Assembly: GCA_014905635.1 (NCBI GenBank)
Contig: JABVCE010000022.1
Span: forward strand, 248,001 to 312,000
Length of the DNA stretch: 64,000 nt
DNA from: Scenedesmus sp. PABB004
Lineage: Eukaryota
Direction of reading: 5' to 3'
Part shown: in pieces, positions 1-64,000 of the stretch
Position numbering within the stretch: the first letter of the stretch is position 1
How the letters are laid out: each line of letters begins with the position of its first letter
Notes under the pieces: model-generated
Told to the model about the DNA's origin: nothing
Database searches by the model: none
Seen by the model: only the letters and a program-made list of their open reading frames with translations
Program-made: the position numbers and the translations under genes

Positions 1-71
1 TGCGCGGCGGTCTCGTCCGGAGCGACGCACGCGGCGAGCAGCGCGGCGGCGTGCTGCGCCGCGTCGTCCAT
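1..71 (-). CDS. 5' end of an unidentified gene running off the window edge (MDDAAQHAAALLAACVAPDETA...)
   Basis: ATG at 71 in GCGATGG context and an open frame to the edge; too short to identify. Confidence 0.35.
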   Translation of the reverse strand, partial: MDDAAQHAAALLAACVAPDETAA

Positions 72-334
72 CGCCGCTGGTGCCTGCTGGCTGTGCTGCT
101 GGTGATCTACGCTCAGCCTGCACGCCCGGCACGGCGTCGCTGAACCGCCGCTAGCCAGCCGCGCGCGTGTGGCACGTGCCGCGCCCACGTTTCCGGCCCG
201 CACCACCCAGGCGCCGCCCCCGCGGCGCTGCGATGCCCCGCCAGCCGCGCCTCCCCGCCCGCCCGCCCGCCCGCCCGCCCGCCCGGCCCGGCCCGCCCGC
301 CCGCGCCCGCCGCCGGGCGCGCCGCGGCGCCCGC

Positions 335-1190
335 TCAGCTGAGCGCCGCGCCCTCGGCGTCCTTGCTCTTGAGCTGCGACGCGACCTCGTCGATGGAGGC
401 GTTGAGCTGCGCGATCTTGTCGATCAGGTCCTGCTTGGTCGCCTCGGGGTCCTTTGGCGCCTCGTCCTCGAGGAAGCGCGGCAGACGCAGCCGCGCGTCG
501 TCGCTCAGCAGCGTCTTGCTGATCTAGCATGTGCCAGGTGCGGCGGTGGCGGCGCGCGGGCGGGCGGCAGGCAGCGGGCGGGTCGCACGCGGGGCGCGCG
601 GCGCGGCGCGGGCCGCCGCCGCGCCTGCCGCCGGGGGATGCCTCGGCCCCGCTGCCGCCCCCGCCGCCGCTGCCGCCGCTGCCGCCCCCGCCGCTGCTGC
701 CGTCGCTGCTGCCCCCGCTGCCGCCGCGGCGCCGCACCTGCGGCGCCAGGAGGAAGCCGAGCGCGCCAAACACGACGCCGCCGACGACAAAGCCCGCCAG
801 GAAGTTGGAGTCGCTGCTGCGCTCCGCCCTGAGAGCGGCGAAAGAGGTGGTGCGTCCCAGACGGGGAGGTGGGGCAGGGCGGGGAGCGGCGCGCCCGCGG
901 CGGCCCCCGTCGCCGCGCGCCGCCGCCGCTGCTCCGCTCGCGCGCGCCGCCGCCGCACCTGGCCACCACCGTGCGCCGCCGGGAAGCGCGGCACGGCGCG
1001 CAGGTGGGCGTCGCCAGCGCCTGGCGGGGCGCGGCGCGCAGCTGCTGCGCGCCTGCGTCGCGGGCCGCCCCGCATGCGCGGCCGCAGCGCGTGAGCTCTG
1101 CGCGCGCCGGGCGGGCCTGCGCCGCGCGCCGGCAATCCACCCTGGACGTCCCGTCGTCCCTGCCGCACCGTGCTTCATCGCCAGCGCCAT
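335..1190 (-). CDS. Small chloroplast inner-envelope protein (Arabidopsis At1g42960-like), 4 exons
   Basis: Spliced product has a transit-peptide-like N-terminus (MALAMKHGAQQLRAAPR...RRTVVAR), a TM segment NFLAGFVVGGVVFGALGFLLAPQ and a C-terminus RLPRFLEDE...KQDLIDKIAQLNASIDEVASQL, matching the family as I recall it. Confidence 0.8.
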
Positions 1191-1488
1191 GGCGCGGTCT
1201 GTGCTGCTGCTGCTGCCGGATGGGGCGCGGCGCGCCGGCTCGCTGCTGCTGAGGGCGCGGGTGCTTGCGCGGAGGGCGGTGAGGCTGTGGGCGGGCGCGC
1301 GGCGGGGCTCGGGGTGCAGGTCTGAGCGGCGGCGGCGGCGGCGTGCCAAAGCCCACTTTCGCGAGCGCACGCGCTCACACCCGCACTCTGCCGCTCGTGC
1401 CTCCGCCTCCACCGCGCCGCCTCCTGCTGGCAACCCGCCGGCACCGGGCACGCGCCGAACGACAGGCAGCGGCGGCCGCGCGCCGACG

Positions 1489-3463
1489 ATGGGCGCCCGG
1501 GCCTGCTGCGGGGCAGCGGCGGGGCCGGCGGGCGCCCTGGGTCTGCTGCTGTGCCTCCTGTGCCTCCTGCCCTCGCCCGCGGCAGGCGGCGCGGCGGCGG
1601 CAGCGGCGGGGGTGGAGGCCGCGCTGAAGGCCGACGCGGCGGCGCTCGCGCCCTGGCTTGTGGCGCTGCGCCGCGAGCTCCACGCCGCGCCGGAGCTCAT
1701 GTTTGACCTCCCCGCCACGTCGGCACGCGTGCGCGCGGCGCTGGAGGAGCTGGGCATCCCCGTGGAGGGGCCGTACGCGACGAGCGGCCTCGTCGGCCGG
1801 CTCGGGCGCGGCGCGCCGGTCGTGGCGCTGCGCGCCGACATGGACGCGCTGCCCGTGCACGAGCCGCCGGGGCTGCCGTTCCGCAGCAAGAACGAGGGCG
1901 TCATGCACGCCTGCGGCCACGACGGTGCGGCCGCGCAGCGCCGGCCGCCGCCGCGCCCGCCGCCGCCGGACCCGCCCGGCGACGCCCGCCCGCCCGCCGG
2001 GCGCGCGCGCCCGCCCGCCAGCCCATATGACGATGCTGCTGGGCGCGGCGAAGCTGCTCAAGGCGCGCGAGGCGAGCCTGAAGGGCACGGTGCTGCTCGT
2101 GTTCCAGCCGGCCGAGGAGGGCGGCGCCGGCGCGGACGTGATGATCCGCGCCGGCGCCATCGACGGCGCGGACGCCGCGTTCGGCATGCACGTGCTGCCC
2201 AGCATCCCGACGGGGCAGCTCGCGCTGCGGGCGGGCACGCTCATGGCCGGGGTGCGGCACGCGCCGCCGCCCGGCAACCACGCCGCGCTGCGGGGGGCCA
2301 CGGCAGCGAGCGCGCCGCAGCCGCCCGCCGCCCCACGCCCCGCCGCGCCGTCGCCCCGCCGCCCTGCCGCCGGCAGTCGCTGACGTTCAAGTTCACCGTC
2401 ACGGGGCGCGGCGGCCACGCGGCGCTGCCGCACCTCAACATCGACCCCGTGCCCGCCGCGGCGGCGCTCATCCAGGCGCTGCAGGTGCGCGGCGCCGGTC
2501 GGCGGGCGCCTGCACGCGCGGCGCTGCGCCCGACCCGCCGCACGCCGCGCGCCGCCGCCGCCGGTGGGCAGGTGCTCGTGTCGCGCGAGACGTCGCCGCT
2601 GGGCAGCGCGGTGCTGAGCGTCACGCAGCTGCAGGCGCGGCCGCGGCCGCGGGCGCGCCCGCCCTGCGCGCGCGGCCGCCGCGCCCGCCCCGCGCGCGCC
2701 GCCGCGCCCGCCCACGCCCGCGCGCCGTCCGCCGGCCGCAGGGGAGCGACGCCGACAACATCATCCCCGACGTCGTCACGCTGCGCGGCACGCTGCGCGC
2801 GCTGACGCACGAGCACATGGAGTTTATGCGCCGCCGCATCGAGGAGGTCGTGCCCGCCGCGGTCGGCGCATACCAGTGCAACGGCACCGTCGACTGGCAG
2901 CTCGGCCACCACCCCTACTACCCGCCCACGGTGCGCGGCGCTTGCAGGACGCTTGCAGGACGCGCGCGCGCGTGCTCGCAGGACGCTCGCAGGACGCGCG
3001 CGCGCGGCTCGCACGACGCGCGCAGGACGCGCGCGGCGCTGACGCGGCCGCCCGCCCGGCGCAGGTCAACGACCCGGCGGCCGCGGCGCTCGCGCGCGAG
3101 GCGGCGGCCGCGGTGCTCGGCGCCGACAACGTGAGCGCCGCGCCGCGCCCGGCGCCTCGGCGCGCGCCGCGCACCGCGGCGCGCGAACCACGCCGCCGCG
3201 CGGCGCCGCAGGTCCTCGACACGGAGCCGATCATGCCGGCCGAGGACTTTGCGTTTTTCACGCGCGCGGTGCCGTCGTCGTTCATGTTCATCGGCATCCG
3301 CAACGAGTCGGTCGGCGCGACCGCCAACCTGCACAGCCCCGCGTTCGCGCTCGACGAGGGCGTGCTGCCGCTCGGCGCAGCGGTGCACGCGAACCTCGCG
3401 CTGCGCTTCCTCGACGGCGGCCTCCCGGGCGGCGGCGGCGGCGGCGCCAGGGATGAGCTGTGA
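1489..3463 (+). CDS. IAA-amino acid hydrolase ILR1-like M20 amidohydrolase, ER-resident, 7 exons
   Basis: Signal peptide; motifs RRELHAAPEL, ALRADMDALP, MHACGHD|AH, FQPAEEGG, GRGGHAA, AEDFAFF, LHSP; C-terminal RDEL. Confidence 0.92.
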
Positions 3464-3748
3464 GGGCGGCGGCGGCGGGTGACGCTGTCGCGCGGCGTGC
3501 CCGCTGCGCGGACCGCGCTTCAGCGTTGTGCCCCAGCGCGGCCGCGCGGCGCCGCGCGGTGCACACCCGTCAGCCCCATTGTGCTGGCAGCCCCACTGCA
3601 GCCAGCTCGCACAGGCTCCCAGCACACGCACCGCCAGCAGCAGCCCGGCGTCGCTGCCAAGCGCCGCCGAGCCGCGCGAGCGCCGCCGCCCGAGGTGCAC
3701 CGCCCTTCGATCGTGGGGCCCCGCCTGCTGGCCTCTGCGGGCCGTGGC

Positions 3749-6700
3749 ATGGCCCTGGCGGCCGCGGCTGGCCCCACCCCCCGGCACTGCCTGCGCACAG
3801 CGGCGCGCCTGACCGGCCTGCGGGGTCGCTACGCGCAGCCCGGGTCGCCCGCAACCCGCCCGACGTGGCAGCCGAGCGCCGGCGGCACTCCGCAGCCCGG
3901 CGTCGCCCGCGCGGCGAGCAGCAGCGGCAGCGGCCCCGCCGGCGCGGCGCCGCCCCTGCTCGGCGGGATGGAGCACACCGTCCCCGGCGCGGCGGTGCGC
4001 GACACCATCGCGCTCACGCCCGAGGAGCGGGCGCTGTTCGACACGCTGCTCGCGGCGGCGCGCTTTGCGGGCGGCGGCACGGTGCTGCGCGCCGCGGGCG
4101 GCTGGGTGCGCGACAAGCTGCTGGGCAGGGAGTCCAAGGACATCGACATCGCGCTGGACAACATGCTCGGCAAGGACTTTGCCGACAAGGCGCGGCGCCG
4201 GCGCCGGCGCGCGCGGCGGGTGCCAGGCGGGCCGGCGCTGCCCGAGCCGCGGCGCCGCCGGCGGGCAGGCGGGCCGACGACGACGGCGCCGCCCTGCGCC
4301 CACGCGCCGTGCCGCGGCGCGCGCCGCGCGCAGGTGAACGAGTACCTCGCGGCGCAGGGGCGCGAGACGCGCAGCGCGGCGGTGATCCACAGCAACCCCG
4401 ACCAGTCGAAGCACCTCGAGACCGCGCGCATGCGCGTCGACGGGCTCTGGGTCGACCTCGTCAACCTGCGCAGCGAGAGCTACGCCGACGGCAGCCGCAT
4501 CCCAACGATGGAGTTTGGCACGCCGCTGCAGGACGCGATGCGCCGGTGCGCGCCGGCGCCGGCGCTTTGGCGGCGCCGGCTGGCAGCGCGCGCGCGCGCA
4601 CCCGCGCGCAAGCGACTCAGCCCAGCGCGCCCGCGCGCGCGTGGGCGGCGCTGCGCAGCGACTTCACCATCAACAGCCTGTTCTACAACCTCAACGCGGG
4701 CGCGGTCGAGGACCTCACCGGCACGGGGCTCGACGACCTGCGCGCGGGGCGCCTGCGCACGCCGCTGCCGCCGCACGAGACGTTCATGGACGGTGCGGCG
4801 CATGCGACAGCGGTGGCAACGGCGGCAGCGCGGCGGCGGCGGCAGCGCGGCGGCGGCGGCAGCGCGGCGGCGGCGGCGCGGCGCAGCGGCGGCGGCAGCG
4901 GCAGTGCAGCGGCGGGCGCGGGCGGCAGTGCAGCGGCGCGGGCGGTGCGGGCAACGCGGGCGGCAGTGCAGCGGCGCGGGCGGTGCGGGCGGCGCGGGCG
5001 GCAGTGCAGCGGCGCGGGCGGTGCGGGCGGCGCAGGTCGCGCGGGCGGCGGCCGTTGCGGGCGCGGCTGACGGCTCAGCGACGGGGGGTGCGCCGCCGCC
5101 GCCGCCCGTCGCGCCGCGCAGACCCGCTGCGCGTGCTGCGCGCGGTGCGCTTTGCGACGCGCTTTGGCTTCGCGCCCGACCAGGCCATCCTGACGGCGGC
5201 CGCCAGCGATGAGGTGCGGCGCCGGTCGCGTGTGTTTGCTCGCGTGTGTTTGCGCGTGGTTTCCGGTTTGTTGCGCCACGTGCGCGCTCGTTCCCCCGGT
5301 TCCCGCGCAACCGCGACCGCCGCACGCGTGGCCCGCCGCCGCCGCGCCGCCGCTCACGGCGCCGGCGCGGCGCCAGCCTCGCCGCCTGCCTTGGCCGCGT
5401 CCGCGTCCGCGCCGCCCGGCTTGGCCGCGTCGGCCGCGCCGGCCGCCACGCCGGGCGGCACGGTGACCTCGCGGTAAAGCAGCAGGTAGGCCATGTGCCA
5501 GTCGCCGCCGCCGTTGAGGGCGAGCACGTCCTCTGCGGTCTTGACCGTCAGCTCGTCGTCGTCAAACAGCACCCAGCTGCCGTCGGCCTGCTTCACCCAC
5601 GCGACGTAGTGCCCCGAGTCGGCGCTGCGCCCCTTGTGCGTCAGCACGCCCGACAGCTCGTACCGCCCTGCGCGGTTGGGGGCGGGGGCGGAGCGGGGGC
5701 GGGGCAGGGTCGCGGTCGCCCGCGGGGCTGGGCCTGGGCGCCGCACCGCCGCGGCGCGGCCGTCGCTGCACGCGCGCGCGCGGCGCACCCGTCGGTGCGA
5801 CCGCCGCGCCGCTCGACGTGCCCGGCGCGCTGGCGGCCGCGTCCGCCATCTCCACGTCGGCGCCCGAGCTGCTCGCGCCGGCGTCGCCGCCGAGCGCCGG
5901 GGCGGGCTTGGGGCCGTCCTCGGTCTTCAGCTGCTTGGCGGTGCGCTTCTCCTGCGCGCGCACGTCGCATCGCCGGCAGCGGGTGGGCGCCACGGCTGCC
6001 GCGCCCGCGCGCTGCCGCCGCCGCCGCCGCCGCGCGCTGCTGCTGCCGCACCAGCGCGAGCTTGTCCTGGTAGTCCTTCAGCGCCGCGCGCGGCCCCGCG
6101 AGCTGCGCCTGCAGCTCGGGGGTGCAAAAATCGTAGGCGTCAAACTCGAGCGGGAACGTGACCTGCGCCGCGGCGCGCGCGCGGGGTGGGCGGCGCGCGG
6201 CGCGGCCGCGCCGCGCGGGCAGCACACGTGCGGCACACGCTCAGCGCGGGGCAGCGCCTTGTCCCGCGCGGTCACCTTGCGCAGGATCTTGGCCTTTTGC
6301 TGCACGTCTGCCTTGTAGAAGAAGCGCACCATCTGCACCGTGAGGTAGGGCGGCAGGCCCGCGAGCTTGGCGCCGCCCTTGAACAGCACCAGCTTGTCTG
6401 CGCCGCCGGCGTGCAGGGCGGGCGGGCGGGCGGGCGGGGCAGGCGGGCGTGGGCGGGGCAGGCGGGCGTGGGCGGGGCCCCGCCGCGCGGCGGGGCACGG
6501 CGCGGCCGTCTGCGGCGCGGCGCGGCGCGGCGGCGGGGCCCGCGCACCCGCGACGGCGCTGTTCTTCTCGCGGTCCTCCACCAGCCCCAGCGCGACGCCC
6601 TGGTGGAGGTAGTTGACGTCCACGCTGATGTTGCACTTGACCGAGTACGTGGTCGACGCCTCCTGCGCGCACAACGCCGCGCGCGCGCGGGGGCAGGCGG

Positions 6701-9262
6701 GCGACCGGGGCGGGGCGGCAGCGGGGTCAGGCGGGGAGGGCGGGCGGGGCGGCCGCCGCGCTGGTGCTGCTGCTGGCCGGCTGCGCCCCCCGTGGCTGGC
6801 CCGCACCTCAAACTCCTCGCCCGTCTCCTCGCACTTGAGCTTGGTCAGCAGCTTCACGCCAAACAGCTTGTCCACGAGCGGCGCGCCGCCGGCGTCCTGC
6901 GGCGGCGGCGGCGGCGGCGCGCTCGCGCCCTGCGCCGCCCGCCCGCCGGGGCCCGCGCGCGGCAGGGGCCCGGGCCGGGGCTCGCGGGTGCGCGCGCCGC
7001 GCACCTTGAGCTGCTCCTTGAGCGTGTACATGACCTGCGTCCAGCACTCCTCCGCGTCCTGCTGCATGTACAGGCCCTCGTTGGTCTGCTGCGCAAACTG
7101 GGGGAAGCGCTGCCGCAGCGTGAGCAGGAACTTGAACGGCGGGAACGCCTCGCCGCCGCGGGAGAGGTCGGCGAAGAGCTCGCGCGTCGCCGCGACGAGC
7201 TTGGCGCCGGGGTCGGCGGGCGGCGCGCCGGGCGGCGCGGCGCCGCCGAGCAGCGCCGCGCGCAGGCCCGCGACGGAGTAGAGGCACTGCAGCGTGGAGT
7301 TCATGTAGCAGGTGTTGCCCAGGTTCTTGAGCCCCGCGCCGTACGCGCGCGTCTCGAGCGTCTGCTGCTCAGCCTCTGGCAGGTCCTCCACGAACTGCGG
7401 CGCGTTGGCGGGCGCCTCCACGGGCGCGGCGTCGGCGGAGCCCATCATCATGATCGTCATGCCCGCCTTGGGCGCGGCGCGGCCCCACTCGTCGTCCTTG
7501 AGCTGCGCGCCCTTGATCAGCACGCGCTGCCGCTCGGGCGGGACGCCGCTGAGCGTGAACAGCTGGCTCTTGAACACCAGGGGGGGCTGGGAGACGTCCA
7601 GCTCGATGTCGCTGAACGTCTCCTTGCCCCATTTCACGTTGACGAGCATGGCTGCGGCGCAACCGCCAAACTGTCGCGCCCACCGGGCGCCGCGCGGGCT
7701 GCGGGGCCGCGCGGTGGCCTGCGGGACGCCGGCCTCGCCGCGACGGGGGGCCGAGAGGGGGCCGGGGCGAGGGCGCGAATGAGGCGAGGCCGCTGCTGCT
7801 CGGCCGCCGAGGGCGCGCACGGGGCTGGGGCGCGGGCGAGTGGGCCGCCGGGACGGACTGGGGGGCGCCCCGCCGATCGCTCGGGCACGCATGCGCCGGC
7901 GGCGGTTCCAGGGCGCGGGCGCTGAGCCCCGCGCGCTGCGCCGCCGCCGCTGCCACGCAGGTGCGCGCCGCCCTCGGCTCCAAGATCAGCCGCGAGCGCA
8001 TCGGCACGGAGCTGGAGGGCATGTTTGGCGGTAAGGCCGCGGCGCGGCGCGGCGGTGCCGCCGCGCAGCGCGTGCGCCGAGGCCCTCCGCGCCCCGCCCG
8101 TGCAGGCTCGTCGCCCTCCGCGTCGGTGCGCCTGCTGCAGCAGCTGTCGCTGTTCGGCCAGGTCTTTGCGCCGCCGCCGGCGCTCGCTGAGACGCTCGGC
8201 CGCGACTGGGGCGCGCCGTGCGTGGAGGTGATGGCCGCCGCGGAGGCGCTCCTCGGTGCGCTGGACCTGCAGGTGCGCGTGCGCGTGCGTCGCGCGCGCC
8301 CGCATGCCCCGCCTGGCAGCGCGCCGGCGCCGCGGCCCCGCCGCAGCCCACGCGCGCCGCGCGCCGCGCAGCTGCCCGAGGACGAGCGGCGCCTGCTGCT
8401 GCTGGCGGCGCTGCTGCTGCCGCTGCGCCGGCTCTCGGTCGCCGGCAAGGGCGGCAAGCCCGCGCCGCTGAGCGGCCACATCATCCGTGAGAGCCTCAAG
8501 TGGCGCGTCAGGGAGGTGGACGGCGTGGCGGCCCTGCACGCGCACGTGGCCGACCTGGCCGCGGTGCACCAGGCCGTCGTCGCGGGCGGCGGCGCCGCTG
8601 GCGCTGAGGCGCCGCCAGACGAGGCGCGCGTGCGGCTCGGCCGCACCATCCGGCAGCTCAAGGGGCAGTGGCGGCTCGGCGCGGTGCTGGTGCCGCTGCT
8701 GCAGCTGCCGGCCGCGGCGCCGCTGGGCGTGGAGCCCGGCAGCGGCGAGGCCGCCGCCGGCGCCGGCGCGGCGCGCGGCGGCAGCGGCGGTGGCGGCAGC
8801 GACGGCGGCGCGGGCGCCGAGCGCGCGCTGCGGGAGCGCGTCGACGCCGTGCAGGCCCTGCTGTCGGCGGCGGCGGGCTTTGGGCTGGAGGACTGCTGGC
8901 AGTGGAAGCCGCTGCTGGACGGCAAGCAGGTGCGGCGGCGCGCGGGCTGCGCGCCCGCGCGGTGCGGCGTGCGGCCAGGGCCGGGCGCTGCTGGCGCAGC
9001 GCGCGCGGTGCGGCGTGGCCGGCCAGGGGCGTTTTGCGGGCCGTGCGGCGGCGCCGACCCCGCCCCACCCCCGCGAGCGCAGCTGGTGGAGCTGCTGGCG
9101 GTGCCCAAGGGCCCCGCGCTGGGCGCGCTGACGGCGGCCGTGATGGACTGGCAGCTCGCGCACCCGGGCGGCACGCGCGACGAGTGCGCCGCGCACGTCA
9201 AGGCCGCCTACGAGAGCGGCGCGATCGCCGTGCCCGCCGGCGGCGGCGGCGGCCGCAAGTGA
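3749..9262 (+). CDS. CCA1: CCA tRNA nucleotidyltransferase (class II), 8 exons; intron 4 (5214-7960) contains another gene
   Basis: Motifs LRAAGGWVRDKLLG, DIDIALD, NPDQSKHLETA, VDLVNLRSESY, RRDFTINSLFYN, D|DPLRVLRAVRF, KISRERIGTEL and KPLLDGK. The start may be ATG 3749 or 3968. Confidence 0.92.
4901..5033. repeat. Intronic minisatellite with a 38-bp unit (GCAGTGCAGCGGCGCGGGCGGTGCGGGC...)
   Basis: GCAGTGCAGCGGCG starts at 4901, 4925, 4963 and 5001. Confidence 0.8.
5354..7649 (-). CDS. UBP6: Ubiquitin C-terminal hydrolase 6 (UBP6/USP14, proteasome-associated), 7 exons, nested antisense in the CCA gene intron
   Basis: N-terminal UBL (MLVNVKWGKE...FKSQLFTLSGVPPERQ), Cys box GLKNLGNTCYMNSTLQCL, QQDAEECW, His box LTHKGRSADSGHYVAWVK, and GGGDWHMAYLLLY. 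Confidence 0.95.
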
Positions 9263-9667
9263 GGGCCGCCGCGCGGCGCGCGGCCGGGGCGGCCGGGCGC
9301 GCGCGCGCGCGCGCGGCGTCACCTTTGACCCCGGCGCTCGTGCGGTGTTGGCGTCTGTGACGGCTCCGCGCGGTGGCCACCGGCGACGCGGCCGCACGGG
9401 CCGCGGCTGCTGCGTCGCCGCGAGGGCATGTGTTACTGACTGACATCGGCCCGCACCGAGGCCCCGCCTCGCCCCGCGTTTCGAGCAGTGTTGGAGTGCC
9501 TCCCCGCGGCTCGCGGCAGCGCGGCGCGACGACAGCGATGCCAAGTATCTAGGCCCGCCGCTACTGGCGGGCGCGCTCGTCCGCGGCCGCGCCCGGCCGC
9601 AGCACGCGCGGGGCCGCTCCCGGCGGCCGCCGCCGGGCGGGCGGCGTGCGCGGCGGGGCCGGGCGCC

Positions 9668-12600
9668 ATGGGCGCGCAGCAGAGCCTGGCGCGCCGCGAG
9701 GGCGGCGCGCGGCCGTTGGGCGGCAGCAAGGTCACGGAGCGGTGAGGCGCCGCGCGCGGGGCGCGGGCGGCGCGCGGGCAGGCGGGGCCCGGGGGGGGGG
9801 GGGCGAAGGGGGCGGCATCGCCTCTCCCGTCGCGCGCCGTGCGCCGGCCGCGATCGCCCGCGTGGCGCGGCCCATCACGCCCCCTGCGCCGCCCCCCGGT
9901 CGTGGCGCAGCGTGCAGCTGCTGGAGGAGCTGGTGCTGTCGGGGCCGAGCGTCGGCAGGCGGCACGAGCTCCTGGCCCAGCTCACGGACGCCGGGGCGGG
10001 GGACCCCAGCCAGCCGGGCTACCGCTTCCTTCCCGCCGCGCCGGAGGAGTTCAAGCTCGGCTGCCTCATCGCGGCGGGCTCGTACGGCCGCGTGTACGCA
10101 GGTGCGCCGCCGGCCGCTGCAGCGCGGCCCGCCGGCGCGGCCGCGCTCGCGCGGCGGCGGCGGTGGCGGCGGCGGCGGCGGCGGCCGACCGGCGCGCGCG
10201 CGCGCAGGCACGTACTGTGGGCAGCCCGCGGCGCTGAAGCTGCTGATCCTGGACGAGGACAGCGCGGCGGCGATCCTGAACGAGGTGCGCCTGTGCCTCA
10301 AGCTCTCCCACAAGAACCTGGTGCGCCTGCTCGACTGCGCGGTCGTCAGCACGTCGCACGGCGCGGCGCCGCAGCAGGTGCGCGCGCACGGCGCGGCGCG
10401 CGCGGCGCCGACGCGCGCAGCGCGCGGGGCGGGCGCGCGCCGCGGGGGCGCGCGCGCGCTCACGCCGCCCCCCCCTGCCCCCCACCGACCGACTCCAGGA
10501 CACCTGCGACGGCTGGCTCAGCGCCGGCAGCGGCCAGGCCGCGGGCGCGCACGACGCCGGCGGCGTGTTCGGCAGCCCGCCACTGCTCGCGGCGCCGCCG
10601 GGCAGCCCTGCGGGCGGCGCCGTCGTGGCGCGCGCGTCGTCGGGCTCGCCGCGCGGCGGCGGCCACATCACGGGCACCGACCTGCTGTGCGCCGCGCCGG
10701 AGCGCGCGCTCGCGCTCACGTCGCCGGCGGGGCACGCGTGCTTCGAGGTGTGGATCGCGATGGAGCTGTGCGACGGCACGCTCGCGGAGCAGGTGCAGCG
10801 CGGCTTCCAGTACCTCCCCGGCAGCCACCAGGTCGACATGGTGAGCCGCAGCCCGTCCCGTCCGGCGCCGGCGGCGGCGGGGGCGGCAGGGGGCGGCGCA
10901 GGGCGCCAGGCGCCGAGCCGCGCGCTCCGAGCCGCGCGCGCTGAGCCGCGCCGCCGCTGCCGCGGCCGGCCGCGGGGCGCAGGAGCTGCTGCTGACGCTC
11001 GCGCTGGACATCGCGCGCGCGCTGGGCTACATGCACGCCGAGCACGTGTGCCACGGCGACCTCAAGAGCGAGAACGTGCTGCTCAAGGCGCTCTCGCCCG
11101 GCTCCGACATGGCGAGCAGCGCCGCGTCGGCGCGCGGCGAGGACTGCAGCTGGCTGGGCATGCTGTGCAGCAGCGCGAGCAGCAGCAGCTGCCCCTCGCG
11201 CTGCCGGCGGCACAGCAGCGACTCGTGCTGGAGCTGCTGCAGCCGCTACCCGCCGCCGCCGGGCGCGCGGTCGTGCGGCGGCGACTGCGGCGGCGGCGGC
11301 CCGTGCAGCAGCTCCAGCAGTGAGAGCGACAGCCCCATGTCGGCCGGCCGGCACAGCTCGCGCGGCTCGCGCAGCGGGCACCTGCTGTCCGGCCTCTGCT
11401 GCATCGCCTCCGCCAGCAGCTGCGTGGGCGAGGAGGGCCTCGACGGCGGCCGCGACGACGGGGAGCACGCAGCGCCCTGCGCCGCGCCGGGCGCGTGCGG
11501 TTGCTTCTGCGGCGGCTGCCCGGCCACGTCGGACGCCGGCGACGACGCCGGCCGCAGCGGCAGCGGCAGCGGCAGCGGCAGGCGCCGCGCCGCGCGCGAG
11601 CCGCTGCTGCCCGGCGGGTCCGACGGCACTGCGGCCGGCGACGGCGAGCTGGCGCTGCAGCAGCGGCAGCGGAGCGGCGGCGGCGAGCAGGGCGGCGGCA
11701 TCACCTACATTGCGGCGCTGAGCGGCAGCATGCACCTCCTTCACGGCGGCGAGGCGGGGCCGGCGCCGGGCTCGTGCGGCGCTGACGCCGCCGCGTCGTC
11801 GTGCGACGACCTCGCCGCGCAGCAGCTCGCGCTGCTCAGCGCGCTGCAGGAGGCGGCGCCCGCGCAGCGCGCCGACGACGCAGTGGCGGCAGCGGCGGCG
11901 GCGGAGATGGAGCACGTGGCGCCGCTGAGCCTCTACGCCACGGCGCGCGAGCACCGGCGCTCGCGGCGCCTCAGCCGCACAGGGCTGCTGCCCAACATGC
12001 AGGCCGCGCTCGCGGCGGCGGCGGCGGCGAGCGCGCGCAACAGCTCGCCCGCCGGCAGCGCCAGCAACGGCAGCAACAGCGCCGGCGGCGCCGGCGACGC
12101 CAGCTGCCTCAGCAGCGGCGACGAGGGCGACGACCTCGGCAGCAGCGGGGCCAGCGGCAGCGACCACGAGTCGCCCGCGGGCGCGGCGGAGCCCGGCGCG
12201 GAGGCCGGCGCGATGCCCAGTGCGCTGCTGGAAGGCGCGCGCGTGCCGAGCTGCGCCCTGCCCGGCCGCACGCCGAGCGGACACGAAGTGTATGCCTGCC
12301 CGCTGCCGGGCCGGCGCACGCGGCGCCACAGCTACTGCTACGGCGCGAGCGCCGCCAGCCTGGAGGCGAGCAGCATGCTGCTGCAGCAGCACCTCTACGC
12401 CGGCGCGGCGGCGGGCGCCGCCGGCATTTCGGCGACGGAGGCCGCCGCGGCCATCGCGGCCGCGGCGGAGGCGGTCAAGGCGGAGCTGCGCTCCTCGACG
12501 GCGCCCCCGGGGCGGGCCAGCGCCGGCGCCGCCGGCGGCGGCGGGCGCGGCCGGCGAATGTCGTGGGACAACCACATGCTCCTGCGCGCGACGCCGCCGA

Positions 12601-15600
12601 GCGCGGCGCTGCAGCCGCTGCGCGGCGCGGGCCGGCCGCCGGCCCCAGCGGCAGCGAGGGCGTGGCGGGGCTGGGGCGCCTGCCCACGGCCCTGCGCCGC
12701 ACCGGCAGCACTGGCGGCGCGCCGCAGCAGGCGCAGCCGGCCATCGACGCGCTGGCGCCAGCGTCGCCCGCGGTCGCGCCGCGCGGCGCGCGGCGGCACT
12801 CGTGGACGGGGCTGGACGCGGCGAGCGCCGCGCTGCGCCTGCGCCTGCTCGGCGCGGCGGTGGCCAGCGACGCGCAGGCGGGCGACGCGCTGCTGCCGCA
12901 GAGCGTCAGGCGCAGCAGCAGCCTCGAGGACGGCGCCCTCGCTGCGGCGGCCAGGCCGGCGGCCGAGGCGGCTGCCGGCGTCGGCGCCGCCGGCAGGCCC
13001 GGCGGCTGGCGCGCCCGGCGGCACTCGTGGGCTGGCTACGGCGGCGAGGCGCTGCCGCCGCCGGCCGTGCCGAGCCAGGCGGGGCGGCGCGCCGCGCTGC
13101 GCGCGCTGTCGTCGTGCTTTGCGCCCGGCGCCGGCGCCGGCGAGGTGGGGCCCGAGGACAACCAGAGCCCGCGGCGGCAGCTCTTCCACCTGCCCGCCTG
13201 CTGCGGCGACGGCAGCTACCTGCCCCTGGACGACCCCGCCGGCGCCGGCGAGGGCGCACTCGCGCCGCTGCTCGGCGGCTCCGTGGGGCGCCGGAGCAGC
13301 GCGGAGCTGGCGGCCGACGGCGACGACGGCGCCGCGTCGGTCGGCTGCCTCGGGCGCTGGGGCAGCGGCGGCTGCGCCGGCAGCACCGCCGGCAGCAGCC
13401 GCGGGCGGCGCAGCAGCTGGTGCTGCGGCGCCAGCAGTGCGGTTGCCGTCATGACGGTGGACTGGAGCCCCGCCGCGGGCAGCAGCCTGAGCAGCGCGGC
13501 GCTGTCGCCGGCTGCGTTTGAGCCCGCCTCGCTGCTGCTCGCGCCGTGCGCGGCGCCCGGGGGCGCGGGGCAGCGCGGCCGCCTGGGCCAGCACTGCTCC
13601 TGGGACGGCGCCCGCGGCAGCGCGCTGTACGGCTCCCCCGCAGCCACGGCCAACGCGCTGGCGGTCGAGACGCTCAGCCAGCGGCTCAGCCAGCTGCAGC
13701 AGGCGGCGCAGCTCGAGGCGGCGCAGGCGAGCGGCGGCGAGGCGGCCAGCAGCCCAGCAGTCTCGCCCACGACCGCGCTGCGCCGCGCGCTCAGCGACGC
13801 GGCTGCGGCTGCGGCTGCGGCCGCAGCTGCAGGGGGCGGCCAGCAGCAGGCCGCGCAGCTGCCGGCCGGGCCGGCAGCCGAGCAGCCCAGCGCCCTGGCA
13901 GCTGCCTCGCCGGCCGTCAGCGGCGAGGGTGGCCCCGCGCCCGCCGATGCGGCGGCGCCGGCGCCGGCGGCCGGCGGCAGCGCGTCAGCGCTGTCCGCGC
14001 GGCCCAGCAGCGCAGCGACGCCGTCGCCGACGCCGCCCGCGACCTCGCCAGGGCTCGCGCGCGCGCCGTCGCTGGAGGAGGGAGACTTCCTGGGGAGCTT
14101 TGGCATCACGCAGCGGGCCGGCAGCGCCAGCAGCAGCCACGCGGCGCAGCTCGGCAGCCCGCCCCGCGACGCCGGCGGCGACGCGAGCGGCCCGCCGTCG
14201 GGCGCATCGCTGTCGGCCTGCTCGCTCGCGACCGCGGGCAGCGGGCGCGGCAGCGGCAAGCGGCGCTGGAGCACCGGCGTGGCCGCGCACGACCTGCTGC
14301 TGCGCCGGCAGGCGCTGCTGGCGTCGGCGTGCGCGCCGGACGGCGCCGCCGCGGCGGGCGGCGCAGTGCTCGTGCCAAGCCCGCCGCACCCGGGGCTGCT
14401 GGGCAGCTTCCGGGTGTCCACGCCTCTGTCAGGCCTCGACGCGCTGCTGCCGGCAGTGGGCGGGCACAGCGGCGGCGCCGCGGCGCCCGCCGCCTCTGGC
14501 GCGGCCGTGGCCGTGGACGTGCTGGGCATGCCGCGGCCGTCCGGGCTGACGCAGCGGCGCCTGAGCTACGACACCTCCACGGGGGCCTACCTCCTGGTGG
14601 CACAGCAGCAGCAGCAGCCGCCGCCCCAGCCGCAGCAGCAGCAGCAGGAGCAGGAGCAGCAGCAGGAGCAGGCCGGCACGCCGGCGCTGGCGCCGCAGCG
14701 GCTAGCGCAGGACGCGCCGCCGCGCGCCAGCGAGCTGGACGCGGCGTGGGCGCCAGCGGCGCAGGGCCCGCTGCTGGGCGAGCTGGAGCCGCTGCCGGGC
14801 ACGTCGCCGCGCGGCGCGCCCGCGCCCGCGCCTGCGCCGGGCGGCGACGAGGAGCCGGTGAGCCAGGCCGACCAGGCGCACTTCCAGTCGCACATGCAGC
14901 GCCTGGTGGACGCGCTGGCCCGCAAGGGCTACGTGATGGACGGCCCCGGCGGCGGCGCCGCGAGCCCGGCGGCCGCGGCGGCTGCGAACCGGCGGCAGCA
15001 GCAGCGCGAGCAGCGCGAGCAGCGCGAGCAGCGCGAGCAGCAGCAGCAGCAGGCGGCGGCGGCCGCGCCGCCGCGGCGCTACTGCGCCAAGGTCTGCGAC
15101 TTTGGCTTCAGCCAGTGCCTGCGCGCGGGGCAGAGCCACTGCAGCACCGCGGCGGCGGGCACGATCACGCACCAGGCGCCCGAGGTGCTGCGCAGCGGGT
15201 ACCTCTCGCCCGCGGCAGACATCTACGCGTTCGGCATCATCCTCTGGGAGGTGCGCCGCGCCGCGCCGCGCCGCGCCGCGCAGCGCCGCGCAGCTCCGCG
15301 GCGGCGCCGCCCTGCGCGCACGGGCCCCGCGCGTCGGCGCCCGCCCGCCCACCCCCGCCGCCCGCCCCGCCCTGCTTCACCCCGCGCCGCGCCGCGCCGC
15401 GCCGCGCGCAGCTGCTGACGGGCGAGCGCCCGTTCCGGGGTCTGCTTGAGGGCGACCTGGTCGTGGGCGTGGTGGAGCACGGCCTGCGCCCGACCTTCCC
15501 GCCCGGCGCGCCGGCGGCGTACGTCGCGCTGGCGCAGCAGTGCTGGGCGCAGGAGGCGGCGGACCGCCCCAACGCGCGCCAGGTGCGCGCCGCGCGGCTG

Positions 15601-16196
15601 CGCGCTGCGCGCGCGCGCGGCCGCGCGCCTGCCGCGCCGGCACCGCCGCAGCCGCCAGCGCCGGCGCCGACGCCGCGCGCCGCTGCCGCTGCCGCCTGCG
15701 TGCGCAGGTGCTCAAACGACTCAATGAGCTGCTGTACGACGAGCGCCGCGCGCGGCACCTGCGTGCCGCGCACGGCCAGCCGCACGACGCGCAGTGCGCC
15801 GGCGGCGACCAGTGCCGGCGCCGGCGGCACAGCATGCCGGTGGTGGGCGCGGCGCGCGCGCGCCGGCTCTCGCGCCGGCTCTCGCTGTTCCTGCCCTTCG
15901 CGCGGCCGCCCGCGGCGGTGCCGGAGCACGCGCCGCTGGACCAGGCCGCCGCGCCGCTGGGCGGCAGCGGCAGCGCGTGCGCGTCGGGCGGCGGCGCGGC
16001 GGCGCTGCCACCGGCCGCGAGCACCGCCAGCAGCGCCGGCGGCGCACGCCCGCAGCGCGGCGGCGTGTGCAGCGGCGCGGCGCTGCACAGCGGCGCGGCG
16101 CTGTCCAGCGGCGGCGGCGCCGCCGCCGGCACCGGCGGCGGCGGTGCTGCCGCGCAGGACGACTGCGGCAGTGACTGGTTTGAGAGCTTTGACTGA
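9668..16196 (+). CDS. TKL-type Ser/Thr protein kinase, probably N-myristoylated, with a very large insert inside the catalytic domain; one apparent frameshift near 12630
   Basis: MGAQQS start; IAAGSYGRVY, AALK, NEVRLCLKLSHKNLVRLL, IAMELCDGTL, HGDLKSENVLL, AKVCDFG, GTITHQAPE, DIYAFGIILWE and CWAQEAADRP occur in order on spliceable exons. Confidence 0.88.
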
Positions 16197-17442
16197 CCCC
16201 GACGCGGGCGCTGCGCCCCACCGGGGGTCGCGTTGGAGCGCGGGCTGGGCGCGGCGTGACGCAGTTGGTGCGGTGATGTGGTGTGAAGTGTGGCAGGCGG
16301 CCGCGTGGGTGGCCAGCTGATTGCCGTCCCACGTGCGAGGGCCGCAGCGCCCTAGGCGCCCGAGCGGGCCCGGGTCGGGGGCCCCGTGCAGCGTTTCGTC
16401 GCCGGTTGTTTGTGGTTTTTGTGCTGTGGCGCGCGCGCGGCGAGGCCGAGCGGTGGGCGGGGGCTTCGCGTGGCCACGGCCACGGGCGGCGGCGGCGGCC
16501 AAGGGGCGCGCCGCCGCGCGCGTGCCGCGGCGGTCGACAGACGTGGATGGGCGCCGATTGCATGCTTTGGACCTGCATGTGCGACCGCGCGGCGACAGCG
16601 GGCGGCATGCGTGCTGCCTTGTACATGCACGTTGCGCGCACGCAGAACACGGCTCCCGCGGGCGGCAACGAACGGGCGGGCGGTGTCGGAGCGCGTGGCG
16701 CGCGCCATCGAGCGCATCGGGCGCATCGTACTGTGGCTGGCTGTGGCTGGCTGGCGGAACGTGGGCGTGGGCCCGCCACGCCTGGCGGCGGGCGGGTGGG
16801 GGACGTGAGGTGGATGACAGCTTGGCTGGTGGTGCGGCCTGCACGACCACGCGACTGCGCTGTGTGTGTGTGTGACTGGCCGGTCTGCGCGTGTGTTTGG
16901 CGAGGCGTCCCGAGCGGGCTGCCGCCAGCCTGGCGCGCGCCCGCTCAGCAGCACTGTGGCCGGGGCGCCGCACACGTCGCCCGGCATCGAGCGCCGTGGG
17001 CAGGCTGCGCCCTCGCGCGGGGGAGGGAGCGCTGCTAATGCGTGATATCGCGTGCGGGGCGCCGCCCCCTCGGCGCGCCCCCAAGAATTGGCCGCCCGCG
17101 CCTGCGCCCCGTCCGCGGCGCGCGGCCCGTCTGTCTGTCCCCTTGTCGTCGTTTGACGACTGCGCTGCGCGCTGTTTGCTTGCTCTTGCTCGCACGCAGG
17201 GCGCCCTGGGCGCCGCCGCCGGGGCGCCCTGCACACAACCGCCCAACCCCTTGGCCCCTTGGCGTCGTGCCGCCGGCGGCCCGAATCGGTGTGTGCGTCT
17301 CGCGCCGCGGCGATCGATCGTCCCATCACCATCAATGCATCAGACAATCAAGGCCGGGGCGGCCTCCCGCGTTTGCACTTGTCAACAAGTATGATAAACG
17401 ACGACTGTGTGCTCTTGCTCGCAGTCGCGAGCCCGCATGCAC

Positions 17443-17447
17443 TGTAA
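17443..17447 (+). terminator. TGTAA polyadenylation signal, probably ending a long (~1.25 kb) kinase 3' UTR
   Basis: Chlorophyte poly(A) signal in a less GC-rich region downstream of the kinase stop. Confidence 0.5.
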
Positions 17448-17681
17448 CTCACTCCCATTCCGCGCCCGATCCTCCTAACCCCCTCAACGCCCCACGGGGA
17501 CCTCTCACCGCGCCGCCGCCGCACCCGCAACCGCCATCAACCGCTGCTGCACGCCGGCGGCCAACACTGTTCTCCGCGTCCATCATCGCGGTCGAGCTCA
17601 GCTCAGCGCGCCCAGTCGTCTCTGCGCGCTCAGCCCGTCTCTGCGCGGTCCCCTTGAACGCCATGCCCTGAGCCAGCGCCC

Positions 17682-20286
17682 ATGGCGACGCCCCGGCGGC
17701 GGCCGAGCGGCGGCAGCACCGCGGCGCGCCGCGCGCGCCCGCTACTGGCGGCGGGCGCGGCGCTGGTGCTGCTGCCGCTGCTGCTGGGCGGCGCTCGACG
17801 CCGCGCCGCGCCGCCGGCGCCGCCGAGGGGCCTGGCCGCCCTGGCCGGCGCGGAGTTTGTCCTACTGGGCTTTACCAGCTCGCCGTACCTGCGCTGGGCG
17901 CTCAACTGGGCGCGCCACGTGCAGCGCCTGGGCGTGCCGCACGCCGTCATCGCCTTGGACGCAGCGTCGGCGGCGGGGCTGGCCGCAAACGGTGTGCCTG
18001 TGTACGACGTTTCGGGCGTGGCCGCGGCGCTGGGGCTGGACACGGGCCGGGCGTTCAGGAGCGCGTTCCAGCACTTCCGCACCATGGTGCGCGGGCCAGG
18101 GGCCTCGCGGGCGGCGGCTCGAGGGCAGCTCGAGGGCAGCTGCGGGAGCTGACGGGCGGCTCGAGGGCAGCTCCCGCGCGCGCCCCAGGCGCCGGCCGCC
18201 GGCCGCGCGCCGCCGCCGCGCGCGCGCCGGCAGCTTGACCGCGCCGCCGCCGCTGCTGCCGCCGCCGCCGGCAGGGCTACATTAAAGTGACGACCGCGCT
18301 CGCGCTGCAGCAGGAGCTGCGCTGGCGCGCGGTCGTGCTGTCGGACACCGACGTCGCGTGGCTGCGGCACCCGGGTGAGCTGCTGTCGGCGCACCCGGCC
18401 GCCGACCTGCTCGTCTCGACCGACTGCCTCTCGGCGGACGCCGCGGCCGCGGGCCCGGCCGGCGCGGGCGTGCCGCGCTGCGGCTCCGCGCCCGGGGCGG
18501 GTCGAGCGCATGGAACACCGGCGTGGTGGTGCTGCGCGACACGCCCCGCGCGGCGGCGGCGATGGCCGAGTGGGCGGCGCGGCTCGCGCCGGGCGCGGCG
18601 AGCCGCAGCGCCGAGGGCTACTGGCTGGACGATCAGCTCACCTTCACTGAGGCCTCCGAGGAGGGCAGCCTGCCCTGGCGCAGCGGCGACGCACCGCCGC
18701 CCGATGGCGGCGACGCCGGCGACGGCGGCAGCGACGCGCGCGGCGGCGGCGGCGGCGCGCCCGGCGCCGCGGGCGTGTGGGCGTTTCGGCGGCGCGCGCG
18801 CGTCGCGGCGCTGGCGCCGCTGGCGGTGGCCAACGGCCACGTCGCGCTCGAGCAGCGCCTGCCGGCGCGGCGGGGCGTGACGCCGGTCGCCGTGCACGGT
18901 GCGTGTTTGTGTGTGTGCGCGCGCGCTGCGCCGCCGCGCCACCGCGCCAACGCGCCGCCGCGCCACCGCGCCGCCACACCGCCGCCACACCGCCGCCGCA
19001 CTGCCGCGCCTCAGACACGTTTCAGACGTACGGCGGCGACGCGGGCAAGGTGTCGCGCTTCATGGAGGCGGGGCTGTGGCTGCTGCACCCCGCCGCGCAC
19101 TACGCGCCCGGGCGGGGGTTCCTCACCTATGGCAGCCTGGTGACGGACTACATCGCCGCGCTCGGCGACGCCTGGGCGGCGGCCACGGGGCGGCGCCTCG
19201 CGGCGCTGCACGCGCACCTGGTCGGCGCCGCGTTTCAGCTGCAGGTGCTGGCCGAGGCGCTCGCCGCCGCGCGCGCGCTCGGGCGGCTGCTCGTGCCGCC
19301 GCGCTTCGTCTGCTTCTGCTGGCAGGTGCGCGGCGCAGCGAGCTGCGGCGCGCGCTGCGGCGCGCGCGCCACGGCCGGGCCGGGCGGGCGGGCCGTCGCG
19401 CTCGCGCGGCGCGCCGAGCGCGCCCGCCGCGCCGCGCCGGCCGGCGCAGGACTCGGGGGACTTCACGGGCATGCTCGCCAGCTGCGCGCTGCCCGGCGCC
19501 GACGTGGGGCCGCCGATGGAGTGCAGCGCGTCGCACTTCCTGTCGGCCGCGCAGCTCGACAGCTTCCACGACCACGCGCGCCTGCCCGGCTTCCTGGAGC
19601 AGCCGCGCATGGCGGACGCGCTGCGCACGGGCGGCGTGCTGCGCGCGCGCGTCGTGGACGACGACACCGCCGCCGCGGCGAGCGCGCTCGGCGCGGCCGG
19701 CCGCGCGCCGGGCGCACCCGCGCTGCTCCCCCGCGCCGCGACGCCCGCCGACCTCGCCGCGCAGCTCGGGCGCGGCGCAGGCGGCGCGGTGCCGCCGCTC
19801 GTCGTCGCGCTCGGCGGCCTTGCGCCCGGCTGGCTGACCGGCGCGGCGTCGGGCGCCGACGCGGCGCTGGTGGGGGAGCTGGTGTTCAATTGGACCGCGA
19901 CGAGCGGCTGGTGCTGCCTCACCACCGAGTCGGGGCCCGGCGCGGCGGGGCAAAGCATGGCGCACGCGTATGTGGGGTACAGCCAGCCGGAGCTGCGCGC
20001 GGCGACGGACGGCGCCGGCGCCGAGGAGCCCTGGCGCCCGCCCGACGCGCTGTTCACGCGGCCCGCCTGGTGCGACGGCGGACCCGACGCCGAGGGCTTT
20101 GTGCTGACGCCCCGCAACCGACAGCTCGCGGCGGCGCCGCAGCACCCGTGCACCTACCTGGCCGGCGTGCGCGGCGACGAGCCGGAGCTGCGCCGCGGCG
20201 TGGCGGCGGCGCTGGAGGCGGTGCACCTGCTGCGCCTCGGCGGCGCGGGCGACGAGCGAGGCGCGGGCATCCCCGACGCCACATGA
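17682..20286 (+). CDS. GT77 nucleotide-diphospho-sugar transferase, XEG113-like (extensin arabinosyltransferase family), 4 exons; apparent frameshift near 18500
   Basis: Type II membrane anchor; WALNWARHV, VVLSDTDVAWLRHP (DxD), WNTG, DDQ, VANGHV, VAVH|DTFQTYGG..GK..R..EAGLW and ALAAARALGRLLVPP. Confidence 0.8.
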
Positions 20287-20426
20287 ACGAGACAGCGTCA
20301 CCGCTTGCGCGCGACCCCGCGCGCACGGCCAACGTTAGCTCGCGAGCGCACAGGCAGCTGCGCGGCGCGGCCGCCCGAGTGCCAGCGCGCGTGCCTCGGC
20401 CGAACCCCTCTCGCTCGCGACCATAG

Positions 20427-20826
20427 CTAGCTCGCCGCGCCCGCCCCGACGGCGGCGGCGGCGGCTCCTCGCTGCTCGTCTTGCAGCCGGCGAGCACCGC
20501 GGCGACGCCCGGGCCGAGGTGCGCGTTGGCCGCCAGCACGCGCCGGCCCATCACGTCCCACGGCCCGCCCGCCGGGTCGAGCAGCACACCGCCGGCCTCG
20601 CGCAGGATGCAGGCGCCTGCGGCGGCGGCCGGCGCCGCGCCGCGTCGCGCCCCGTCGCGGCGCGGCCGCGCGGCGCGTGCGCGCGCGGCGCCCGCGGCCG
20701 GCCGCGCACCCGCGGCGACGTCCCAGCAGCCGCCGAAGCCGATCTCATAGAACGCGTCCAGCCGGCCCGCCGCCACGCCCACCAGATTCATCGCACACGA
20801 CCCGCAGCAGCGCACGCTGCGCCGCC

Positions 20827-20857
<31 letters not shown>

Positions 20858-21840
20858 CGCTCGGCCGCCTCGCGCACGGGGCGCGCGCGCGCGCATGCTG
20901 CCGCCGCGGCACGCGCGCGCGCGCGCCGCGCCGCCGCCGCACCTGCGCATCGCCGCTGTGAGCGCGCGCACGCGGCCAAACACAGCCTCGACCGTCTCGG
21001 CCGAGCGCATCGTGCCGACCTCCGTGGCAAACAGCCCCGCCCTAAGCTCTGCGCGGCGGGGCGGCGCGCGTGCGCGGGGCGGGGCTGGCGCGGCCGCCAC
21101 CCCGCTGCCGCGCCGCGTGCCGCGCCGCGTGCCGCGGCCCGCCGCACCCGCGGTGTCAGACACGCGGATCGGCGCGCCGTTGCGCGTCGCGCCGCGGCCC
21201 GCCGCCGCGGCAAAGGTCTCGCGCAGCAGCGGCGCGTGCACGACGCCCACGACCGGCTCGCGGCGCACGCAGAGGCCGACGCTCACGCAGCTGAAGGGAT
21301 AGCCATGCACAAAGTTGGTGGTGCCGTCCAGCGGGTCGACCTGGGTTTTGCGGTTGAGGCTTAGGGGGCCAAGGCACCTAAACGCAGGCAGCCGTCGGCC
21401 CGCGGGGCACCTCGCGCCGCCCCCCTCCCCGCCCCCAGGACGCAGCGCGCACCATCCAGGTCGGCTCGTCGGTCAGCTGCCCCTGCCCGCCCGCCTCGGC
21501 CGCCGACTCCTCGCCAATGAACTTGTGCGCCGGGAACGCGGCCGCGAGCGCCGCACGGATCACCTGCGCGCGCCGCGCGCCGCGCGGGACGGGCAGTCGG
21601 CGCCGCCGCCCGCTCGTGGCGCCCAGCGCGCGCGGCCAGCGCCGCCGGCCAGCCCGTCGTAGCGGCGCGCGGGCGCGCCTCCTCGCAGCGCTTGTCGGTG
21701 TCGGTCACGAGGTCGGCGTGGCTGCTCTTGACCTCCACGCCGCGCGCGCTGCCCCAGGCCTGCTCGATGATCGCGCCCGCGGCCTGGGCGGCCTCCAGGG
21801 CCACCGCCAGGCAGCGGTCCAGGTCCAGGTTGCCCGCCAT
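20427..21840 (-). CDS. Inositol monophosphatase (IMPase/VTC4-like), about 6 exons; C-terminal end uncertain
   Basis: DLVTDTDKRCEE, HKFIGEES, LTDEPTWM|VDPLDGTTNFVHGYP, GSCAMNL and YEIGFGGCWDVAA|G. The stop at 20427 assumes one missing G near 20445. Confidence 0.9.
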
Positions 21841-22320
21841 TGTGCGCGCCGCGAGCGTCGCGGCGGCGGCGGGGCGCGCTGCTGCCGCTGCTGCCGCTGC
21901 TGCTGCAGCCGTGTGCGCCGGCCGTTCGAACACGCGTGCGCTGGGCGGTCAAGGCAGCGTCCGCGGGCGGCAATGCACCGGCGGCGTGCTGCAGCGCGCC
22001 GGCGCCGGCGCGGCAGCGGCGGGCAGCGCGGCACCGGCGGGCGGCGGCGGGCGGTCGCGGCGGCACGCACTGACGGTGGCGCTGGTGCTGGAGGGAGCGA
22101 CTCCCGCGTCAGGGGGCGCAGCAAAGATAGTTGCACGCCGGCGCAAGCCCCGAACCGCTCGCACGCCCCCGCCCCGCGTGGTGCTTGTCGCGGAGGTCGG
22201 CCCGCTCTCACCGTCTCCCTGTTCAGTCTGCCGCCGCCAATAGCAAGTTCCGCCCGTTCGCCGCGCGCTCTCTCAGCACAGCCGCACACCGGCACGCTCG
22301 CCCGCCCGGGCTCCCACGCG

Positions 22321-24992
22321 TCATTCTTCTGTCAGCCTGGCCGCCGCCGACGCCGCGTGGTGCTGCTCGCCGGCGTGCCTGAAGCGCACGACCGCACTCG
22401 CCTTCATCAGCCCCCGGCCCCACAGCATCCTGCTCCGCCGGCCCGGCGACAGTTCGCCGGCCGCGGCGCGGCCGCCGCCCGGCGCGCCGGGCGCCGCCGG
22501 CGCGCTGTCCCCGCCGCCGCCGCGGCGGCGCCGGCGGCCCGCTGCGCGTGCGCCGGCCCGCGTCGCCGGGGCCGGCGCCGCCGCCGAGGGTGTTGCGAGA
22601 CGCCAGGAACGCTCGGTACTCGGGCGTGAACTCGGCAAAGCAGCCGCAGCACACGCAGCGCGACTCCGCGCCGCACGAGCCGCCCGGGCCGTGCGGGCTG
22701 AACGCCGTGTGCCGCAGGCAGAACGCCTGCTGGCAGCGCCCGCAGTAGTGCCGGCAGCAGAGCGCCCGGAAGTGGCGCAGGTCAAACGCCTGCGTGCAGC
22801 CGGGGAAGCCGCAGCGCCGCTTGCAGGGCGCCGCCGCCGCGGCCTCGTGCTCGTCCGCGGCGGCGCCGCCGAGCCAGGCCTCGTCCGCGCCGCCGCCGAG
22901 GCACGCTGCGCTGCGGCTCTTGGGCAGGGCGGCGGGCGGCGCCTGCGCGTGGAGCAGGCCCGGCTCGGAGCTGCCGGCCGCCGCCGCGCCGACGCTGTCA
23001 GGGCTGCGCCGCGCCGCCGGCTGCGGCGAGGCGCCCTCGCCGGCGCCAGCGCCGGCCGGCGCGTCGCCCGCCGCGTCGCCGCCGGCGCCGATGATGCGGT
23101 CGCTGCTGCGCTGCGGCCTGCCGGCGCTGGGGCTGGCGCCGCCGGGGCTCGCGTCGGGCCCCGCGCCGCCGCCGCCGGCTGCCGCTGCGGCTGTCGCGCT
23201 CGGCCGCGGCTCGGCACGCCCGCGCGGCAGCGCCTGCAGCAGCCGCGCGAGGCCGTTCAGCCACGCGACCGGCAGCAGCCGCACACACAGGGGCAGCACC
23301 AGCAGCAGCAGGCTGTTGACGACCGCGCGGAGCACGCCGCGCGCCACGCCCGCCGCCGTGCCCGCCGCGCCGCTGCCGCGCTGCCCCGGCGGGCCGTGGC
23401 CGCCGCCCTTGCCAACCGCGGCCGCTTGCACGCTCGCGAGCAGCTGCGCCTGCGCCACCGCCGCCGCCGGCGACGCGGGCGCACCGCTGCCGTCGCCGGC
23501 CAGCGCGCCGGGGGCGACCACCCACACCACGCTGGGCGCCGCCGCGGGTGCCGCGCACGACGGCGCGCCGCGGAGCAGCTGCTGCTGCTGACCGCCCGCC
23601 GCCTCGCCGGGCTCGCAGCGGCCGGCGGCCGCGTCGGTGGCGTGCACCAGGCCGTCCAGGGGCCCGCTCCCGGGCGCAGCGCCCGCCGCCGCATCGGCGG
23701 CGCCGCCGCCGTCGCCCGCCGCCGCCGCCGCCGCCGCCGCCGCACCGCGCGCCGTGTCCGACCACGGCGCGCCGGCGCCGGCGCCGGCGCCGGCGCCCGC
23801 GCCGGCGCCGCCGCGGGCCGCCGCGGGGGGCGGCACGTCCACGGTCTCGCTGCGCGCGTGCACGGGCGAGCGGCCGGCGAGGTTCCACGCGGCGATGCGG
23901 TACTCGTACACGCCGGGCGCGGGCGGCGCGTCGGTGAAGGCGGTGGCCGCGTGGTCGTCGAGCTCCGCGACGACGCTCCACGCGCCGCCGGGGCGGTGCG
24001 CAGGGAAGCGCTCGAGTACATACTTGTGCAGCGGCGGCTCGCCGGGCGCGCCCGGCGGCGCCCACGCGCAGCGCACCGCGCCGGGCGGCCCGGGCGCGCC
24101 GGCGCAGGCGAGGCGCGGCACGGGGCCGGGCTCCGCGCCGAGGCCCAGCATCGCGCGCTGCATCGCGCGCAGCAGCTTCTGCCGGTGCAGCAGGCGCGAC
24201 ACGCCGAGCTCGCGCTCCAGCAGCGCGCCGCCGTCGGTCGCGAGCAGGGGAAAGTCGAGCGGCTGCGCCGAGCGGCGCGGCGCGGCGCGGCGGCGGGGCG
24301 GTGAGGGAAGGCGGCGGCGGGGGCGGGAGGGGGAGGGGGAGGGGCGGCGCTGGCGGCGGGGCGGAGACGGGCGGCGCAGGGCGGCGGCGCGCACCGTGAC
24401 GGCTGACTCGCGGAACGCCGCTGCGTGCATCGGCAGCCCGAGGCTGTGCGCTACCCAGTCGGACACCCGGACGCCCTGCGCCGGCGCGGCCGCGGTCGGC
24501 GCGGTCGGCGGCGGCGGGGCCCCGCAGCCGGCGGCGGCGGCGGGAGCCGCGCCCGCGCGCCCGCGGCACGGCCGCACGTTGAGGACGCGCTGCAGGTGCT
24601 CGTCCCACTCGAGCATCGAGATGTCAGGCCCCGCGTCGCCGCCGTCGAGCTTGTCCGTGATCTGCGCCACCGCCGCGTCGAGGCGGCGGCCTGCGCGCGT
24701 GGCGCGCCGGTCAGCGCGGCGCGCGCGGCATGCGGCGACACGGCGGCGCGGCGCGGCGCGGCGGCCGCACCCCGCCGATTGAGCGCCGCGCCCACGAAGC
24801 TGCGCAGCTCGGCGGCCTGCAGCTGGCCGTCGTGGGAGGTGTCGATGGCGTCGAACAGGCGCGCGCTGGCCGCCGACGGCGGCGTGTGCGGCGGCGCGTC
24901 CGCTGCCCGCGCGCCCGCCGCCGCGCCGCGCCCGCGGCGGCCGCCGCCGCCGCCAGGAGCAGCGCCAGGCGCGCCATGGCCGCGCCCGTCAT
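22321..24992 (-). CDS. STIM-like membrane protein: signal peptide, EF-hand, SAM, FN3, TM, FYVE-like Zn finger; 4 exons, with apparent frameshifts near 24932 and 22510-22560
   Basis: MARLALLLAAA signal; EF loop DTSHDGQLQAAE; SAM DWVAHSLGLPMHAAAFRE...HRQKL...MLGLG; FN3 (W..P...LHKYVLE...YEYRIAAWNLAGRS); hydrophobic VVNSLLLLVLPLCVRLLPVAWL; C...C..F...RHYCGRCQQAFC..H...CVCCGC. Confidence 0.8.
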
Positions 24993-25528
24993 GGCCCGGC
25001 CGCGCCCGGCGACGCCCTGGGCGGCATCAGCAGGTTCGAGAGCTGTGAGCTGTCCCTGCGCGCTCCTGCGGGCCGGCGCTGCGGGCGCGGACGGGTGTCG
25101 GTGATCGCCTGGCGGAGGAGAGCGCATTTCCGATCAGCAGGCGCGAGACAGCGGCCTCGAACAGCGGCCGCTCGGTCTCCAGCTGGTGGCGCCCCGCACG
25201 CGGCCGCCCGCCCGCCGCTCGGTCACACACCCCCCAGAGTGCTTCGCGCGCACAGCCAACCGGCCGGCGCGGCGCCCGCACCGGGCGGGCGCGCCCGGCC
25301 CAGCGCCGCGCGGCCGCGCCAGGCGGCCCCCCCTCCTCAGCCGCGCTCAGGGCGTGCGGCGGCTTAGATCACCGGCCGGGGAGCGGCCCTCGAGGGCGGG
25401 CGGGCGCGCGCTGCGCGGGCAGAGGCCCGCATCTGCGCCTGCTCGCAGCGCTCCGGCGCGTGCTTGCCTCCCGGCCCCGGCTTGTGTGTGTGGCCCAGTG
25501 CCCGCACACTCCCCGCGCGCCCGCTGGC

Positions 25529-28500
25529 ATGGCCGTGGCCCACACGGGCGCGGCGGGCGCCGATGGTGCCGGGCCGCCGGTCGCGACGAGCCTGGTGTTC
25601 CCCGACCGCAGCCGCCAGCGCGTGCTGTTCAAGCCCTGCCGCCCGCTCGGCCCCGAGCTGAGCGCGCTGCTGGGGCAGGACGCGGTGCAGAGCTTCGGGC
25701 TATGGTGATTGGCGCGCCGCCGCCGCCGCGACCGCGCCGAGCCTGCCTTGCTTCGGCGCGCGCGCCCGCGCGCCGCTTGGCCCCCGCATGCACCCGCGCG
25801 CGTGTTCATGTGTTGCCGAGGGCGCGCGTGACACCTGCCGGGGCGGCAGAGCGTGCGCTGCGCACGCTGAGAGCTTGGCCCCGCTGCGCCACGGCGCGCA
25901 GGTGCTACGTGCCGCCCGAGCGCAACGCCCTGCCGCCGCCGCTGCCGCTCGCGGTGGCGCACGCGCTGGCCGTGGGTGCGTGCGCCGCCGAGTGCGCGCC
26001 GCCGCTGGCGCGCCGGCCAGCGCCCGCACGCTCAAGCGGCCGGGCGGCCGCCGCGCGCGCCGCGCGCCGCGCAGACCAAGGCCCCGACGTGCGCATGTGC
26101 GCCGACCCCGACGACCCCAGGTGGGTGGACGCGGGGGCCGCAGCCCGCGCCGCGGCGGGCGCGGGCGGGCGCCGCCTCACCGCGCCGCGCGCCCCCCTCG
26201 CGCGGCGCGCGCAGCGCGGTGGCGGCGGTCGAAGCGCTGCACGCCATGCAGCTTGAGGCGGGGCAGACCGTCGTGGTGCGCTACGGCGCCGCCGCGGACC
26301 AGGAGCTGGTGCTGGTGCCAGTCAAGGTCAAGACAGGTGCGGCGCCGCGCGCCGCACGCGCACGCGAACGCGTGCGGGGCGTCTGGCGCCAAGGGGCAAG
26401 CCCCCCCCCCCTCCAGCGCCCCCGTGGCGGCGTGGCGGCAGCCGCCTGGCGTGCGTGTGCGCGTGTGCCGTCGCGCCAGCGGCGCCTGCGCGCCCCGCAC
26501 GCCCAGCGCACTGTGTCGCCCCCGCGCCGACCCGCGCTCCGGCGCCGCGCGCGCCGCGCCGCGCGGCCCCCGGTGTGCCGCGCGCGCCAGGCCGCGCGAG
26601 CACGGCGGCGGCGTACTGGGGCTACGCCCTGCCGGCGCACCTGCTGAGCCTGGGCGCGGGCGTGCTGCACAACGGGCGGCTGGTCGCGGTGTTTGACCTC
26701 GATGAGACGCTCGTGCTCGCGCACGCGACAGACAGCCTCGCGACCAAGGTCCGCCGCGTCAACGCGACACGGTGCGCGCGGGGCGACACGCGGGGCAGCA
26801 GCAGGGGAGCGGGGCGGGGCGGGGCGGGGCGCGCACGCGGCGCGCACGCAGCGCCTGCTGCGCAGCATAGCGTGCGCCGCGGCGACAGGCGCGCGGCCGA
26901 GTGCCGCTTGGAGGGCCGAGCGTGCGCCACGCGCGCGGCTGCGTGCCGCGCTCCTCCCGCGCACGCCAGCGCTCACACGTTCGAGGGCCAGCGGGGCTGG
27001 GGCCCAGCTGCCAGCTCCCTTGCTGCGCCTCGGCCGGCGTCCCGCGCGGCCCGCGCCAGCGTGCGCGCCTGGGGCCCTGTCGGGCGCTGCTGCACCACGG
27101 CCGAGGCCGCCCACGCCCAGCCCAGCCGCGGCGCGTGCGGCCCAGCCGCTGCTGCTCGGTTGTGCCGCCAAAGGGCTCCCAGCCCGACAAACTGTCGCGC
27201 GTTTGCTTAGCGATTGAGCGCGGCCGCCTGAGGGCTATGCCCGGCGTCGCCTGCCTGCCGTGCGGCGCCATTCGGGCATGCCCCGAGGTGCCGCTCGCCG
27301 CCGCTCTGCGGCCCAGCTCCAGCTGCGGTTGGGGGCAGCAGCACACACTGAGCATGCAGGCCCTCGGCCGTTCGCAAACCCCCAGACGCGTGCGGCGCCG
27401 CGCGCCTGCCCCGGCGGTGGCGGCGTCACGGCGCCCCGCCCCTCTGCCCCCCCCTTCCCGCGCCCTCGCCGGCGCCCGGCCGCCCACGGCCGCCCGACGC
27501 GCGCGCGCACGCCCGGCCGCCGACCCCCAGGGACGCCCTGGCCGCCGAGCTGGGGTCCCTGGACACGAGCGAGAGCGCCGCGGCGCAGGCGCGCGCGGTC
27601 GCGCTCGCCGAGGAGATGGGGTCGCTCGAGGCGCAGGCGGAGCAGCTCGGCCGCGACCTGGAGCTGCTGGAGAGCTTCCGGCGCGACCCCGGGGCGCGCG
27701 CGCTGGTCAAGGAGCCCAGCGGGCAGAAGCGATACGTCGAGCCCACGTGCGCCGGCGTAGCGCACAGCGGCGCACGGCGCGAGCCCGCCCGCCCGCCGCG
27801 CCGCGCCGCGCCGCGCCGCGCCGCGGCGGCCGACGCCGATGCATCCGCCGCGCGCCGCTCGCCCGCGCGCGCGCGCGCGCGCAGCTGGGAGCCGGCGCGC
27901 ACGGCGCGCGGCGACGCGGTGGTGCGCCCCGTGGTGCGGCTCGAGGTCGACGGCCGGCCAGTCATCCTCACGCGCATCCGGCCTGACGACCCGCGCACGA
28001 GCATGCTGCTCCGCCCCCGCCCCGGCTGGCCGGCGCTGAGGGAGTACCTGAGCGGCCTGGAGGACGTGCGCGCGGGCGCGGCGCGCAAGCAGCGGTGCGC
28101 GGGCGCGGGGCGGCGGCGGTGCCGGGGTGCCGCGGCGCGCGCCACGGGTCCGCGCCGCCGCCCGCGCGCGCTCACGCCCCCGCCCGCCGGCCATCCACTG
28201 TTTCCGTCTGCCCGCCGCACCCTGGCGCAGGTGGGAGGTCTACATCTGCACCGCCGCGGAGCAGGAGTATGCGCTGGAGGCGTGGCGGCTGCTCGACCCC
28301 GACGGCGCCATCTTCCCGCACGCCGAGCTGCCGGGGCAGCGCATGGTGTGCGTGCAGTTCCCGCAGAAGAAGGACCTGCTCAACGTGCTGCGCTGGGAGC
28401 AGGTGGGCGGGCTGCGTGGCGCGGCCGCGGCGCGGCGCGGGGGCTGGACGCGGCGCGCGCCGGGGCGCCGCCGACGCCGGAACGCGCGCCGCGCGCGCGC

Positions 28501-31500
28501 GCAGATCGCGGCGGCGGGCGGCGACCCCGCGCGCGGCGCGCCGGCGCTGGTCACGGACGAGGGTGCGGCGCGCGCGCGCATGCGGCCGCGCCGCGCCGCG
28601 CCGCGCCGCGCTGTGCCGCGCCCCTGCCAGCTGACCGCCGCCGCGGCCGTCGTGCGCAGCGCGCGCAGCGCGCGCAGCGCGCGGCGAGGCCGGCGGCAGC
28701 GCGGCGCTGTGCGTCATCATCGACGACCGCGTGGACGTGTGGGACGAGGCCAGCCGGCGCGCGGTGCTGCGGGTGCGCCGCGCCGCGGCGCTGGCGCGTG
28801 GGCCCGGCTTCGCCCGCCGCTGCCCGCGCCGCCGCCGCGCCGCCAGTCGCGAGCGCGCCCGCCGCCGCGCGTGCCCACACCGCCTCTGCCCACCGCCGCT
28901 GCCCCCCAGGTCATGCCTTTCCATCCCCACAAGGAGGCGGCCGCGCTGGAGCTCGGCCCCGCGGCCGCGTCGGCGTCCGAGTATGCGTCCGCGCGCGCGA
29001 GCGAGGGCGAGCTCGGGCGCGTGCTGGGCACGCTGCGCGAGGTCCGCAGCGGCTTCTACGCCGAGCTGGACATGGTGAGAGCCGCGGCGCGGCGCTGGGA
29101 AGAGGGCGGGCGGCGACCGGGCGCGTGGCGCCCGCCGGCGGCTGTGCGCGGCGCAGCGGCTGACCGCGCGGCGCCACCCCCCGCCGCGGCGCAGAGCATC
29201 AAGCCCGAGGCCGCGCGCCTCACGGGCGTGGGCATGGCGGAGCCGCTGCAGGCGCGGCCGCTGGAGATCCTGCCGCCGATGCAGCGCCTCGAGGCGCGGC
29301 TCGCCGCGGCGACGCTGCGGCCGCCGCCCCAGCTCGGCGCGACGGAGCGCGAGGACCGCGCGAGCGACCTCCGCCTGCTGGCCAACAAGGCCACCACCCT
29401 GCGCAGCGCGGCGCTCGCGGCGGGCGGGCCCCGCGCCGGCGCGCCGCCGGCCGGCGCGCCGGCGGCGAGCGACCCGCGCAAGCGCGCGCGCGCCGCGGCG
29501 GCTGCCGCGGGCGCGGGCGCGAGCGCGCCGGCAGCGCCGCCCGGCGGCGCGCCCCGGCGGTGCCGCCGGTGGCGGCGGCGCCGGGCGGCCCGGTTGACCT
29601 GGCGGGCAGCATCGAGGGCCTGCTGGCCTCGCTGCAGAGCGTGACGTCGCAGGCGGCGGCCGCCGCGCCGCCTCAGCAGCAGGGCCCCCCGGCGTACGGC
29701 GCCCCCGCTGCGGCGGCGGCGGCGGTGGTGGTGCCGGCGGGTGACGACGACGGCGCCGCGCGCGCCGCCAAGAAGCAGCGCCTGGCGCGGCCGCCGCCCG
29801 CCGCCGCGCCGAGCCTCAACGGCGGCGCCGACGCCGGCGGCCGCGGGGCGCCGCCGCCGCCGCCGCCGCCAAGCGTCGCGCCGCCGCCGCACCCGCTCGC
29901 GCCGTTCAGCGCCGCGCTGCCCGGCGCGCCGCCGCCGCCGGCGCGCGTCGTCGCGGTGCTGCGCGCCGCGGCCGGCGCGGGCGCGTCGCCGGGCGACCTC
30001 GCCGCGTACGCGGCGCTCTTCCCCGCGGCGCTGCGCGCGCTCGCGCCGCCGGGCGTGCTGCTCGAGGTGCTCGCGGCGCTCGCGGCGCAGTTCCGCGCCG
30101 CGCCCGGCGACGCGGCGGGCGTCGTGGCCGCGCTGCGCGCGATGCTGGGCGAGGCCAAGGTCGGCACCGCCACGGCGGTCGCGGCACTCGTGGGCGGCGA
30201 CCCGGAGGTCGCCGCGTTTTTCACGCCCATACTGGAGGCCCCGGCGGCGGGCGGCCTCGTCGCGCCCGCCGGCGGCGGCGCCGCGTGGCAGCCGGCGGCG
30301 GCGGCGCACGAGCAGCGGGGCGTGCCCGCCGCCGTCGCGGCGCCGATCGGCGGCGCCGGCAGCGCGACCGGCGGCGCCATGGGCCTGGGCGTGTCGGCGC
30401 AGCCACCGCCGCCGCAGCAGCAGCGGCAGCAGCTTCTGCAGCAGCAGCAGCTTCTGCAGCAGCAGCAGCTGCAGTTCCAGCCGGGCGGCACGCAGACCGT
30501 CGACCTGCGCGGCCTGGGCATGATGCCGCCAGGCCTCGACGCCGCAGCAGCGCCGCCGCCGCCGCCCCAGCAGCCACCTCAGCAGCAGGCGCAGCAGCGG
30601 GCGCAGCATCGGGCGCTGCCGGCCGGCGCTGGCAGCCCGCCCGGCGGCGGTGCCAAGCCGGCGACGCCGGTGCTGGACTCGCTGGACGACCTGCCGCCGC
30701 TGGGCGAGCCGCCGAGCGCCGCCGCGCTGGCCGCGCTCGGGTACGCCGCCGACGCGTTCGCGCACAGCTATGCCGCGATGACGCGCGCGGCCGCGCGCGG
30801 CCGCGTCAGGGCGTCGGCGCTGGTGTCGCACGCGCGGGCTAAGTCCTCGTTCGCGCTGCTCGCCGAGCTCAGCCGCGGCGCCGCCGCGGCCGCGGCCGGC
30901 GTGCCCCGCCCCGAGAGCTTCTTCGTGCGCGGCGACCAGCGCCCCGGCGCCGCGCCGGCCCCCGGCGACGCGCAGCTCACGTGCGTGCTGCGCTTCTGGG
31001 GCAAGGCCTGGGGCTACGGCGTCGGGCGCAGCAGGGGCCAATCGCGCATCCTCGCGTGCGACGACGCGGTCGTCAACATGTACGTCTCGGGCGTGGCCTT
31101 TGACGCGCTCGCAGACCTGCCCTTCCGCGGCGCGCCGCCGAGCGAGGTCGGCGGCGGCGGCGGCGGCGGTGGCGCGCAGCAGCAGCCGCAGCAGCGGCGG
31201 CCGCAGCAGCAGCAGCGGCGGCGGCAGCGGCAGCAGCAGGACGCGCCGGCGTCCGCCGAGGCTCGCGCAAAGGCCCAGTTCGGGGAGCTGCTCGTGTTCA
31301 GGCTCGCCGGCGCCGGCGGGTGCGCGGCGCGGCGCTCGCGCGTGCGCCCATGCGCGCCGACCGGGCGCCGGCGGCGCAGCGGTGGCATTGCGCGGCCCGG
31401 CCCGCTCACAGCCCGCCCGCCGGCCCGCCCGCCCGCCCCACTGCGCAGGGGCATCGTGAGCATGGTCGCAGAGGTGCGCGAGACGCCCGAGCGCGGCAGC

Positions 31501-32295
31501 CGCGTGGTCGTGTCCGCCGCCGGCAGCGGCGCGCGGGCGGAGGAGGCGATGGAGGCCGCCTCGGCGGCGCTGCTCGCGCAGCTCGCCGGGCAGCCGCAGC
31601 CGCAGCAGCCGTTCTTGCAGGAGCAGGCGCAGCTGCAGCAGCCCGAGCACCTCGGCGGCCAGCCGTGGCAGCAGCCCCCGCCGCCATCCGGGCCGCGCAG
31701 TGGGGAGGGACCCAGCGGCGGCAACGAGGGCGTCCCGGGCAGCGGCGGCGGCGCCGGCGGCGGCGGCGGCTTTGCGCTGCAGCAGTTTGGCGGCCAGCTG
31801 CAGTTTGGCGGCCAGGCGGCGGCCGACCCGCCGCCGCCGCAGCAGCAGCAGCAGCAGCAGTTCCAGGGCCAGGCGCAGCTCCAGCAGCTGCTCCAGCAGT
31901 TCCAGGCGCAGGCGCAGCAGCTCGAGCGCGAGCACGACCTCCGGCAGCAGCAGCAGCAGCAGCAGCAGCAGTTTGGCGGCACCGCTGGCTACGCGGGGCA
32001 GGGCTTTGCGCCCCAGCTGCAGGGCTTTGCGCCGCAGCAGGGCGTTGCGCCGCAGCAGGGCTTCCAGCCCCAGCAGGGTCACCAGCCAGGCTTCACGCAG
32101 ACTGTGCCGCAGCAGCAAGAGCAGCACGCGCCGGCCTGGCAGCAACAACAGCAGCAGCCGCAGTGGCAGCGGCAGCAGGACCGAGAGCGAGAGCGGGACC
32201 GAGAGCGGGGTTACGGCGGCGCCCAGGGCCGGGGGCAGGGGCGCGGGCAGGGTCGTGCCTCCAGGGGCCGCTCCACGCGGCTGCGGCCGCGCTGA
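25529..32295 (+). CDS. RNA polymerase II CTD phosphatase-like (CPL1/CPL2 type) with a C-terminal dsRBD-like region and Gln-rich tail; apparent frameshift near 29553
   Basis: HAD motif VAVFDLDETL; VRPVVRL..VILTRIRP...TSMLLRPRPGW..LREYL; WEVYICTAAEQEYALEAWRLLDP; VIIDDRVDVW; dsRBM-like CVLRFWGKAWGYGVGRSRGQSRILACDDA. Confidence 0.85.
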
Positions 32296-32299
32296 GGGC

Positions 32300-32304
32300 T
32301 GTAA
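32300..32304 (+). terminator. TGTAA poly(A) signal candidate for the CPL gene
   Basis: TGTAA just after the stop at 32295. Confidence 0.35.
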
Positions 32305-32915
32305 ACGCTCGCCCCGCCTGCCTCGCCGGCTGGCCGCTCTCGGACGTGGACCTCGCACGAGCGGCGCCGGTTGCACCTCAATCACATGTACAAGAACAGC
32401 CGCCGCGCGACGAATTGGAACTGGTACAGCCGCACGGCCGGGCCCTGCCGCCCCAGCTCGGAGCTCGGAGCGCGCGCAGCAGGCGCCCGCCAGCCTCGGC
32501 GCCCCCGCAACTCTCCGCGCCCAGGCGCCGCCGCCTCCGCCGCCGGCGGCGGCGCGCACGCCCCGTTGCCGCGCGCGCCAGCGGGCGTGCCCAGTGCCGG
32601 CACACCGATGTACACTCACCCTCACCGCGCCGCGCTCGAGGCCCTCCCCCCGCCGCTCCCGCCGCGGCGCGGCGCGCCGCGCCACAGCGGAGCGCATGCA
32701 CTCCCGCCGCCCTGCCCTGCCCCTGCCTGCGTCGCCGCGCCTGTGCCGCGGCCGCGGCTGCTGCTGCAGCCACGGCCGCCCGCCCCGGCGGCGCCGCGCG
32801 TGCTGCCGCCGCGGCCCCGCGCGCAGCGCCAGCCGGCCGCTGCCGCCGCCGCCGCTGCGGCGCGGCGCGGCCGCTGCCGCCCGCCTGCCGGGCCCGCCGC
32901 GCGGCGGGGCGGCGC

Positions 32916-33892
32916 TCACAGCGCCATCTCCGCCTGCAGCGCCTCCAGTTCCAGCTCCTCCGCCGTCTTGGCCGGCCGCGCCGCGACCTTGCCCGCGGGC
33001 ACGCTCGGCAGGCCCTGCGCGGGCGCCTTGCCTGCGGGCGGCGCGCGGCGCGGCGCGGCGCGGCTCGGCGGCACGCTCGGGCGCGCCCCGCCGTCGCGCC
33101 CCCGCCGCCGCGCCGCCGCCGCGCCCTTGCCGCCGCCGCCGCCGCAGGCGCGCACCCGCGGGCACGGGCGCCGGCTCGAGCAGCTGGTTGTCCAGCTCCT
33201 CCGCCTCCAGCTCGGCGAGCTCCGCCTCGAGGTCATCCATCTCCATGTCGGCAAAGCCGCCGACTGGCTGGCTGATGGCCTCGTTGATGACCCGCATCTG
33301 CTCCCCGACCTCCTGGATCTCCTCCAGCGTCGTGTCGATGTTCTCGATCTTCATCTCCTGCAAAAGGCGACGACGCGCCGCGGGCGGGGCGGGGCGGGTG
33401 GGGCGAGAGGTGGCGGCGGCGCGCGCTGCAGCAGCGGCGGCGCGCCGCGGCGGCGCGGCGCGCGCGGGCCCCGCGGGCCCGGCGCGGCGTGGCGTGCGGC
33501 GCGCGGCGCCGGCGCGCCTGCATGGTCTTCTTCTGCGCCTTGGCCGCGTCCTGCATGGCGCCGAGGACGCCGATGGTCGTCTGCTGCTCCTCCAGCATGT
33601 TGCGCTGCTCCAGCACGCGGCTGATGAGCGCGTCCATGCGCTCTAGCTGCTGCTCGAACATTTTCTTCTTCTTCAGGCACATCAGCGCCTGGCTCTTCTT
33701 CTTTTGCCGCGTGAACTCGCGGGCCTTCTCCATCTCGTCGCCGATGCGCTTCTCCAGCAGCAGCTTCTTCTTCTCCAGCTGCTCCTCGCGCTCCGCCAGG
33801 CTCTGCATGGCGTTGATGGTCTGGTTGGCCGCGCTGCTGGCGCCGGGGGCGGCCTTGGGGCCGCCCCCCGCGCCGAACAGCTTCTTGAACAT
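32916..33892 (-). CDS. SNF7: ESCRT-III subunit SNF7/VPS32 (CHMP4), 3 exons
   Basis: MFKKLFG..., KKKSQALMCLKKKKMFEQQL, INEAISQPVG, DDLEAELAELEAEELD, and C-terminal EELELEALQAEMAL. Confidence 0.93.
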
Positions 33893-34293
33893 CACGCGGG
33901 CGCGCCTCCGGGGGCCGGGGCGGCGCGGGGCGAGGGCGCCGCCGGGCGCCGGGCGGGCGAGCACGCGGGCGCAGGCGCCGATCAGCAACGACTCCGCATG
34001 CAAGGACGCCTCACGGCCGGGCGGGCGTCGCGGCGTCGGGGACGACGTCAGGGCGCGGGAGTGGCGCGCCGCCGGGCCGGGGCGCTGCGGCGGCGCGCGG
34101 CGACGGCCGCGGCGACGTGACGGCGCTCGGGCGGGGTTCTCGGCGCGGCGCCGCTGCTGCCGCCGCCGGCCGCCGCACGCAGTGCTCGGCCCCCGCTGGC
34201 CGCCGCCTGAATCCCGGACCACCACCACCCCTCTCCCCGTCCCGCGACCGCGACCCGCGCCACGCACACAGCCGCCGCGTGGCGCACCCGGCA

Positions 34294-34333
<40 letters not shown>

Positions 34334-34337
34334 GGCG

Positions 34338-35352
34338 ATGGCGTCGGCGCCGGGCGTGCCGCTGCAGGGCGGCGACCCCGGCAGCGTCGGCGACGCCGCG
34401 GTGTTTGGCGTCATCACCGTCAGCGACCGCGCGAGCGGCGGCGTCTACAAGGACCTCAGCGGGCCCGCGATCCTGCAGGCGCGCCCGCGCCCGCGCTGGC
34501 CTGCGAGCGCCGCGCGCTGGCTCAGCCGCTGCCGCCGCCGCCGCCGCCGCCGCACGGCGCGCTCGCCCACCGTCCCGTGCCCCGCTGCAGTTCTTCCACG
34601 ACGCCATCGAGAGCCCCTGGGCCGCGCGGTACGTGGTCGTGCCGGACGAGCAGCCGCTGATTGAGCAGGCGATCAAGGACATGGTGCGGCGTGCGGCACG
34701 CGGCAGCTGCGGCGCGTGGCGGCACGCACCGGCACGCGCCGGCACGCGGCGGCCTCGCCGCCCCACCGCTGGCGGCGACTGCGCCGGCGGCGGCGCCGAC
34801 AGCAGCCGCCGCCGCCGCCGCCCCGCCGCCGCCGCCGCGGCGCAGGCCGACGCCCAGGGCTGCTGCCTCGTCGTGACCACGGGCGGCACGGGGCCCGCGC
34901 CGCGCGACGTGACGCCCGAGGCGACCGAGGCGGTGTGCTCGCGCATGCTGCCCGGCTATGGCGAGCAGATGCGCGCAGTGAGCCTCAAGTATGTGCCCAC
35001 CGCGGTGCTGTCGCGCCAGACCGCGGGTGCGCGCGCGCCGCGGCCCGCCCGGCCGCCAGCGCCGCCGCCTCGCCGCGCGGCCGCGGGCGGGCGCCACGCG
35101 GCCGCGCCCGCCGCGAGCGCCGGGGCCCGCGCGCGGCGCGGCGCTGCAGGCATCCGGGGGCGCACGCTCGTCATCAACCTGCCCGGCAAGCCCAAGTCGA
35201 TTCGGGAGACGTTTGACGAGGTCTTCCGGTCCATTCCCTACTGCATCCAGCTCATGGGCGGGCCCTACGTGCAGACGGTGGCCGCGGTGGTGCCGGCGTT
35301 CCGTCCCCCCGCAGACATGCGCGCCGCGCGGCCCGCGCCCGGCGCCGAGTGA
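34338..35352 (+). CDS. CNX1G: Molybdopterin adenylyltransferase (stand-alone Cnx1 G-domain / MogA), 4 exons
   Basis: VITVSDRASGGVYKDLSGPAI, VVPDE, TTGGTGPAPRDVTPEAT, LSRQTA|GIRGRTLVINLPGKPKSIRE. Confidence 0.93.
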
Positions 35353-35796
35353 GGCGCCGGCACCGCCGCGGCGCCGGCGGCGGTGTGCACCACGTGGCGG
35401 CTGGGGGGCTGGCCGGGCGCGCAAGCGACCCGGCGAGGTGCGCACGCGACCTGCGTGCGCGCGCCGAGCGCGCCCGCTTGAACACGCACCCGCCGCCGCC
35501 GCGCGCCGCCCGCTGCCCGCCGCTCGCGCGGGCCGGGTGCCAGGGCGGTGGGCTCCGCTGCTGGCACCTGCCAGTGCGGCCGTGCGCAGGCCCTGTTAAG
35601 CGTGGCACACACGCGCGCGGCGCCGACCGCTCCGTTATGCCGGCGCCGGCAGTTGGTGGCGCGCGCCTTTCGCCGCCTGCTCCTGCGCGGTGGGATGCCA
35701 CACCTGCGACCGACTCGCTCGTGTGCTCGGGCGGCCCCGATCGCGCGGCGCGCCTGGCTCCCGCGCATTGGAGCCGCGGCACCTGCGCATGCTGCG

Positions 35797-37350
35797 ATGA
35801 GCGGCCACCGGACGCCCTGGCTGGCGTCCCTGCTGCTCGTTTTGGTCGCGACTGCGCTTGTGAGCGCGCAGGAGCAGGTGCAGGACCTGGCGGAGCTCGT
35901 GCAGCAGGTGCACGAGGGGCGCCCGCCCTCGCTCGGCCCCGCAGCGGCCGCGGGCGCCAACCACACGTGCGACCCGGCATCCAATCACACATGCGTCGTT
36001 CGCACGACACACGCGTTTGCGTGCGGCGACGGCCTGAGCTGCAGCGGCTGGCTGCACACGCCCGCCGAGGCCGCGTCGGCGGCGCCGCGGCCTGTGATCG
36101 TCATGGCTCACGGCCTGGGCGGCGACAAGAGCGCCCTGGAGCGCTACGCGGACGCGTTTGTCGGCGCCGGCTTCGCGGTGTTCTCGTTTGACTATCGCTA
36201 CTGGGGCGGCAGCCAGGGCGAGCCGCGCCGCTGGGTCGTGCCGGACGCGCAGGTGGAGGACTGGCTCTCGGCCGTCGCGTACGTGCAGGGCCTGGCCGGC
36301 AGCGTGGACCCGCGCCGGCTGAGCCTGTGGGGCACCTCCTTTGCCGGCGGGCACGTCATCACCGTCGCGGCAAAGCTCGGCGCCGGCGCGGTCAAGAGCG
36401 TCGTTTCGCAGGCGCGGCGCGCGCGCTGCCGGGGCGGCGCCCGCGGGCGGCGATGCCCGGCGCAGCGACGCGCGACGCGCGCCCCGCGCGCCGCGCAGGT
36501 GCCGCACCTCGACGGCCGGCTGGCCAGCGCGCTGAGCGCGCTGCACCGCGGCGCGCTGGGCAACGCCGTGCTCGCGGTGGCCAGCCTCGCGGACGCCAAG
36601 GCGGGCGCCAAGGGCGCTGAGAACCTCTACGTGCCCCTGGCAAGCCGCCGCGCGGCGCGCGGCGCGGGGCGCGGGCCCGCGCGCGCGCGGCGCGCGCTTG
36701 CTCAGCGCGCCGCGCTGCACCGCCCGCCGCCGCCGCGCCAGGCGGGCCCGCGGGGCAGCCTGGCCCTGATGCAGCTGAGCGACGACGAGCTCGAGGCGTA
36801 CGGCGAATACAAGGGCCTGTCGCCCAGCCAGGCCGGCAACGAGACGGTCCTGGTGCGCGCGCGTGCCCGGGCGGCGCCGCGAGACCGCGCGGGGGCGCCA
36901 CGGGCGCCGACACCGCCGACGCGAGCCCGCGCCGGCGCCGCGCGCACGACGCGCGCCGCAGGGCGACAGCTGGCGGCACTACCTGACCCGTGCGAGCCTG
37001 GCGGGATCGCTGAGCGCGTCGCCGTACAGCCCCATCAACTACGTGCACGGCGTGAAGGCGCCGCTGCTCATCGTGGCCGGTGCGCCGCGGCGCCGCGGCC
37101 GGCCGGCGCGCGCGCCGGCGCCGGCGCCGGCGCGCGAGCCGCCGCGCGCTCGCTCGCCGCGCCCGCCCGCGGCCGCGCAGGCACCAAGGACGGGCTCTGC
37201 CCCTTTGCCGCGGCCAAGCTGGCCGCCGCGAAGGCACCCAACGCCACGCTGCTCGCGCTGCCGGCGCTGCACTTTGAGATCTACCTGCACCCAATGTTTG
37301 ACCAGGCGCTCGCCGCCGAGGTGGCGTTCCTGCGCAGCAACGGCATGTGA
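35797..37350 (+). CDS. Secreted alpha/beta-fold hydrolase (bacterial AidA/peptidase S15-like subfamily), 5 exons
   Basis: Signal peptide; VIVMAHGLGG, FDYRYWGGSQGEPR, nucleophile elbow WGTSFAGGHV, Asp in GTKDGLC and His in LHFEIY. Confidence 0.85.
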   Translation: MSGHRTPWLASLLLVLVATALVSAQEQVQDLAELVQQVHEGRPPSLGPAAAAGANHTCDPASNHTCVVRTTHAFACGDGLSCSGWLHTPAEAASAAPRPVIVMAHGLGGDKSALERYADAFVGAGFAVFSFDYRYWGGSQGEPRRWVVPDAQVEDWLSAVAYVQGLAGSVDPRRLSLWGTSFAGGHVITVAAKLGAGAVKSVVSQARRARCRGGARGRRCPAQRRATRAPRAAQVPHLDGRLASALSALHRGALGNAVLAVASLADAKAGAKGAENLYVPLASRRAARGAGRGPARARRALAQRAALHRPPPPRQAGPRGSLALMQLSDDELEAYGEYKGLSPSQAGNETVLVRARARAAPRDRAGAPRAPTPPTRARAGAARTTRAAGRQLAALPDPCEPGGIAERVAVQPHQLRARREGAAAHRGRCAAAPRPAGARAGAGAGARAAARSLAAPARGRAGTKDGLCPFAAAKLAAAKAPNATLLALPALHFEIYLHPMFDQALAAEVAFLRSNGM

Positions 37351-37757
37351 GCCGTGGCCGCCGCCCGCCGGCCGGCGGGCGGCCGTGTGCGCGTGTCCCC
37401 CGCTGCGACGCGAGGGCGGCAGCGCACCGACACCCCATTCCTTCTTGCCAGCGCAGTGCCTGGGCGCCGGCGCTGCGGGCACGCGCAATGTATTGACCGC
37501 GCTGGATTGACCGCGGCCGCGCGCGGGCCCCGCTCGCTCGGACCGCACGCGCTGCAGCCGCACGTGCTGGGGGATTCGTTCGGCCGGCGGCGGATCGATC
37601 TCGAGCGCGCGCGCACGCTGGCAGAGCGGGCCGGCGCTGGCAGCGGCGGGTCGCACGGGTCCCGGAGCTTCGGCGGGTAACTCGTCACACGCGCTGCCGC
37701 CGTGGTGGCCGGCCGGGTCGCAGAGGGGCTGCGCGCGTGAAAAAAGGGCGACGAAAC

Positions 37758-39094
37758 CTACGCCGGCGCCTGCACCGCGCCCGGCCCGTCCTCGCACTGC
37801 ACCGCGGGCGTGCTGAGCAGGCGCTGCTGCTCCTGCACGATGGTGCGCAGCACCTGGTTCTCCCGGTGCAGCGCGACCAGGTCCTGCCCGCGCCCGTCGA
37901 TCTGCGGCGGCGGTGGCGGGCGGTGTCGGCGGCGCCGGCGGCGTCGGTGGTGACGCCTGCGGCAGTGGCGGCAGAGCGCGCCCGCCGGCGGGCCGGCGCC
38001 CGGCCGCCGCCGCGGCGCGCGCCGCGCCGCGCCGAGCCGCGCCTTGTCTCCCATCTCGGCCATGCGGCCTTCCATGGCGGCCATGGAGGCCTTCTGGCGC
38101 GCGCGGAAGCGCCGCTGCGCGAGGCGGTTCTTCTCCTTGACGCGGTCGTGCCGGTTGGCCGCGGCGGCGGCCGCGGCGGCGGCCCCCCCGCGCCGCCCGC
38201 GCCCGCGGACGCCGCCGCGTCGGCGCCGCGCGGGAGGGCGAGCGCCTGCAGCAGCGACGCGTCGCCCGCCTCGCTGAAGTCGCCCGCCGAGTCGCTGCCG
38301 CGCGCCGCCGCGGCGCGGCCGCGCGCGCCGCCGCCGCCGCCGCCGCGCGCGCCGCGGCCGCGGCCGGCACCGGCGCTGCCGCTGTCGTCGCTGCTGTCCT
38401 GCAGCGTCACAAAGTCGTCACGCCCGTAGCCGTAGCTCGGGCCGGAGCGCTTGCGCCGCCCGCCCCCGGGCTTGAGCTTGGGCTGCGCCGCCGCCGCCGC
38501 CGCCGCCGCCGCTGCGACGTACGCCTCGAGATCCTGGTGCTGCTGGTGCTGCTGCAGCTGGTGGAGCTGGGCGTGCTGCTGCTGCATGTACGCGCCGGCG
38601 CCGGCCGCCGCAAAGCCGCCCGCCGCGGCAAAGGCGGCGTCGGTGTGCGCCCCCGGCCCCTGGGCATGCTGCGTCGCGTACGCCTCCGCCGCGAGGTGCG
38701 CCTGCGCCTGCGCGGCCAGGTCCTGCAGCGCCATCGCGCGCAGCGCCTCGGTCTGCGCCGCCTGCGCCGCGGCGGCCGTCTGCGCCGCCGCCTGCGCCGC
38801 GAGCGCGTCTGCCGGCAGCTGCGCGAGCAGTGCCGCGAGCGCCTGCTCCTGCGCCGCCGTCGCCGCCGCGGCGCCGTCGGTGGCGCCGCCGGCGACGTCG
38901 CCGCCGCCGCCGCTGCGAGGCGCGCCGCGCGCGGGCGGCGCGTGGGCGGGGGCGCGCCATCAGCGGCGGCGCGCCGCTGCGTGCCAGCCGCCGCGCGGCG
39001 GCTGCGCCCCACCGCACCCGGCCGCGGCCGCCAGCACGGAGGCCCACTCCGGCGCCAGCTGCACCAGGCGCATGAGCTCCTCCTCCACCTCCAT
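37758..39094 (-). CDS. bZIP-like transcription factor, 3 exons; apparent frameshift near 38185
   Basis: Basic region RVKEKNRLAQRRFRARQK followed by a heptad zipper (M..MEGRMAEMGDK|IDGRGQDLVALHRENQVLR). Confidence 0.75.
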
Positions 39095-39512
39095 CGCAGC
39101 AGCAGCGGCGTCGAGGCGGCGCGGCGCGGCGCTGCGCGTGCGGGAGGGGCGCGGCGCTGTGTGCCAGGTCTGCGTGGGTTCCGGCTGACTGGCCAGGCCG
39201 GGGCGGGCTCTGGAGGGACGACCGCGAGCCGCGCGCGCTGAGCCCGCGCTGCCGGGGGCCGCCCAGCTGCCTCAGCTGCGTCGGGTGTGTTGCCGCCGAC
39301 CCATCGGCAGACCCCCCATCGCCTGCGTCCCGGCCCACACATCCAGCCGCGCAGGAGCCCCCCGGCTGCTGCTCTCGCGCGCCCGGCCTGCCGCTCGCGC
39401 CGCCCCGCGGCCTGGCCAGCGCCAGCGCCGGCTGCCTGGCCAGCCGTCACCGCGTCACGCCGGCCGGCGGCCCCCCGCGCGCGCCCGGGGCGGCGCAGCA
39501 GCAGCTGCCACC

Positions 39513-40341
39513 ATGGGCGGCGGCGCGCCGCTCGCGTTCCTGAACAAAAAGACATGGCACCCAGGTCCGCGCGCGCGGCGCGGCGGGTGGGGACGGGCTG
39601 GCGCGGCGCCGCGGGCCGCGCGGCGCGCGGAGGAGCGGGCGGCGGGCCGGGCAGCGGCGGCAGCGGCGCCGGCAGAGACGCGCCCATCGCCGACCGCCGC
39701 GCCGACCGCCGCCAGGGCGCTTCCAAAACCTGGAGGAGGTGTGGAAGCGGGAGCAGCAGGCGGAGGCGGAGGCGCGCAAGCTGGAGGAGCTGCGCAAGCA
39801 GTATGAGGACGAGCGCAAGGGCGAGGAGATCACTGCCATTGCCCACTCGGCCGGCTACCGGTGCGCTTGCGCGCGGCGCGCGGCCGCGCCGCGCCGCGCC
39901 GCGCGCCCGCCGCGGAGCGGCGCCGCGCGGCTCACGCGCGGCTCGCGCCCGCGCGCCGCGCGCGCAGCAAGGAGGAGCGCCTCGACTGGATGTACGGGGG
40001 CAGCCTCGCCGCCAAGAACGCAGCGGCCGCGGCCGGCGGCGCCGGCGCCGGCAGCGGCGGCGCGGAGCCCGAGCAGCCGCTCATGGGCCGGCCGCCGGCG
40101 CCGGACGAGGAGCTGTCGCGCGCGGAGCGCGCCGCGGCGCTGCCGAGCTTCCTCGCGGCCGACACGCCGGCGGGGCAGAACGAGGCGTGGGCGCGGCTCA
40201 ACAACGACCCGCTGCTCGCGATCAAAAAGCAGGAGCAGGACGCGCTGCGGCGGGTGCGGGAGAACCCGATCAAGATGCAGGCAATCCTCAAGGAGGTGCG
40301 CGGCGCCAGCGGCGGCGGCGGCGGCGCCAGCAGCGGCGGCA

Positions 40342-40396
<55 letters not shown>

Positions 40397-41448
40397 CCCC
40401 GCTGAGCGGCGGCCCGCGCCCGGCGCCGCAGGTGGAGAAGGTGCGCAGCCACAAGCACAAGAAGGAGAAGAAGGAAAAGAAGGAGAAGCGGGACAGGCGG
40501 GACAAGAAGCGCAGCCGCAGCCGCAGCCGAGGCCGGGGCCGCAGCCGCAGCCCGCCGCGCGGCCGGCCGGCGCCGGCGCCGGCGCACGGCCACGGCGGGG
40601 GCGGGCGCGAGCGCGAGCGTGAGCGCGGCGGCAGCCCGCGGCACGAGCGCCGCCGCAGCCGCAGCCGGGGGCGCAGCCGCAGCAGGAGCCGCGACCACGG
40701 CGGCGGCGGCGGCGGCGGCCACCACGGCGGCGGCGGCGGCCACCACCACCACAGCAGCGGCGGCGGCCAGCACCACGGCGCCGCCGGCGGCGGCGGCCGC
40801 ACGTACGGCCTGGAGCTGACGGCGGGGCGCGGCCGGCACGCGCCCGACGCGGCGCAGCTGGCGGCGCAGGCCGACGCGCGCGCGGCGGCCACGCGGCAGC
40901 GCTTGGCCGAGGCGGTGGCGGCGAAGGAGGCCGCCGCGGCCGCCGAGGCGGCGGCGGCGGCGGCGCGCCGGCGGCCGCGCGAGTTCCGCACGGGCGCGCT
41001 GAGCGCCGAGGAGAAGGCGGCGCGGCTGGCCGAGATGATGGGCAACGCCGCGCAGCACGAGGCGCAGCGCGCGGAGCGCCTGCAGCAGGTGCGCGCGCGC
41101 GGGCGCGGCGCGGCGCTGGGGGAGGCCGCTGGGGGCCCAGGCCAGCGGCGCCGGGCAGGGGGCTCCTGCGGCTCCCGCCCACGCCCGTGCCCCCACCCCC
41201 TCCAAACGTGCGCCCGCCGCCGCGCCGCGCCGCGCCCGGCACGCGCGCACGCGCAGGCGCGCGCGGCGGACGACGCCGACGCGGCCAAGGGCGTCGCGGG
41301 GCTGCTCGCGCGCGCGGCGGCGGTGCAGGCGGAGGACGCGTTCAAGGCCGCCGCCGCGGCGGAGGTGTTTGGCAGCTTGGCGGGCGGCGGCGTGAGCCTC
41401 GACGCGCGCGTGAGCAGCCGGCGGCACCGCAACGAGCGCGGCGGCTGA
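39513..41448 (+). CDS. CWC25: Pre-mRNA splicing factor CWC25, 5 exons
   Basis: MGGG..LAFLNKKTWHPG|RFQNLEEVWKREQ, ERLDWMY, LNNDPLLAIKKQE, RS-rich region and LSAEEKAARLAEMMGNA. Confidence 0.92.
40343..40394. repeat. (GGC)n microsatellite of about 17 units in a CWC25 intron
   Basis: Directly visible. Confidence 0.9.
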
Positions 41449-41837
41449 GCTGAGCGCGTGCGGCGGGGCGCGTGCGGCGGCGCGCGGGGCGCTCGGCTGG
41501 GGGCAGCCGCCGGGGTGCCCCTGGGCGTGGCGCGCGTGCAACCTGCGTCCTGCCGCTGCCAGTGCGCCGCCTGCCAGTGCCCGCGCCCGCGCGGCGCTGA
41601 GCGCTCGGCGCGCCCGCCGCGCACGGCGCCGTCGCCGCCGGCCGTCGTCGCCCAGATGCCGGGCTGCCGACGGGTCACGCGAGCGGGCCGGCCCGCTCAG
41701 ACGAGGCGCTGCCGACGTTGGATACCTAGGAGACAGGGTTCGCGACCGCCCTCGCCCCGTGCCACACGCGCGGCCGCGCCCGCCACAGTTCACGCGTGCC
41801 AGCTCGTGTCCGGGACGCGTCGCCGCGACATGAGAGC

Positions 41838-43993
41838 ATGAGCCCCTGCGTCCTCGTGTTCGCGCCCGGCGCGCCGCCGCTGCTGCCGGCGCTGGGCGGC
41901 CCCGGCGTGCCGTCGTCGAGCGAGACCGGCCTGGCGGGCCTGAGCGAGCTGTCGAGCCTCCTGGGCGCCGGGGGCGGGCGCTCCGACAGCGGGCATGCCG
42001 CCTGCGCCGACAGCGCCGGGCGCGGCGCCCTGGCCTGGGTGGGCCCGCTGCGGCGCCTGGCGGCCACGCCCTGCCTCGTGAGCGGCAGCGCGGCGGAGCT
42101 GGGCGCCTTCCAGGCGGCCGCGCGCGGCGCGGTGCTGGAGGCGCTGGCGGCCGCCTCCGCGGAGGCGCTGTGGGCGGAGAGCGGCCTGCTGGAGCACCTG
42201 GCCAAGGCGCTGGCGCTCGTGGACGCCGGGCGCACCAGCGCCGGGTACCAGGCCGCCACCGCCTGCATCGGCTTCGCCTGCCTCGCCTCCTGCGCGCTCA
42301 CGGTCTCAGGTGCGCTCCCGGGCGCGGCGCTGGCGCGCGGGACGCGCGCAGCGCGCGGGCGCTCGCGGCGTGTCGGGCGGCCCCACGCGCTGCCGGGCGA
42401 CGCCGCGGCGCGGCCAGGGCGCGCCGGGGGCGCGGGCGAGGCCGGATCGGGGCGGCGCGCGGCCAATTGGGGCCGGCGCGCGCGGGGCGATGGGCGGTTG
42501 TTCGCGGCCCTCCCGGAGCGCCCGCCGCGGGCGCTGCGCGCTCCCCCGCGCGCGGGACGCGCCCCACCCTAACACGGCCCGCCGCCGCCGCGCGCCGCCG
42601 CCGCCGCGCCGCGCGCCGCCCGTCGCCCGCCGCCCGCCCCGCAGGCGCCTCGGACAGCGGGGCGAGCAGCGGGGCGAGCAGCAGCAGCACGAGCAGCGGG
42701 TCCAGCAGCACCACGAGCGACGCGAACGGCAGCGCCCGCGCCGCCAGCCCGCCGGACGCGGCGTTCAAGGTCCCCGCGCTGCCGGCGAAGCGCAGCCGCG
42801 CGGCGCTCGAGGCCGGCGGCGAGTGCGGCGGCGGCGCGGAGGCGGCGCCCGCGCCGCCGCGGTCGCTGCGGCCGGCGCCGGAGCAGCGGCCGCAGCCGCA
42901 GGCGCAGCAGCCGCAGCAGTCGCAGCGGGAGCAGCACGCGCGCAGGCACGGGCCGCCGAAGCGGCGCGCGACGCCGCAGGTGCTGCAGGGCGGGCCGTTT
43001 GCCATCACGCCCGCGGCGCCGCCCGCGAGCGGCTGCCGCGGCGAGGCGGCGGTGTGCGACGAGGCGCTGCTGTCGTGCTGGTGCCCCATCAGCGGCAAGC
43101 GGCTGCGGCAGACGCCGGCGCAGCCGGCGGACAGCGCGCCCAGCAGCCTCGCGAGCAGCGGGGCGGCGCCGCCGCCGGCGGCGGCGCAGCAGGCGGCGCA
43201 GCAGGCGGCGCAGCAGGCGGCGCAGCAGCAGCAGGAGCAGCGGCAGCCGGCGCGCTCCGCGTCGCCGTCGCGCGGCAGCAGCGGCGGCGGCGCGAGCAGC
43301 CTGCCGCGCGGCGGCCGGCCGCCGGGGCTGCCGCCCAAGCCGAGCGCCAGCGGCGGCGAGCCGCGCAGCGCGGCGGCGGCGGCGCGCGCGGCGTCGTACG
43401 CCGGCGCGGTCGACGCGCTGAAGCAGCTGCTGCACGAGGACCCCAGCCACAGCCGGCCCGCGGCCGACGTGCTGCTGTTTGGGCAGTCGAGCCAGCAGCC
43501 CATCAAGACGTGGAGCGGCTGCATCAAGCACAAGGCCGGCGGCCGCGTCGTGGAGCTGTGCAGCCTCTCCGTGCAGGTGCGCGCCGCGCGCCGCGCGCAG
43601 CACGCCCGGGCTGCGGCGGCAGGCGCCCGCGCGCCCGCCAGCGCGCCCGCGCGCGCGCGCGCGCCGCCCACGCGCCGTGTCGCCGCGCGCGCGCCCCGCG
43701 CCGCCCAGGTGCCCGCGCCGTTCCTGGAGGAGTTTCCGCCGTCGCTCTACGCGACCGACGTGCGCCACCGGCGCGCGGTGTCGCTCGGCCGCCACGTCGT
43801 CTGCCGCGCGACGCTCGGCACGCTGAGCGAGCACCAGATGGCGGGCCTCGCCGCGATGGCGCGCGGGCAGCTCGTCGCGCTCGCGAGCCTGCAGACCGCG
43901 GAGCTCCACTTTGTGCCGTACTTTGACAACAAAAACACAGTGCGCATGGTCGGCTTCCTCAAGGTCCCGCAGGCACCCCACGCGGCGGCGTGA
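41838..43993 (+). CDS. Hypothetical protein with a C-terminal SPOC-like domain, 3 exons
   Basis: GT-AG introns at about 42310-42644 and 43577-43708 join in frame; C-terminus KTWSGCIKHK...FPPSLYA...LVALASL...LHFVPY...MVGFL resembles SPOC. The domain call is tentative. Confidence 0.6.
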
Positions 43994-45031
43994 CGCGCAC
44001 GGTGACGTGCACGGCGCGTGACGCAGAGCGCGCGGCGCCTCGCGCGAGGCGCCGCGACGCGACGCGGGGGGCCGCCCCCGGATTGGGCGCGCGCCCCCCG
44101 CCGGCCGGCCGCGCGTGCGGGCACTCGTGTGCCTGCCGAGCGCGGGCGCCGGCCGGCGCGGCGTGGCGGCTGGCGTGCCGTGGCGTTGCTGCTGCACTGC
44201 TGCACTGCTGTGCCGGGTGTGGGGGGTAGGGGGTCTCATGATGGAGCGACGGCGCAGAGCTTTGCCCCCCCCTGGTGTTGATCCATGCTGAGCCACGACC
44301 ACAAGCGTTGGGGCGGCGTTGCGGCGGCGGCGGCGCGGCGGCGCGCCTGTACAACCCCACCTCAACCCCACCACCTCAACCCACCATGTATGCCTCGCTT
44401 TTTGACACAGCGCGACCCACCAGCGGCATTGTTTCCCCGGCCCGCGCCCCCCTGCACGCACGCAGGGCGCGCGGGGGGCGCGGCGGCACTTGCCTGAGCG
44501 GAGCAGCATCCCGGCGGCCGTCCCCTGGTGGCAGTCCATACCAACAGCAGAGAGTTCAGTCAGCCGGTCGGGGATGGGAGGAGCGCGCGCGGCCGCGGGC
44601 GCGCACCTTGCGCGCCCGCGGCGCGGCGCGGCGCTTGCGAGAGAGAGGCCGTCAGGCGCACCGCACCCAGCAGCACTTTTCTCTGAATCCCGACGCGGGC
44701 GCCGGTCGGTTGCGTGTCTTTGGGCGGTCCGTCTGGGGATGTCGGTTTGGTTTTTGTTGCTCCGGCGGCTGTGGCGGCTGTGGCGGCTGTGGCGCTCGCT
44801 CGCGCGCGCGCATTCTTGAGGCACGGACGGCGTGTCGAGCACTGCGGGAGGCGGGGACGCCCGCGCGTGGCCAGGGTCGGGGCATGGCCAGGGATCACGC
44901 TGAACACCCACCCCGGGGCCGGACGCGTCGTGTGCGGGCGACTTTAGGAAACAACACGTTTTCTCGCGCTCCCTCCGATTTCTCTCGCCCCTGCGCGCGC
45001 TCCCGCCTCTGCGCCGCCGCCGCCCGCCCGC

Positions 45032-45887
45032 TCAGCCCCACAGCTCGCCAAAGGTGAAGAAGGCGAACGCGAGGCCCAGCAGCGGCACGAGCACGCTGAT
45101 CGCGGCGATCACGGTCAGCACGTTGACCTGCGGCGCGCGCGGCGCCGCGACCGCGGCGCCGCGCCGGCGTGTGAGAGCCCGGCGCGCGGCGGGGCCAGCC
45201 TGCCTGGGCCGCTCCGGCAGGCGCGCCGGCGACGGCGCCAGGTGCGGCGCCCCCGCGGGCCGCGCGACGCGGCACGCTGCGCGGCGCCGTGCCGCCGCGC
45301 TGCGCGACGCGGCGGCGCGCCGCTCACATTGCCGCCCTTCCACTCGCTGCCGTCCCACGCCTCGGTGTACAGATCTTTCCTCTCGCGCCCATTGTTCGCC
45401 AGCCGGTTTGCCTCCTTCCTGTACGCTGCGGTGCATTGGGGGGGGGGGGCATGAGGGGGCGGCACAGAGTTGCCACAGGGTGAATCATGCGCCCACAGCG
45501 CACGATGAGGGGCTCCCTCATCGCACGATGAGGGGCTCCCTCATCAGCGGCGCGCCGACCAGCGGCCGCCAGCCGCGCCGCACCAATCTCCTCGCGCACG
45601 GTGCGTGCGGGCGCCTGCCGCGTCGCTTCGTACCAGCCTGCGCCGTACTCGACTTGGGCCCGCTGGGCCCGCTGCTGGCGGGCGACAGGCGAGGCGGTGA
45701 GGCGGCGCCGCTGCCCAGGCAGCGGCGGCGCGCTGCTCGCACGCCCGCGCCGGCGCACCTGCTTGCCCTGCTGCTTCGCCGGCTTGGCGGGCTGCCGCGC
45801 CGCACGCGTGACGACGACGCGCGGGTGAAGGGCCGCTGGCTGCAGCTGCAGCGGGCGCTGCAGCTGCGGCGCGCGCTGCAGCGCCAT
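45032..45887 (-). CDS. Small plastid-targeted single-TM protein (possibly LCI2-like thylakoid protein), 4 exons
   Basis: Transit-peptide-like MALQRAPQLQRPLQL...VVVTRA, then YGAGWYEATR, RKDLYTEAWDGSEWKGG, and a C-terminal TM VLTVIAAISVLVPLLGLAFAFFTFGELWG. The family name is from memory. Confidence 0.7.
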
Positions 45888-46157
45888 GCGGGCTGCTGCG
45901 ACGGAGCGGGACGCGAATGGCAGCGCACGCAATTGGAGCGGGGGCCGGCGTTGCAGCGCGTGCCGGCACCGCGCGGCGGCGGGGTGGGGCGCAGCGGCGC
46001 AGCCCTTGGTCGGAGGCGCGGACTCAGGTTCAGCACTCTCCTAGCTCGTCAGGGCAGCGCCCAGCGCAACGGCCGCGGCCGGCCCGCCGCTGCCGCACGC
46101 CGCTGCGCGAGCGGGGATGGCGCAGCCTGGCGGCGCGGGCGACCAGCGCTGGTCGCT

Positions 46158-47981
46158 TCAGAAGAACTCGCCGGCCTCGCTCTCGACGCGCTGCAGGTGC
46201 GCCAGCACGTTGTCCAGCTCCGCCGACTTGGCCTGGCGCCAGACGCGGCGGCGGCGGCGCTGCGGTGAGGCGCCGCAGGCCCCCGCTGCGCAGCAGGCTG
46301 CTCTCGCCGCGCGGCCCTGCTGCAATCAGCTCCGCCGCTGCCCACCTTGACCTGGCCATACTCACGCACGATGCCACCAAACTCCTCCCCCAGCTGCGCG
46401 TACTGCAGCAGCTGCGTCTGGACCTGCGGAGCGGCGGCGGCGAGGCGTCGCGGCGAGAGCGCGCGCGCGCGCGCGCGCGCGCGCGCGCGGGCCTCGCCGC
46501 GCCGCCGCGCCGCCGCGCCGCCGCGCCGCCCGCGCCTGCGCGACTGCGTCGGCGGCCTCCGTCTCGGCGCGCTCCAGCTCGGCCCGGATGGCGTGCAGCG
46601 CCGGCAGGGCCTTTGCGTCGTAAGTGTGGTCGCGCACCTGCAGCTGCATCAGGCGCAGCTTGCTGCGCGGCGGCGGCGGCGGCGGGGCGCGTCGGCGGCG
46701 CGGGCCGGCGCCTGCGCCTGCGTGCGCGGCGCCGGGGCTCGGCGCGCGCTGCATCATCAGCGGCGCGCCTGCTGAGCTGCGTCATCATCGCGTCAAGGTA
46801 CTGCCGGTGCTTCTGCGGCCGCGGCAGCGGCGGCGGGGGCCCGCTGGCATGCGAAGCGCAGCGCAGCGCGGCGCCGCGCCGCGCAGCGCGGCGCGCGCAG
46901 CCCCGCGCCCCGCGCGCGCCTCGTCCAGCGCCGGCTGCTCCAGCAGGATGCACTCGCCCAGCAGCTGCTGCAGCACCTGCGCGTGGCCGGGGCAGCGCCT
47001 CGGCGGTGGCGCTCGCGCCCACTCTCCCCGCTGCCCCCCCCCCCCCCACACCCACGCTGCCGCCGGCGAGCCCGCCCGGCCGGGGCCGCGGTCCCACCTG
47101 CCCGCCCGCCCGCCCGCCCGCCCGGCAGGGGCCGCGGCCGCGCCTGCTGCGTGGCGGCCAGGTCCTCCAGGTAGGCCTGCGCGTGCTCAGCGTAGCGCGC
47201 GAGCTGCTGCCGGCAGCCGCTGCGCAGCGCCGCCAGCGCCGCCCGCTTGCCCTGGATGAGGCTCGCCACGTGCGCCTGCGCCTCGGGGCCTGCGCGCGGG
47301 CGCGGGCGCGGCCGCGGTGGGCGCGGGCGCGGCGCGGGCGGCGCCGCGGAGGCCGGCTGCCCCCGCGCCGCGCCTGCGCCGGGCCCGGCGACCGCCTCCA
47401 CCGCAGCCTGCGCCCGCGCCTCGAGGCGGCGCTCCAGCAGCGGCAGCAGCGGCGTGTGCGCTTTCTGCGCGCCGCGGGCGGCGCGGTCACGGCGCGGGCA
47501 GCGCGGCCGTGGGGCGGCCGCGCAGGCGCGGGCGCAGGCCGTGGCGCCGCACCTGCGCCGCGCGGCGGCTGGGCAGGTGGAGCGCCTTGAGCTGCTGCGG
47601 CGCGACGCCGAGCAGGTGGCGCCGGCTGCCCAGCAGCTGGTCGTCGCCGCGCCCGCCGCCAGCGTCCGCCTGCCCCGCGCCCGCCGGCGGTGCCGGCAGC
47701 GCCAGGCGCTGCGCTGCAAACGCGGCGGCCAGGTGCGCCGCCAGCGAGGCCGCCGCGTCGGCGGGCAGCGGCAGCCCCGCCGCCGCGAGCCGCGCGTCCG
47801 CGCTCGCGCCCGGCGGCGCGGCGGCGTCGCCGTCGAGCAGCGCCGCGCCCGCCTCGGCCGCCAGGTCCTCCAGCTCCGTCAGCAGCGCCGCCTGCTCCAG
47901 GTACGTGCTACGGGCCGCCTCCAGGGCCTCCAGGGCCACCCGCTGGCCCTCGTCGGGCCCCGCCGGCGGCGGCGGCGGCAT
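46158..47981 (-). CDS. Augmin/HAUS complex subunit 4 (AUG4/HAUS4-like), 8 exons
   Basis: Coiled-coil protein whose spliced C-terminus KLRLMQLQVRDHTYDAKALPALHAIRAELERAETEA...LLQYAQLGEEFGGIVREY matches the HAUS4 pattern (KLR...TY....ALH.IR..L...Y......F..I.R.Y). Confidence 0.75.
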
Positions 47982-48355
47982 GTTGGTGTTGCCCCCGGGC
48001 GCCTGCTGCTGGCGCGGCGCCGGCGGTGCGCGGCGGCGGCGGAGCGCAGCGGCACGAGTGCGGCCGCGGCGGTCGCGGGCGCGCCGTGGGAAGGCGAGCT
48101 GCGCCGTGCGTCCTTGAGCTTTTGCGCCGCCGTCGTGACGTTTGGACGCGGCCGCGCGCGCACCATCCGTAGCGATGCCGGATCGCGCCAGTCCGCTGTT
48201 GCACGCGCCCGGCACCCGCGCGGCAGCCCGCCCCCGCAGCCCGCTCGCCCGCCCGCCGCGCGCACGGCGCGCTGCCGCTGCTGCTGCCGCCGGCCGCGCC
48301 GCCCCGGCAAGTTCCTCCCTGTGCGGGCCCCCCGTGCCCCGGCAAGCTCCTCCCA

Positions 48356-49804
48356 ATGGCCCACCAGCGCCGCCTGATCGGCATGCTCGTGGTCGCGATT
48401 GCCGCGGCGGCGGCTGGCGCGGCCCCGCCGGCGGCGACTGACGCGGCCCCGCCGGCGGCGGCTGGCGCCCCGCCGCCGGCGGCGTGCCCGCCGCCGGGCC
48501 TCGACAGCGTGCCGGGCTTCGACCTCGCCGCATTCATCGCGGCGCCCTGGTACGCGCTCGCGCAGGTCCCGGTCAACTTCCAGCGCCCCGACTCATTCTA
48601 CTGCGTACGTGCGCGCTACGTGCCGGTCGACCCGAGCGACCTCTCGGTGCGGGCGGGGCGCCGCCGCGGCGGCGGCCCCGGCCGGCGCGCGCGGCGGCGC
48701 CGCGGCGGCCGCTCCCTCGCGCCCGACCCGGCGCGCGCCCCGTTGTGCGCCTGCCTGTGCTGCCCCTGCAGAGGGGACTCGACGTGCTGAACTATGCCAA
48801 CGTCGGCGGCGTCAACGGGCGCGCCGTGGGCGTGTCGGGCGCGGCGGGCAACACCTCGTTCGCGCTCTTCGCCCTGCCCGCGCCCGGCAGCGGGCCCACC
48901 GCCGCTTCCAAGCTGCTGGTGCGCTGCTGCTGCTGCGCGGCCGCCGCGCGCGGCAGCGGGGCGCGCGCCCGCGGCGGCGGCGGCGCCGCGCGCGCGACGG
49001 CCGCCGCTGCCGGCACCGTCACCGCATCACGCCGCACCGCCCGCCGCGACGCAGGTCGGGCCAAAGCCCCTGCTGGCGCGCGCGCCGGCCGCGGCCGTGG
49101 CGTCCCAGCTGCGGGCGCCGAATGGCAACTACCGCGTGGTGGCCGTGGGTGCGGCCTGGCGGGCGGCGGCGGCGGCGGCGGCGGCGCGGTCACTCGCGGC
49201 CCTGCGCCCGCCCCCGGGCGCCCGACGCCGCCCGCCGGCGCGCGCGCAGGCCCCTCCTCGGACGCCCGCCTCGGCTACAAGTGGTGAGGGAGGCTGAGGG
49301 AGGCGGAGCGGCGGCGGGCAGCAGCCAGTGGCCAGCAGGCCGCTCGCCCACGCGCCGCGCCGGCCCCGCCCAAGCACCGCCGATCACCCGCGCCGCGCCG
49401 CGCCGCGCCGCGCCGCGCCGCGCCGCCGCAGGGCGATCATCCTCGGCGGCGCTGCGACGCCGTCCGAGCCCGCCGCCGGGGGCCTCTGCGGCCCGAGCGC
49501 CGCCAAGGACGAGGGCCTCTGGCTGTTCCACCGCGACCCGCGCGCGCCCGCGGCGGCGGTGGCGGCCATGACGGCGCGCGCGGCGGCCCTGGGCATCGAC
49601 ACGAGCCGCCTCCAGCCTGTGGAGCAGCGCGGCTGCCGCTACGAGGGCGCCGACCCGCCGCGCGCCGCGCCGGCGCCGGCGGCCGCGCCGGCACCGCCGC
49701 CGAGCGGGCGGCCCGCGGCGGTGCCGCCAGCGGCGAGCGGGCCCGCGCCGGCGCCTCGCTGCAGGCCGTTCTGGCTCGCGTGGCTGATTGGCAGCGGCTG
49801 CTGA
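48356..49804 (+). CDS. Secreted lipocalin-like protein, 5 exons
   Basis: Signal peptide; FDLAAFIAAPWYALAQ, YCVRARY, V.NYAN, KLL|VGP, GNYRVVAV, Y.W|AII.GG, GLWLFHRDP and GIDTSRLQPVEQRGC. Confidence 0.75.
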
Positions 49805-50176
49805 GGGCTGGCGGGGTTGAAACTCCTGAATTGACGGACGCGTTTGCGGACCGGGCGTCGTCGCGCTGCGGCGCTTGCGCCCTGGCGGCCGGGGTTTTTT
49901 GCCGCGGCGGCGCCTGCACCCCTCCCCAGCGCTCGCGAGAAAGGTATCGCCGCCACCCCAGACGCGCCCGCCAACAGCAGCGAGCCGAGGAGGCGGCAGC
50001 AACCGCCCATCACGCGCCGCCGCGCCCGCTGTGCCAGGCCCCGCCCGCCCGGTCGCGCTCGATCGTGCCGTCCAACCCTCGCTGAACACTGCGGCGTCGG
50101 AGAGCCGCAGCGGCAGCGGCAGCAGCGGCAGCAAGCGGGCAGCAGCGGCGGGCAGCAGCGGCGGCAGCGGCCCGCG

Positions 50177-52509
50177 ATGCCGCGCCGCGCCCGCGCCGCC
50201 TGCCTGCTGCTGCTGGCGCTGGCGGCGCGCTCATGCGGGGCGCGCGTGGTGCAGCTGGTCGCAGGTGCGCAGGAGCACCCCGGCCCGCTGCCGCTGCCGC
50301 TGCCGCCGGCGCGCGACCGCAGCGCGCGCGCCGCAGAAAATCTGTCGCCCTTTGTGTCGACGGACCCCAACGAGGCCAAGTACATCGTGGCGCTGTTCGA
50401 CGACGGTGCGGCGGCGCCGGCGCCGCCCGCCGCGCGCGCGGCGCGGGCACCGCAGCGCCGGCGGCGCGAAATGACGGCGCGCCGCCCGCGCCGCCCGCGC
50501 CGCGCGCTTGCAGCAGCCGAGGCGGCCGACGTGGTGCCCGCGGTGCCGGCGTCGCGCAGCATGGTGATGGCCGACGCGCAGGGGAAGCGCTTCAACTGCA
50601 GCGTGCCCACCAGCCACGCGGGCGTCGCGCTGGCGCAGCCGGTGCGCGGGCGGCGGCGCGCTGCGGGGCGCGGCCGGCCGCGCGGGCGCCAGCGCCCCTG
50701 CTCATGGCCGCCGCCCGCTGACCGCCCCGCCTCGCGAAGGGCGCCGAGACGTCACCGCCCACGCTCAAGACGCCGTTTGAGCTGCTGGAGTCGCTGTGTG
50801 CGTGCCGGCTGGGGGCGGCGCCGCGGCCGGGGCCGCCAGCTGCGCGCGCGGCGCTGCAGCCGCGAGGCGGCCGCACCAGGCTCGCGCCGCCGCCGCCGCC
50901 GCCGTCACTGCCGTCGCCGCCGCGGCCGCGGCCGCCGCCGCCGCAGCCGCGCTGTGCCTGTACCGCCAGGACGGGCTGTGGACGTACGAGGTGTGCCACC
51001 GCAAGCACGTGCGACAGTTCCGCCAGGTGAGTGGTGGTGACCGGCGGGCCGCGCGCGAGCGATCACTGGCAGAGCAGCTGGGGCCAGGGAGGGGCGGCCG
51101 CGCCGTGTCGCGCCACCTTGCCCGGCCGGCGGCGCGGCGGGGCGGGGCGGGGCTTCAGCCGGGCCTCGTCGCCGCCGCCGGCGCAGGTGAGCGGCGGGGG
51201 CGGCGGCGCGGGGCGCAGCATCACGGTCAGTGGCAGCAGCGCCGCGGGGCTGCTGGACGCGGTGCTCGCCGGCGACGCGGCAAAGCTGCTGGGCGCGGTG
51301 CTCGCCGGCGGCGACGTGAGCGCGGTTGCGCGCACCGCCGCGACGCGCGGCGCGCGGGGCCGCGAACCGCCCGAGCGCGGCCCGACCCGCCTGCCCGTGG
51401 GCGGCCCGACCCGCCCGCGGCCCTGCTGCCCCCCCCCCCCCCCGCTGCGGGCGCGCCCCACCGCGCTGAGCGCTCGCGCCGCCGCCGCGCTTGGGCGCGC
51501 GCGCGCGTTGTGGCGTTGCAGGAGGCCGGCAAGAAGGCGGAGGACTTCAGCTGCGGGCAGTACGCGGGCGACGCGGCGCAGTCAGAGGACGTGCTGGTGC
51601 GCCGCCTGAGCAGAGGGGAGGGCGGCGGCGCCCCGGCCGAGCTGCAGGCGGCGCGCCAGCCCGCGCGCGGCCAGCACCGGGGCTGTGCTGTGCCCGCGCA
51701 GGGCGCCCGGCGCGCTCTTGACCGCCGCCGCGTCCGCCCCGCAGGAGGATGTGAGCTCGAGCGGTCACCCTGTGAAGTATGTGCGCCACACGTTTGCCGG
51801 CGGCGCCACGTGCGTCCTGACGGGCGCGCCACGCACGGCCGAGGTACGGCGCGGCGCGGCGGCCGGCGCGGCGCGGCGCCGCGGCGGCGCCGCCGACGCG
51901 GACGCGGACGCGGGCGTTGCCGCCGGGGCGCGCCGCGCCAGGTGCGCTACACGTGCGCGCGCGACGCGCGGGAAAACGTGGTGCTGTCGGTGCGTGAGTT
52001 TCCGACCTGCAACTACGTCGTCCTGGTGTCCACGCCCTTCCTGTGCAAGCACCCGGCCTTCGTGCCGCAGGTGCGCGCGGCAGCAGCGGGGCTGGAGGGC
52101 ACCACACACAGCGCGGCGCGGCGCCTCCGCACGCGAGCGCGCGCTCACGGCCGCGCCGCCGCGCACCGCGGCGCAGCCCGAGGACGTGCGGCTGGTGTCG
52201 TGCGTGCCGCTGGAGCACGGCGGGGGCGGCCCCGGCGCCGCGCGCCAGCCGCAGCCGGCGGCGCGCGGCGGCGGCGCCGGCGCGAAGGCGGCCGCCGCGC
52301 AGGCTGCCGGCAGCCCGCCCAGCGACGCTGGCGGCCGCGCGTTTGACCTGGGCGCCCTCGCGGCGAGCCTGGGGCTGGCCCCGGAGCTGCTGGAGGTGGT
52401 GGACGGCGCGGGCGGCGCGCCGGGCGAGGAGGACGAGGAGGGCAGCTACGACGACGCGTACGCCGAGGGGGACGAGGCGCAGCGCGACGGCGGGCGCGAC
52501 GAGCTGTGA
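50177..52509 (+). CDS. OS9: OS-9/ERLEC1-like ER lectin (MRH domain, ERAD)
   Basis: Signal peptide; GKRFNC; CLYRQDGLWTYEVCHRKHVRQF; GGATCVLTGAPRTAE|VRYTC; VREFPTCNYVVLVSTPFLC; C-terminal RDEL. Confidence 0.88.
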
Positions 52510-53070
52510 GCGGGCGGCCGCCGGGCGTGCTGGTGCCAGCCCTGGGGCCAGCCCTGGGCCTGGCTGGGGGCAGCCGCGGCGCTGAGAGGCGAGCGGGCCT
52601 CACGCTGTGCGGCGACGCCGGCGACGCCGGCGACGCCGGCGCCGCCGAACCCACGCGAGCGCCGTGCGTTCGGCCGGCTCCCCAGGTCGGCCTCGCCGCT
52701 GAGCTCTCCAGCCAGCGGCGCGGCGGGTTGGCGGGCGGCGGGCGCGGCGCGCCGCGCGGCGCGCCGCCGCAGTCATCGGCTCGTGCATGACGCGGGGACC
52801 GTCAGCGGCCGCCGCGCCACGTGTGGCATAACCATCGAGTGTCGGAGCTGTTTTTCGCGGCCGGCGGGCGTGAGGCGCCAGAAATCATCGGCCGCTGCAG
52901 ACATAACACCCTTTCTCGCGCGGTTTTCAGCGCAGCCAGCTCCCCGCCGCTCTCCGCAGCTCCCTGCGGCTGCCCCTGGGTCAGCCGCGCAGCGCTTCCG
53001 CACCGAAAGCAGCTCCCGCGGCCGCGACGAACACCCGCCAGCGGCCTGGGCCTCCACATCGCGCCTCCGC

Positions 53071-54157
53071 ATGGGCGCGGAGGCGCATGCGCAAGGCGGC
53101 GCCGATGGCGCAGCCAAGGTGCGTGCCGCGCGGCGCTGGCTCGGCGGCGGCAGCAGCAGGCGCGCGCTGGTGACATGCCTCGCCCCGCTCGCCCTCGTTG
53201 CGCCTGACGCAGGGCGCGCTCTCGGAAGACTTTCTGATGTACAGCTACAAGGTGGGCACCGCAGCGCGCCTGCGTGGGGCGGGCTGCGGCCGCCGCGCCC
53301 GTGCGATGGCGACCCGCGCCGCTGACGCGCCTCGCCCGGCCCGCAGGTGGCGTTCTGCGCACGCCGTTACCCTCGTGAGTGCACGACAGAGCCTTTGGCA
53401 GATTCGCGGGGGCAGGGGAAGGGCGAACGGGACGCGGGCGATCGAAACGATCCTTACACGCCGTGCTTCGGCGGCTGGCGCGCCGGGACTGGGGTGCTGA
53501 GAGTCGCAGCGCTCTCCTGCTCTGGCGGGCCCGCCGCCCTGAGGCCTGCCGGCCGCCCTCGCGCGCCGCCGCCGCTTGCGCAGACGACTGGGCGAGCTGC
53601 CCCTGCGGCCACAAGGGCGAGCGCGCCGCGCGCCGAGACCCGCGTGTCCACCCCTACGACGCCATCGCTTGCTCCTTCGCCAAGCAGGCACGGCGCGGCG
53701 CCCGGCGGCGCCCGGCGGCGCCCGGCGGCGCCCGGCGCCACCGGGGCTCGTCAGGCTGACGCGGCCGCGCCCGCGCCCGCGCCCGCCCGCCCCGCAGCGC
53801 CAGACCTGCCCCCGCGGCGACGCGTGCACGCACGCGCACAACGTGAGCCCGACACGCGCGGCGCGGCCCCTCCCCTGCCTCCTCCGCAGGAGGGCTCACG
53901 CCGCGCGCCGCGCCGCGCCACGCGCCGCCGCAGCTGTTCGAGTACTGGCTGCACCCGCAGCGCTATCGCACGGAGCTGTGCAGCTTCGGCAGCAACTGCG
54001 AGCGCCCCGTGTGCTTCTTCGCGCACACCATCGACGAGCTGCGCCAGCTGGACCCCGGCCTGCCGCCGGCGGAGACCTGTTGGTCCGCCGGCGCCGCCGT
54101 GTCGCGCGCGCGGCCGGCGGCGGCGCACGGCGCGTGCGCGGTGCAGCAGCCGGCCGG

Positions 54158-54188
<31 letters not shown>

Positions 54189-55022
54189 CAGCAGCAGGCG
54201 CAGCAGCAGCACCCCGCGTACGCACAGCACCACCCAGCGTACGCGCACGGCGGCACGTACATGCCGGCGGCAGTGAGCATGCCGCCGGGTGGAGCCTTCT
54301 ACGTGCCGCAGCTGCCCGGCGGCGTCATGCTGGTGCCCCAGCAGCAGGGCGGCGGCGCGTCGCTGCACCGGCAGCTGCTCATGCTCGGCGGCGGCGGCGG
54401 CGGCTTTGCGCCGCTCTCCGGCCAGCTGCCGCACGCGGGCATGACGGCGGCTGCTGGGCAGCACCTGCTCGCCGGCCTGCCCGCCGCCAGCGCCGGCCCT
54501 GGCGCGCAGCAGCTCGCAGGCGCGGCGTCGCCCACCGCCGGCCTCGGGCCCCTCCCGGGCCTCGCCTGGCACTCGGCCGGGGGCGGGCCGCCGGGGCAGA
54601 GCAAGCTGGGAGCGCTGGGGCAGCCCGGCGGCGCGCTGGGCTGGGGCGGCATGGCGGCGCCCCCGGCGGACGCGATGTCGGACTGCAGCAGCTGGAGCAA
54701 CATCAGCGTGACCACCGACAGCAGCATGGGCCTGGCTTGCACCGCGCTCGGCGGCGCGCTCGGCGGCACGCCGGCGTCGTCGCAGGGGCTGGCGGCGCGC
54801 CCGCTGGGCGCGGTCGGCGCGCCCAGCTCCAGCCCGCTCAGCCCCGTGGCTTATGACGCCTGCGCCCTGGCAGGGCCTGGCCTGGCCAGCTTCACGGCCA
54901 GCAGCGGCAGCAGACTGCACATGGCCCAGCAGGGCGAGCGGCTGGACGGGCTGGTGCCCGCCGGCGCGCTGCCGTACGGGGGGCCCCTCCCGGGCGTGCA
55001 CCTGCGCCAGGGTTTCGTGTGA
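53071..55022 (+). CDS. Plant-type tandem CCCH zinc-finger (RR-TZF) RNA-binding protein, 5 exons
   Basis: [68 protein letters not shown]....[10 protein letters not shown]. Confidence 0.9.
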
Positions 55023-55746
55023 GTCTGGTCCCTGATCAGCCACCGGCGCTGCGCCCGGGCTGCGTCCCAGTTCATTGCGTGCGCCGAGACCGCGCCCCGA
55101 CGTTGTGTTTGTGCGACGCTTGTTGGGGGCCGGAGACGTTTTAAACAGATGAGCAGTTTTTGCCTTGTGTTTGTTTGCTGGGAGGCGTCGCCGCACGCGT
55201 GCTGGCGCGCCCCCGTGCGACCCGAATCGGCCCCGCCGGCGCCCCCGGCCCGGGCGGCCTGCCCCGGTTCGGCGGCGCCGGTGGGATGCATGAACCCACG
55301 CACTGCACTGTCAGCACCTTGCCGTGCCGAGGATTCACGGCCTGGCCAGGAGCTCGCTGGGGCTGCTCGCTCCCCTTCTCCCACACACACACACGCAACC
55401 CTGGCCCGGCCGGGCCGCCCAAACCCTTTGAACGCACCACGTGGCGCCCCCTCTCGTTCAATGGGCATGAATGATGCCCAGCACTTGCCTAGCAGCCAAG
55501 TCACTTGCCTGGCTTCAACCTCGAGCACGCGGGACTGCAACAACAACGCGACCATGCGCCGCCGAGCTACGCTCGGCGCTGCGCGCGCGGGCGCGCGTTG
55601 AGGGCGCGTGCTGCGTCGCCTGTCAGTGTGCTCCCCCTGTGAGTCATGGTTCTGCGCTCGGAGCTGGCTTGGGACTGGGTGCGCACTTTGCGAACACCAC
55701 GAACGCGCGCCAGCGCAAGCTGGTCGGCGGGCCCGGGTCTGAATGC

Positions 55747-55787
55747 TGTAACGCGAGCGTCTCTCCACCCGAGCGGGACCGTTTACA
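55747..55787. terminator. Convergent pair of TGTAA poly(A) signals (+ at 55747-55751, - at 55787-55783)
   Basis: They lie between the convergent CCCH and GRXS16 genes, one in each gene's orientation. Confidence 0.6.
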
Positions 55788-55823
55788 CACAGACCCGCAC
55801 GCGGGCCCGACGCCGGGCGCGCG

Positions 55824-57268
55824 TCACTTTGCCGCCGGCGCGCCCGCGCCCGCGCTGCGCGCGAGCTGCTCCGCGAGCTCGCCGCTCGCGGCCATCGCCT
55901 CGACGATGTCGCTGCCGCCGACAAACTCGCCGCCGACGTAGAGCTGCGGGATGGTCGGCCACTGGCTGTACGATTTGATCGCCTCGCGCAGCCCGGGGTT
56001 GTGGAAGTCGTCCAGCACGTTGACGACCTCATAGTCTGGGCAGAAAGGGGGCGGGCGCAGTGCCGGCGGCGGGTGGGCGGGCAGGCGGGTGGCGGCGGTG
56101 CGAGCGCGGGCAGGCGCGGGCGCGGGCGTGGGCGGGCGGGCGGGAGGCGGCGGCGGCGCGCGCGGAGTCGCGGGGCTCACCCGCGCGCGCGTCGTTGAGC
56201 AGCGTCATCATCTTGTGGCTGAACCCGCACTGCGGTGCCGACCGCGTGCCCTTGACAAACGCCACGACCTGCACGCGGCGCGGCGGTGGCGCGCAGCTGC
56301 TGTGGGCGGCGGGCGGCGGGGCCGCGCGCCCTGGCGCGCGCCCGCGCGCGCCCGCCCGGCCTGCACAAACACACGCGCGCGCGCGCGCGCGCGCCCACCT
56401 TGTTTGACTTGACCACCTGGTCGATGAGCGTCTCGATGGGCACGTTGATCGCCTTGCCCGCGGTGAGCTTGATGTCGGCCTTGGGCCGCGCGGCGCGGCT
56501 CTGCCAGCGCTGCTCGCCGGGCAGGTTGCCGGGCGGGACGCCGCCCGTCTCGGCGACTGCGGCGCGCGCGGCGCGGCGTGGGCGCGGCGGCGCGCGGGCG
56601 CGCTGCCAGCCTGCGCCGCGGCGGCCGCCCGTGCCCTGCCAGCCGCCGGCGCGGCGGCCGCCCGCCCGCGCCCCCCTGCTGCCGCCGCGCGGCGCCGCGC
56701 CCGCCCCTGCGCCGCGCCGCTCCGCGCCGCGCCGCGCACTCACGCGCCTCCTCCATCCAGGCCTTCCAGGCGGCCGTCATCTGCTCACGCCCCGCGTCGG
56801 GCATGAGCTCAAACTTGACCGCCTTGGTCAGCTCCGGCACGTCCCGCAGGTGGTTTGAGATGGTCACGTTGATCTGCGCGCGCGCGCCGCCGCGGCTCAG
56901 GGGTTTGGGCTGAGCGCGCGCGCCGCCGCCGCCGCAGCCGTCGCGGCCGCCCGCCCGCCTGCACGCCGCGCCGCGCCGCGCGTGCTGCTGCGGCGGCGCC
57001 GCGCCTTGCGCGTGAGTCCGATGTACTGCACCGCGCCGTCGCCGTCGAGCACAGCGTACAGCGCGGCGGCCTCGGGGAAGGCCGTCAGCTCGCCCTTGTC
57101 CATCACCGGCACCGCGGCCGCGTCCTTGAGCGACGCGGCGGCGCGGCCGGGCGCGGGCGCGGCGCGGGCGCCGCCGCGCAGCGGCGCCACCGCGCCGCGC
57201 CAGCGCGCGGCGCCGGCCGGCCGCGCCGCGGCGCCGCCGAACGGCGCGCGCGCGCTGCGGGCGAGCAT
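55824..57268 (-). CDS. GRXS16: Chloroplast monothiol glutaredoxin S16 (GIY-YIG-like N-domain plus CGFS Grx), 5 exons
   Basis: Transit peptide; [69 protein letters not shown]. Confidence 0.92.
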
Positions 57269-57912
57269 GGCGCGGAGGACGGGGACCTGCGCGGGCGCCT
57301 CTGCGGGTGGCGGCGCGCACGGCGGCGGTCGGCGGCGGCCGGCGGCGCATGGGCGCGTGCAGCGGCGGCCGGCCGCCCGCGCCGGCGCCGCCAGCAGCGC
57401 CAGGCCGGGCCGCAGGGCCGCCGAGCGCCCCCTGATGCAGGGGCGCTCAGTGCGCCGGCCCGCGCGCTCGCCCGAGCGCCAGGGGCGCGCGAATTGGGCG
57501 CCGCCGCCGCACCGCTGCTGCTGCTGCCGTGGCCGCGGGCGCCTGCCTCGCTTCAGCGAACGGCGCAGGGAGACGTCGGCGGCTGGCTGTGGCAGCGGCG
57601 GCGGGCGGTGTTGCGAACGACGCCGCCTTGCGAGTGCGGCGGCGTCACTGGCAGCGGTCACTGGCAGCGGCAGCGCAAGGCGCACAAGAACGCGCCGCCG
57701 CCGCCGGGCGTTTGTCCCGGCCAGCCGGCTGGTCGCTGCGCTGACAGCGTCAGGCCTTCGCTGTCGGGACGGGCGCGCTGAACGCAGCGGGGCCTCTCTC
57801 TCGACCGCGCGCCGCAGCTGCTAGCGCGCCGCACCGCTGCGCGATCGCCGCGGCCGCGGTCCAGCCGCCCCACTCGCCCGCGTATCCAGTAGCCCTGGGC
57901 GCCGGCCGCGTG

Positions 57913-59853
57913 ATGCCGGGGGCGGCGGCGACCGGCGCGGCGCGGCCGCGGCGCTGCGCGGCGGGGCGAGCAGCGCCCGCGCCGCTGCTCGCCGCGGTCG
58001 CCGCCGCCGCGCTCGTCTGCGCGGCCGCCGCCGACGCCGTGGGCCAGGTGGACGACCGGCTGATCGGTGCGCCCCGGGCTGCGGGCGCCGCCGCCGGCGC
58101 GGGCTGCGGGCGCGACCCAGCCAGCGCCCGACCGCGCGCAGGGTGGCTGGGGGAGACGCACGTAAAGCGCGGCGGCGCCGCCGCCGCCGGCGCTGGCCGA
58201 AGCGACGCGCGCGGCCTGCGCGTGCTGTCGTGGGAGCCCCGCATCATGCACTACAGGAAATTCCTCACAGACGGTGCGGCGGGCCGGCCGCCCGGGCGGC
58301 GGGGCGGCGCCGCAACGCTGGCGCCGACCCCTGAGCCCTGCGCCCCGAGCCACCACGCCCTGCGCCCTGTGCCCTGCGCCCTGCGCGCTGCACCCCGAGC
58401 CACCCTGCCCCGAGCCGCCGCGCCGCGCCGCCCAGAGCCACCGCGCCGCGCCGCGCCGCGCAGAGGAGTGTGACTACATCATCGCCCAGGCGCGGCCGCG
58501 CCTGCGCCGCAGCGACGTCGCCGACAGCATGACGGGGCGGCAGAAGGCGCGGCGGCGCGGCGCAGACGCCTCGCCGCGCCGGCCGGGCGGCGCGCGCCGG
58601 GCCGCGTGTGCACGCGCGCGCGGGCTTCACAGCCCGCAGCGCCCATGGGCCGTGGGCGCGCCGCCGCGCGGCCGCCGCGCAGGTGAGCACCGTGCGGACG
58701 AGCAGCGGCATGTTCTTCGAGCGCGGCGGCGACCCGGTCGTGCGGCGCGTGGAGGAGCGCGTGGCGATGGTCACCATGCTCCCGGCGGGGCACGCCGAGG
58801 GCATGCAAGTCCTGCACTACGCCGTCGGGCAGACATACGGTGCGTGCGCCGCCGCGCGTGGCCGGGGCGGGGCTCGCGGGCGGGGCCCGCAGGCGCGGCG
58901 GGCATGCTGACGCCGGCGCCGGGCGCCGCCCGCCACCGCAGAGCCACACCACGACTACTTCAGGTGCGCGCGCGCCCGCCGCGGCCGCGCAGCGTCGGGG
59001 GGCCCGCGCGCCGCGACCGCGCGCCGCGCCCGCCGCGCCGCAGCTTCGAGGGCCGCGACGCCAATGGCGGCAACCGCCTCGCGACGGTTCTGATGTACTT
59101 GGCCGCGCCGACGTCGGGCGGCGAGACGGTGTTCCCGCGCGTGCCGCGCGCGCCGGAGCAGACGCTAGAGAACGGGTGGAGCAACTGCTCGCTGCAGGCG
59201 CGCCGCGTCGCGCGCCGCGCCGCGCGCCGCGGGCCGCCCCGCCGCCTTGCCGCCGCGGCGCGAGCGGGCCGCGCGTCACGCGCCGCGGGGCCGCGCGTCG
59301 CGCGCCGCGAGCCGCGCCGCGGGCCCGCCCAGGGCCTCGCCGTCCGGCCGGCCAAGGGCGACGCCACGATCTTCTGGAGCATCCGCCCCGACGGCACGTT
59401 CGACCCCGCCTCCCTGCACGGCAGCTGCGCCGTTATCGCCGGCGACAAGTGGAGCGCGACGAGTGCGCGCGCGCGCTGCCGGCGCCGCCGCGCACGCTGC
59501 CGGCGCCGCCGCGCACGCCCACCGTGCACGCCCGCGCCCGCCGCCGAGCGCCGCGCCCGCCGCGCGGCTGGCGCGCAGAGTGGATCCACGTCGCGCACTT
59601 TGCCACCGCGGGCGAGGCGCCGAAGGAGGTCAAGCGCGTGATCTACGCGCCGCCGCCGCCGCCGCTGCCGGCGTGGTGCCGCGACGACAACGTGGGCTGC
59701 GCGATGTGGGCCGAGAGCGGCGAGTGCGAGCACAACCCGGGGTACATGGTCGGCACGCCGGCCGCGCCGGGCGCGTGCCTCGCCTCCTGCGCGCGCTGCG
59801 ACCTCGTGCCGCCGGCCAAGCGCGGCGGGGGCCGCCCGCCGGCGGCGGCGTGA
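57913..59853 (+). CDS. Prolyl 4-hydroxylase (2OG-Fe(II)) with a C-terminal ShKT domain, 8 exons
   Basis: VLSWEPRI...FLT, RTSSGMF, E.MQVLHY..GQ.Y..HHDYF, GGNRLATVLMYL...GGETVFP, SLHGSC.VI.GDKWSAT.WIH; ShKT CRDDNVGCAMWAESGECEHNPGYM...CLASC. Confidence 0.93.
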
Positions 59854-59905
59854 CGGCCTCGCGTGTTATTCGTGGTGTGCCCCGCGCCCGTCACAGCCTC
59901 GCGTG

Positions 59906-61050
59906 TCATGGGCCCGCGCCAGCACCCGCACCCCCGCCTCCAGCCCGCCCCGTGCTGTGCCCGCGCGCCGCCGACGCCGCGCGCACCGCAGCAGCGCCGC
60001 CGCCGCTCGCGCCGCCGCCATGGCCAGCCGGGCGCCCCCCACGCAGGCTCCCAGGGGCCCGCCGCGCCCCGAGCTCGGCCTCGAGACCCTGGCAGGGCGC
60101 CAGGGCGCGGGCAGGCACGCCACGCCGTCGCCGCAGCAGCAGGTCCTGCAGCTCGCCCACGTGCTCCGTGAGCGCGGCCAGGCGCGGCGGCGCGCCCGGC
60201 GAGCCCCCGAGCGCGAGGCCGTCGTCGGGCGGCGCCGTCGCGCCGCTCGCGGACGAGGCGCCCGCGCCGAGCTTGGCCTGCAGCGCCGGGTGCGGGGCGC
60301 ACGCGGGCATCGCGGCGGCGCAGCCGCCCGGCGCCGCCGGCAGGCCGCCGCCCATGATGGCCTGCATCTCGGCGTCGCTGATGTGCAGGTCCGGCAGGGC
60401 GGCGTCGCCGGTGCCGAGGCCGGCCAGGAGCTGGTCCAGCGCGGCGTCCAGGTCGTCGCGCGGATGCTGGCCAGGATGCTGGCCGGCGCGGAGCCGTGCA
60501 CCCCCCGCCCCCGGCCCAGCGTCAGCCGCCAGCGTGCGCGCCAGCGCCAGCCCCGGCAGGCGGCGCCGCGCGCGCGGCCGCGGCCGCGGCCGCCGCAGCC
60601 GCCACGTCCAGCCCCACGCCCGTCACCGGCCCGGGCGACAGCGGCGGCGGCGGCTCCGCCGGCTGTGCGGCCGCCCCGCGCGCGCCTGCGCGGCAGGCGC
60701 CGCCCGGCGCCGCCGCGCCGGGCAGCTGCTGCTGGTGGGGGCCGCCGTCGCTGGGGCTGCTGATGGTGCCTGTGCCGGCGCGCGGGGCGGACGGCGGGCC
60801 AGCAGCGGGTCGGGTCAGCCGCGGGCCGGGCGGGCGGCCGCCGCCCGCGCCCGCGCCGCCGCCCACCTGCTGCGCCCGCGGCCGGCTGCGGCGGGAGGAG
60901 GCTGAGCTCGACGGCCCTGCACGTGAGCGCCTCCTCGTCAGCCGCGAGCGCCGCCGCCTTGAGCTGCAGCTCCGCGGCGCGCCGCGCCGCCGCCGCCTGC
61001 GCCGCGTCCGGCGGCAGGCCGCCAGCTCCCACCAGCGTGCCGGGGAGCAT
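59906..61050 (-). CDS. Putative young chimeric gene (3 exons); exon 3 contains a copy of the SBP gene's C-terminal region
   Basis: ATG 61050; two GT-AG introns with CTGAC branch-like motifs join MLPGTLVG...AAG|TISSPSD...VGLD|HPGQHPRDDLDAALDQLL... in one frame to TGA at 59906. Expression is unknown. Confidence 0.5.
60137..60463 (-). repeat. Inverted 327-bp duplicate of 63468-63794
   Basis: Reverse-complement match with 4 mismatches by manual comparison. Confidence 0.92.
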
Positions 61051-62011
61051 GGTACCGTGGCGCTGCCGCGTGAGGCGCGGCGCAGGCAGTCGGCGTGACA
61101 CGGCGGGCCCGACCGGCGGCGGGGCGCCAGCAGCGGCAGTCGCTGCGCACGGCGGGCCGGCGGCGCAGCGGGGCCTGCACGGCTGGCGGAGGACGGTGGG
61201 GAGCCCGGCCCGGCCGCTGGGCGCCGGCTGGGGTGGCTGTGGGGGGTTCCTTGTGTGCGGGCTGTCGCCCGGCCGTTTGCGCTGCTGCCATAACGGCGAC
61301 GGCCGCAGATGAGGCGGCACCACCGGGCGCAAGCGCGCGCGAGTGTGTGGGTTCCGGCACCACCGTGCAGCCGCGCTGGGTCCCACCGAGCGGCAGGCAC
61401 CCACTGTCACCGTCACCGCCGCCGTCGCCGCCGCTGCTGTACACCGCGGCCAACGCCGGCGCCGGCCCGGACCGCGGCCACTCGTCACAATCCGCACGGT
61501 GGCGCCGGCGTACAGCCCCCACGTGCGAGGACTGGAGGAGTGGTTCTTGCGCCGAACCCGGCGACCGCAGGGCCGCTGGCCGGCGCGGCCGCTCACACGC
61601 AGCAGCGCCGTTGCTCAAACGACCGATCGGTGGGAACCCGGGGCTGCCCAGGGCGCGCGGGCCGCGGCTTCAGCGCGAGGAGGGCACCTCGCCGCGCCAG
61701 GGCGCCCGCAGCGGCCGCGTGCCGGCTGGTGCCGGCGACAGCGCGTCCGCGCGGCTCGGGAGCGCGGCGGCGGGCGAGGTGCGCGGCCGTGCGCGCTGCA
61801 GCGCGCTCCCCTCGGCTCGCGCCAGGCGTGCTCGTGCGTCGCCGCTGAGCGCTGAGCGCTTGCGGCCGGCCGCTCCGACCTCCCGGCGCGGCCGCGCCGC
61901 ACGAGCGGCGCCGAGAGCGCGCTCCCGGGCGGCCGCAAACTCGCCACTCCTCCGCCCCCGCCCCGCCTCCTCGCGCGCGCAGGGACCGCGCCGGGCGCTG
62001 TCTGTCCGCCC

Positions 62012-64000
62012 ATGGCTATGATGGACGACGAGGCGCTGCTGGAGCGCCTCTCCGGTGAGCAGCGGCGCCGCGGGGGCTCGTGAGTCGGGGGCTTCTCGGG
62101 TCCGGGCAGTCTGGCGCGGCATGGGCCGGCGGGTGCTGCGGGCCCGGGGGGATCGGTGGAGCCGCGGCGCTGGCGCTGAGCGCCCGCGGCCGTCCCCGCT
62201 CGCAGGCAGCGACAGCGATGGCGCGCCCCTCGAGCCGGACCAGCAGGCCGGCGGGGAGGGCACTGCCGGGTCCAAGAAGCGGGTGGAGTGCCAGGTGCGT
62301 CCGAGGGAGCGCGGGCGGGGCCGCTGCCCGGGCGGCGACGGCCGTCACCGGCGCCGCCGGCCGCTGCCCGCGACCGCTGCTCGACGCCCCGTCCGCCGCC
62401 GTGCAGGTGGTCGGCTGCACCGTCAACGTCGCTGCCGAGGGCAAGGCGTACTGCCTGAAGAAGCGGCTCTGCCCCGAGCACATGCGGGTGCGGCGATGCG
62501 CGCGCGCGCGCAGGCTGCCGGCGGCGGGCGCGCCGCTCGGGCTTTTTGCTGCTTGGGCTGCGTGCCAGCGGCACGCCGCGCGGGCCGGCGCCGCGGCGGC
62601 GGCCCAAACAGGCGTGCGCGCTGTTGCTCACGGGCAGCGCCACCCGCCCCGGGCGTGCGCGCGCGCGCGCGCGCAGGCCGAGGCCATCGTGCGCAAGGGC
62701 TACGGCGATGAGCAGTGGCGGTTCTGCTTCCAGTGTGGCAAGCTCGAGCCCGTGAGCAGCTTTGACGGCACCAAGCGGTGAGCCGCGCGCGCCGGCGCGG
62801 CGTGCCACCTGGCACGCGCCTGCCACGCGCCGCGCCCCGCGTGCGCGGCGCCGCTGAGCGCCCGCCGCCGCCGGCGCGCAGGAGCTGCCGCGTGCGGCTG
62901 CAGAAGCGCCGCCAGCCGCCCAAGCGCGCCGCGACGTGGGGCGGCGGCGCGTTTGCCAAGCGCCACTCGGGCGCCGCGGGCGGCTGGGCCGACGAGGCGG
63001 AGCTGGCGGCGATGATGATGGGCGGCTGGGGCCCCGACCACCCCGACGCGCAGCAGCTGCTGGCGCTGCAGGCGATGGAGCAGCAGCTGCTCCTGCAGGA
63101 GTACGCCGCCAGCGCCGGCTGGGCGACGGCCGGGGAGGCGGCGGCGGCGCTGCCGATGCTCGGCGCCGTGCAGCGCCGCGTGCGGGCCGCGCCCGGCCGC
63201 AGCACCACCATGGCCTGCCTCTCCAGCGCCAACGGCCTGGCCGGCGCCGCGCTGCCGCGCTGGCCGGGCGGCGGCGCGGCCGGGCTGCCGCAGGCGCTCG
63301 TGGCGGTGCCCTGCCACAGCGCGCCCATCCCGTCGTTCGGCCCCGCCGGCGGCGCGCACGCGCCGCGCGACGTGTGGATGTCGGCGGGCGGCAGCCCCGC
63401 CCTGAGCGGCGCGCCCAGCGGCGCGAGCCTGGGCGGCGGCGGCGGGTCGGGCGGCGCGCTGTGCGCCCCGCGCGACGACCTGGACGCCGCGCTGGACCAG
63501 CTCCTGGCCGGCCTCGGCACCGGCGACGCCGCCCTGCTGGACCTGCACATCAGCGACGCCGAGATGCAGGCCATCATGGGCGGCGGCCTGCCGGCGGCGC
63601 CGGGCGGCTGCGCCGCCGCGATGCCCGCGTGCGCCCCGCACCCGGCGCTGCAGGCCAAGCTCAGCGCGGGCGCCTCGTCCGCGAGCGGCGCGACGGCGCT
63701 GCCCGACGACGGCCTCGCGCTCGGGGGCTCGCCGGGCGCGCCGCCGCGCCTGGCCGCGCTCACTGAGCACGTGGGCGAGCTGCAGGACCTGCTGGAGCGC
63801 ACGCGCAGCCTGTTTGCCAACATGCACACGTACGAGCCGGAGACGGCGGCGGGGCTGGTGCAGCAGCTCAAGGGCGCAATCCAGGCCAAGCGCGCGGCCG
63901 CGGCGGCGGCGGTGTCAGCGCCCGCGCCGGCGCCCGCGCCGGCGCCCCCGCAGCAGCTGCAGTTCCAGCAGCAGCAGCAGCAGCCGCCGCCGCAGCAGCT
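62012..64000 (+). CDS. SBP (SQUAMOSA promoter-binding) domain transcription factor, 3'-truncated by the window edge
   Basis: Spliced domain CQ|VVGC.......KAYC.KKRLCPEH.R|...RFCFQCGKLE....FDGTKR|SCRVRLQKRR. Confidence 0.88.
63468..63794 (+). repeat. Source arm of the 327-bp inverted duplication, within the SBP coding exon
   Basis: Reverse complement of 60137-60463. Confidence 0.92.

Follow-up and report, generated by a model that had tools for sequence, protein, structure and literature searches.

In a 64-kb window of the genome of the chlorophyte Scenedesmus sp. PABB004 (the window being the whole stretch of DNA that was analysed, 64,000 nucleotides), 17 segments are probably ordinary U2-type introns with a GC donor, which would account for about 15% of all introns in the window and result from a strong GC bias acting on donors in a context tolerated by U1. 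We give this reading a probability of roughly 0.8. The putative introns are as follows (window coordinates; ^ marks an exon-intron border; 3n, a length that is a multiple of three).

2635..2741, + strand: GC-AG intron, M20 peptidase gene; 107 nt, phase 0, CAG^GCGCGG...CGCAG^G
4190..4333, + strand: GC-AG intron, CCA-adding/PolyA_pol gene; 144 nt (3n), AAG^GCGCGG
21564..21678, - strand: GC-AG intron, inositol monophosphatase (IMPase) gene; 115 nt, phase 0, GAG^GCGCGC
33358..33517, - strand: GC-AG intron, Snf7/VPS32 gene; 160 nt, phase 0, CAG^GCGCGC
34479..34590, + strand: GC-AG intron, MoCF/mog gene; 112 nt, phase 0, CAG^GCGCGC
36412..36498, + strand: GC-AG intron, alpha/beta-hydrolase gene; 87 nt (3n), CAG^GCGCGG
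36640..36741, + strand: GC-AG intron, alpha/beta-hydrolase gene; 102 nt (3n), CTG^GCAAGC, the sole donor without a preceding AG
37902..38042, - strand: GC-AG intron, bZIP gene; 141 nt (3n), AAG^GCGCGG
46424..46535, - strand: GC-AG intron, HAUS4 gene; 112 nt, CAG^GCGCGG
46663..46768, - strand: GC-AG intron, HAUS4 gene; 106 nt, phase 2, CAG^GCGCGC
46813..46919, - strand: GC-AG intron, HAUS4 gene; 107 nt, GAG^GCGCGC
46977..47143, - strand: GC-AG intron, HAUS4 gene; 167 nt, CAG^GCGCGG
47290..47373, - strand: GC-AG intron, HAUS4 gene; 84 nt (3n), phase 1, CAG^GCGCGG
53688..53797, + strand: GC-AG intron, CCCH zinc-finger gene; 110 nt, CAG^GCACGG
56874..57004, - strand: GC-AG intron, GRXS16-like (N-terminal domain plus glutaredoxin) gene; 131 nt, AAG^GCGCGG
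58547..58682, + strand: GC-AG intron, prolyl 4-hydroxylase (P4H) gene; 136 nt, AAG^GCGCGG
59198..59332, + strand: GC-AG intron, prolyl 4-hydroxylase gene; 135 nt (3n), CAG^GCGCGC

The letters of the window have a C at +2 after a G at +1 at all 17 donor coordinates. An earlier note on this DNA had claimed 17 GC donors, all but one after AG and mostly reading GCGCG, and this is borne out: an exonic AG stands upstream of 16 of the 17, the exception being 36640, and 15 read GCGCG, the others being 36640 (GCAAG) and 53688 (GCACG). At each site an AG acceptor lies 84-167 nt 3' of the donor, and the acceptors and lengths of these introns are normal. A rigid ATCC-type motif at +3 to +6 is the hallmark of U12-type donors; the donors found here read GCGCG(G/C), GCAAGC or GCACGG and carry no such motif, which excludes the U12 type. 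Six of the 17 segments are 3n and stop-free, against about 5.7 expected, showing no 3n bias in this set, and the remaining 11 are non-3n, so that read-through would break the frame. By their GC and AG borders, exact junctions, enhanced donor consensus and non-U12 character, the 17 segments conform in sequence to U2-type GC-AG introns and are presumably removed from the mRNA.

The joining of conserved motifs across introns at GC donors, on which the earlier note relied, is upheld by homology at 14 of the 17 junctions, which are gapless, with weaker support at the other three. In the M20 gene the upstream exon reaches position 41 of the Pfam M20_dimer profile, the 21-aa exon at 2572-2634 covers 42-62, and the next exon continues from 63. 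The Pfam profiles Inositol_P, Snf7 and HAUS4 run without a gap over the junctions at 21678 (positions 51 to 52), 33517 (99 to 100) and 46535 (194 to 195), respectively. The motif KKTM(Q/A)^EMKIENID is unbroken at the 33517 junction in the annotated protein P0001 and seven more homologs, and DLSGPAIL(Q/R/G)... is unbroken and gapless over the 34479 junction in five metagenome relatives (L001, L003, L004, L006 and L007). In the alpha/beta-hydrolase gene, VVSQVPHLD at the 36412 junction is unbroken in the closest homologs, P0034 and P0038, as is YVPL(A/G)GP..SLAIMQL at the 36640 junction in P0034, P0038 and P0044. The alignment of HAUS4 homologs has zero gap columns at 46535 (spanned by 6 of 8 homologs), 46768 (7 of 8), 46919 and 47143. 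At three further junctions, extrapolation of the matches to the exon ends gives consecutive positions: PolyA_pol profile positions 38 and 39 at 4190 (aa 41-71 of 74 match 2-35, and aa 6-70 match 44-93), residues 46 and 47 of PDB chain 2lwf_A at 57004 (aa 44-87 of 88 match 5-45, weakly, E=0.65; aa 3-42 match 49-88, E=1e-5), and residues 59 and 60 of PDB chain 2jig_A at 58547 (aa 1-25 of 27 match 33-57, and aa 2-52 match 61-111).

The three junctions at which splicing at GC has weaker support are 38042, 47373 and 53688. At 38042 the bZIP_1 profile reaches the end of exon A, and the heptad register M-M-I-L-N-V-L, read by eye from the translation, carries on over the junction. The predicted spliced product at 53688 regains across the junction the C-x8-C-x5-C-x3-H spacing, which we take to be that of a CCCH zinc finger, and the HAUS4 alignment at 47373 is variable, with 5 gap columns. 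A parser combining a codon model with a splice PWM, the latter trained on GT introns only, picks GC at 47373 and does so at every GC prior at 38042 and 53688; 38042 and 47373 have no in-frame GT within 60 nt, and use of the nearest one at 53688 would delete 14 aa.

Overall, this parser chose GC donors at 16 of the 17 sites over GC priors between 0.5 and 0.001, the latter a 1000-fold penalty. Allowing GC raised the total score over the GT-only parse by 383, against 216 for GG and 94 for GA decoys, and strong flanking context (core PWM >=3) accompanied 19 of 43 predicted GC donors as against 3 of 31 GG and 2 of 21 GA decoy donors. The parser missed 36640 and chose a GC at 36669, homology showing the former to be correct, and in the IMPase gene it gave the GT intron 21452-21341 a GC donor at 21450; because of these errors 13-26 further predicted GC introns, mostly in weak context, were left out of the verified count. 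The parser and the hand inference of the earlier note both rest on coding signal and are hence not independent. The share of about 15% among some 100 introns given in that note holds: 17 verified GC introns against 99-105 predicted GT introns amount to about 14-15%, possibly more, as a figure for one 64-kb window and not for the genome. Two other versions of the parser were rejected, an unweighted GT/GC version whose 193 GC of 261 introns were noise and one without an antisense-coding state, which over-split the genes. When 116 introns were compared with one another by blastn, the 2679 hits lay at shifting offsets between GC-rich low-complexity tracts, and no distinct introner-like family was found among them.

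The claim that the GC donors here lack compensation is contradicted by their comparison with the GT donors of the window. AG precedes 16 of 17 GC but 33 of 99 GT donors (p=2e-6), G occupies both -1 and +5 in 100% of the 17, the core PWM score is 4.74 for GC and 3.44 for GT donors (p=3e-5), and 15 of 17 GC introns are in phase 0 as against 48 of 99 GT introns (p=0.003). The compensation follows the window's own consensus, which for GT donors is G^GTGCG: in the context AG^GYGCG there are 16 GC and 25 GT donors, and without the A at -2 there are 3 and 39 (p=0.0006). Of 68 occurrences of AGGCGCG, 16 serve as donors, as against 3 of 981 for [C/G/T]GGCGCG. Fourteen AGGCGCG motifs lie unused within predicted sense exons, including conserved M20 and P4H exons, indicating that context alone is insufficient to define a GC donor. 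GC and GT donors match the textbook U1-complementary consensus equally well (median 5.5 of 9 for each).

As the GC donors compensate and predicted U1 complementarity is equal, relaxed or variant U1/U6 snRNAs would not be required, and an altered U1 appears unneeded to explain these donors. A lineage-specific change of the machinery, in which U1C/LUC7-type factors or a variant U1 or U6 snRNA would make no distinction between GC and GT donors, could account for a share of about 15%, far above the usual 1% or so in plants and animals, and for a local GTGCG that by itself departs from the textbook GTAAGT. We nevertheless hold it to be improbable, since the strict need for AG and a context stronger than that of GT donors are what is expected of a normal U1 deprived of the +2 pair, predicted pairing with the textbook U1 end is equally good for both donor types, and the same effect occurs in other GC-rich algae. 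The canonical U1 5' end is ACUUACCUG and the canonical U6 box is ACAGAGA; no snRNA was found in the 64-kb window with Rfam.

It is slightly less probable still that splicing takes place at GC in none or only part of the sites, with either a weak nearby GT being used or the segments being kept as low-complexity coding insertions. Such a reading can draw on the six 3n, stop-free segments, on the 14 of 17 sites that have an in-frame GT no more than 60 nt away, on the gene models still obtained from the GT-only parse and on the annotated protein P0032, which reads through 36412 and 36640. However, each in-frame GT would alter the protein by at least 3 aa, and the core PWM scores of these GTs range from -11.3 to +1.4, against 2.3 to 5.5 at the GC sites: the nearest at 2635 deletes 5 aa (core PWM -5.0), the sole one at 4190 adds 10 aa, and that at 21678 removes 10 aa from the conserved DLVTDTDKRCEE segment. 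Against a profile built from 9 homologs, the alpha/beta-hydrolase model with GC junctions scores 255.5 bits, as compared with 242.8 for the GT alternative at 36412, 240.7 for GT at 36631 in place of 36640, 228.0 for a further alternative among these models and 215.6 for read-through, 40 bits lower. Retention at 4190 would leave a 48-codon block without counterpart in the PolyA_pol profile, and read-through at 59198 matches 2jig_A in two blocks, stopping at chain residue 167 and resuming at 169, around a 45-codon block mostly without match, whereas the spliced product is gapless. Moreover, the gapless homology at 14 sites is obtained only with GC junctions, and 11 segments would shift the frame. 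Nothing was found in favour of an error of assembly or sequencing, with T as the true base at +2, and we give it a negligible probability: 17 independent T-to-C errors at one functional position, nearly all after AG, would be implausible, and elsewhere the sequences of these introns show the usual acceptors and lengths.

Nine GC-AG junctions were inspected in the public annotation (NCBI proteins of Scenedesmus sp. PABB004 with a 100% match to the window). Seven are used exactly, among them 34479 in P0032 and all five HAUS4 junctions (46535, 46768, 46919, 47143 and 47373) in P0031, and two (36412 and 36640) are read through, in line with the earlier expectation of mis-annotated genes; neighbouring genes are also fused. 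This annotation may itself derive from ab initio signal of a similar sort.

The GC content is 80% in the window and 88% in intron interiors. The nuclear genome, put at 78.5% in one report (PMC12571836), ranks among the GC-richest on record, and about 79-80% can be taken for the genome and 88-90% for its introns. In L006 and L007 (72% GC) the orthologous Snf7 intron, at the same position as 33517, starts CAG^GTGCGC, and in the ORF fragments of five relatives the exon end at 46919 is followed by a Val (GTN) codon, pointing to GT donors in them; an orthologous GT is hence found at both comparable intron positions, by implication at the second. The one sequencing run found to share words with the window (share 0.05), a DNA metagenome, gave short contigs of a ~97% relative, and among its 1255 pieces the 8 listed all fail to span a claimed donor. 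Given the high GC of window and introns, the GT of a less GC-rich relative and the same link in other algae, GC pressure is the likely driver of the GC donors, as had been proposed. We suggest that GC-biased mutation or gene conversion would drive T at +2 towards C, and that C would be tolerated there only with good U1 pairing elsewhere, namely with AG at -2/-1 and GCG at +3 to +5, as in the local consensus. GC donors would thus be nearly confined to positions after an xAG codon, and hence to phase-0 introns. The T-to-C direction is inferred here, as is recognition by an unmodified U1.

The sampled relatives have no intron at 34479 or 47143, with fragments of five relatives unbroken over the latter position, and the MoCF and Snf7 GT introns compared are common to the relatives. 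As two of the four comparable GC-AG positions are thus intronless and the compared GT introns shared, GC-AG introns might be disproportionately young, having arisen when GC-rich low-complexity insertions devoid of stops and bounded by AG^GC...AG were intronised with a GC donor from birth, a history that we regard as unlikely. Birth with GC stands opposed to T-to-C decay of old GT donors.

U2-type GC-AG introns constitute about 1% of introns in plants and animals, where the classic donor is AG^GCAAGT. The introns described here resemble them in borders, length, acceptor and the stronger match of the remaining donor (AG in 16 of 17), and differ in their share of about 15% and in following the organism's own consensus, AG^G-GCG; 36640 (GCAAG) alone resembles the classic form. 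The usual share is cited as 0.3-2% in the available text of a preprint (bioRxiv 10.1101/2024.10.30.620910), and a window with 80% GC and a share far above 1-2% is, at window level, what a GC-driven excess would produce. According to the available portions of a study of the haptophyte Emiliania huxleyi (PMC4028052), GC-AG introns reach about 56-60% there (56% among 241 curated junctions, some of them confirmed by RT-PCR) in a genome of 65% GC, and the authors trace this to genome GC content and point out that gene predictors go wrong there. As far as these portions go, both organisms are GC-rich algae with common GC donors and an AG acceptor; in Emiliania, however, GC donors are the majority at 65% GC, whereas the chlorophyte, for all its 79-80% or so of GC, has them as a minority of about 15%, its junctions being supported by homology and coding signal where those of Emiliania are in part verified by RT-PCR. 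Nearly equal to the share found here are those reported for pelagophytes in the available preprint text (14-17% of predicted introns in Aureococcus anophagefferens and 14% in Pelagomonas calceolata, credited to high GC; bioRxiv 10.1101/2024.10.30.620910), although these are stramenopiles with 0.2-0.9 introns per gene, as against several per gene here, and that text describes no dependence of GC donors on AG. An excess of GC-AG introns in very GC-rich algae is already known, and the chlorophyte is a new case of it; in the literature, subscription journals aside, we found no earlier report of a high GC-AG share in green algae.

Read-through of GC-AG introns and fusion of genes in annotation would introduce false low-complexity insertions into the protein sets of Scenedesmus sp. 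PABB004 and similar genomes. If our reading is true, GC-AG introns go along with extreme GC content in a chlorophyte as they do in haptophytes and pelagophytes, and the rule that confines GC donors to AG, and to phase 0 after an xAG codon, would make the mutation-selection balance at +2 measurable.

GC content ranges from 76 to 82% along the whole 64-kb window, and third codon positions in its Pfam-matched segments are 96% GC; the published Scenedesmus sp. PABB004 genome has 39.8 Mb, 78.5% GC and 7,092 genes (PMC12571836). Each of three protein searches matched an NCBI protein of this alga at 100% identity, encoded on a contig of 691,689 bp. Six-frame Pfam scans revealed many densely packed, intron-rich eukaryotic genes, those found encoding an M20 peptidase, a CCA-adding enzyme, a UCH protease, a kinase, an inositol monophosphatase (IMPase), Snf7, MoCF/mog, an alpha/beta hydrolase, bZIP, CWC25, HAUS4, a prolyl 4-hydroxylase (P4H), a glutaredoxin and an SBP-domain protein. 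A splicing-factor gene with Cir_N and CWC25 domains lies at 39513-41448 (+) and is uninformative on 5' splice-site choice. An earlier note had placed donors of GC-AG introns at 17 sites, listed here with the genes that contain them:

2635 (+), M20 peptidase
4190 (+), CCA-adding enzyme
21678 (-), IMPase
33517 (-), Snf7
34479 (+), MoCF
36412 and 36640 (+), alpha/beta hydrolase
38042 (-), bZIP
46535, 46768, 46919, 47143 and 47373 (-), HAUS4
53688 (+), CCCH zinc-finger
57004 (-), GRXS16-like
58547 and 59198 (+), P4H

That observation was right: all 17 read GC at +1/+2, with AG directly 5' of 16 and the pentamer GCGCG at 15, and the accompanying estimate of about 15% GC-AG introns also proved about right. 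Coding signal and homology together argue for splicing at these sites. We wrote a Viterbi gene parser for the window whose codon model was learned from 1,381 codons in Pfam matches; 77 clear GT introns served to train its weight matrices for donors and acceptors, and a shadow state represented antisense coding. Position +2 was left out of the donor matrix and the cost of GC entered as a prior. The training introns are 65-367 nt long with interiors of 88% GC, and show the consensus G^GTGCG(G/C)...CGCAG^G (^, splice junction). Simple tracts were also seen, namely a (GC)n run of ~36 nt inside the 46535 intron [46440-46480 (-)], a G run of ~14 nt inside the 47143 intron [47035-47055 (-)] and (GCC)n tracts in other introns.

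With the prior for GC varied between 0.5 and 0.001, 16 of the 17 sites were picked throughout, together with 13-36 extra GC introns, depending on the prior, most of them in weak context; GC dinucleotides occur all over this DNA and are a source of noise. In a decoy control GC donors yielded 43 predicted introns, 19 of them with a donor weight-matrix (core) score of at least 3, as against 31 and 3 for GG and 21 and 2 for GA. Manual inspection exposed two parser errors, and hence only verified GC sites were counted. A GC call in the IMPase gene was rejected as being 3 nt off from a normal ATG^GTGCGC...CCCAG^G intron at 21341-21452 (-); the acceptor tract of this intron is A-rich. Further parser predictions include these candidate GC-AG introns:

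6163-6257 (-), AAG^GCGCTG
7784-7911 (+), GAG^GCGAGG
54520-54599 (+), CAG^GCGCGG

Pfam profile coordinates run without a gap over the junctions at 2635, 4190, 21678, 33517 and 46535, and the sequence joined at 34479 is encoded uninterrupted in five metagenome relatives. Both P4H junctions show no gap against PDB 2jig, nor does the GRXS16-like junction against 2lwf, where the match of one exon is weak. In an alignment of HAUS4 with eight homologs from a representative search, gap columns are absent at 47143, 46919, 46768 and 46535, and the alignment is variable around 47373. The case is weaker for 53688, where it is made from motif spacing, and for 38042, where it is made from the heptad register. 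Fourteen sites have an in-frame GT alternative within 60 nt, each of which alters the protein by at least 3 aa and lies in poor context. For the hydrolase, a profile of nine homologs gave 255.5 bits to the model with GC donors at both 36412 and 36640, 242.8 or 240.7 bits with one GT alternative, 228.0 with both, and 215.6 for read-through.

Public annotation, inspected at nine junctions in three proteins, uses the exact GC-AG junction at seven (Snf7, MoCF and five in HAUS4). The remaining two, 36412 and 36640, are read through in P0032 ('mog', 569 aa), producing Arg/Ala-rich insertions; this protein, spanning 34338-37350 (+), merges the MoCF gene with the adjoining hydrolase gene. Likewise, P0031 [456 aa, 45032-48000 (-)] merges HAUS4 with a downstream small protein (~45.0-45.9 kb) of its own family, whose homologs of 70-170 aa match only P0031 residues 329-456.

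Donor context is stronger for GC than for GT donors: AG precedes 16/17 GC against 33/99 GT donors, G is invariant at -1 and +5 of the GC donors, and the core scores are 4.74 versus 3.44. Furthermore, AGGTGCG serves as a donor at 25 of its 45 occurrences, AGGCGCG at 16 of 68, and [C/G/T]GGCGCG at 3 of 981, making plain the dependence of GC donors on a preceding AG. This requirement, with A common only at codon position 2, probably explains why 15/17 GC introns are in phase 0 as against 48/99 GT introns. GC and GT donors fit the textbook U1-complementary consensus equally well, so that -2/-1 most likely make up for the pair lost at +2. Context is insufficient, as 14 AGGCGCG and 6 AGGTGCG motifs stand unused within predicted exons. 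On this sequence evidence the altered splice-site recognition proposed in the earlier note appears unnecessary for the GC donors.

Among relatives, the Snf7 intron orthologous to 33517 begins with GT in one of 72% GC, and fragments from five imply GT at the 46919 position. No sampled relative has an intron at the positions of 34479 [34479-34590 (+)] or 47143 [46977-47143 (-)]; the relatives share the adjoining GT introns in MoCF, and the numbers are too small for a test. A metagenome contig of a relative (L003, 72% GC) carries apparently intron-free Snf7 and MoCF copies and matches five more window genes (g05, g06, g09, g10 and g20), pointing to partial synteny in an intron-poor lineage.

The literature searched yielded no report of a GC-linked GC-AG excess in green algae. 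In Emiliania huxleyi GC-AG accounts for 56% of 241 curated junctions, nine having been confirmed by RT-PCR (PMC4028052), and in Aureococcus and Pelagomonas for 14-17% (bioRxiv 10.1101/2024.10.30.620910), in both reports tied to GC content. The excess of GC-AG introns in this window is a further case of a phenomenon already in print for other algae.

Follow-up and report, generated by a model that had tools for sequence, protein, structure and literature searches.

A family of predicted EF-SAM membrane proteins resembling STIM in green algae, mosses and stramenopiles, examined from a Scenedesmus locus

Might a green alga encode a Ca2+ sensor built like STIM? Excerpts of reviews from 2020-2025 (PMC11085791, PMC8318260, PMC11894410) describe Orai as present and STIM as missing in green algae, early land plants and diatoms, trace Orai up to gymnosperms with loss in angiosperms, and state that an associated Ca2+ sensor in Orai-bearing, STIM-less lineages is expected yet unknown. 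An excerpt of a comparative study (PMC7016017) places both the emergence of STIM and its acquisition of a SAM domain near the animal base. The question was raised by an annotation made from the letters alone (hereafter the sequence-only reading) of a locus in Scenedesmus sp. PABB004, within a 64,000-nucleotide stretch of DNA that we refer to as the window. That reading proposed an undescribed STIM-like protein with EF-SAM, FN3 and FYVE-like domains, and its premise of Orai without STIM in the green lineage agrees with the excerpts of all three reviews.

Gene structure and intactness of the locus

The gene was found on the minus strand of a eukaryotic contig of approximately 80 % GC, and encodes, from N- to C-terminus, a canonical EF-hand, a degenerate EF-hand, a SAM domain, an FN3 domain, one TM helix and a Cys/His zinc finger. 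The domains and positions given by the sequence-only reading were borne out, excepting the signal-peptide junction and the reading frame of the stop at 22321. The features of the locus are as follows.

24930..24992, minus: signal-peptide-like ORF from an ATG at 24992, in a frame that differs from that of the EF exon
24905..24950, minus: frame discontinuity between signal ORF and EF exon, mended by one extra nt or loss of 3n+2 nt
24771..24906, minus: EF exon with the canonical EF-hand, family profile positions 33-69
24691..24770, minus: intron 1, 80 nt, GTGCGG...GCGCAG, phase 1; splicing restores the frame and a colinear profile match
24578..24690, minus: exon 2, degenerate second EF-hand (…KLDGGDAGPDISMLEWDEHLQRVLN), family profile 74-111, iE 6.5e-5
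24476..24577, minus: intron 2, 102 nt, GTGCGG...GCGCAG; position common to the read-through ORFs of algal P0127 and P0142
24395..24475, minus: exon 3, N-terminal half of the SAM domain (GVRVSDWVAHSLGLPMHAAAFRESAVT), family profile 111-139, iE 9.5e-7
24263..24394, minus: intron 3, 132 nt, GTGCGC...GCGCAG; position common to P0127 and P0124
24137..24262, minus: start of exon 4, C-terminal half of the SAM domain (PLDFPLLA…LHRQKLLRAMQRAMLGLG), family profile 136-180, iE 4.8e-14
23835..24136, minus: FN3 domain, 43-56 % identical to orthologue fragments
23267..23323, minus: TM helix core (VVNSLLLLVLPLCVRLLPV), highest KD19 peak 2.21 (next 1.52), conserved in P0001-P0004
22589..22843, minus: FYVE-like Cys/His zinc finger and two helices
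22440..22590, minus: second frame change, main to tail frame, in a low-complexity linker, without a GT-AG intron
22369..22434, minus: C-terminal basic motif SRMLWGRGLMKASAVVRFRHAG, GC3 0.93-0.97 in the tail frame, stop codon at 22323-22321

Two of the GT-AG introns interrupt the SAM coding sequence, and all three begin with GTGCG and end with GCGCAG. Four profile-matched blocks (24772-24882, 24578-24691, 24392-24478 and 24137-24271, minus strand) fell in colinear order on the family EF-SAM profile (33-69, 74-111, 111-139 and 136-180), a course that takes in the second, degenerate EF segment of the sequence-only reading in exon 2 as well as both halves of its SAM domain with the start of exon 4. 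The Ca2+ loop DTSHDGQLQAAE occupies 24843-24808 (minus strand; to 24805 with the following L), exactly where a canonical EF loop had been read, and was the sole match to PROSITE PS00018 when the 64 kb window was scanned in all six frames, with 0 matches in 30 shuffles. Loop positions 1, 5, 6 and 12 are invariant in 16/16 family sequences, whilst the second loop is degenerate, with a family consensus of DGxDxGxTISxxELxxHL at the second EF-hand.

The reading frame changes at both ends of the gene. Upstream, GC3 is 1.00 in the signal-ORF frame at 24995-24905 and favours coding in this frame and in the EF-exon frame alike. The sequence between the two has no GT donor, and a signal peptide joined by in-frame splicing, as originally proposed, therefore failed on both differing frames and the lack of a canonical intron. 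Downstream, the stop codon at 22323-22321 lies in a third frame, reached only via the second frame change (~22590-22440), where a canonical intron is likewise absent, a second point on which the sequence-only reading needs correction. A search for GT-AG or short GC-AG introns bridging either frame change gave no plausible candidate, the sole in-phase GC-AG candidate being 29 nt long.

Two frame changes lacking canonical introns, at ~24950-24905 and 22590-22440, would fit a pseudogene or a wrong assembly at this point, in which case the family would be real and this locus without an intact protein. Stops are scarce in all frames at 80 % GC, and the open frame seen here is weak evidence for that reason. 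Against such a reading, each segment of the locus has a GC3 of 0.93-1.00 in its homologous frame, the conserved residues, among them the Ca2+ loop and all 12 zinc ligands, are intact, and GT-AG is kept in 3/3 introns; moreover, assemblies frequently carry erroneous single-base indels where repeats are GC-rich. On these grounds we regard a pseudogene or a misassembled copy as improbable.

Family membership, distribution and membrane-proximal domains

A HMMER search of 1.84 billion representatives returned 389 matches at E<=1e-3 and 104 at E<=1e-10, named only as "hypothetical" or, automatically, as "Calmodulin". They came from chlorophytes, streptophyte algae, mosses, a lycophyte, stramenopiles and a haptophyte, a range for which the 'algal' label of the sequence-only reading was too narrow. 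Among the 150 matches listed, 98 matched the EF-SAM profile (54 of them along 120 or more of its 180 positions), 29 had the full EF-SAM together with the zinc-finger pattern, and 9, from stramenopiles and the haptophyte, carried tandem EF-SAM-FN3 units. The spliced EF-SAM of the window shared 74/142 residues (52 %) with P0034 and 80/132 (61 %) with P0006 of Tetradesmus, and the entire architecture, from N-terminal hydrophobic segment to C-terminal motif, was present in the transcript-derived orthologue P0159. It is nearly certain that the gene is a real member of this widespread EF-SAM-FN3-TM-finger family. A pattern scan of metagenome contigs matched 308 stretches, none of them a relative, and the ESM Atlas gave the protein's own chlorophyte cluster at 0.89 only, the remainder being generic EF-hand leads. 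The family is large and uncharacterized; a literature search ranked by term counts, within one library of papers, gave no paper on it or on any STIM-like algal or plant protein, consistent with the undescribed status first claimed for the architecture.

The named plant members comprised mosses, a lycophyte and gene models with the prefix Gb_, which we take to denote Ginkgo, with no angiosperm among the 18 matches inspected. This plant range is also the one that the review excerpts give for Orai. Genes of flagellated cells were likewise lost in land plants in a pattern of similar shape.

Recognition of the FN3 domain depended on the family. The family profile matched single titin FN3 domains (E 2.4e-15) and Pfam fn3 was found in 15/43 members, supporting the proposed domain at this level and by its identity to orthologues, but the window's own piece had no Pfam fn3 match. 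The stretch from FN3 to the zinc finger scored 259-293 bits against the family profile, and a region-restricted word-index search retrieved four orthologue fragments and titin. The single TM helix that had been proposed corresponds to the lone hydrophobic peak, at 23323-23267. In homologues, a hydrophobic stretch about as long as the signal ORF stands at the N-terminus ahead of the EF-hand; a crude KD test detected it in 12/19 testable members.

The zinc finger contains 12 invariant Cys/His residues at 22813-22640 (C11, C16, H32, C34, C37, C42, H45, H51, C57, C63, C65 and C68). In a fold search, the top 13 of 48,161 PDB representatives belonged to the FYVE and FYVE-related group, and the best PDB sequence match was the Vps27 FYVE domain (E 0.24). 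Pfam FYVE matched 3/43 family members weakly and gave no match on the window's own exons. The PI3P motifs of FYVE domains are WxxD, R(R/K)HHCR and RVC; the window has RHYCGR and CVC in place of the latter two and no WxxD before the first Cys, though RRHHCR occurs in some family members (P0046, P0060 and P0136). The fold comparison points to a FYVE-like fold for the window's own finger, in line with the earlier assignment, but the finger lacks the PI3P-binding motifs. Beyond the finger, the C-terminal motif SRMLWGRG..AVVRFRHAG is conserved in orthologues, and the window's version matches ...SRMLWGRGWTKVRAVVRLKHA of P0159 and ...LLWERAATKLFAITRFRTKG of P0010 from Gonium.

Resemblance of the EF-SAM unit to STIM

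Profile A4, built from 16 EF-SAM segments of the family, matched C. elegans STIM (6pw7_A, E 1.8e-10; profile 32-178 to chain 17-158) and STIM2 (2l5y_A, E 2.5e-10; profile 28-178), each in one stretch. The four PDB entries ranked above STIM were EF-hand proteins, and the three with alignments shown matched in short repeated stretches only. STIM was also matched by profiles A2 (6pw7, E 4.1e-10) and A5 (2l5y, E 3.9e-13; 6pw7, E 6.4e-12). Among the best 60 chains listed per family profile, STIM chains alone gave a single unbroken match that covered EF1, EF2 and SAM. As a caveat, the ~44-52 bits of these STIM matches are a sum over EF-hand and SAM, both of them very common as modules.

Structural comparison, which the sequence-only reading had suggested as a check, was run on P0034, the homologue 52 % identical to the window, using AlphaFold2, whose PDB training data included STIM EF-SAM structures. 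The model had a pLDDT of 81.9 (77-98 per 10-residue block over residues 31-190, mostly >=89), and Foldseek against the PDB placed 6pw7 first (E 1.6e-5, TM 0.68, 3.4 A over 158 columns), with 2l5y next and 2k60 in seventh place; 6pw7 alone reached E<=0.001. In this model the SAM domain directly follows the EF-hand pair and packs on it as in STIM EF-SAM, on which it superposed as one rigid unit (144 residues, 2.9 A).

The SAM domain considered by itself pointed less clearly to STIM. A SAM-centred profile ranked a SHANK2 SAM best (E 9.8e-7), then 6pw7 (5.3e-6), a second SHANK2 SAM (8.5e-6), 2k60 (8.7e-6) and 2l5y (1.6e-5), and a phmmer search of the PDB with the window read-through, introns included, found liprin-alpha SAMs best (E 0.07) and no STIM. 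LPQY and HRxKL, put forward as STIM-type motifs, are not specific to STIM, as they are also present in liprin and SHANK SAMs. Pfam matches were of little help at the locus: the window's own exons reached EF-hand_5 (E 1.5e-4) and SAM_1 (E 0.054) below cut-off, and on the genomic read-through, where introns interrupt the domain, SAM_1 was for that reason reduced to helix 5 (14.3 bits). Across the 43 family members, SAM_2 was found in 38, SAM_1 in 33 and EF-hand_STIM1 in 4, the last weak in all and at cut-off in none. The proposed STIM-like EF-SAM thus holds for the whole unit, by profile and by the fold of P0034, but the SAM-centred profile puts its SAM domain, taken singly, no nearer to STIM than to SHANK2.

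These SAM results would be expected had an EF-hand pair and a SAM domain, both of generic type, been joined by domain shuffling independently of STIM, leaving a resemblance of architecture with no STIM-like mechanism; the higher SHANK2 rank, the liprin matches, the shared motifs and the sub-threshold EF-hand_STIM1 matches all favour such convergence. Weighing against it are the unbroken match to STIM chains, the superposition of the P0034 model as a rigid unit, and the alignment of the SAM domain to STIM free of the 4-residue gap that SHANK2 needs. To our knowledge, a SAM domain behind a signal peptide is otherwise peculiar to STIM, which also counts against convergence. We therefore consider independent assembly distinctly unlikely, and homology of the EF-SAM to that of STIM, or at least a STIM-like fold, very probable.

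The cytosolic part shows no resemblance to STIM. At E<=1 the window matched neither SOAR (PF16533) nor any other cytosolic Pfam domain, and SOAR was likewise not found in the 43 family members at E<=0.01, in agreement with the absence of CAD/SOAR in the sequence-only reading. By this sequence criterion the protein is not a STIM orthologue.

Proposed function and comparison with known systems

The explanation that we favour, if by a slim margin over doubt, is that the gene encodes a type I membrane protein in which a STIM-type EF-SAM would self-associate in a Ca2+-linked manner and act via the cytosolic tail. Its predicted layout would be a signal peptide, an EF-SAM on the non-cytosolic (luminal or extracellular) side in which the SAM domain packs against the canonical Ca2+-binding EF-hand and its degenerate partner, an FN3 domain, the TM helix, and a cytosolic part of low-complexity linker, FYVE-like finger and basic motif. 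By analogy with STIM, bound Ca2+ would keep the EF-SAM compact, and loss of Ca2+ on the non-cytosolic side would destabilize it and lead to self-association. The cytosolic tails may then cluster, so that finger and basic tail could bind to a membrane or protein target, such as one at a membrane contact site. The chances that a Ca2+-controlled switch of this STIM-like kind operates are, on analogy, about even. The FN3 domain lies between the SAM domain and the TM helix, and could thereby decouple EF-SAM from the membrane.

The same layout could serve a cell-surface receptor or adhesion protein, with the EF-SAM-FN3 ectodomain outside the cell, external Ca2+ having a structural role or supporting Ca2+-dependent ligand or homophilic contacts, the finger directing endocytic sorting, and no store-sensing switch. 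FN3 is typical of extracellular proteins, the family profile matches FN3 domains of the animal cell-surface proteins NCAM2, contactins and RPTPs, and the tandem units in the 9 stramenopile and haptophyte members among the 150 matches listed resemble modular ectodomains. FYVE-type fingers commonly act on endosomal membranes, which suits such a role. Against it, the P0034 model as a whole unit matched the fold of STIM EF-SAM and that of no adhesion module, and the strictly conserved canonical Ca2+ ligands fit sensing as well as structure. STIM1 is itself partly at the plasma membrane, and location alone hence does not separate sensor from receptor. We judge the receptor or adhesion role rather unlikely, and retain the membrane-anchored sensor as the preferred explanation.

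A more far-reaching version of the sensor, which we put forward tentatively and think unlikely in full, is that the family would be the non-animal counterpart of STIM, a sensor of store or external Ca2+ controlling Orai or other Ca2+ entry through a FYVE-like and basic-tail effector rather than SOAR in green algae, early land plants, stramenopiles and haptophytes. The EF-SAM module would then be older than animals, and STIM its holozoan derivative. A STIM-type EF-SAM membrane protein in exactly the lineages with Orai and without STIM would constitute a concrete candidate sensor, accessible to tests in Chlamydomonas, for which PMC8318260 lists Orai as Cre01.g025000, and in Physcomitrium. If homologous to STIM, it would set the origin of the EF-SAM sensor far deeper in eukaryote history and, even without any link to Orai, it would represent a transmembrane protein of a new type, regulated by Ca2+ and serving in signalling or at contact sites.

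Among known systems, the finger resembles FYVE and related domains (EEA1, Vps27, Hrs, RUFY and endofin; protrudin/ZFYVE27; rabphilin, RIM and Slp) in its predicted build, a Cys-rich, cross-braced finger with a helix on its C-terminal side. Among SAM domains, those of SHANK2/3, liprin-alpha and SARM1 match the SAM-centred profile at E 1e-6 to 1e-3 and have LPQY-like and HRxK(I/L) motifs in common with the family, but are cytosolic, lack a preceding EF-hand pair and align to the SAM part alone. STIM1 and STIM2 share with the protein a canonical EF-hand with a degenerate ('hidden') partner and a single TM helix beyond the EF-SAM, although FN3 and a linker intervene here between SAM and TM, and sequence identity to the STIM EF-SAM structures (6PW7 of C. 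elegans, 2K60 of STIM1 and 2L5Y of STIM2) is only 15-20 %. In place of CC1, SOAR/CAD and the STIM-type tail, the cytosolic part comprises a long low-complexity linker, the FYVE-like finger and a short basic motif. Lastly, STIM is a protein of animals and choanoflagellates, whereas the present family belongs to Viridiplantae, stramenopiles and a haptophyte.

Gene structure in a GC-rich window

The window has a G+C content of about 80 % throughout (74–83 % in each 2 kb bin across 1–64000), leaving stop codons nearly absent from all six frames and lists of open reading frames uninformative. Coding calls were based on third-position G+C, homology and splice signals rather than on open frames alone; a third-position G+C of 0.93–1.00 picked out one coding frame per gene segment. 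The gene is encoded by the minus strand, and removal of three introns left four blocks that tiled the family EF-SAM profile colinearly.

Features of the EF-SAM gene (window coordinates)
24772–24882, minus strand, match to family EF-SAM profile positions 33–69
24770–24691, minus strand, intron 1 (80 nt, GTGCG...GCGCAG)
24578–24691, minus strand, match to profile positions 74–111
24577–24476, minus strand, intron 2 (102 nt, GTGCG...GCGCAG)
24392–24478, minus strand, match to profile positions 111–139
24394–24263, minus strand, intron 3 (132 nt, GTGCG...GCGCAG)
24137–24271, minus strand, match to profile positions 136–180
23323–23267, minus strand, transmembrane helix, the sole strong hydrophobic peak (KD19 2.21)

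In the read-through ORFs of P0127, P0142 and P0124, which come from other assemblies, insertions occur at the two equivalent SAM-flanking sites, indicating that other species share introns 2 and 3 in position. The closest orthologue fragments (P0001–P0004) all begin ...LHRQK and finish ...KKRCA(F/Y/H)PG, indicating that in those genomes one intron directly precedes SAM helix 5 and another interrupts the first zinc knuckle. The window has no introns at these two sites, and their loss from this GC-rich genome is possible. Exon 4, from 24262, encodes FN3, a low-complexity linker, the hydrophobic peak, a second linker and the zinc finger, and scored 259 and 293 bits against full-length family profiles. 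The sequence-only reading had placed FN3, the transmembrane helix and the finger correctly, as judged by the family profile, the KD19 peak and the Cys/His ligands. Its canonical EF loop at 24843–24808 was the sole PS00018 match in six frames of the 64 kb, with none in 30 shuffles.

The two ends of the gene were less straightforward. A signal peptide had been proposed to splice in frame to the EF exon; the signal-peptide-like ORF (ATG at 24992) and the EF exon both carry coding-like signal and lie in different frames, no donor GT occurs between them, and the sole in-phase GC-AG candidate is 29 nt, so that the proposed splice did not stand. At the other end, the stop at 22321 sits in a third frame, to which no canonical intron joining the main frame was found, and the last 22 conserved residues (22434–22369) match the C-termini of P0159, a transcript-derived orthologue, and P0010 from Gonium. 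Both frame changes are likeliest to be assembly indels in GC-rich repeats, with a pseudogene copy in the window a less probable alternative. The adjoining ORF at 21361–21948 (minus strand) is the start of an inositol monophosphatase family protein (Pfam Inositol_P, E 1.8e-5, profile positions 1–53 only), the remainder of which presumably lies in further exons.

Family membership and distribution

A word-index search returned four orthologue ORF fragments (43–56 % identity), whilst a full HMMER search, using the read-through that spans exon 2 to FN3, yielded 389 matches at E<=1e-3, 104 of them at E<=1e-10. Among the 150 matches listed, 98 matched the EF-SAM profile (54 nearly in full), 37 carried the zinc-finger pattern and 29 combined a full EF-SAM with the finger; the remaining 52 were mostly long multi-FN3 proteins or fragments beginning after the SAM. 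Two EF-SAM units were present in 9/150 of those listed (P0007, P0040, P0046, P0052, P0060, P0071, P0091, P0105 and P0121), P0007 being from a pavlovalean haptophyte and P0091 from the labyrinthulomycete Mucochytrium. Members also include P0042 (2145 aa) and P0044 (1429 aa, Closterium); in P0042, EF-SAM-FN3-finger is followed by PPR repeats, which may be an artefact of merged gene models and not a genuine fusion.

Named chlorophyte members included Tetradesmus obliquus (the closest named member, 61 % in EF-SAM), Flechtneria rotunda, Gonium pectorale, Polytomella parva, Ostreobium, Bryopsis, Tetraselmis, Pedinophyceae, Picocystis and Pyramimonas. Others came from streptophyte algae (Chlorokybus, Closterium), mosses (Physcomitrium, Ceratodon, Sphagnum), a lycophyte (Diphasiastrum), stramenopiles (Mucochytrium, Chrysoparadoxa, a pelagophyte) and a pavlovalean haptophyte. 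Two matches prefixed Gb_ are presumably Ginkgo biloba gene models, and one prefixed SM000… is presumably from Spirogloea. Named land-plant members were mosses, a lycophyte and presumed Ginkgo, and no angiosperm was among the 18 matches of a word-based search. Source names were "hypothetical", "uncharacterized", "unnamed protein product", EF-hand domain-containing/superfamily protein or an automatic "Calmodulin".

Pfam matches to the window's own pieces were below cut-offs or absent, so that the argument has to be made from the family. Among 43 members, Pfam identified SAM_2 in 38, SAM_1 in 33, EF-hand_7 in 20, fn3 in 15, EF-hand_STIM1 in four (best E 6e-4, under the cut-off) and FYVE in three (best E 6.5e-4). 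We conclude that the gene truly belongs to a large and unstudied family, one marked by a STIM-type EF-SAM together with a FYVE-like finger in the cytosol.

Relationship of the EF-SAM unit to STIM

A 16-segment EF-SAM profile matched Caenorhabditis elegans STIM (6pw7_A, E 1.8e-10) and human STIM2 (2l5y_A, E 2.5e-10) in the PDB, each in a single stretch that starts in the first EF helix and ends in the last SAM helix. Ranked above the STIM chains were four EF-hand-only proteins; in the three with alignments shown, the matches were short repeated stretches. Two more profiles from different member sets agreed with the STIM EF-SAM match. A SAM-centred profile ranked a SHANK2 SAM first (E 9.8e-7), followed by 6pw7 (5.3e-6), a second SHANK2 SAM sequence (8.5e-6), 2k60 (STIM1; 8.7e-6) and 2l5y (1.6e-5), with liprin and SARM1 after these; the window's read-through alone retrieved only liprin SAMs (E 0.07). 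The SAM by itself was no closer to STIM than to SHANK2, and LPQY and HRQKL, taken initially as STIM-specific motifs, are general SAM features. The STIM-specific likeness lies in the colinear EF-EF-SAM unit, and the SAM aligns to STIM free of gaps, whereas alignment to SHANK2 requires a 4-residue gap.

The homologue P0034, which shares 74/142 residues (52 %) with the EF-SAM of the window, was folded with a 43-sequence alignment, giving a mean pLDDT of 81.9 (10-residue blocks of residues 31–190 at 77–98, most >=89). Foldseek against the PDB ranked C. elegans STIM EF-SAM (6pw7) first (E 1.6e-5, TM 0.68, 3.4 A, 158 columns), STIM2 second and STIM1 seventh, with all other chains at TM <=0.46, a ranking to be read with the inclusion of STIM EF-SAM structures in the AlphaFold2 training PDB. 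From this ranking the EF pair and SAM are predicted to pack as in STIM.

The cytosolic half and comparison with known systems

Twelve Cys/His residues were invariant across 36 zinc-finger sequences. The model of the window's own 85-residue finger piece (pLDDT 89.4) was in agreement with a FYVE-like fold by Foldseek (E 0.28–0.8), and the best PDB sequence match was the Vps27 FYVE (E 0.24); the predicted fold of the finger appears FYVE-like, as had been proposed. It differs in carrying RHYCGR and CVC where FYVE fingers have their PI3P-binding motifs. RRHHCR occurs in a few stramenopile- or haptophyte-type members, and this canonical FYVE signature marks the terminal finger of the tandem proteins P0046 and P0060. 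The proposed lack of a CAD/SOAR region was borne out, SOAR being found by Pfam in 0/43 members. A short pattern conserved at the C-terminus, W-x-[RK]-x(3)-K-x(2)-A-[VI]-x(2)-[FL]-[RK], occurs at 22369–22434 (minus strand) and at the C-termini of P0159, P0010, P0011, P0019, P0023 and P0037. It matched no family, looks like a basic amphipathic helix and could be a putative membrane-, calmodulin- or partner-binding site.

Domain order, conserved Ca2+ ligands and STIM-like packing are most economically read as an EF-SAM switch under Ca2+ control, located on the non-cytosolic side. The membrane concerned may be that of the ER, that of another store or the plasma membrane. The Ca2+ state of EF-SAM would be relayed through the transmembrane helix to the cytosolic FYVE-like finger and basic tail; Ca2+ sensing is accordingly a putative function of the family, as is a link to Orai. 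One article (PMC8318260, 2021) assigns a single Orai to Chlamydomonas and says that STIMs "appear to be missing". Another (PMC11085791, 2024) expects Orai-bearing organisms to have a sensor and describes early plants, green algae and diatoms as lacking a STIM1 homologue, and a third (PMC7016017, 2020) places the origin of STIM and its SAM use near the base of animals. In the papers searched we found no description of this EF-SAM/FN3/FYVE-like family. The land-plant range, with no angiosperm among the 18 word-search matches, resembles the reported range of Orai and also the distribution of flagellated-cell genes. The protein would be a new STIM-type sensor variant that joins EF-SAM with a FYVE-like cytosolic finger; its extra FN3 spacer and a cytosolic half unrelated to that of STIM exclude it from the STIM orthologues.
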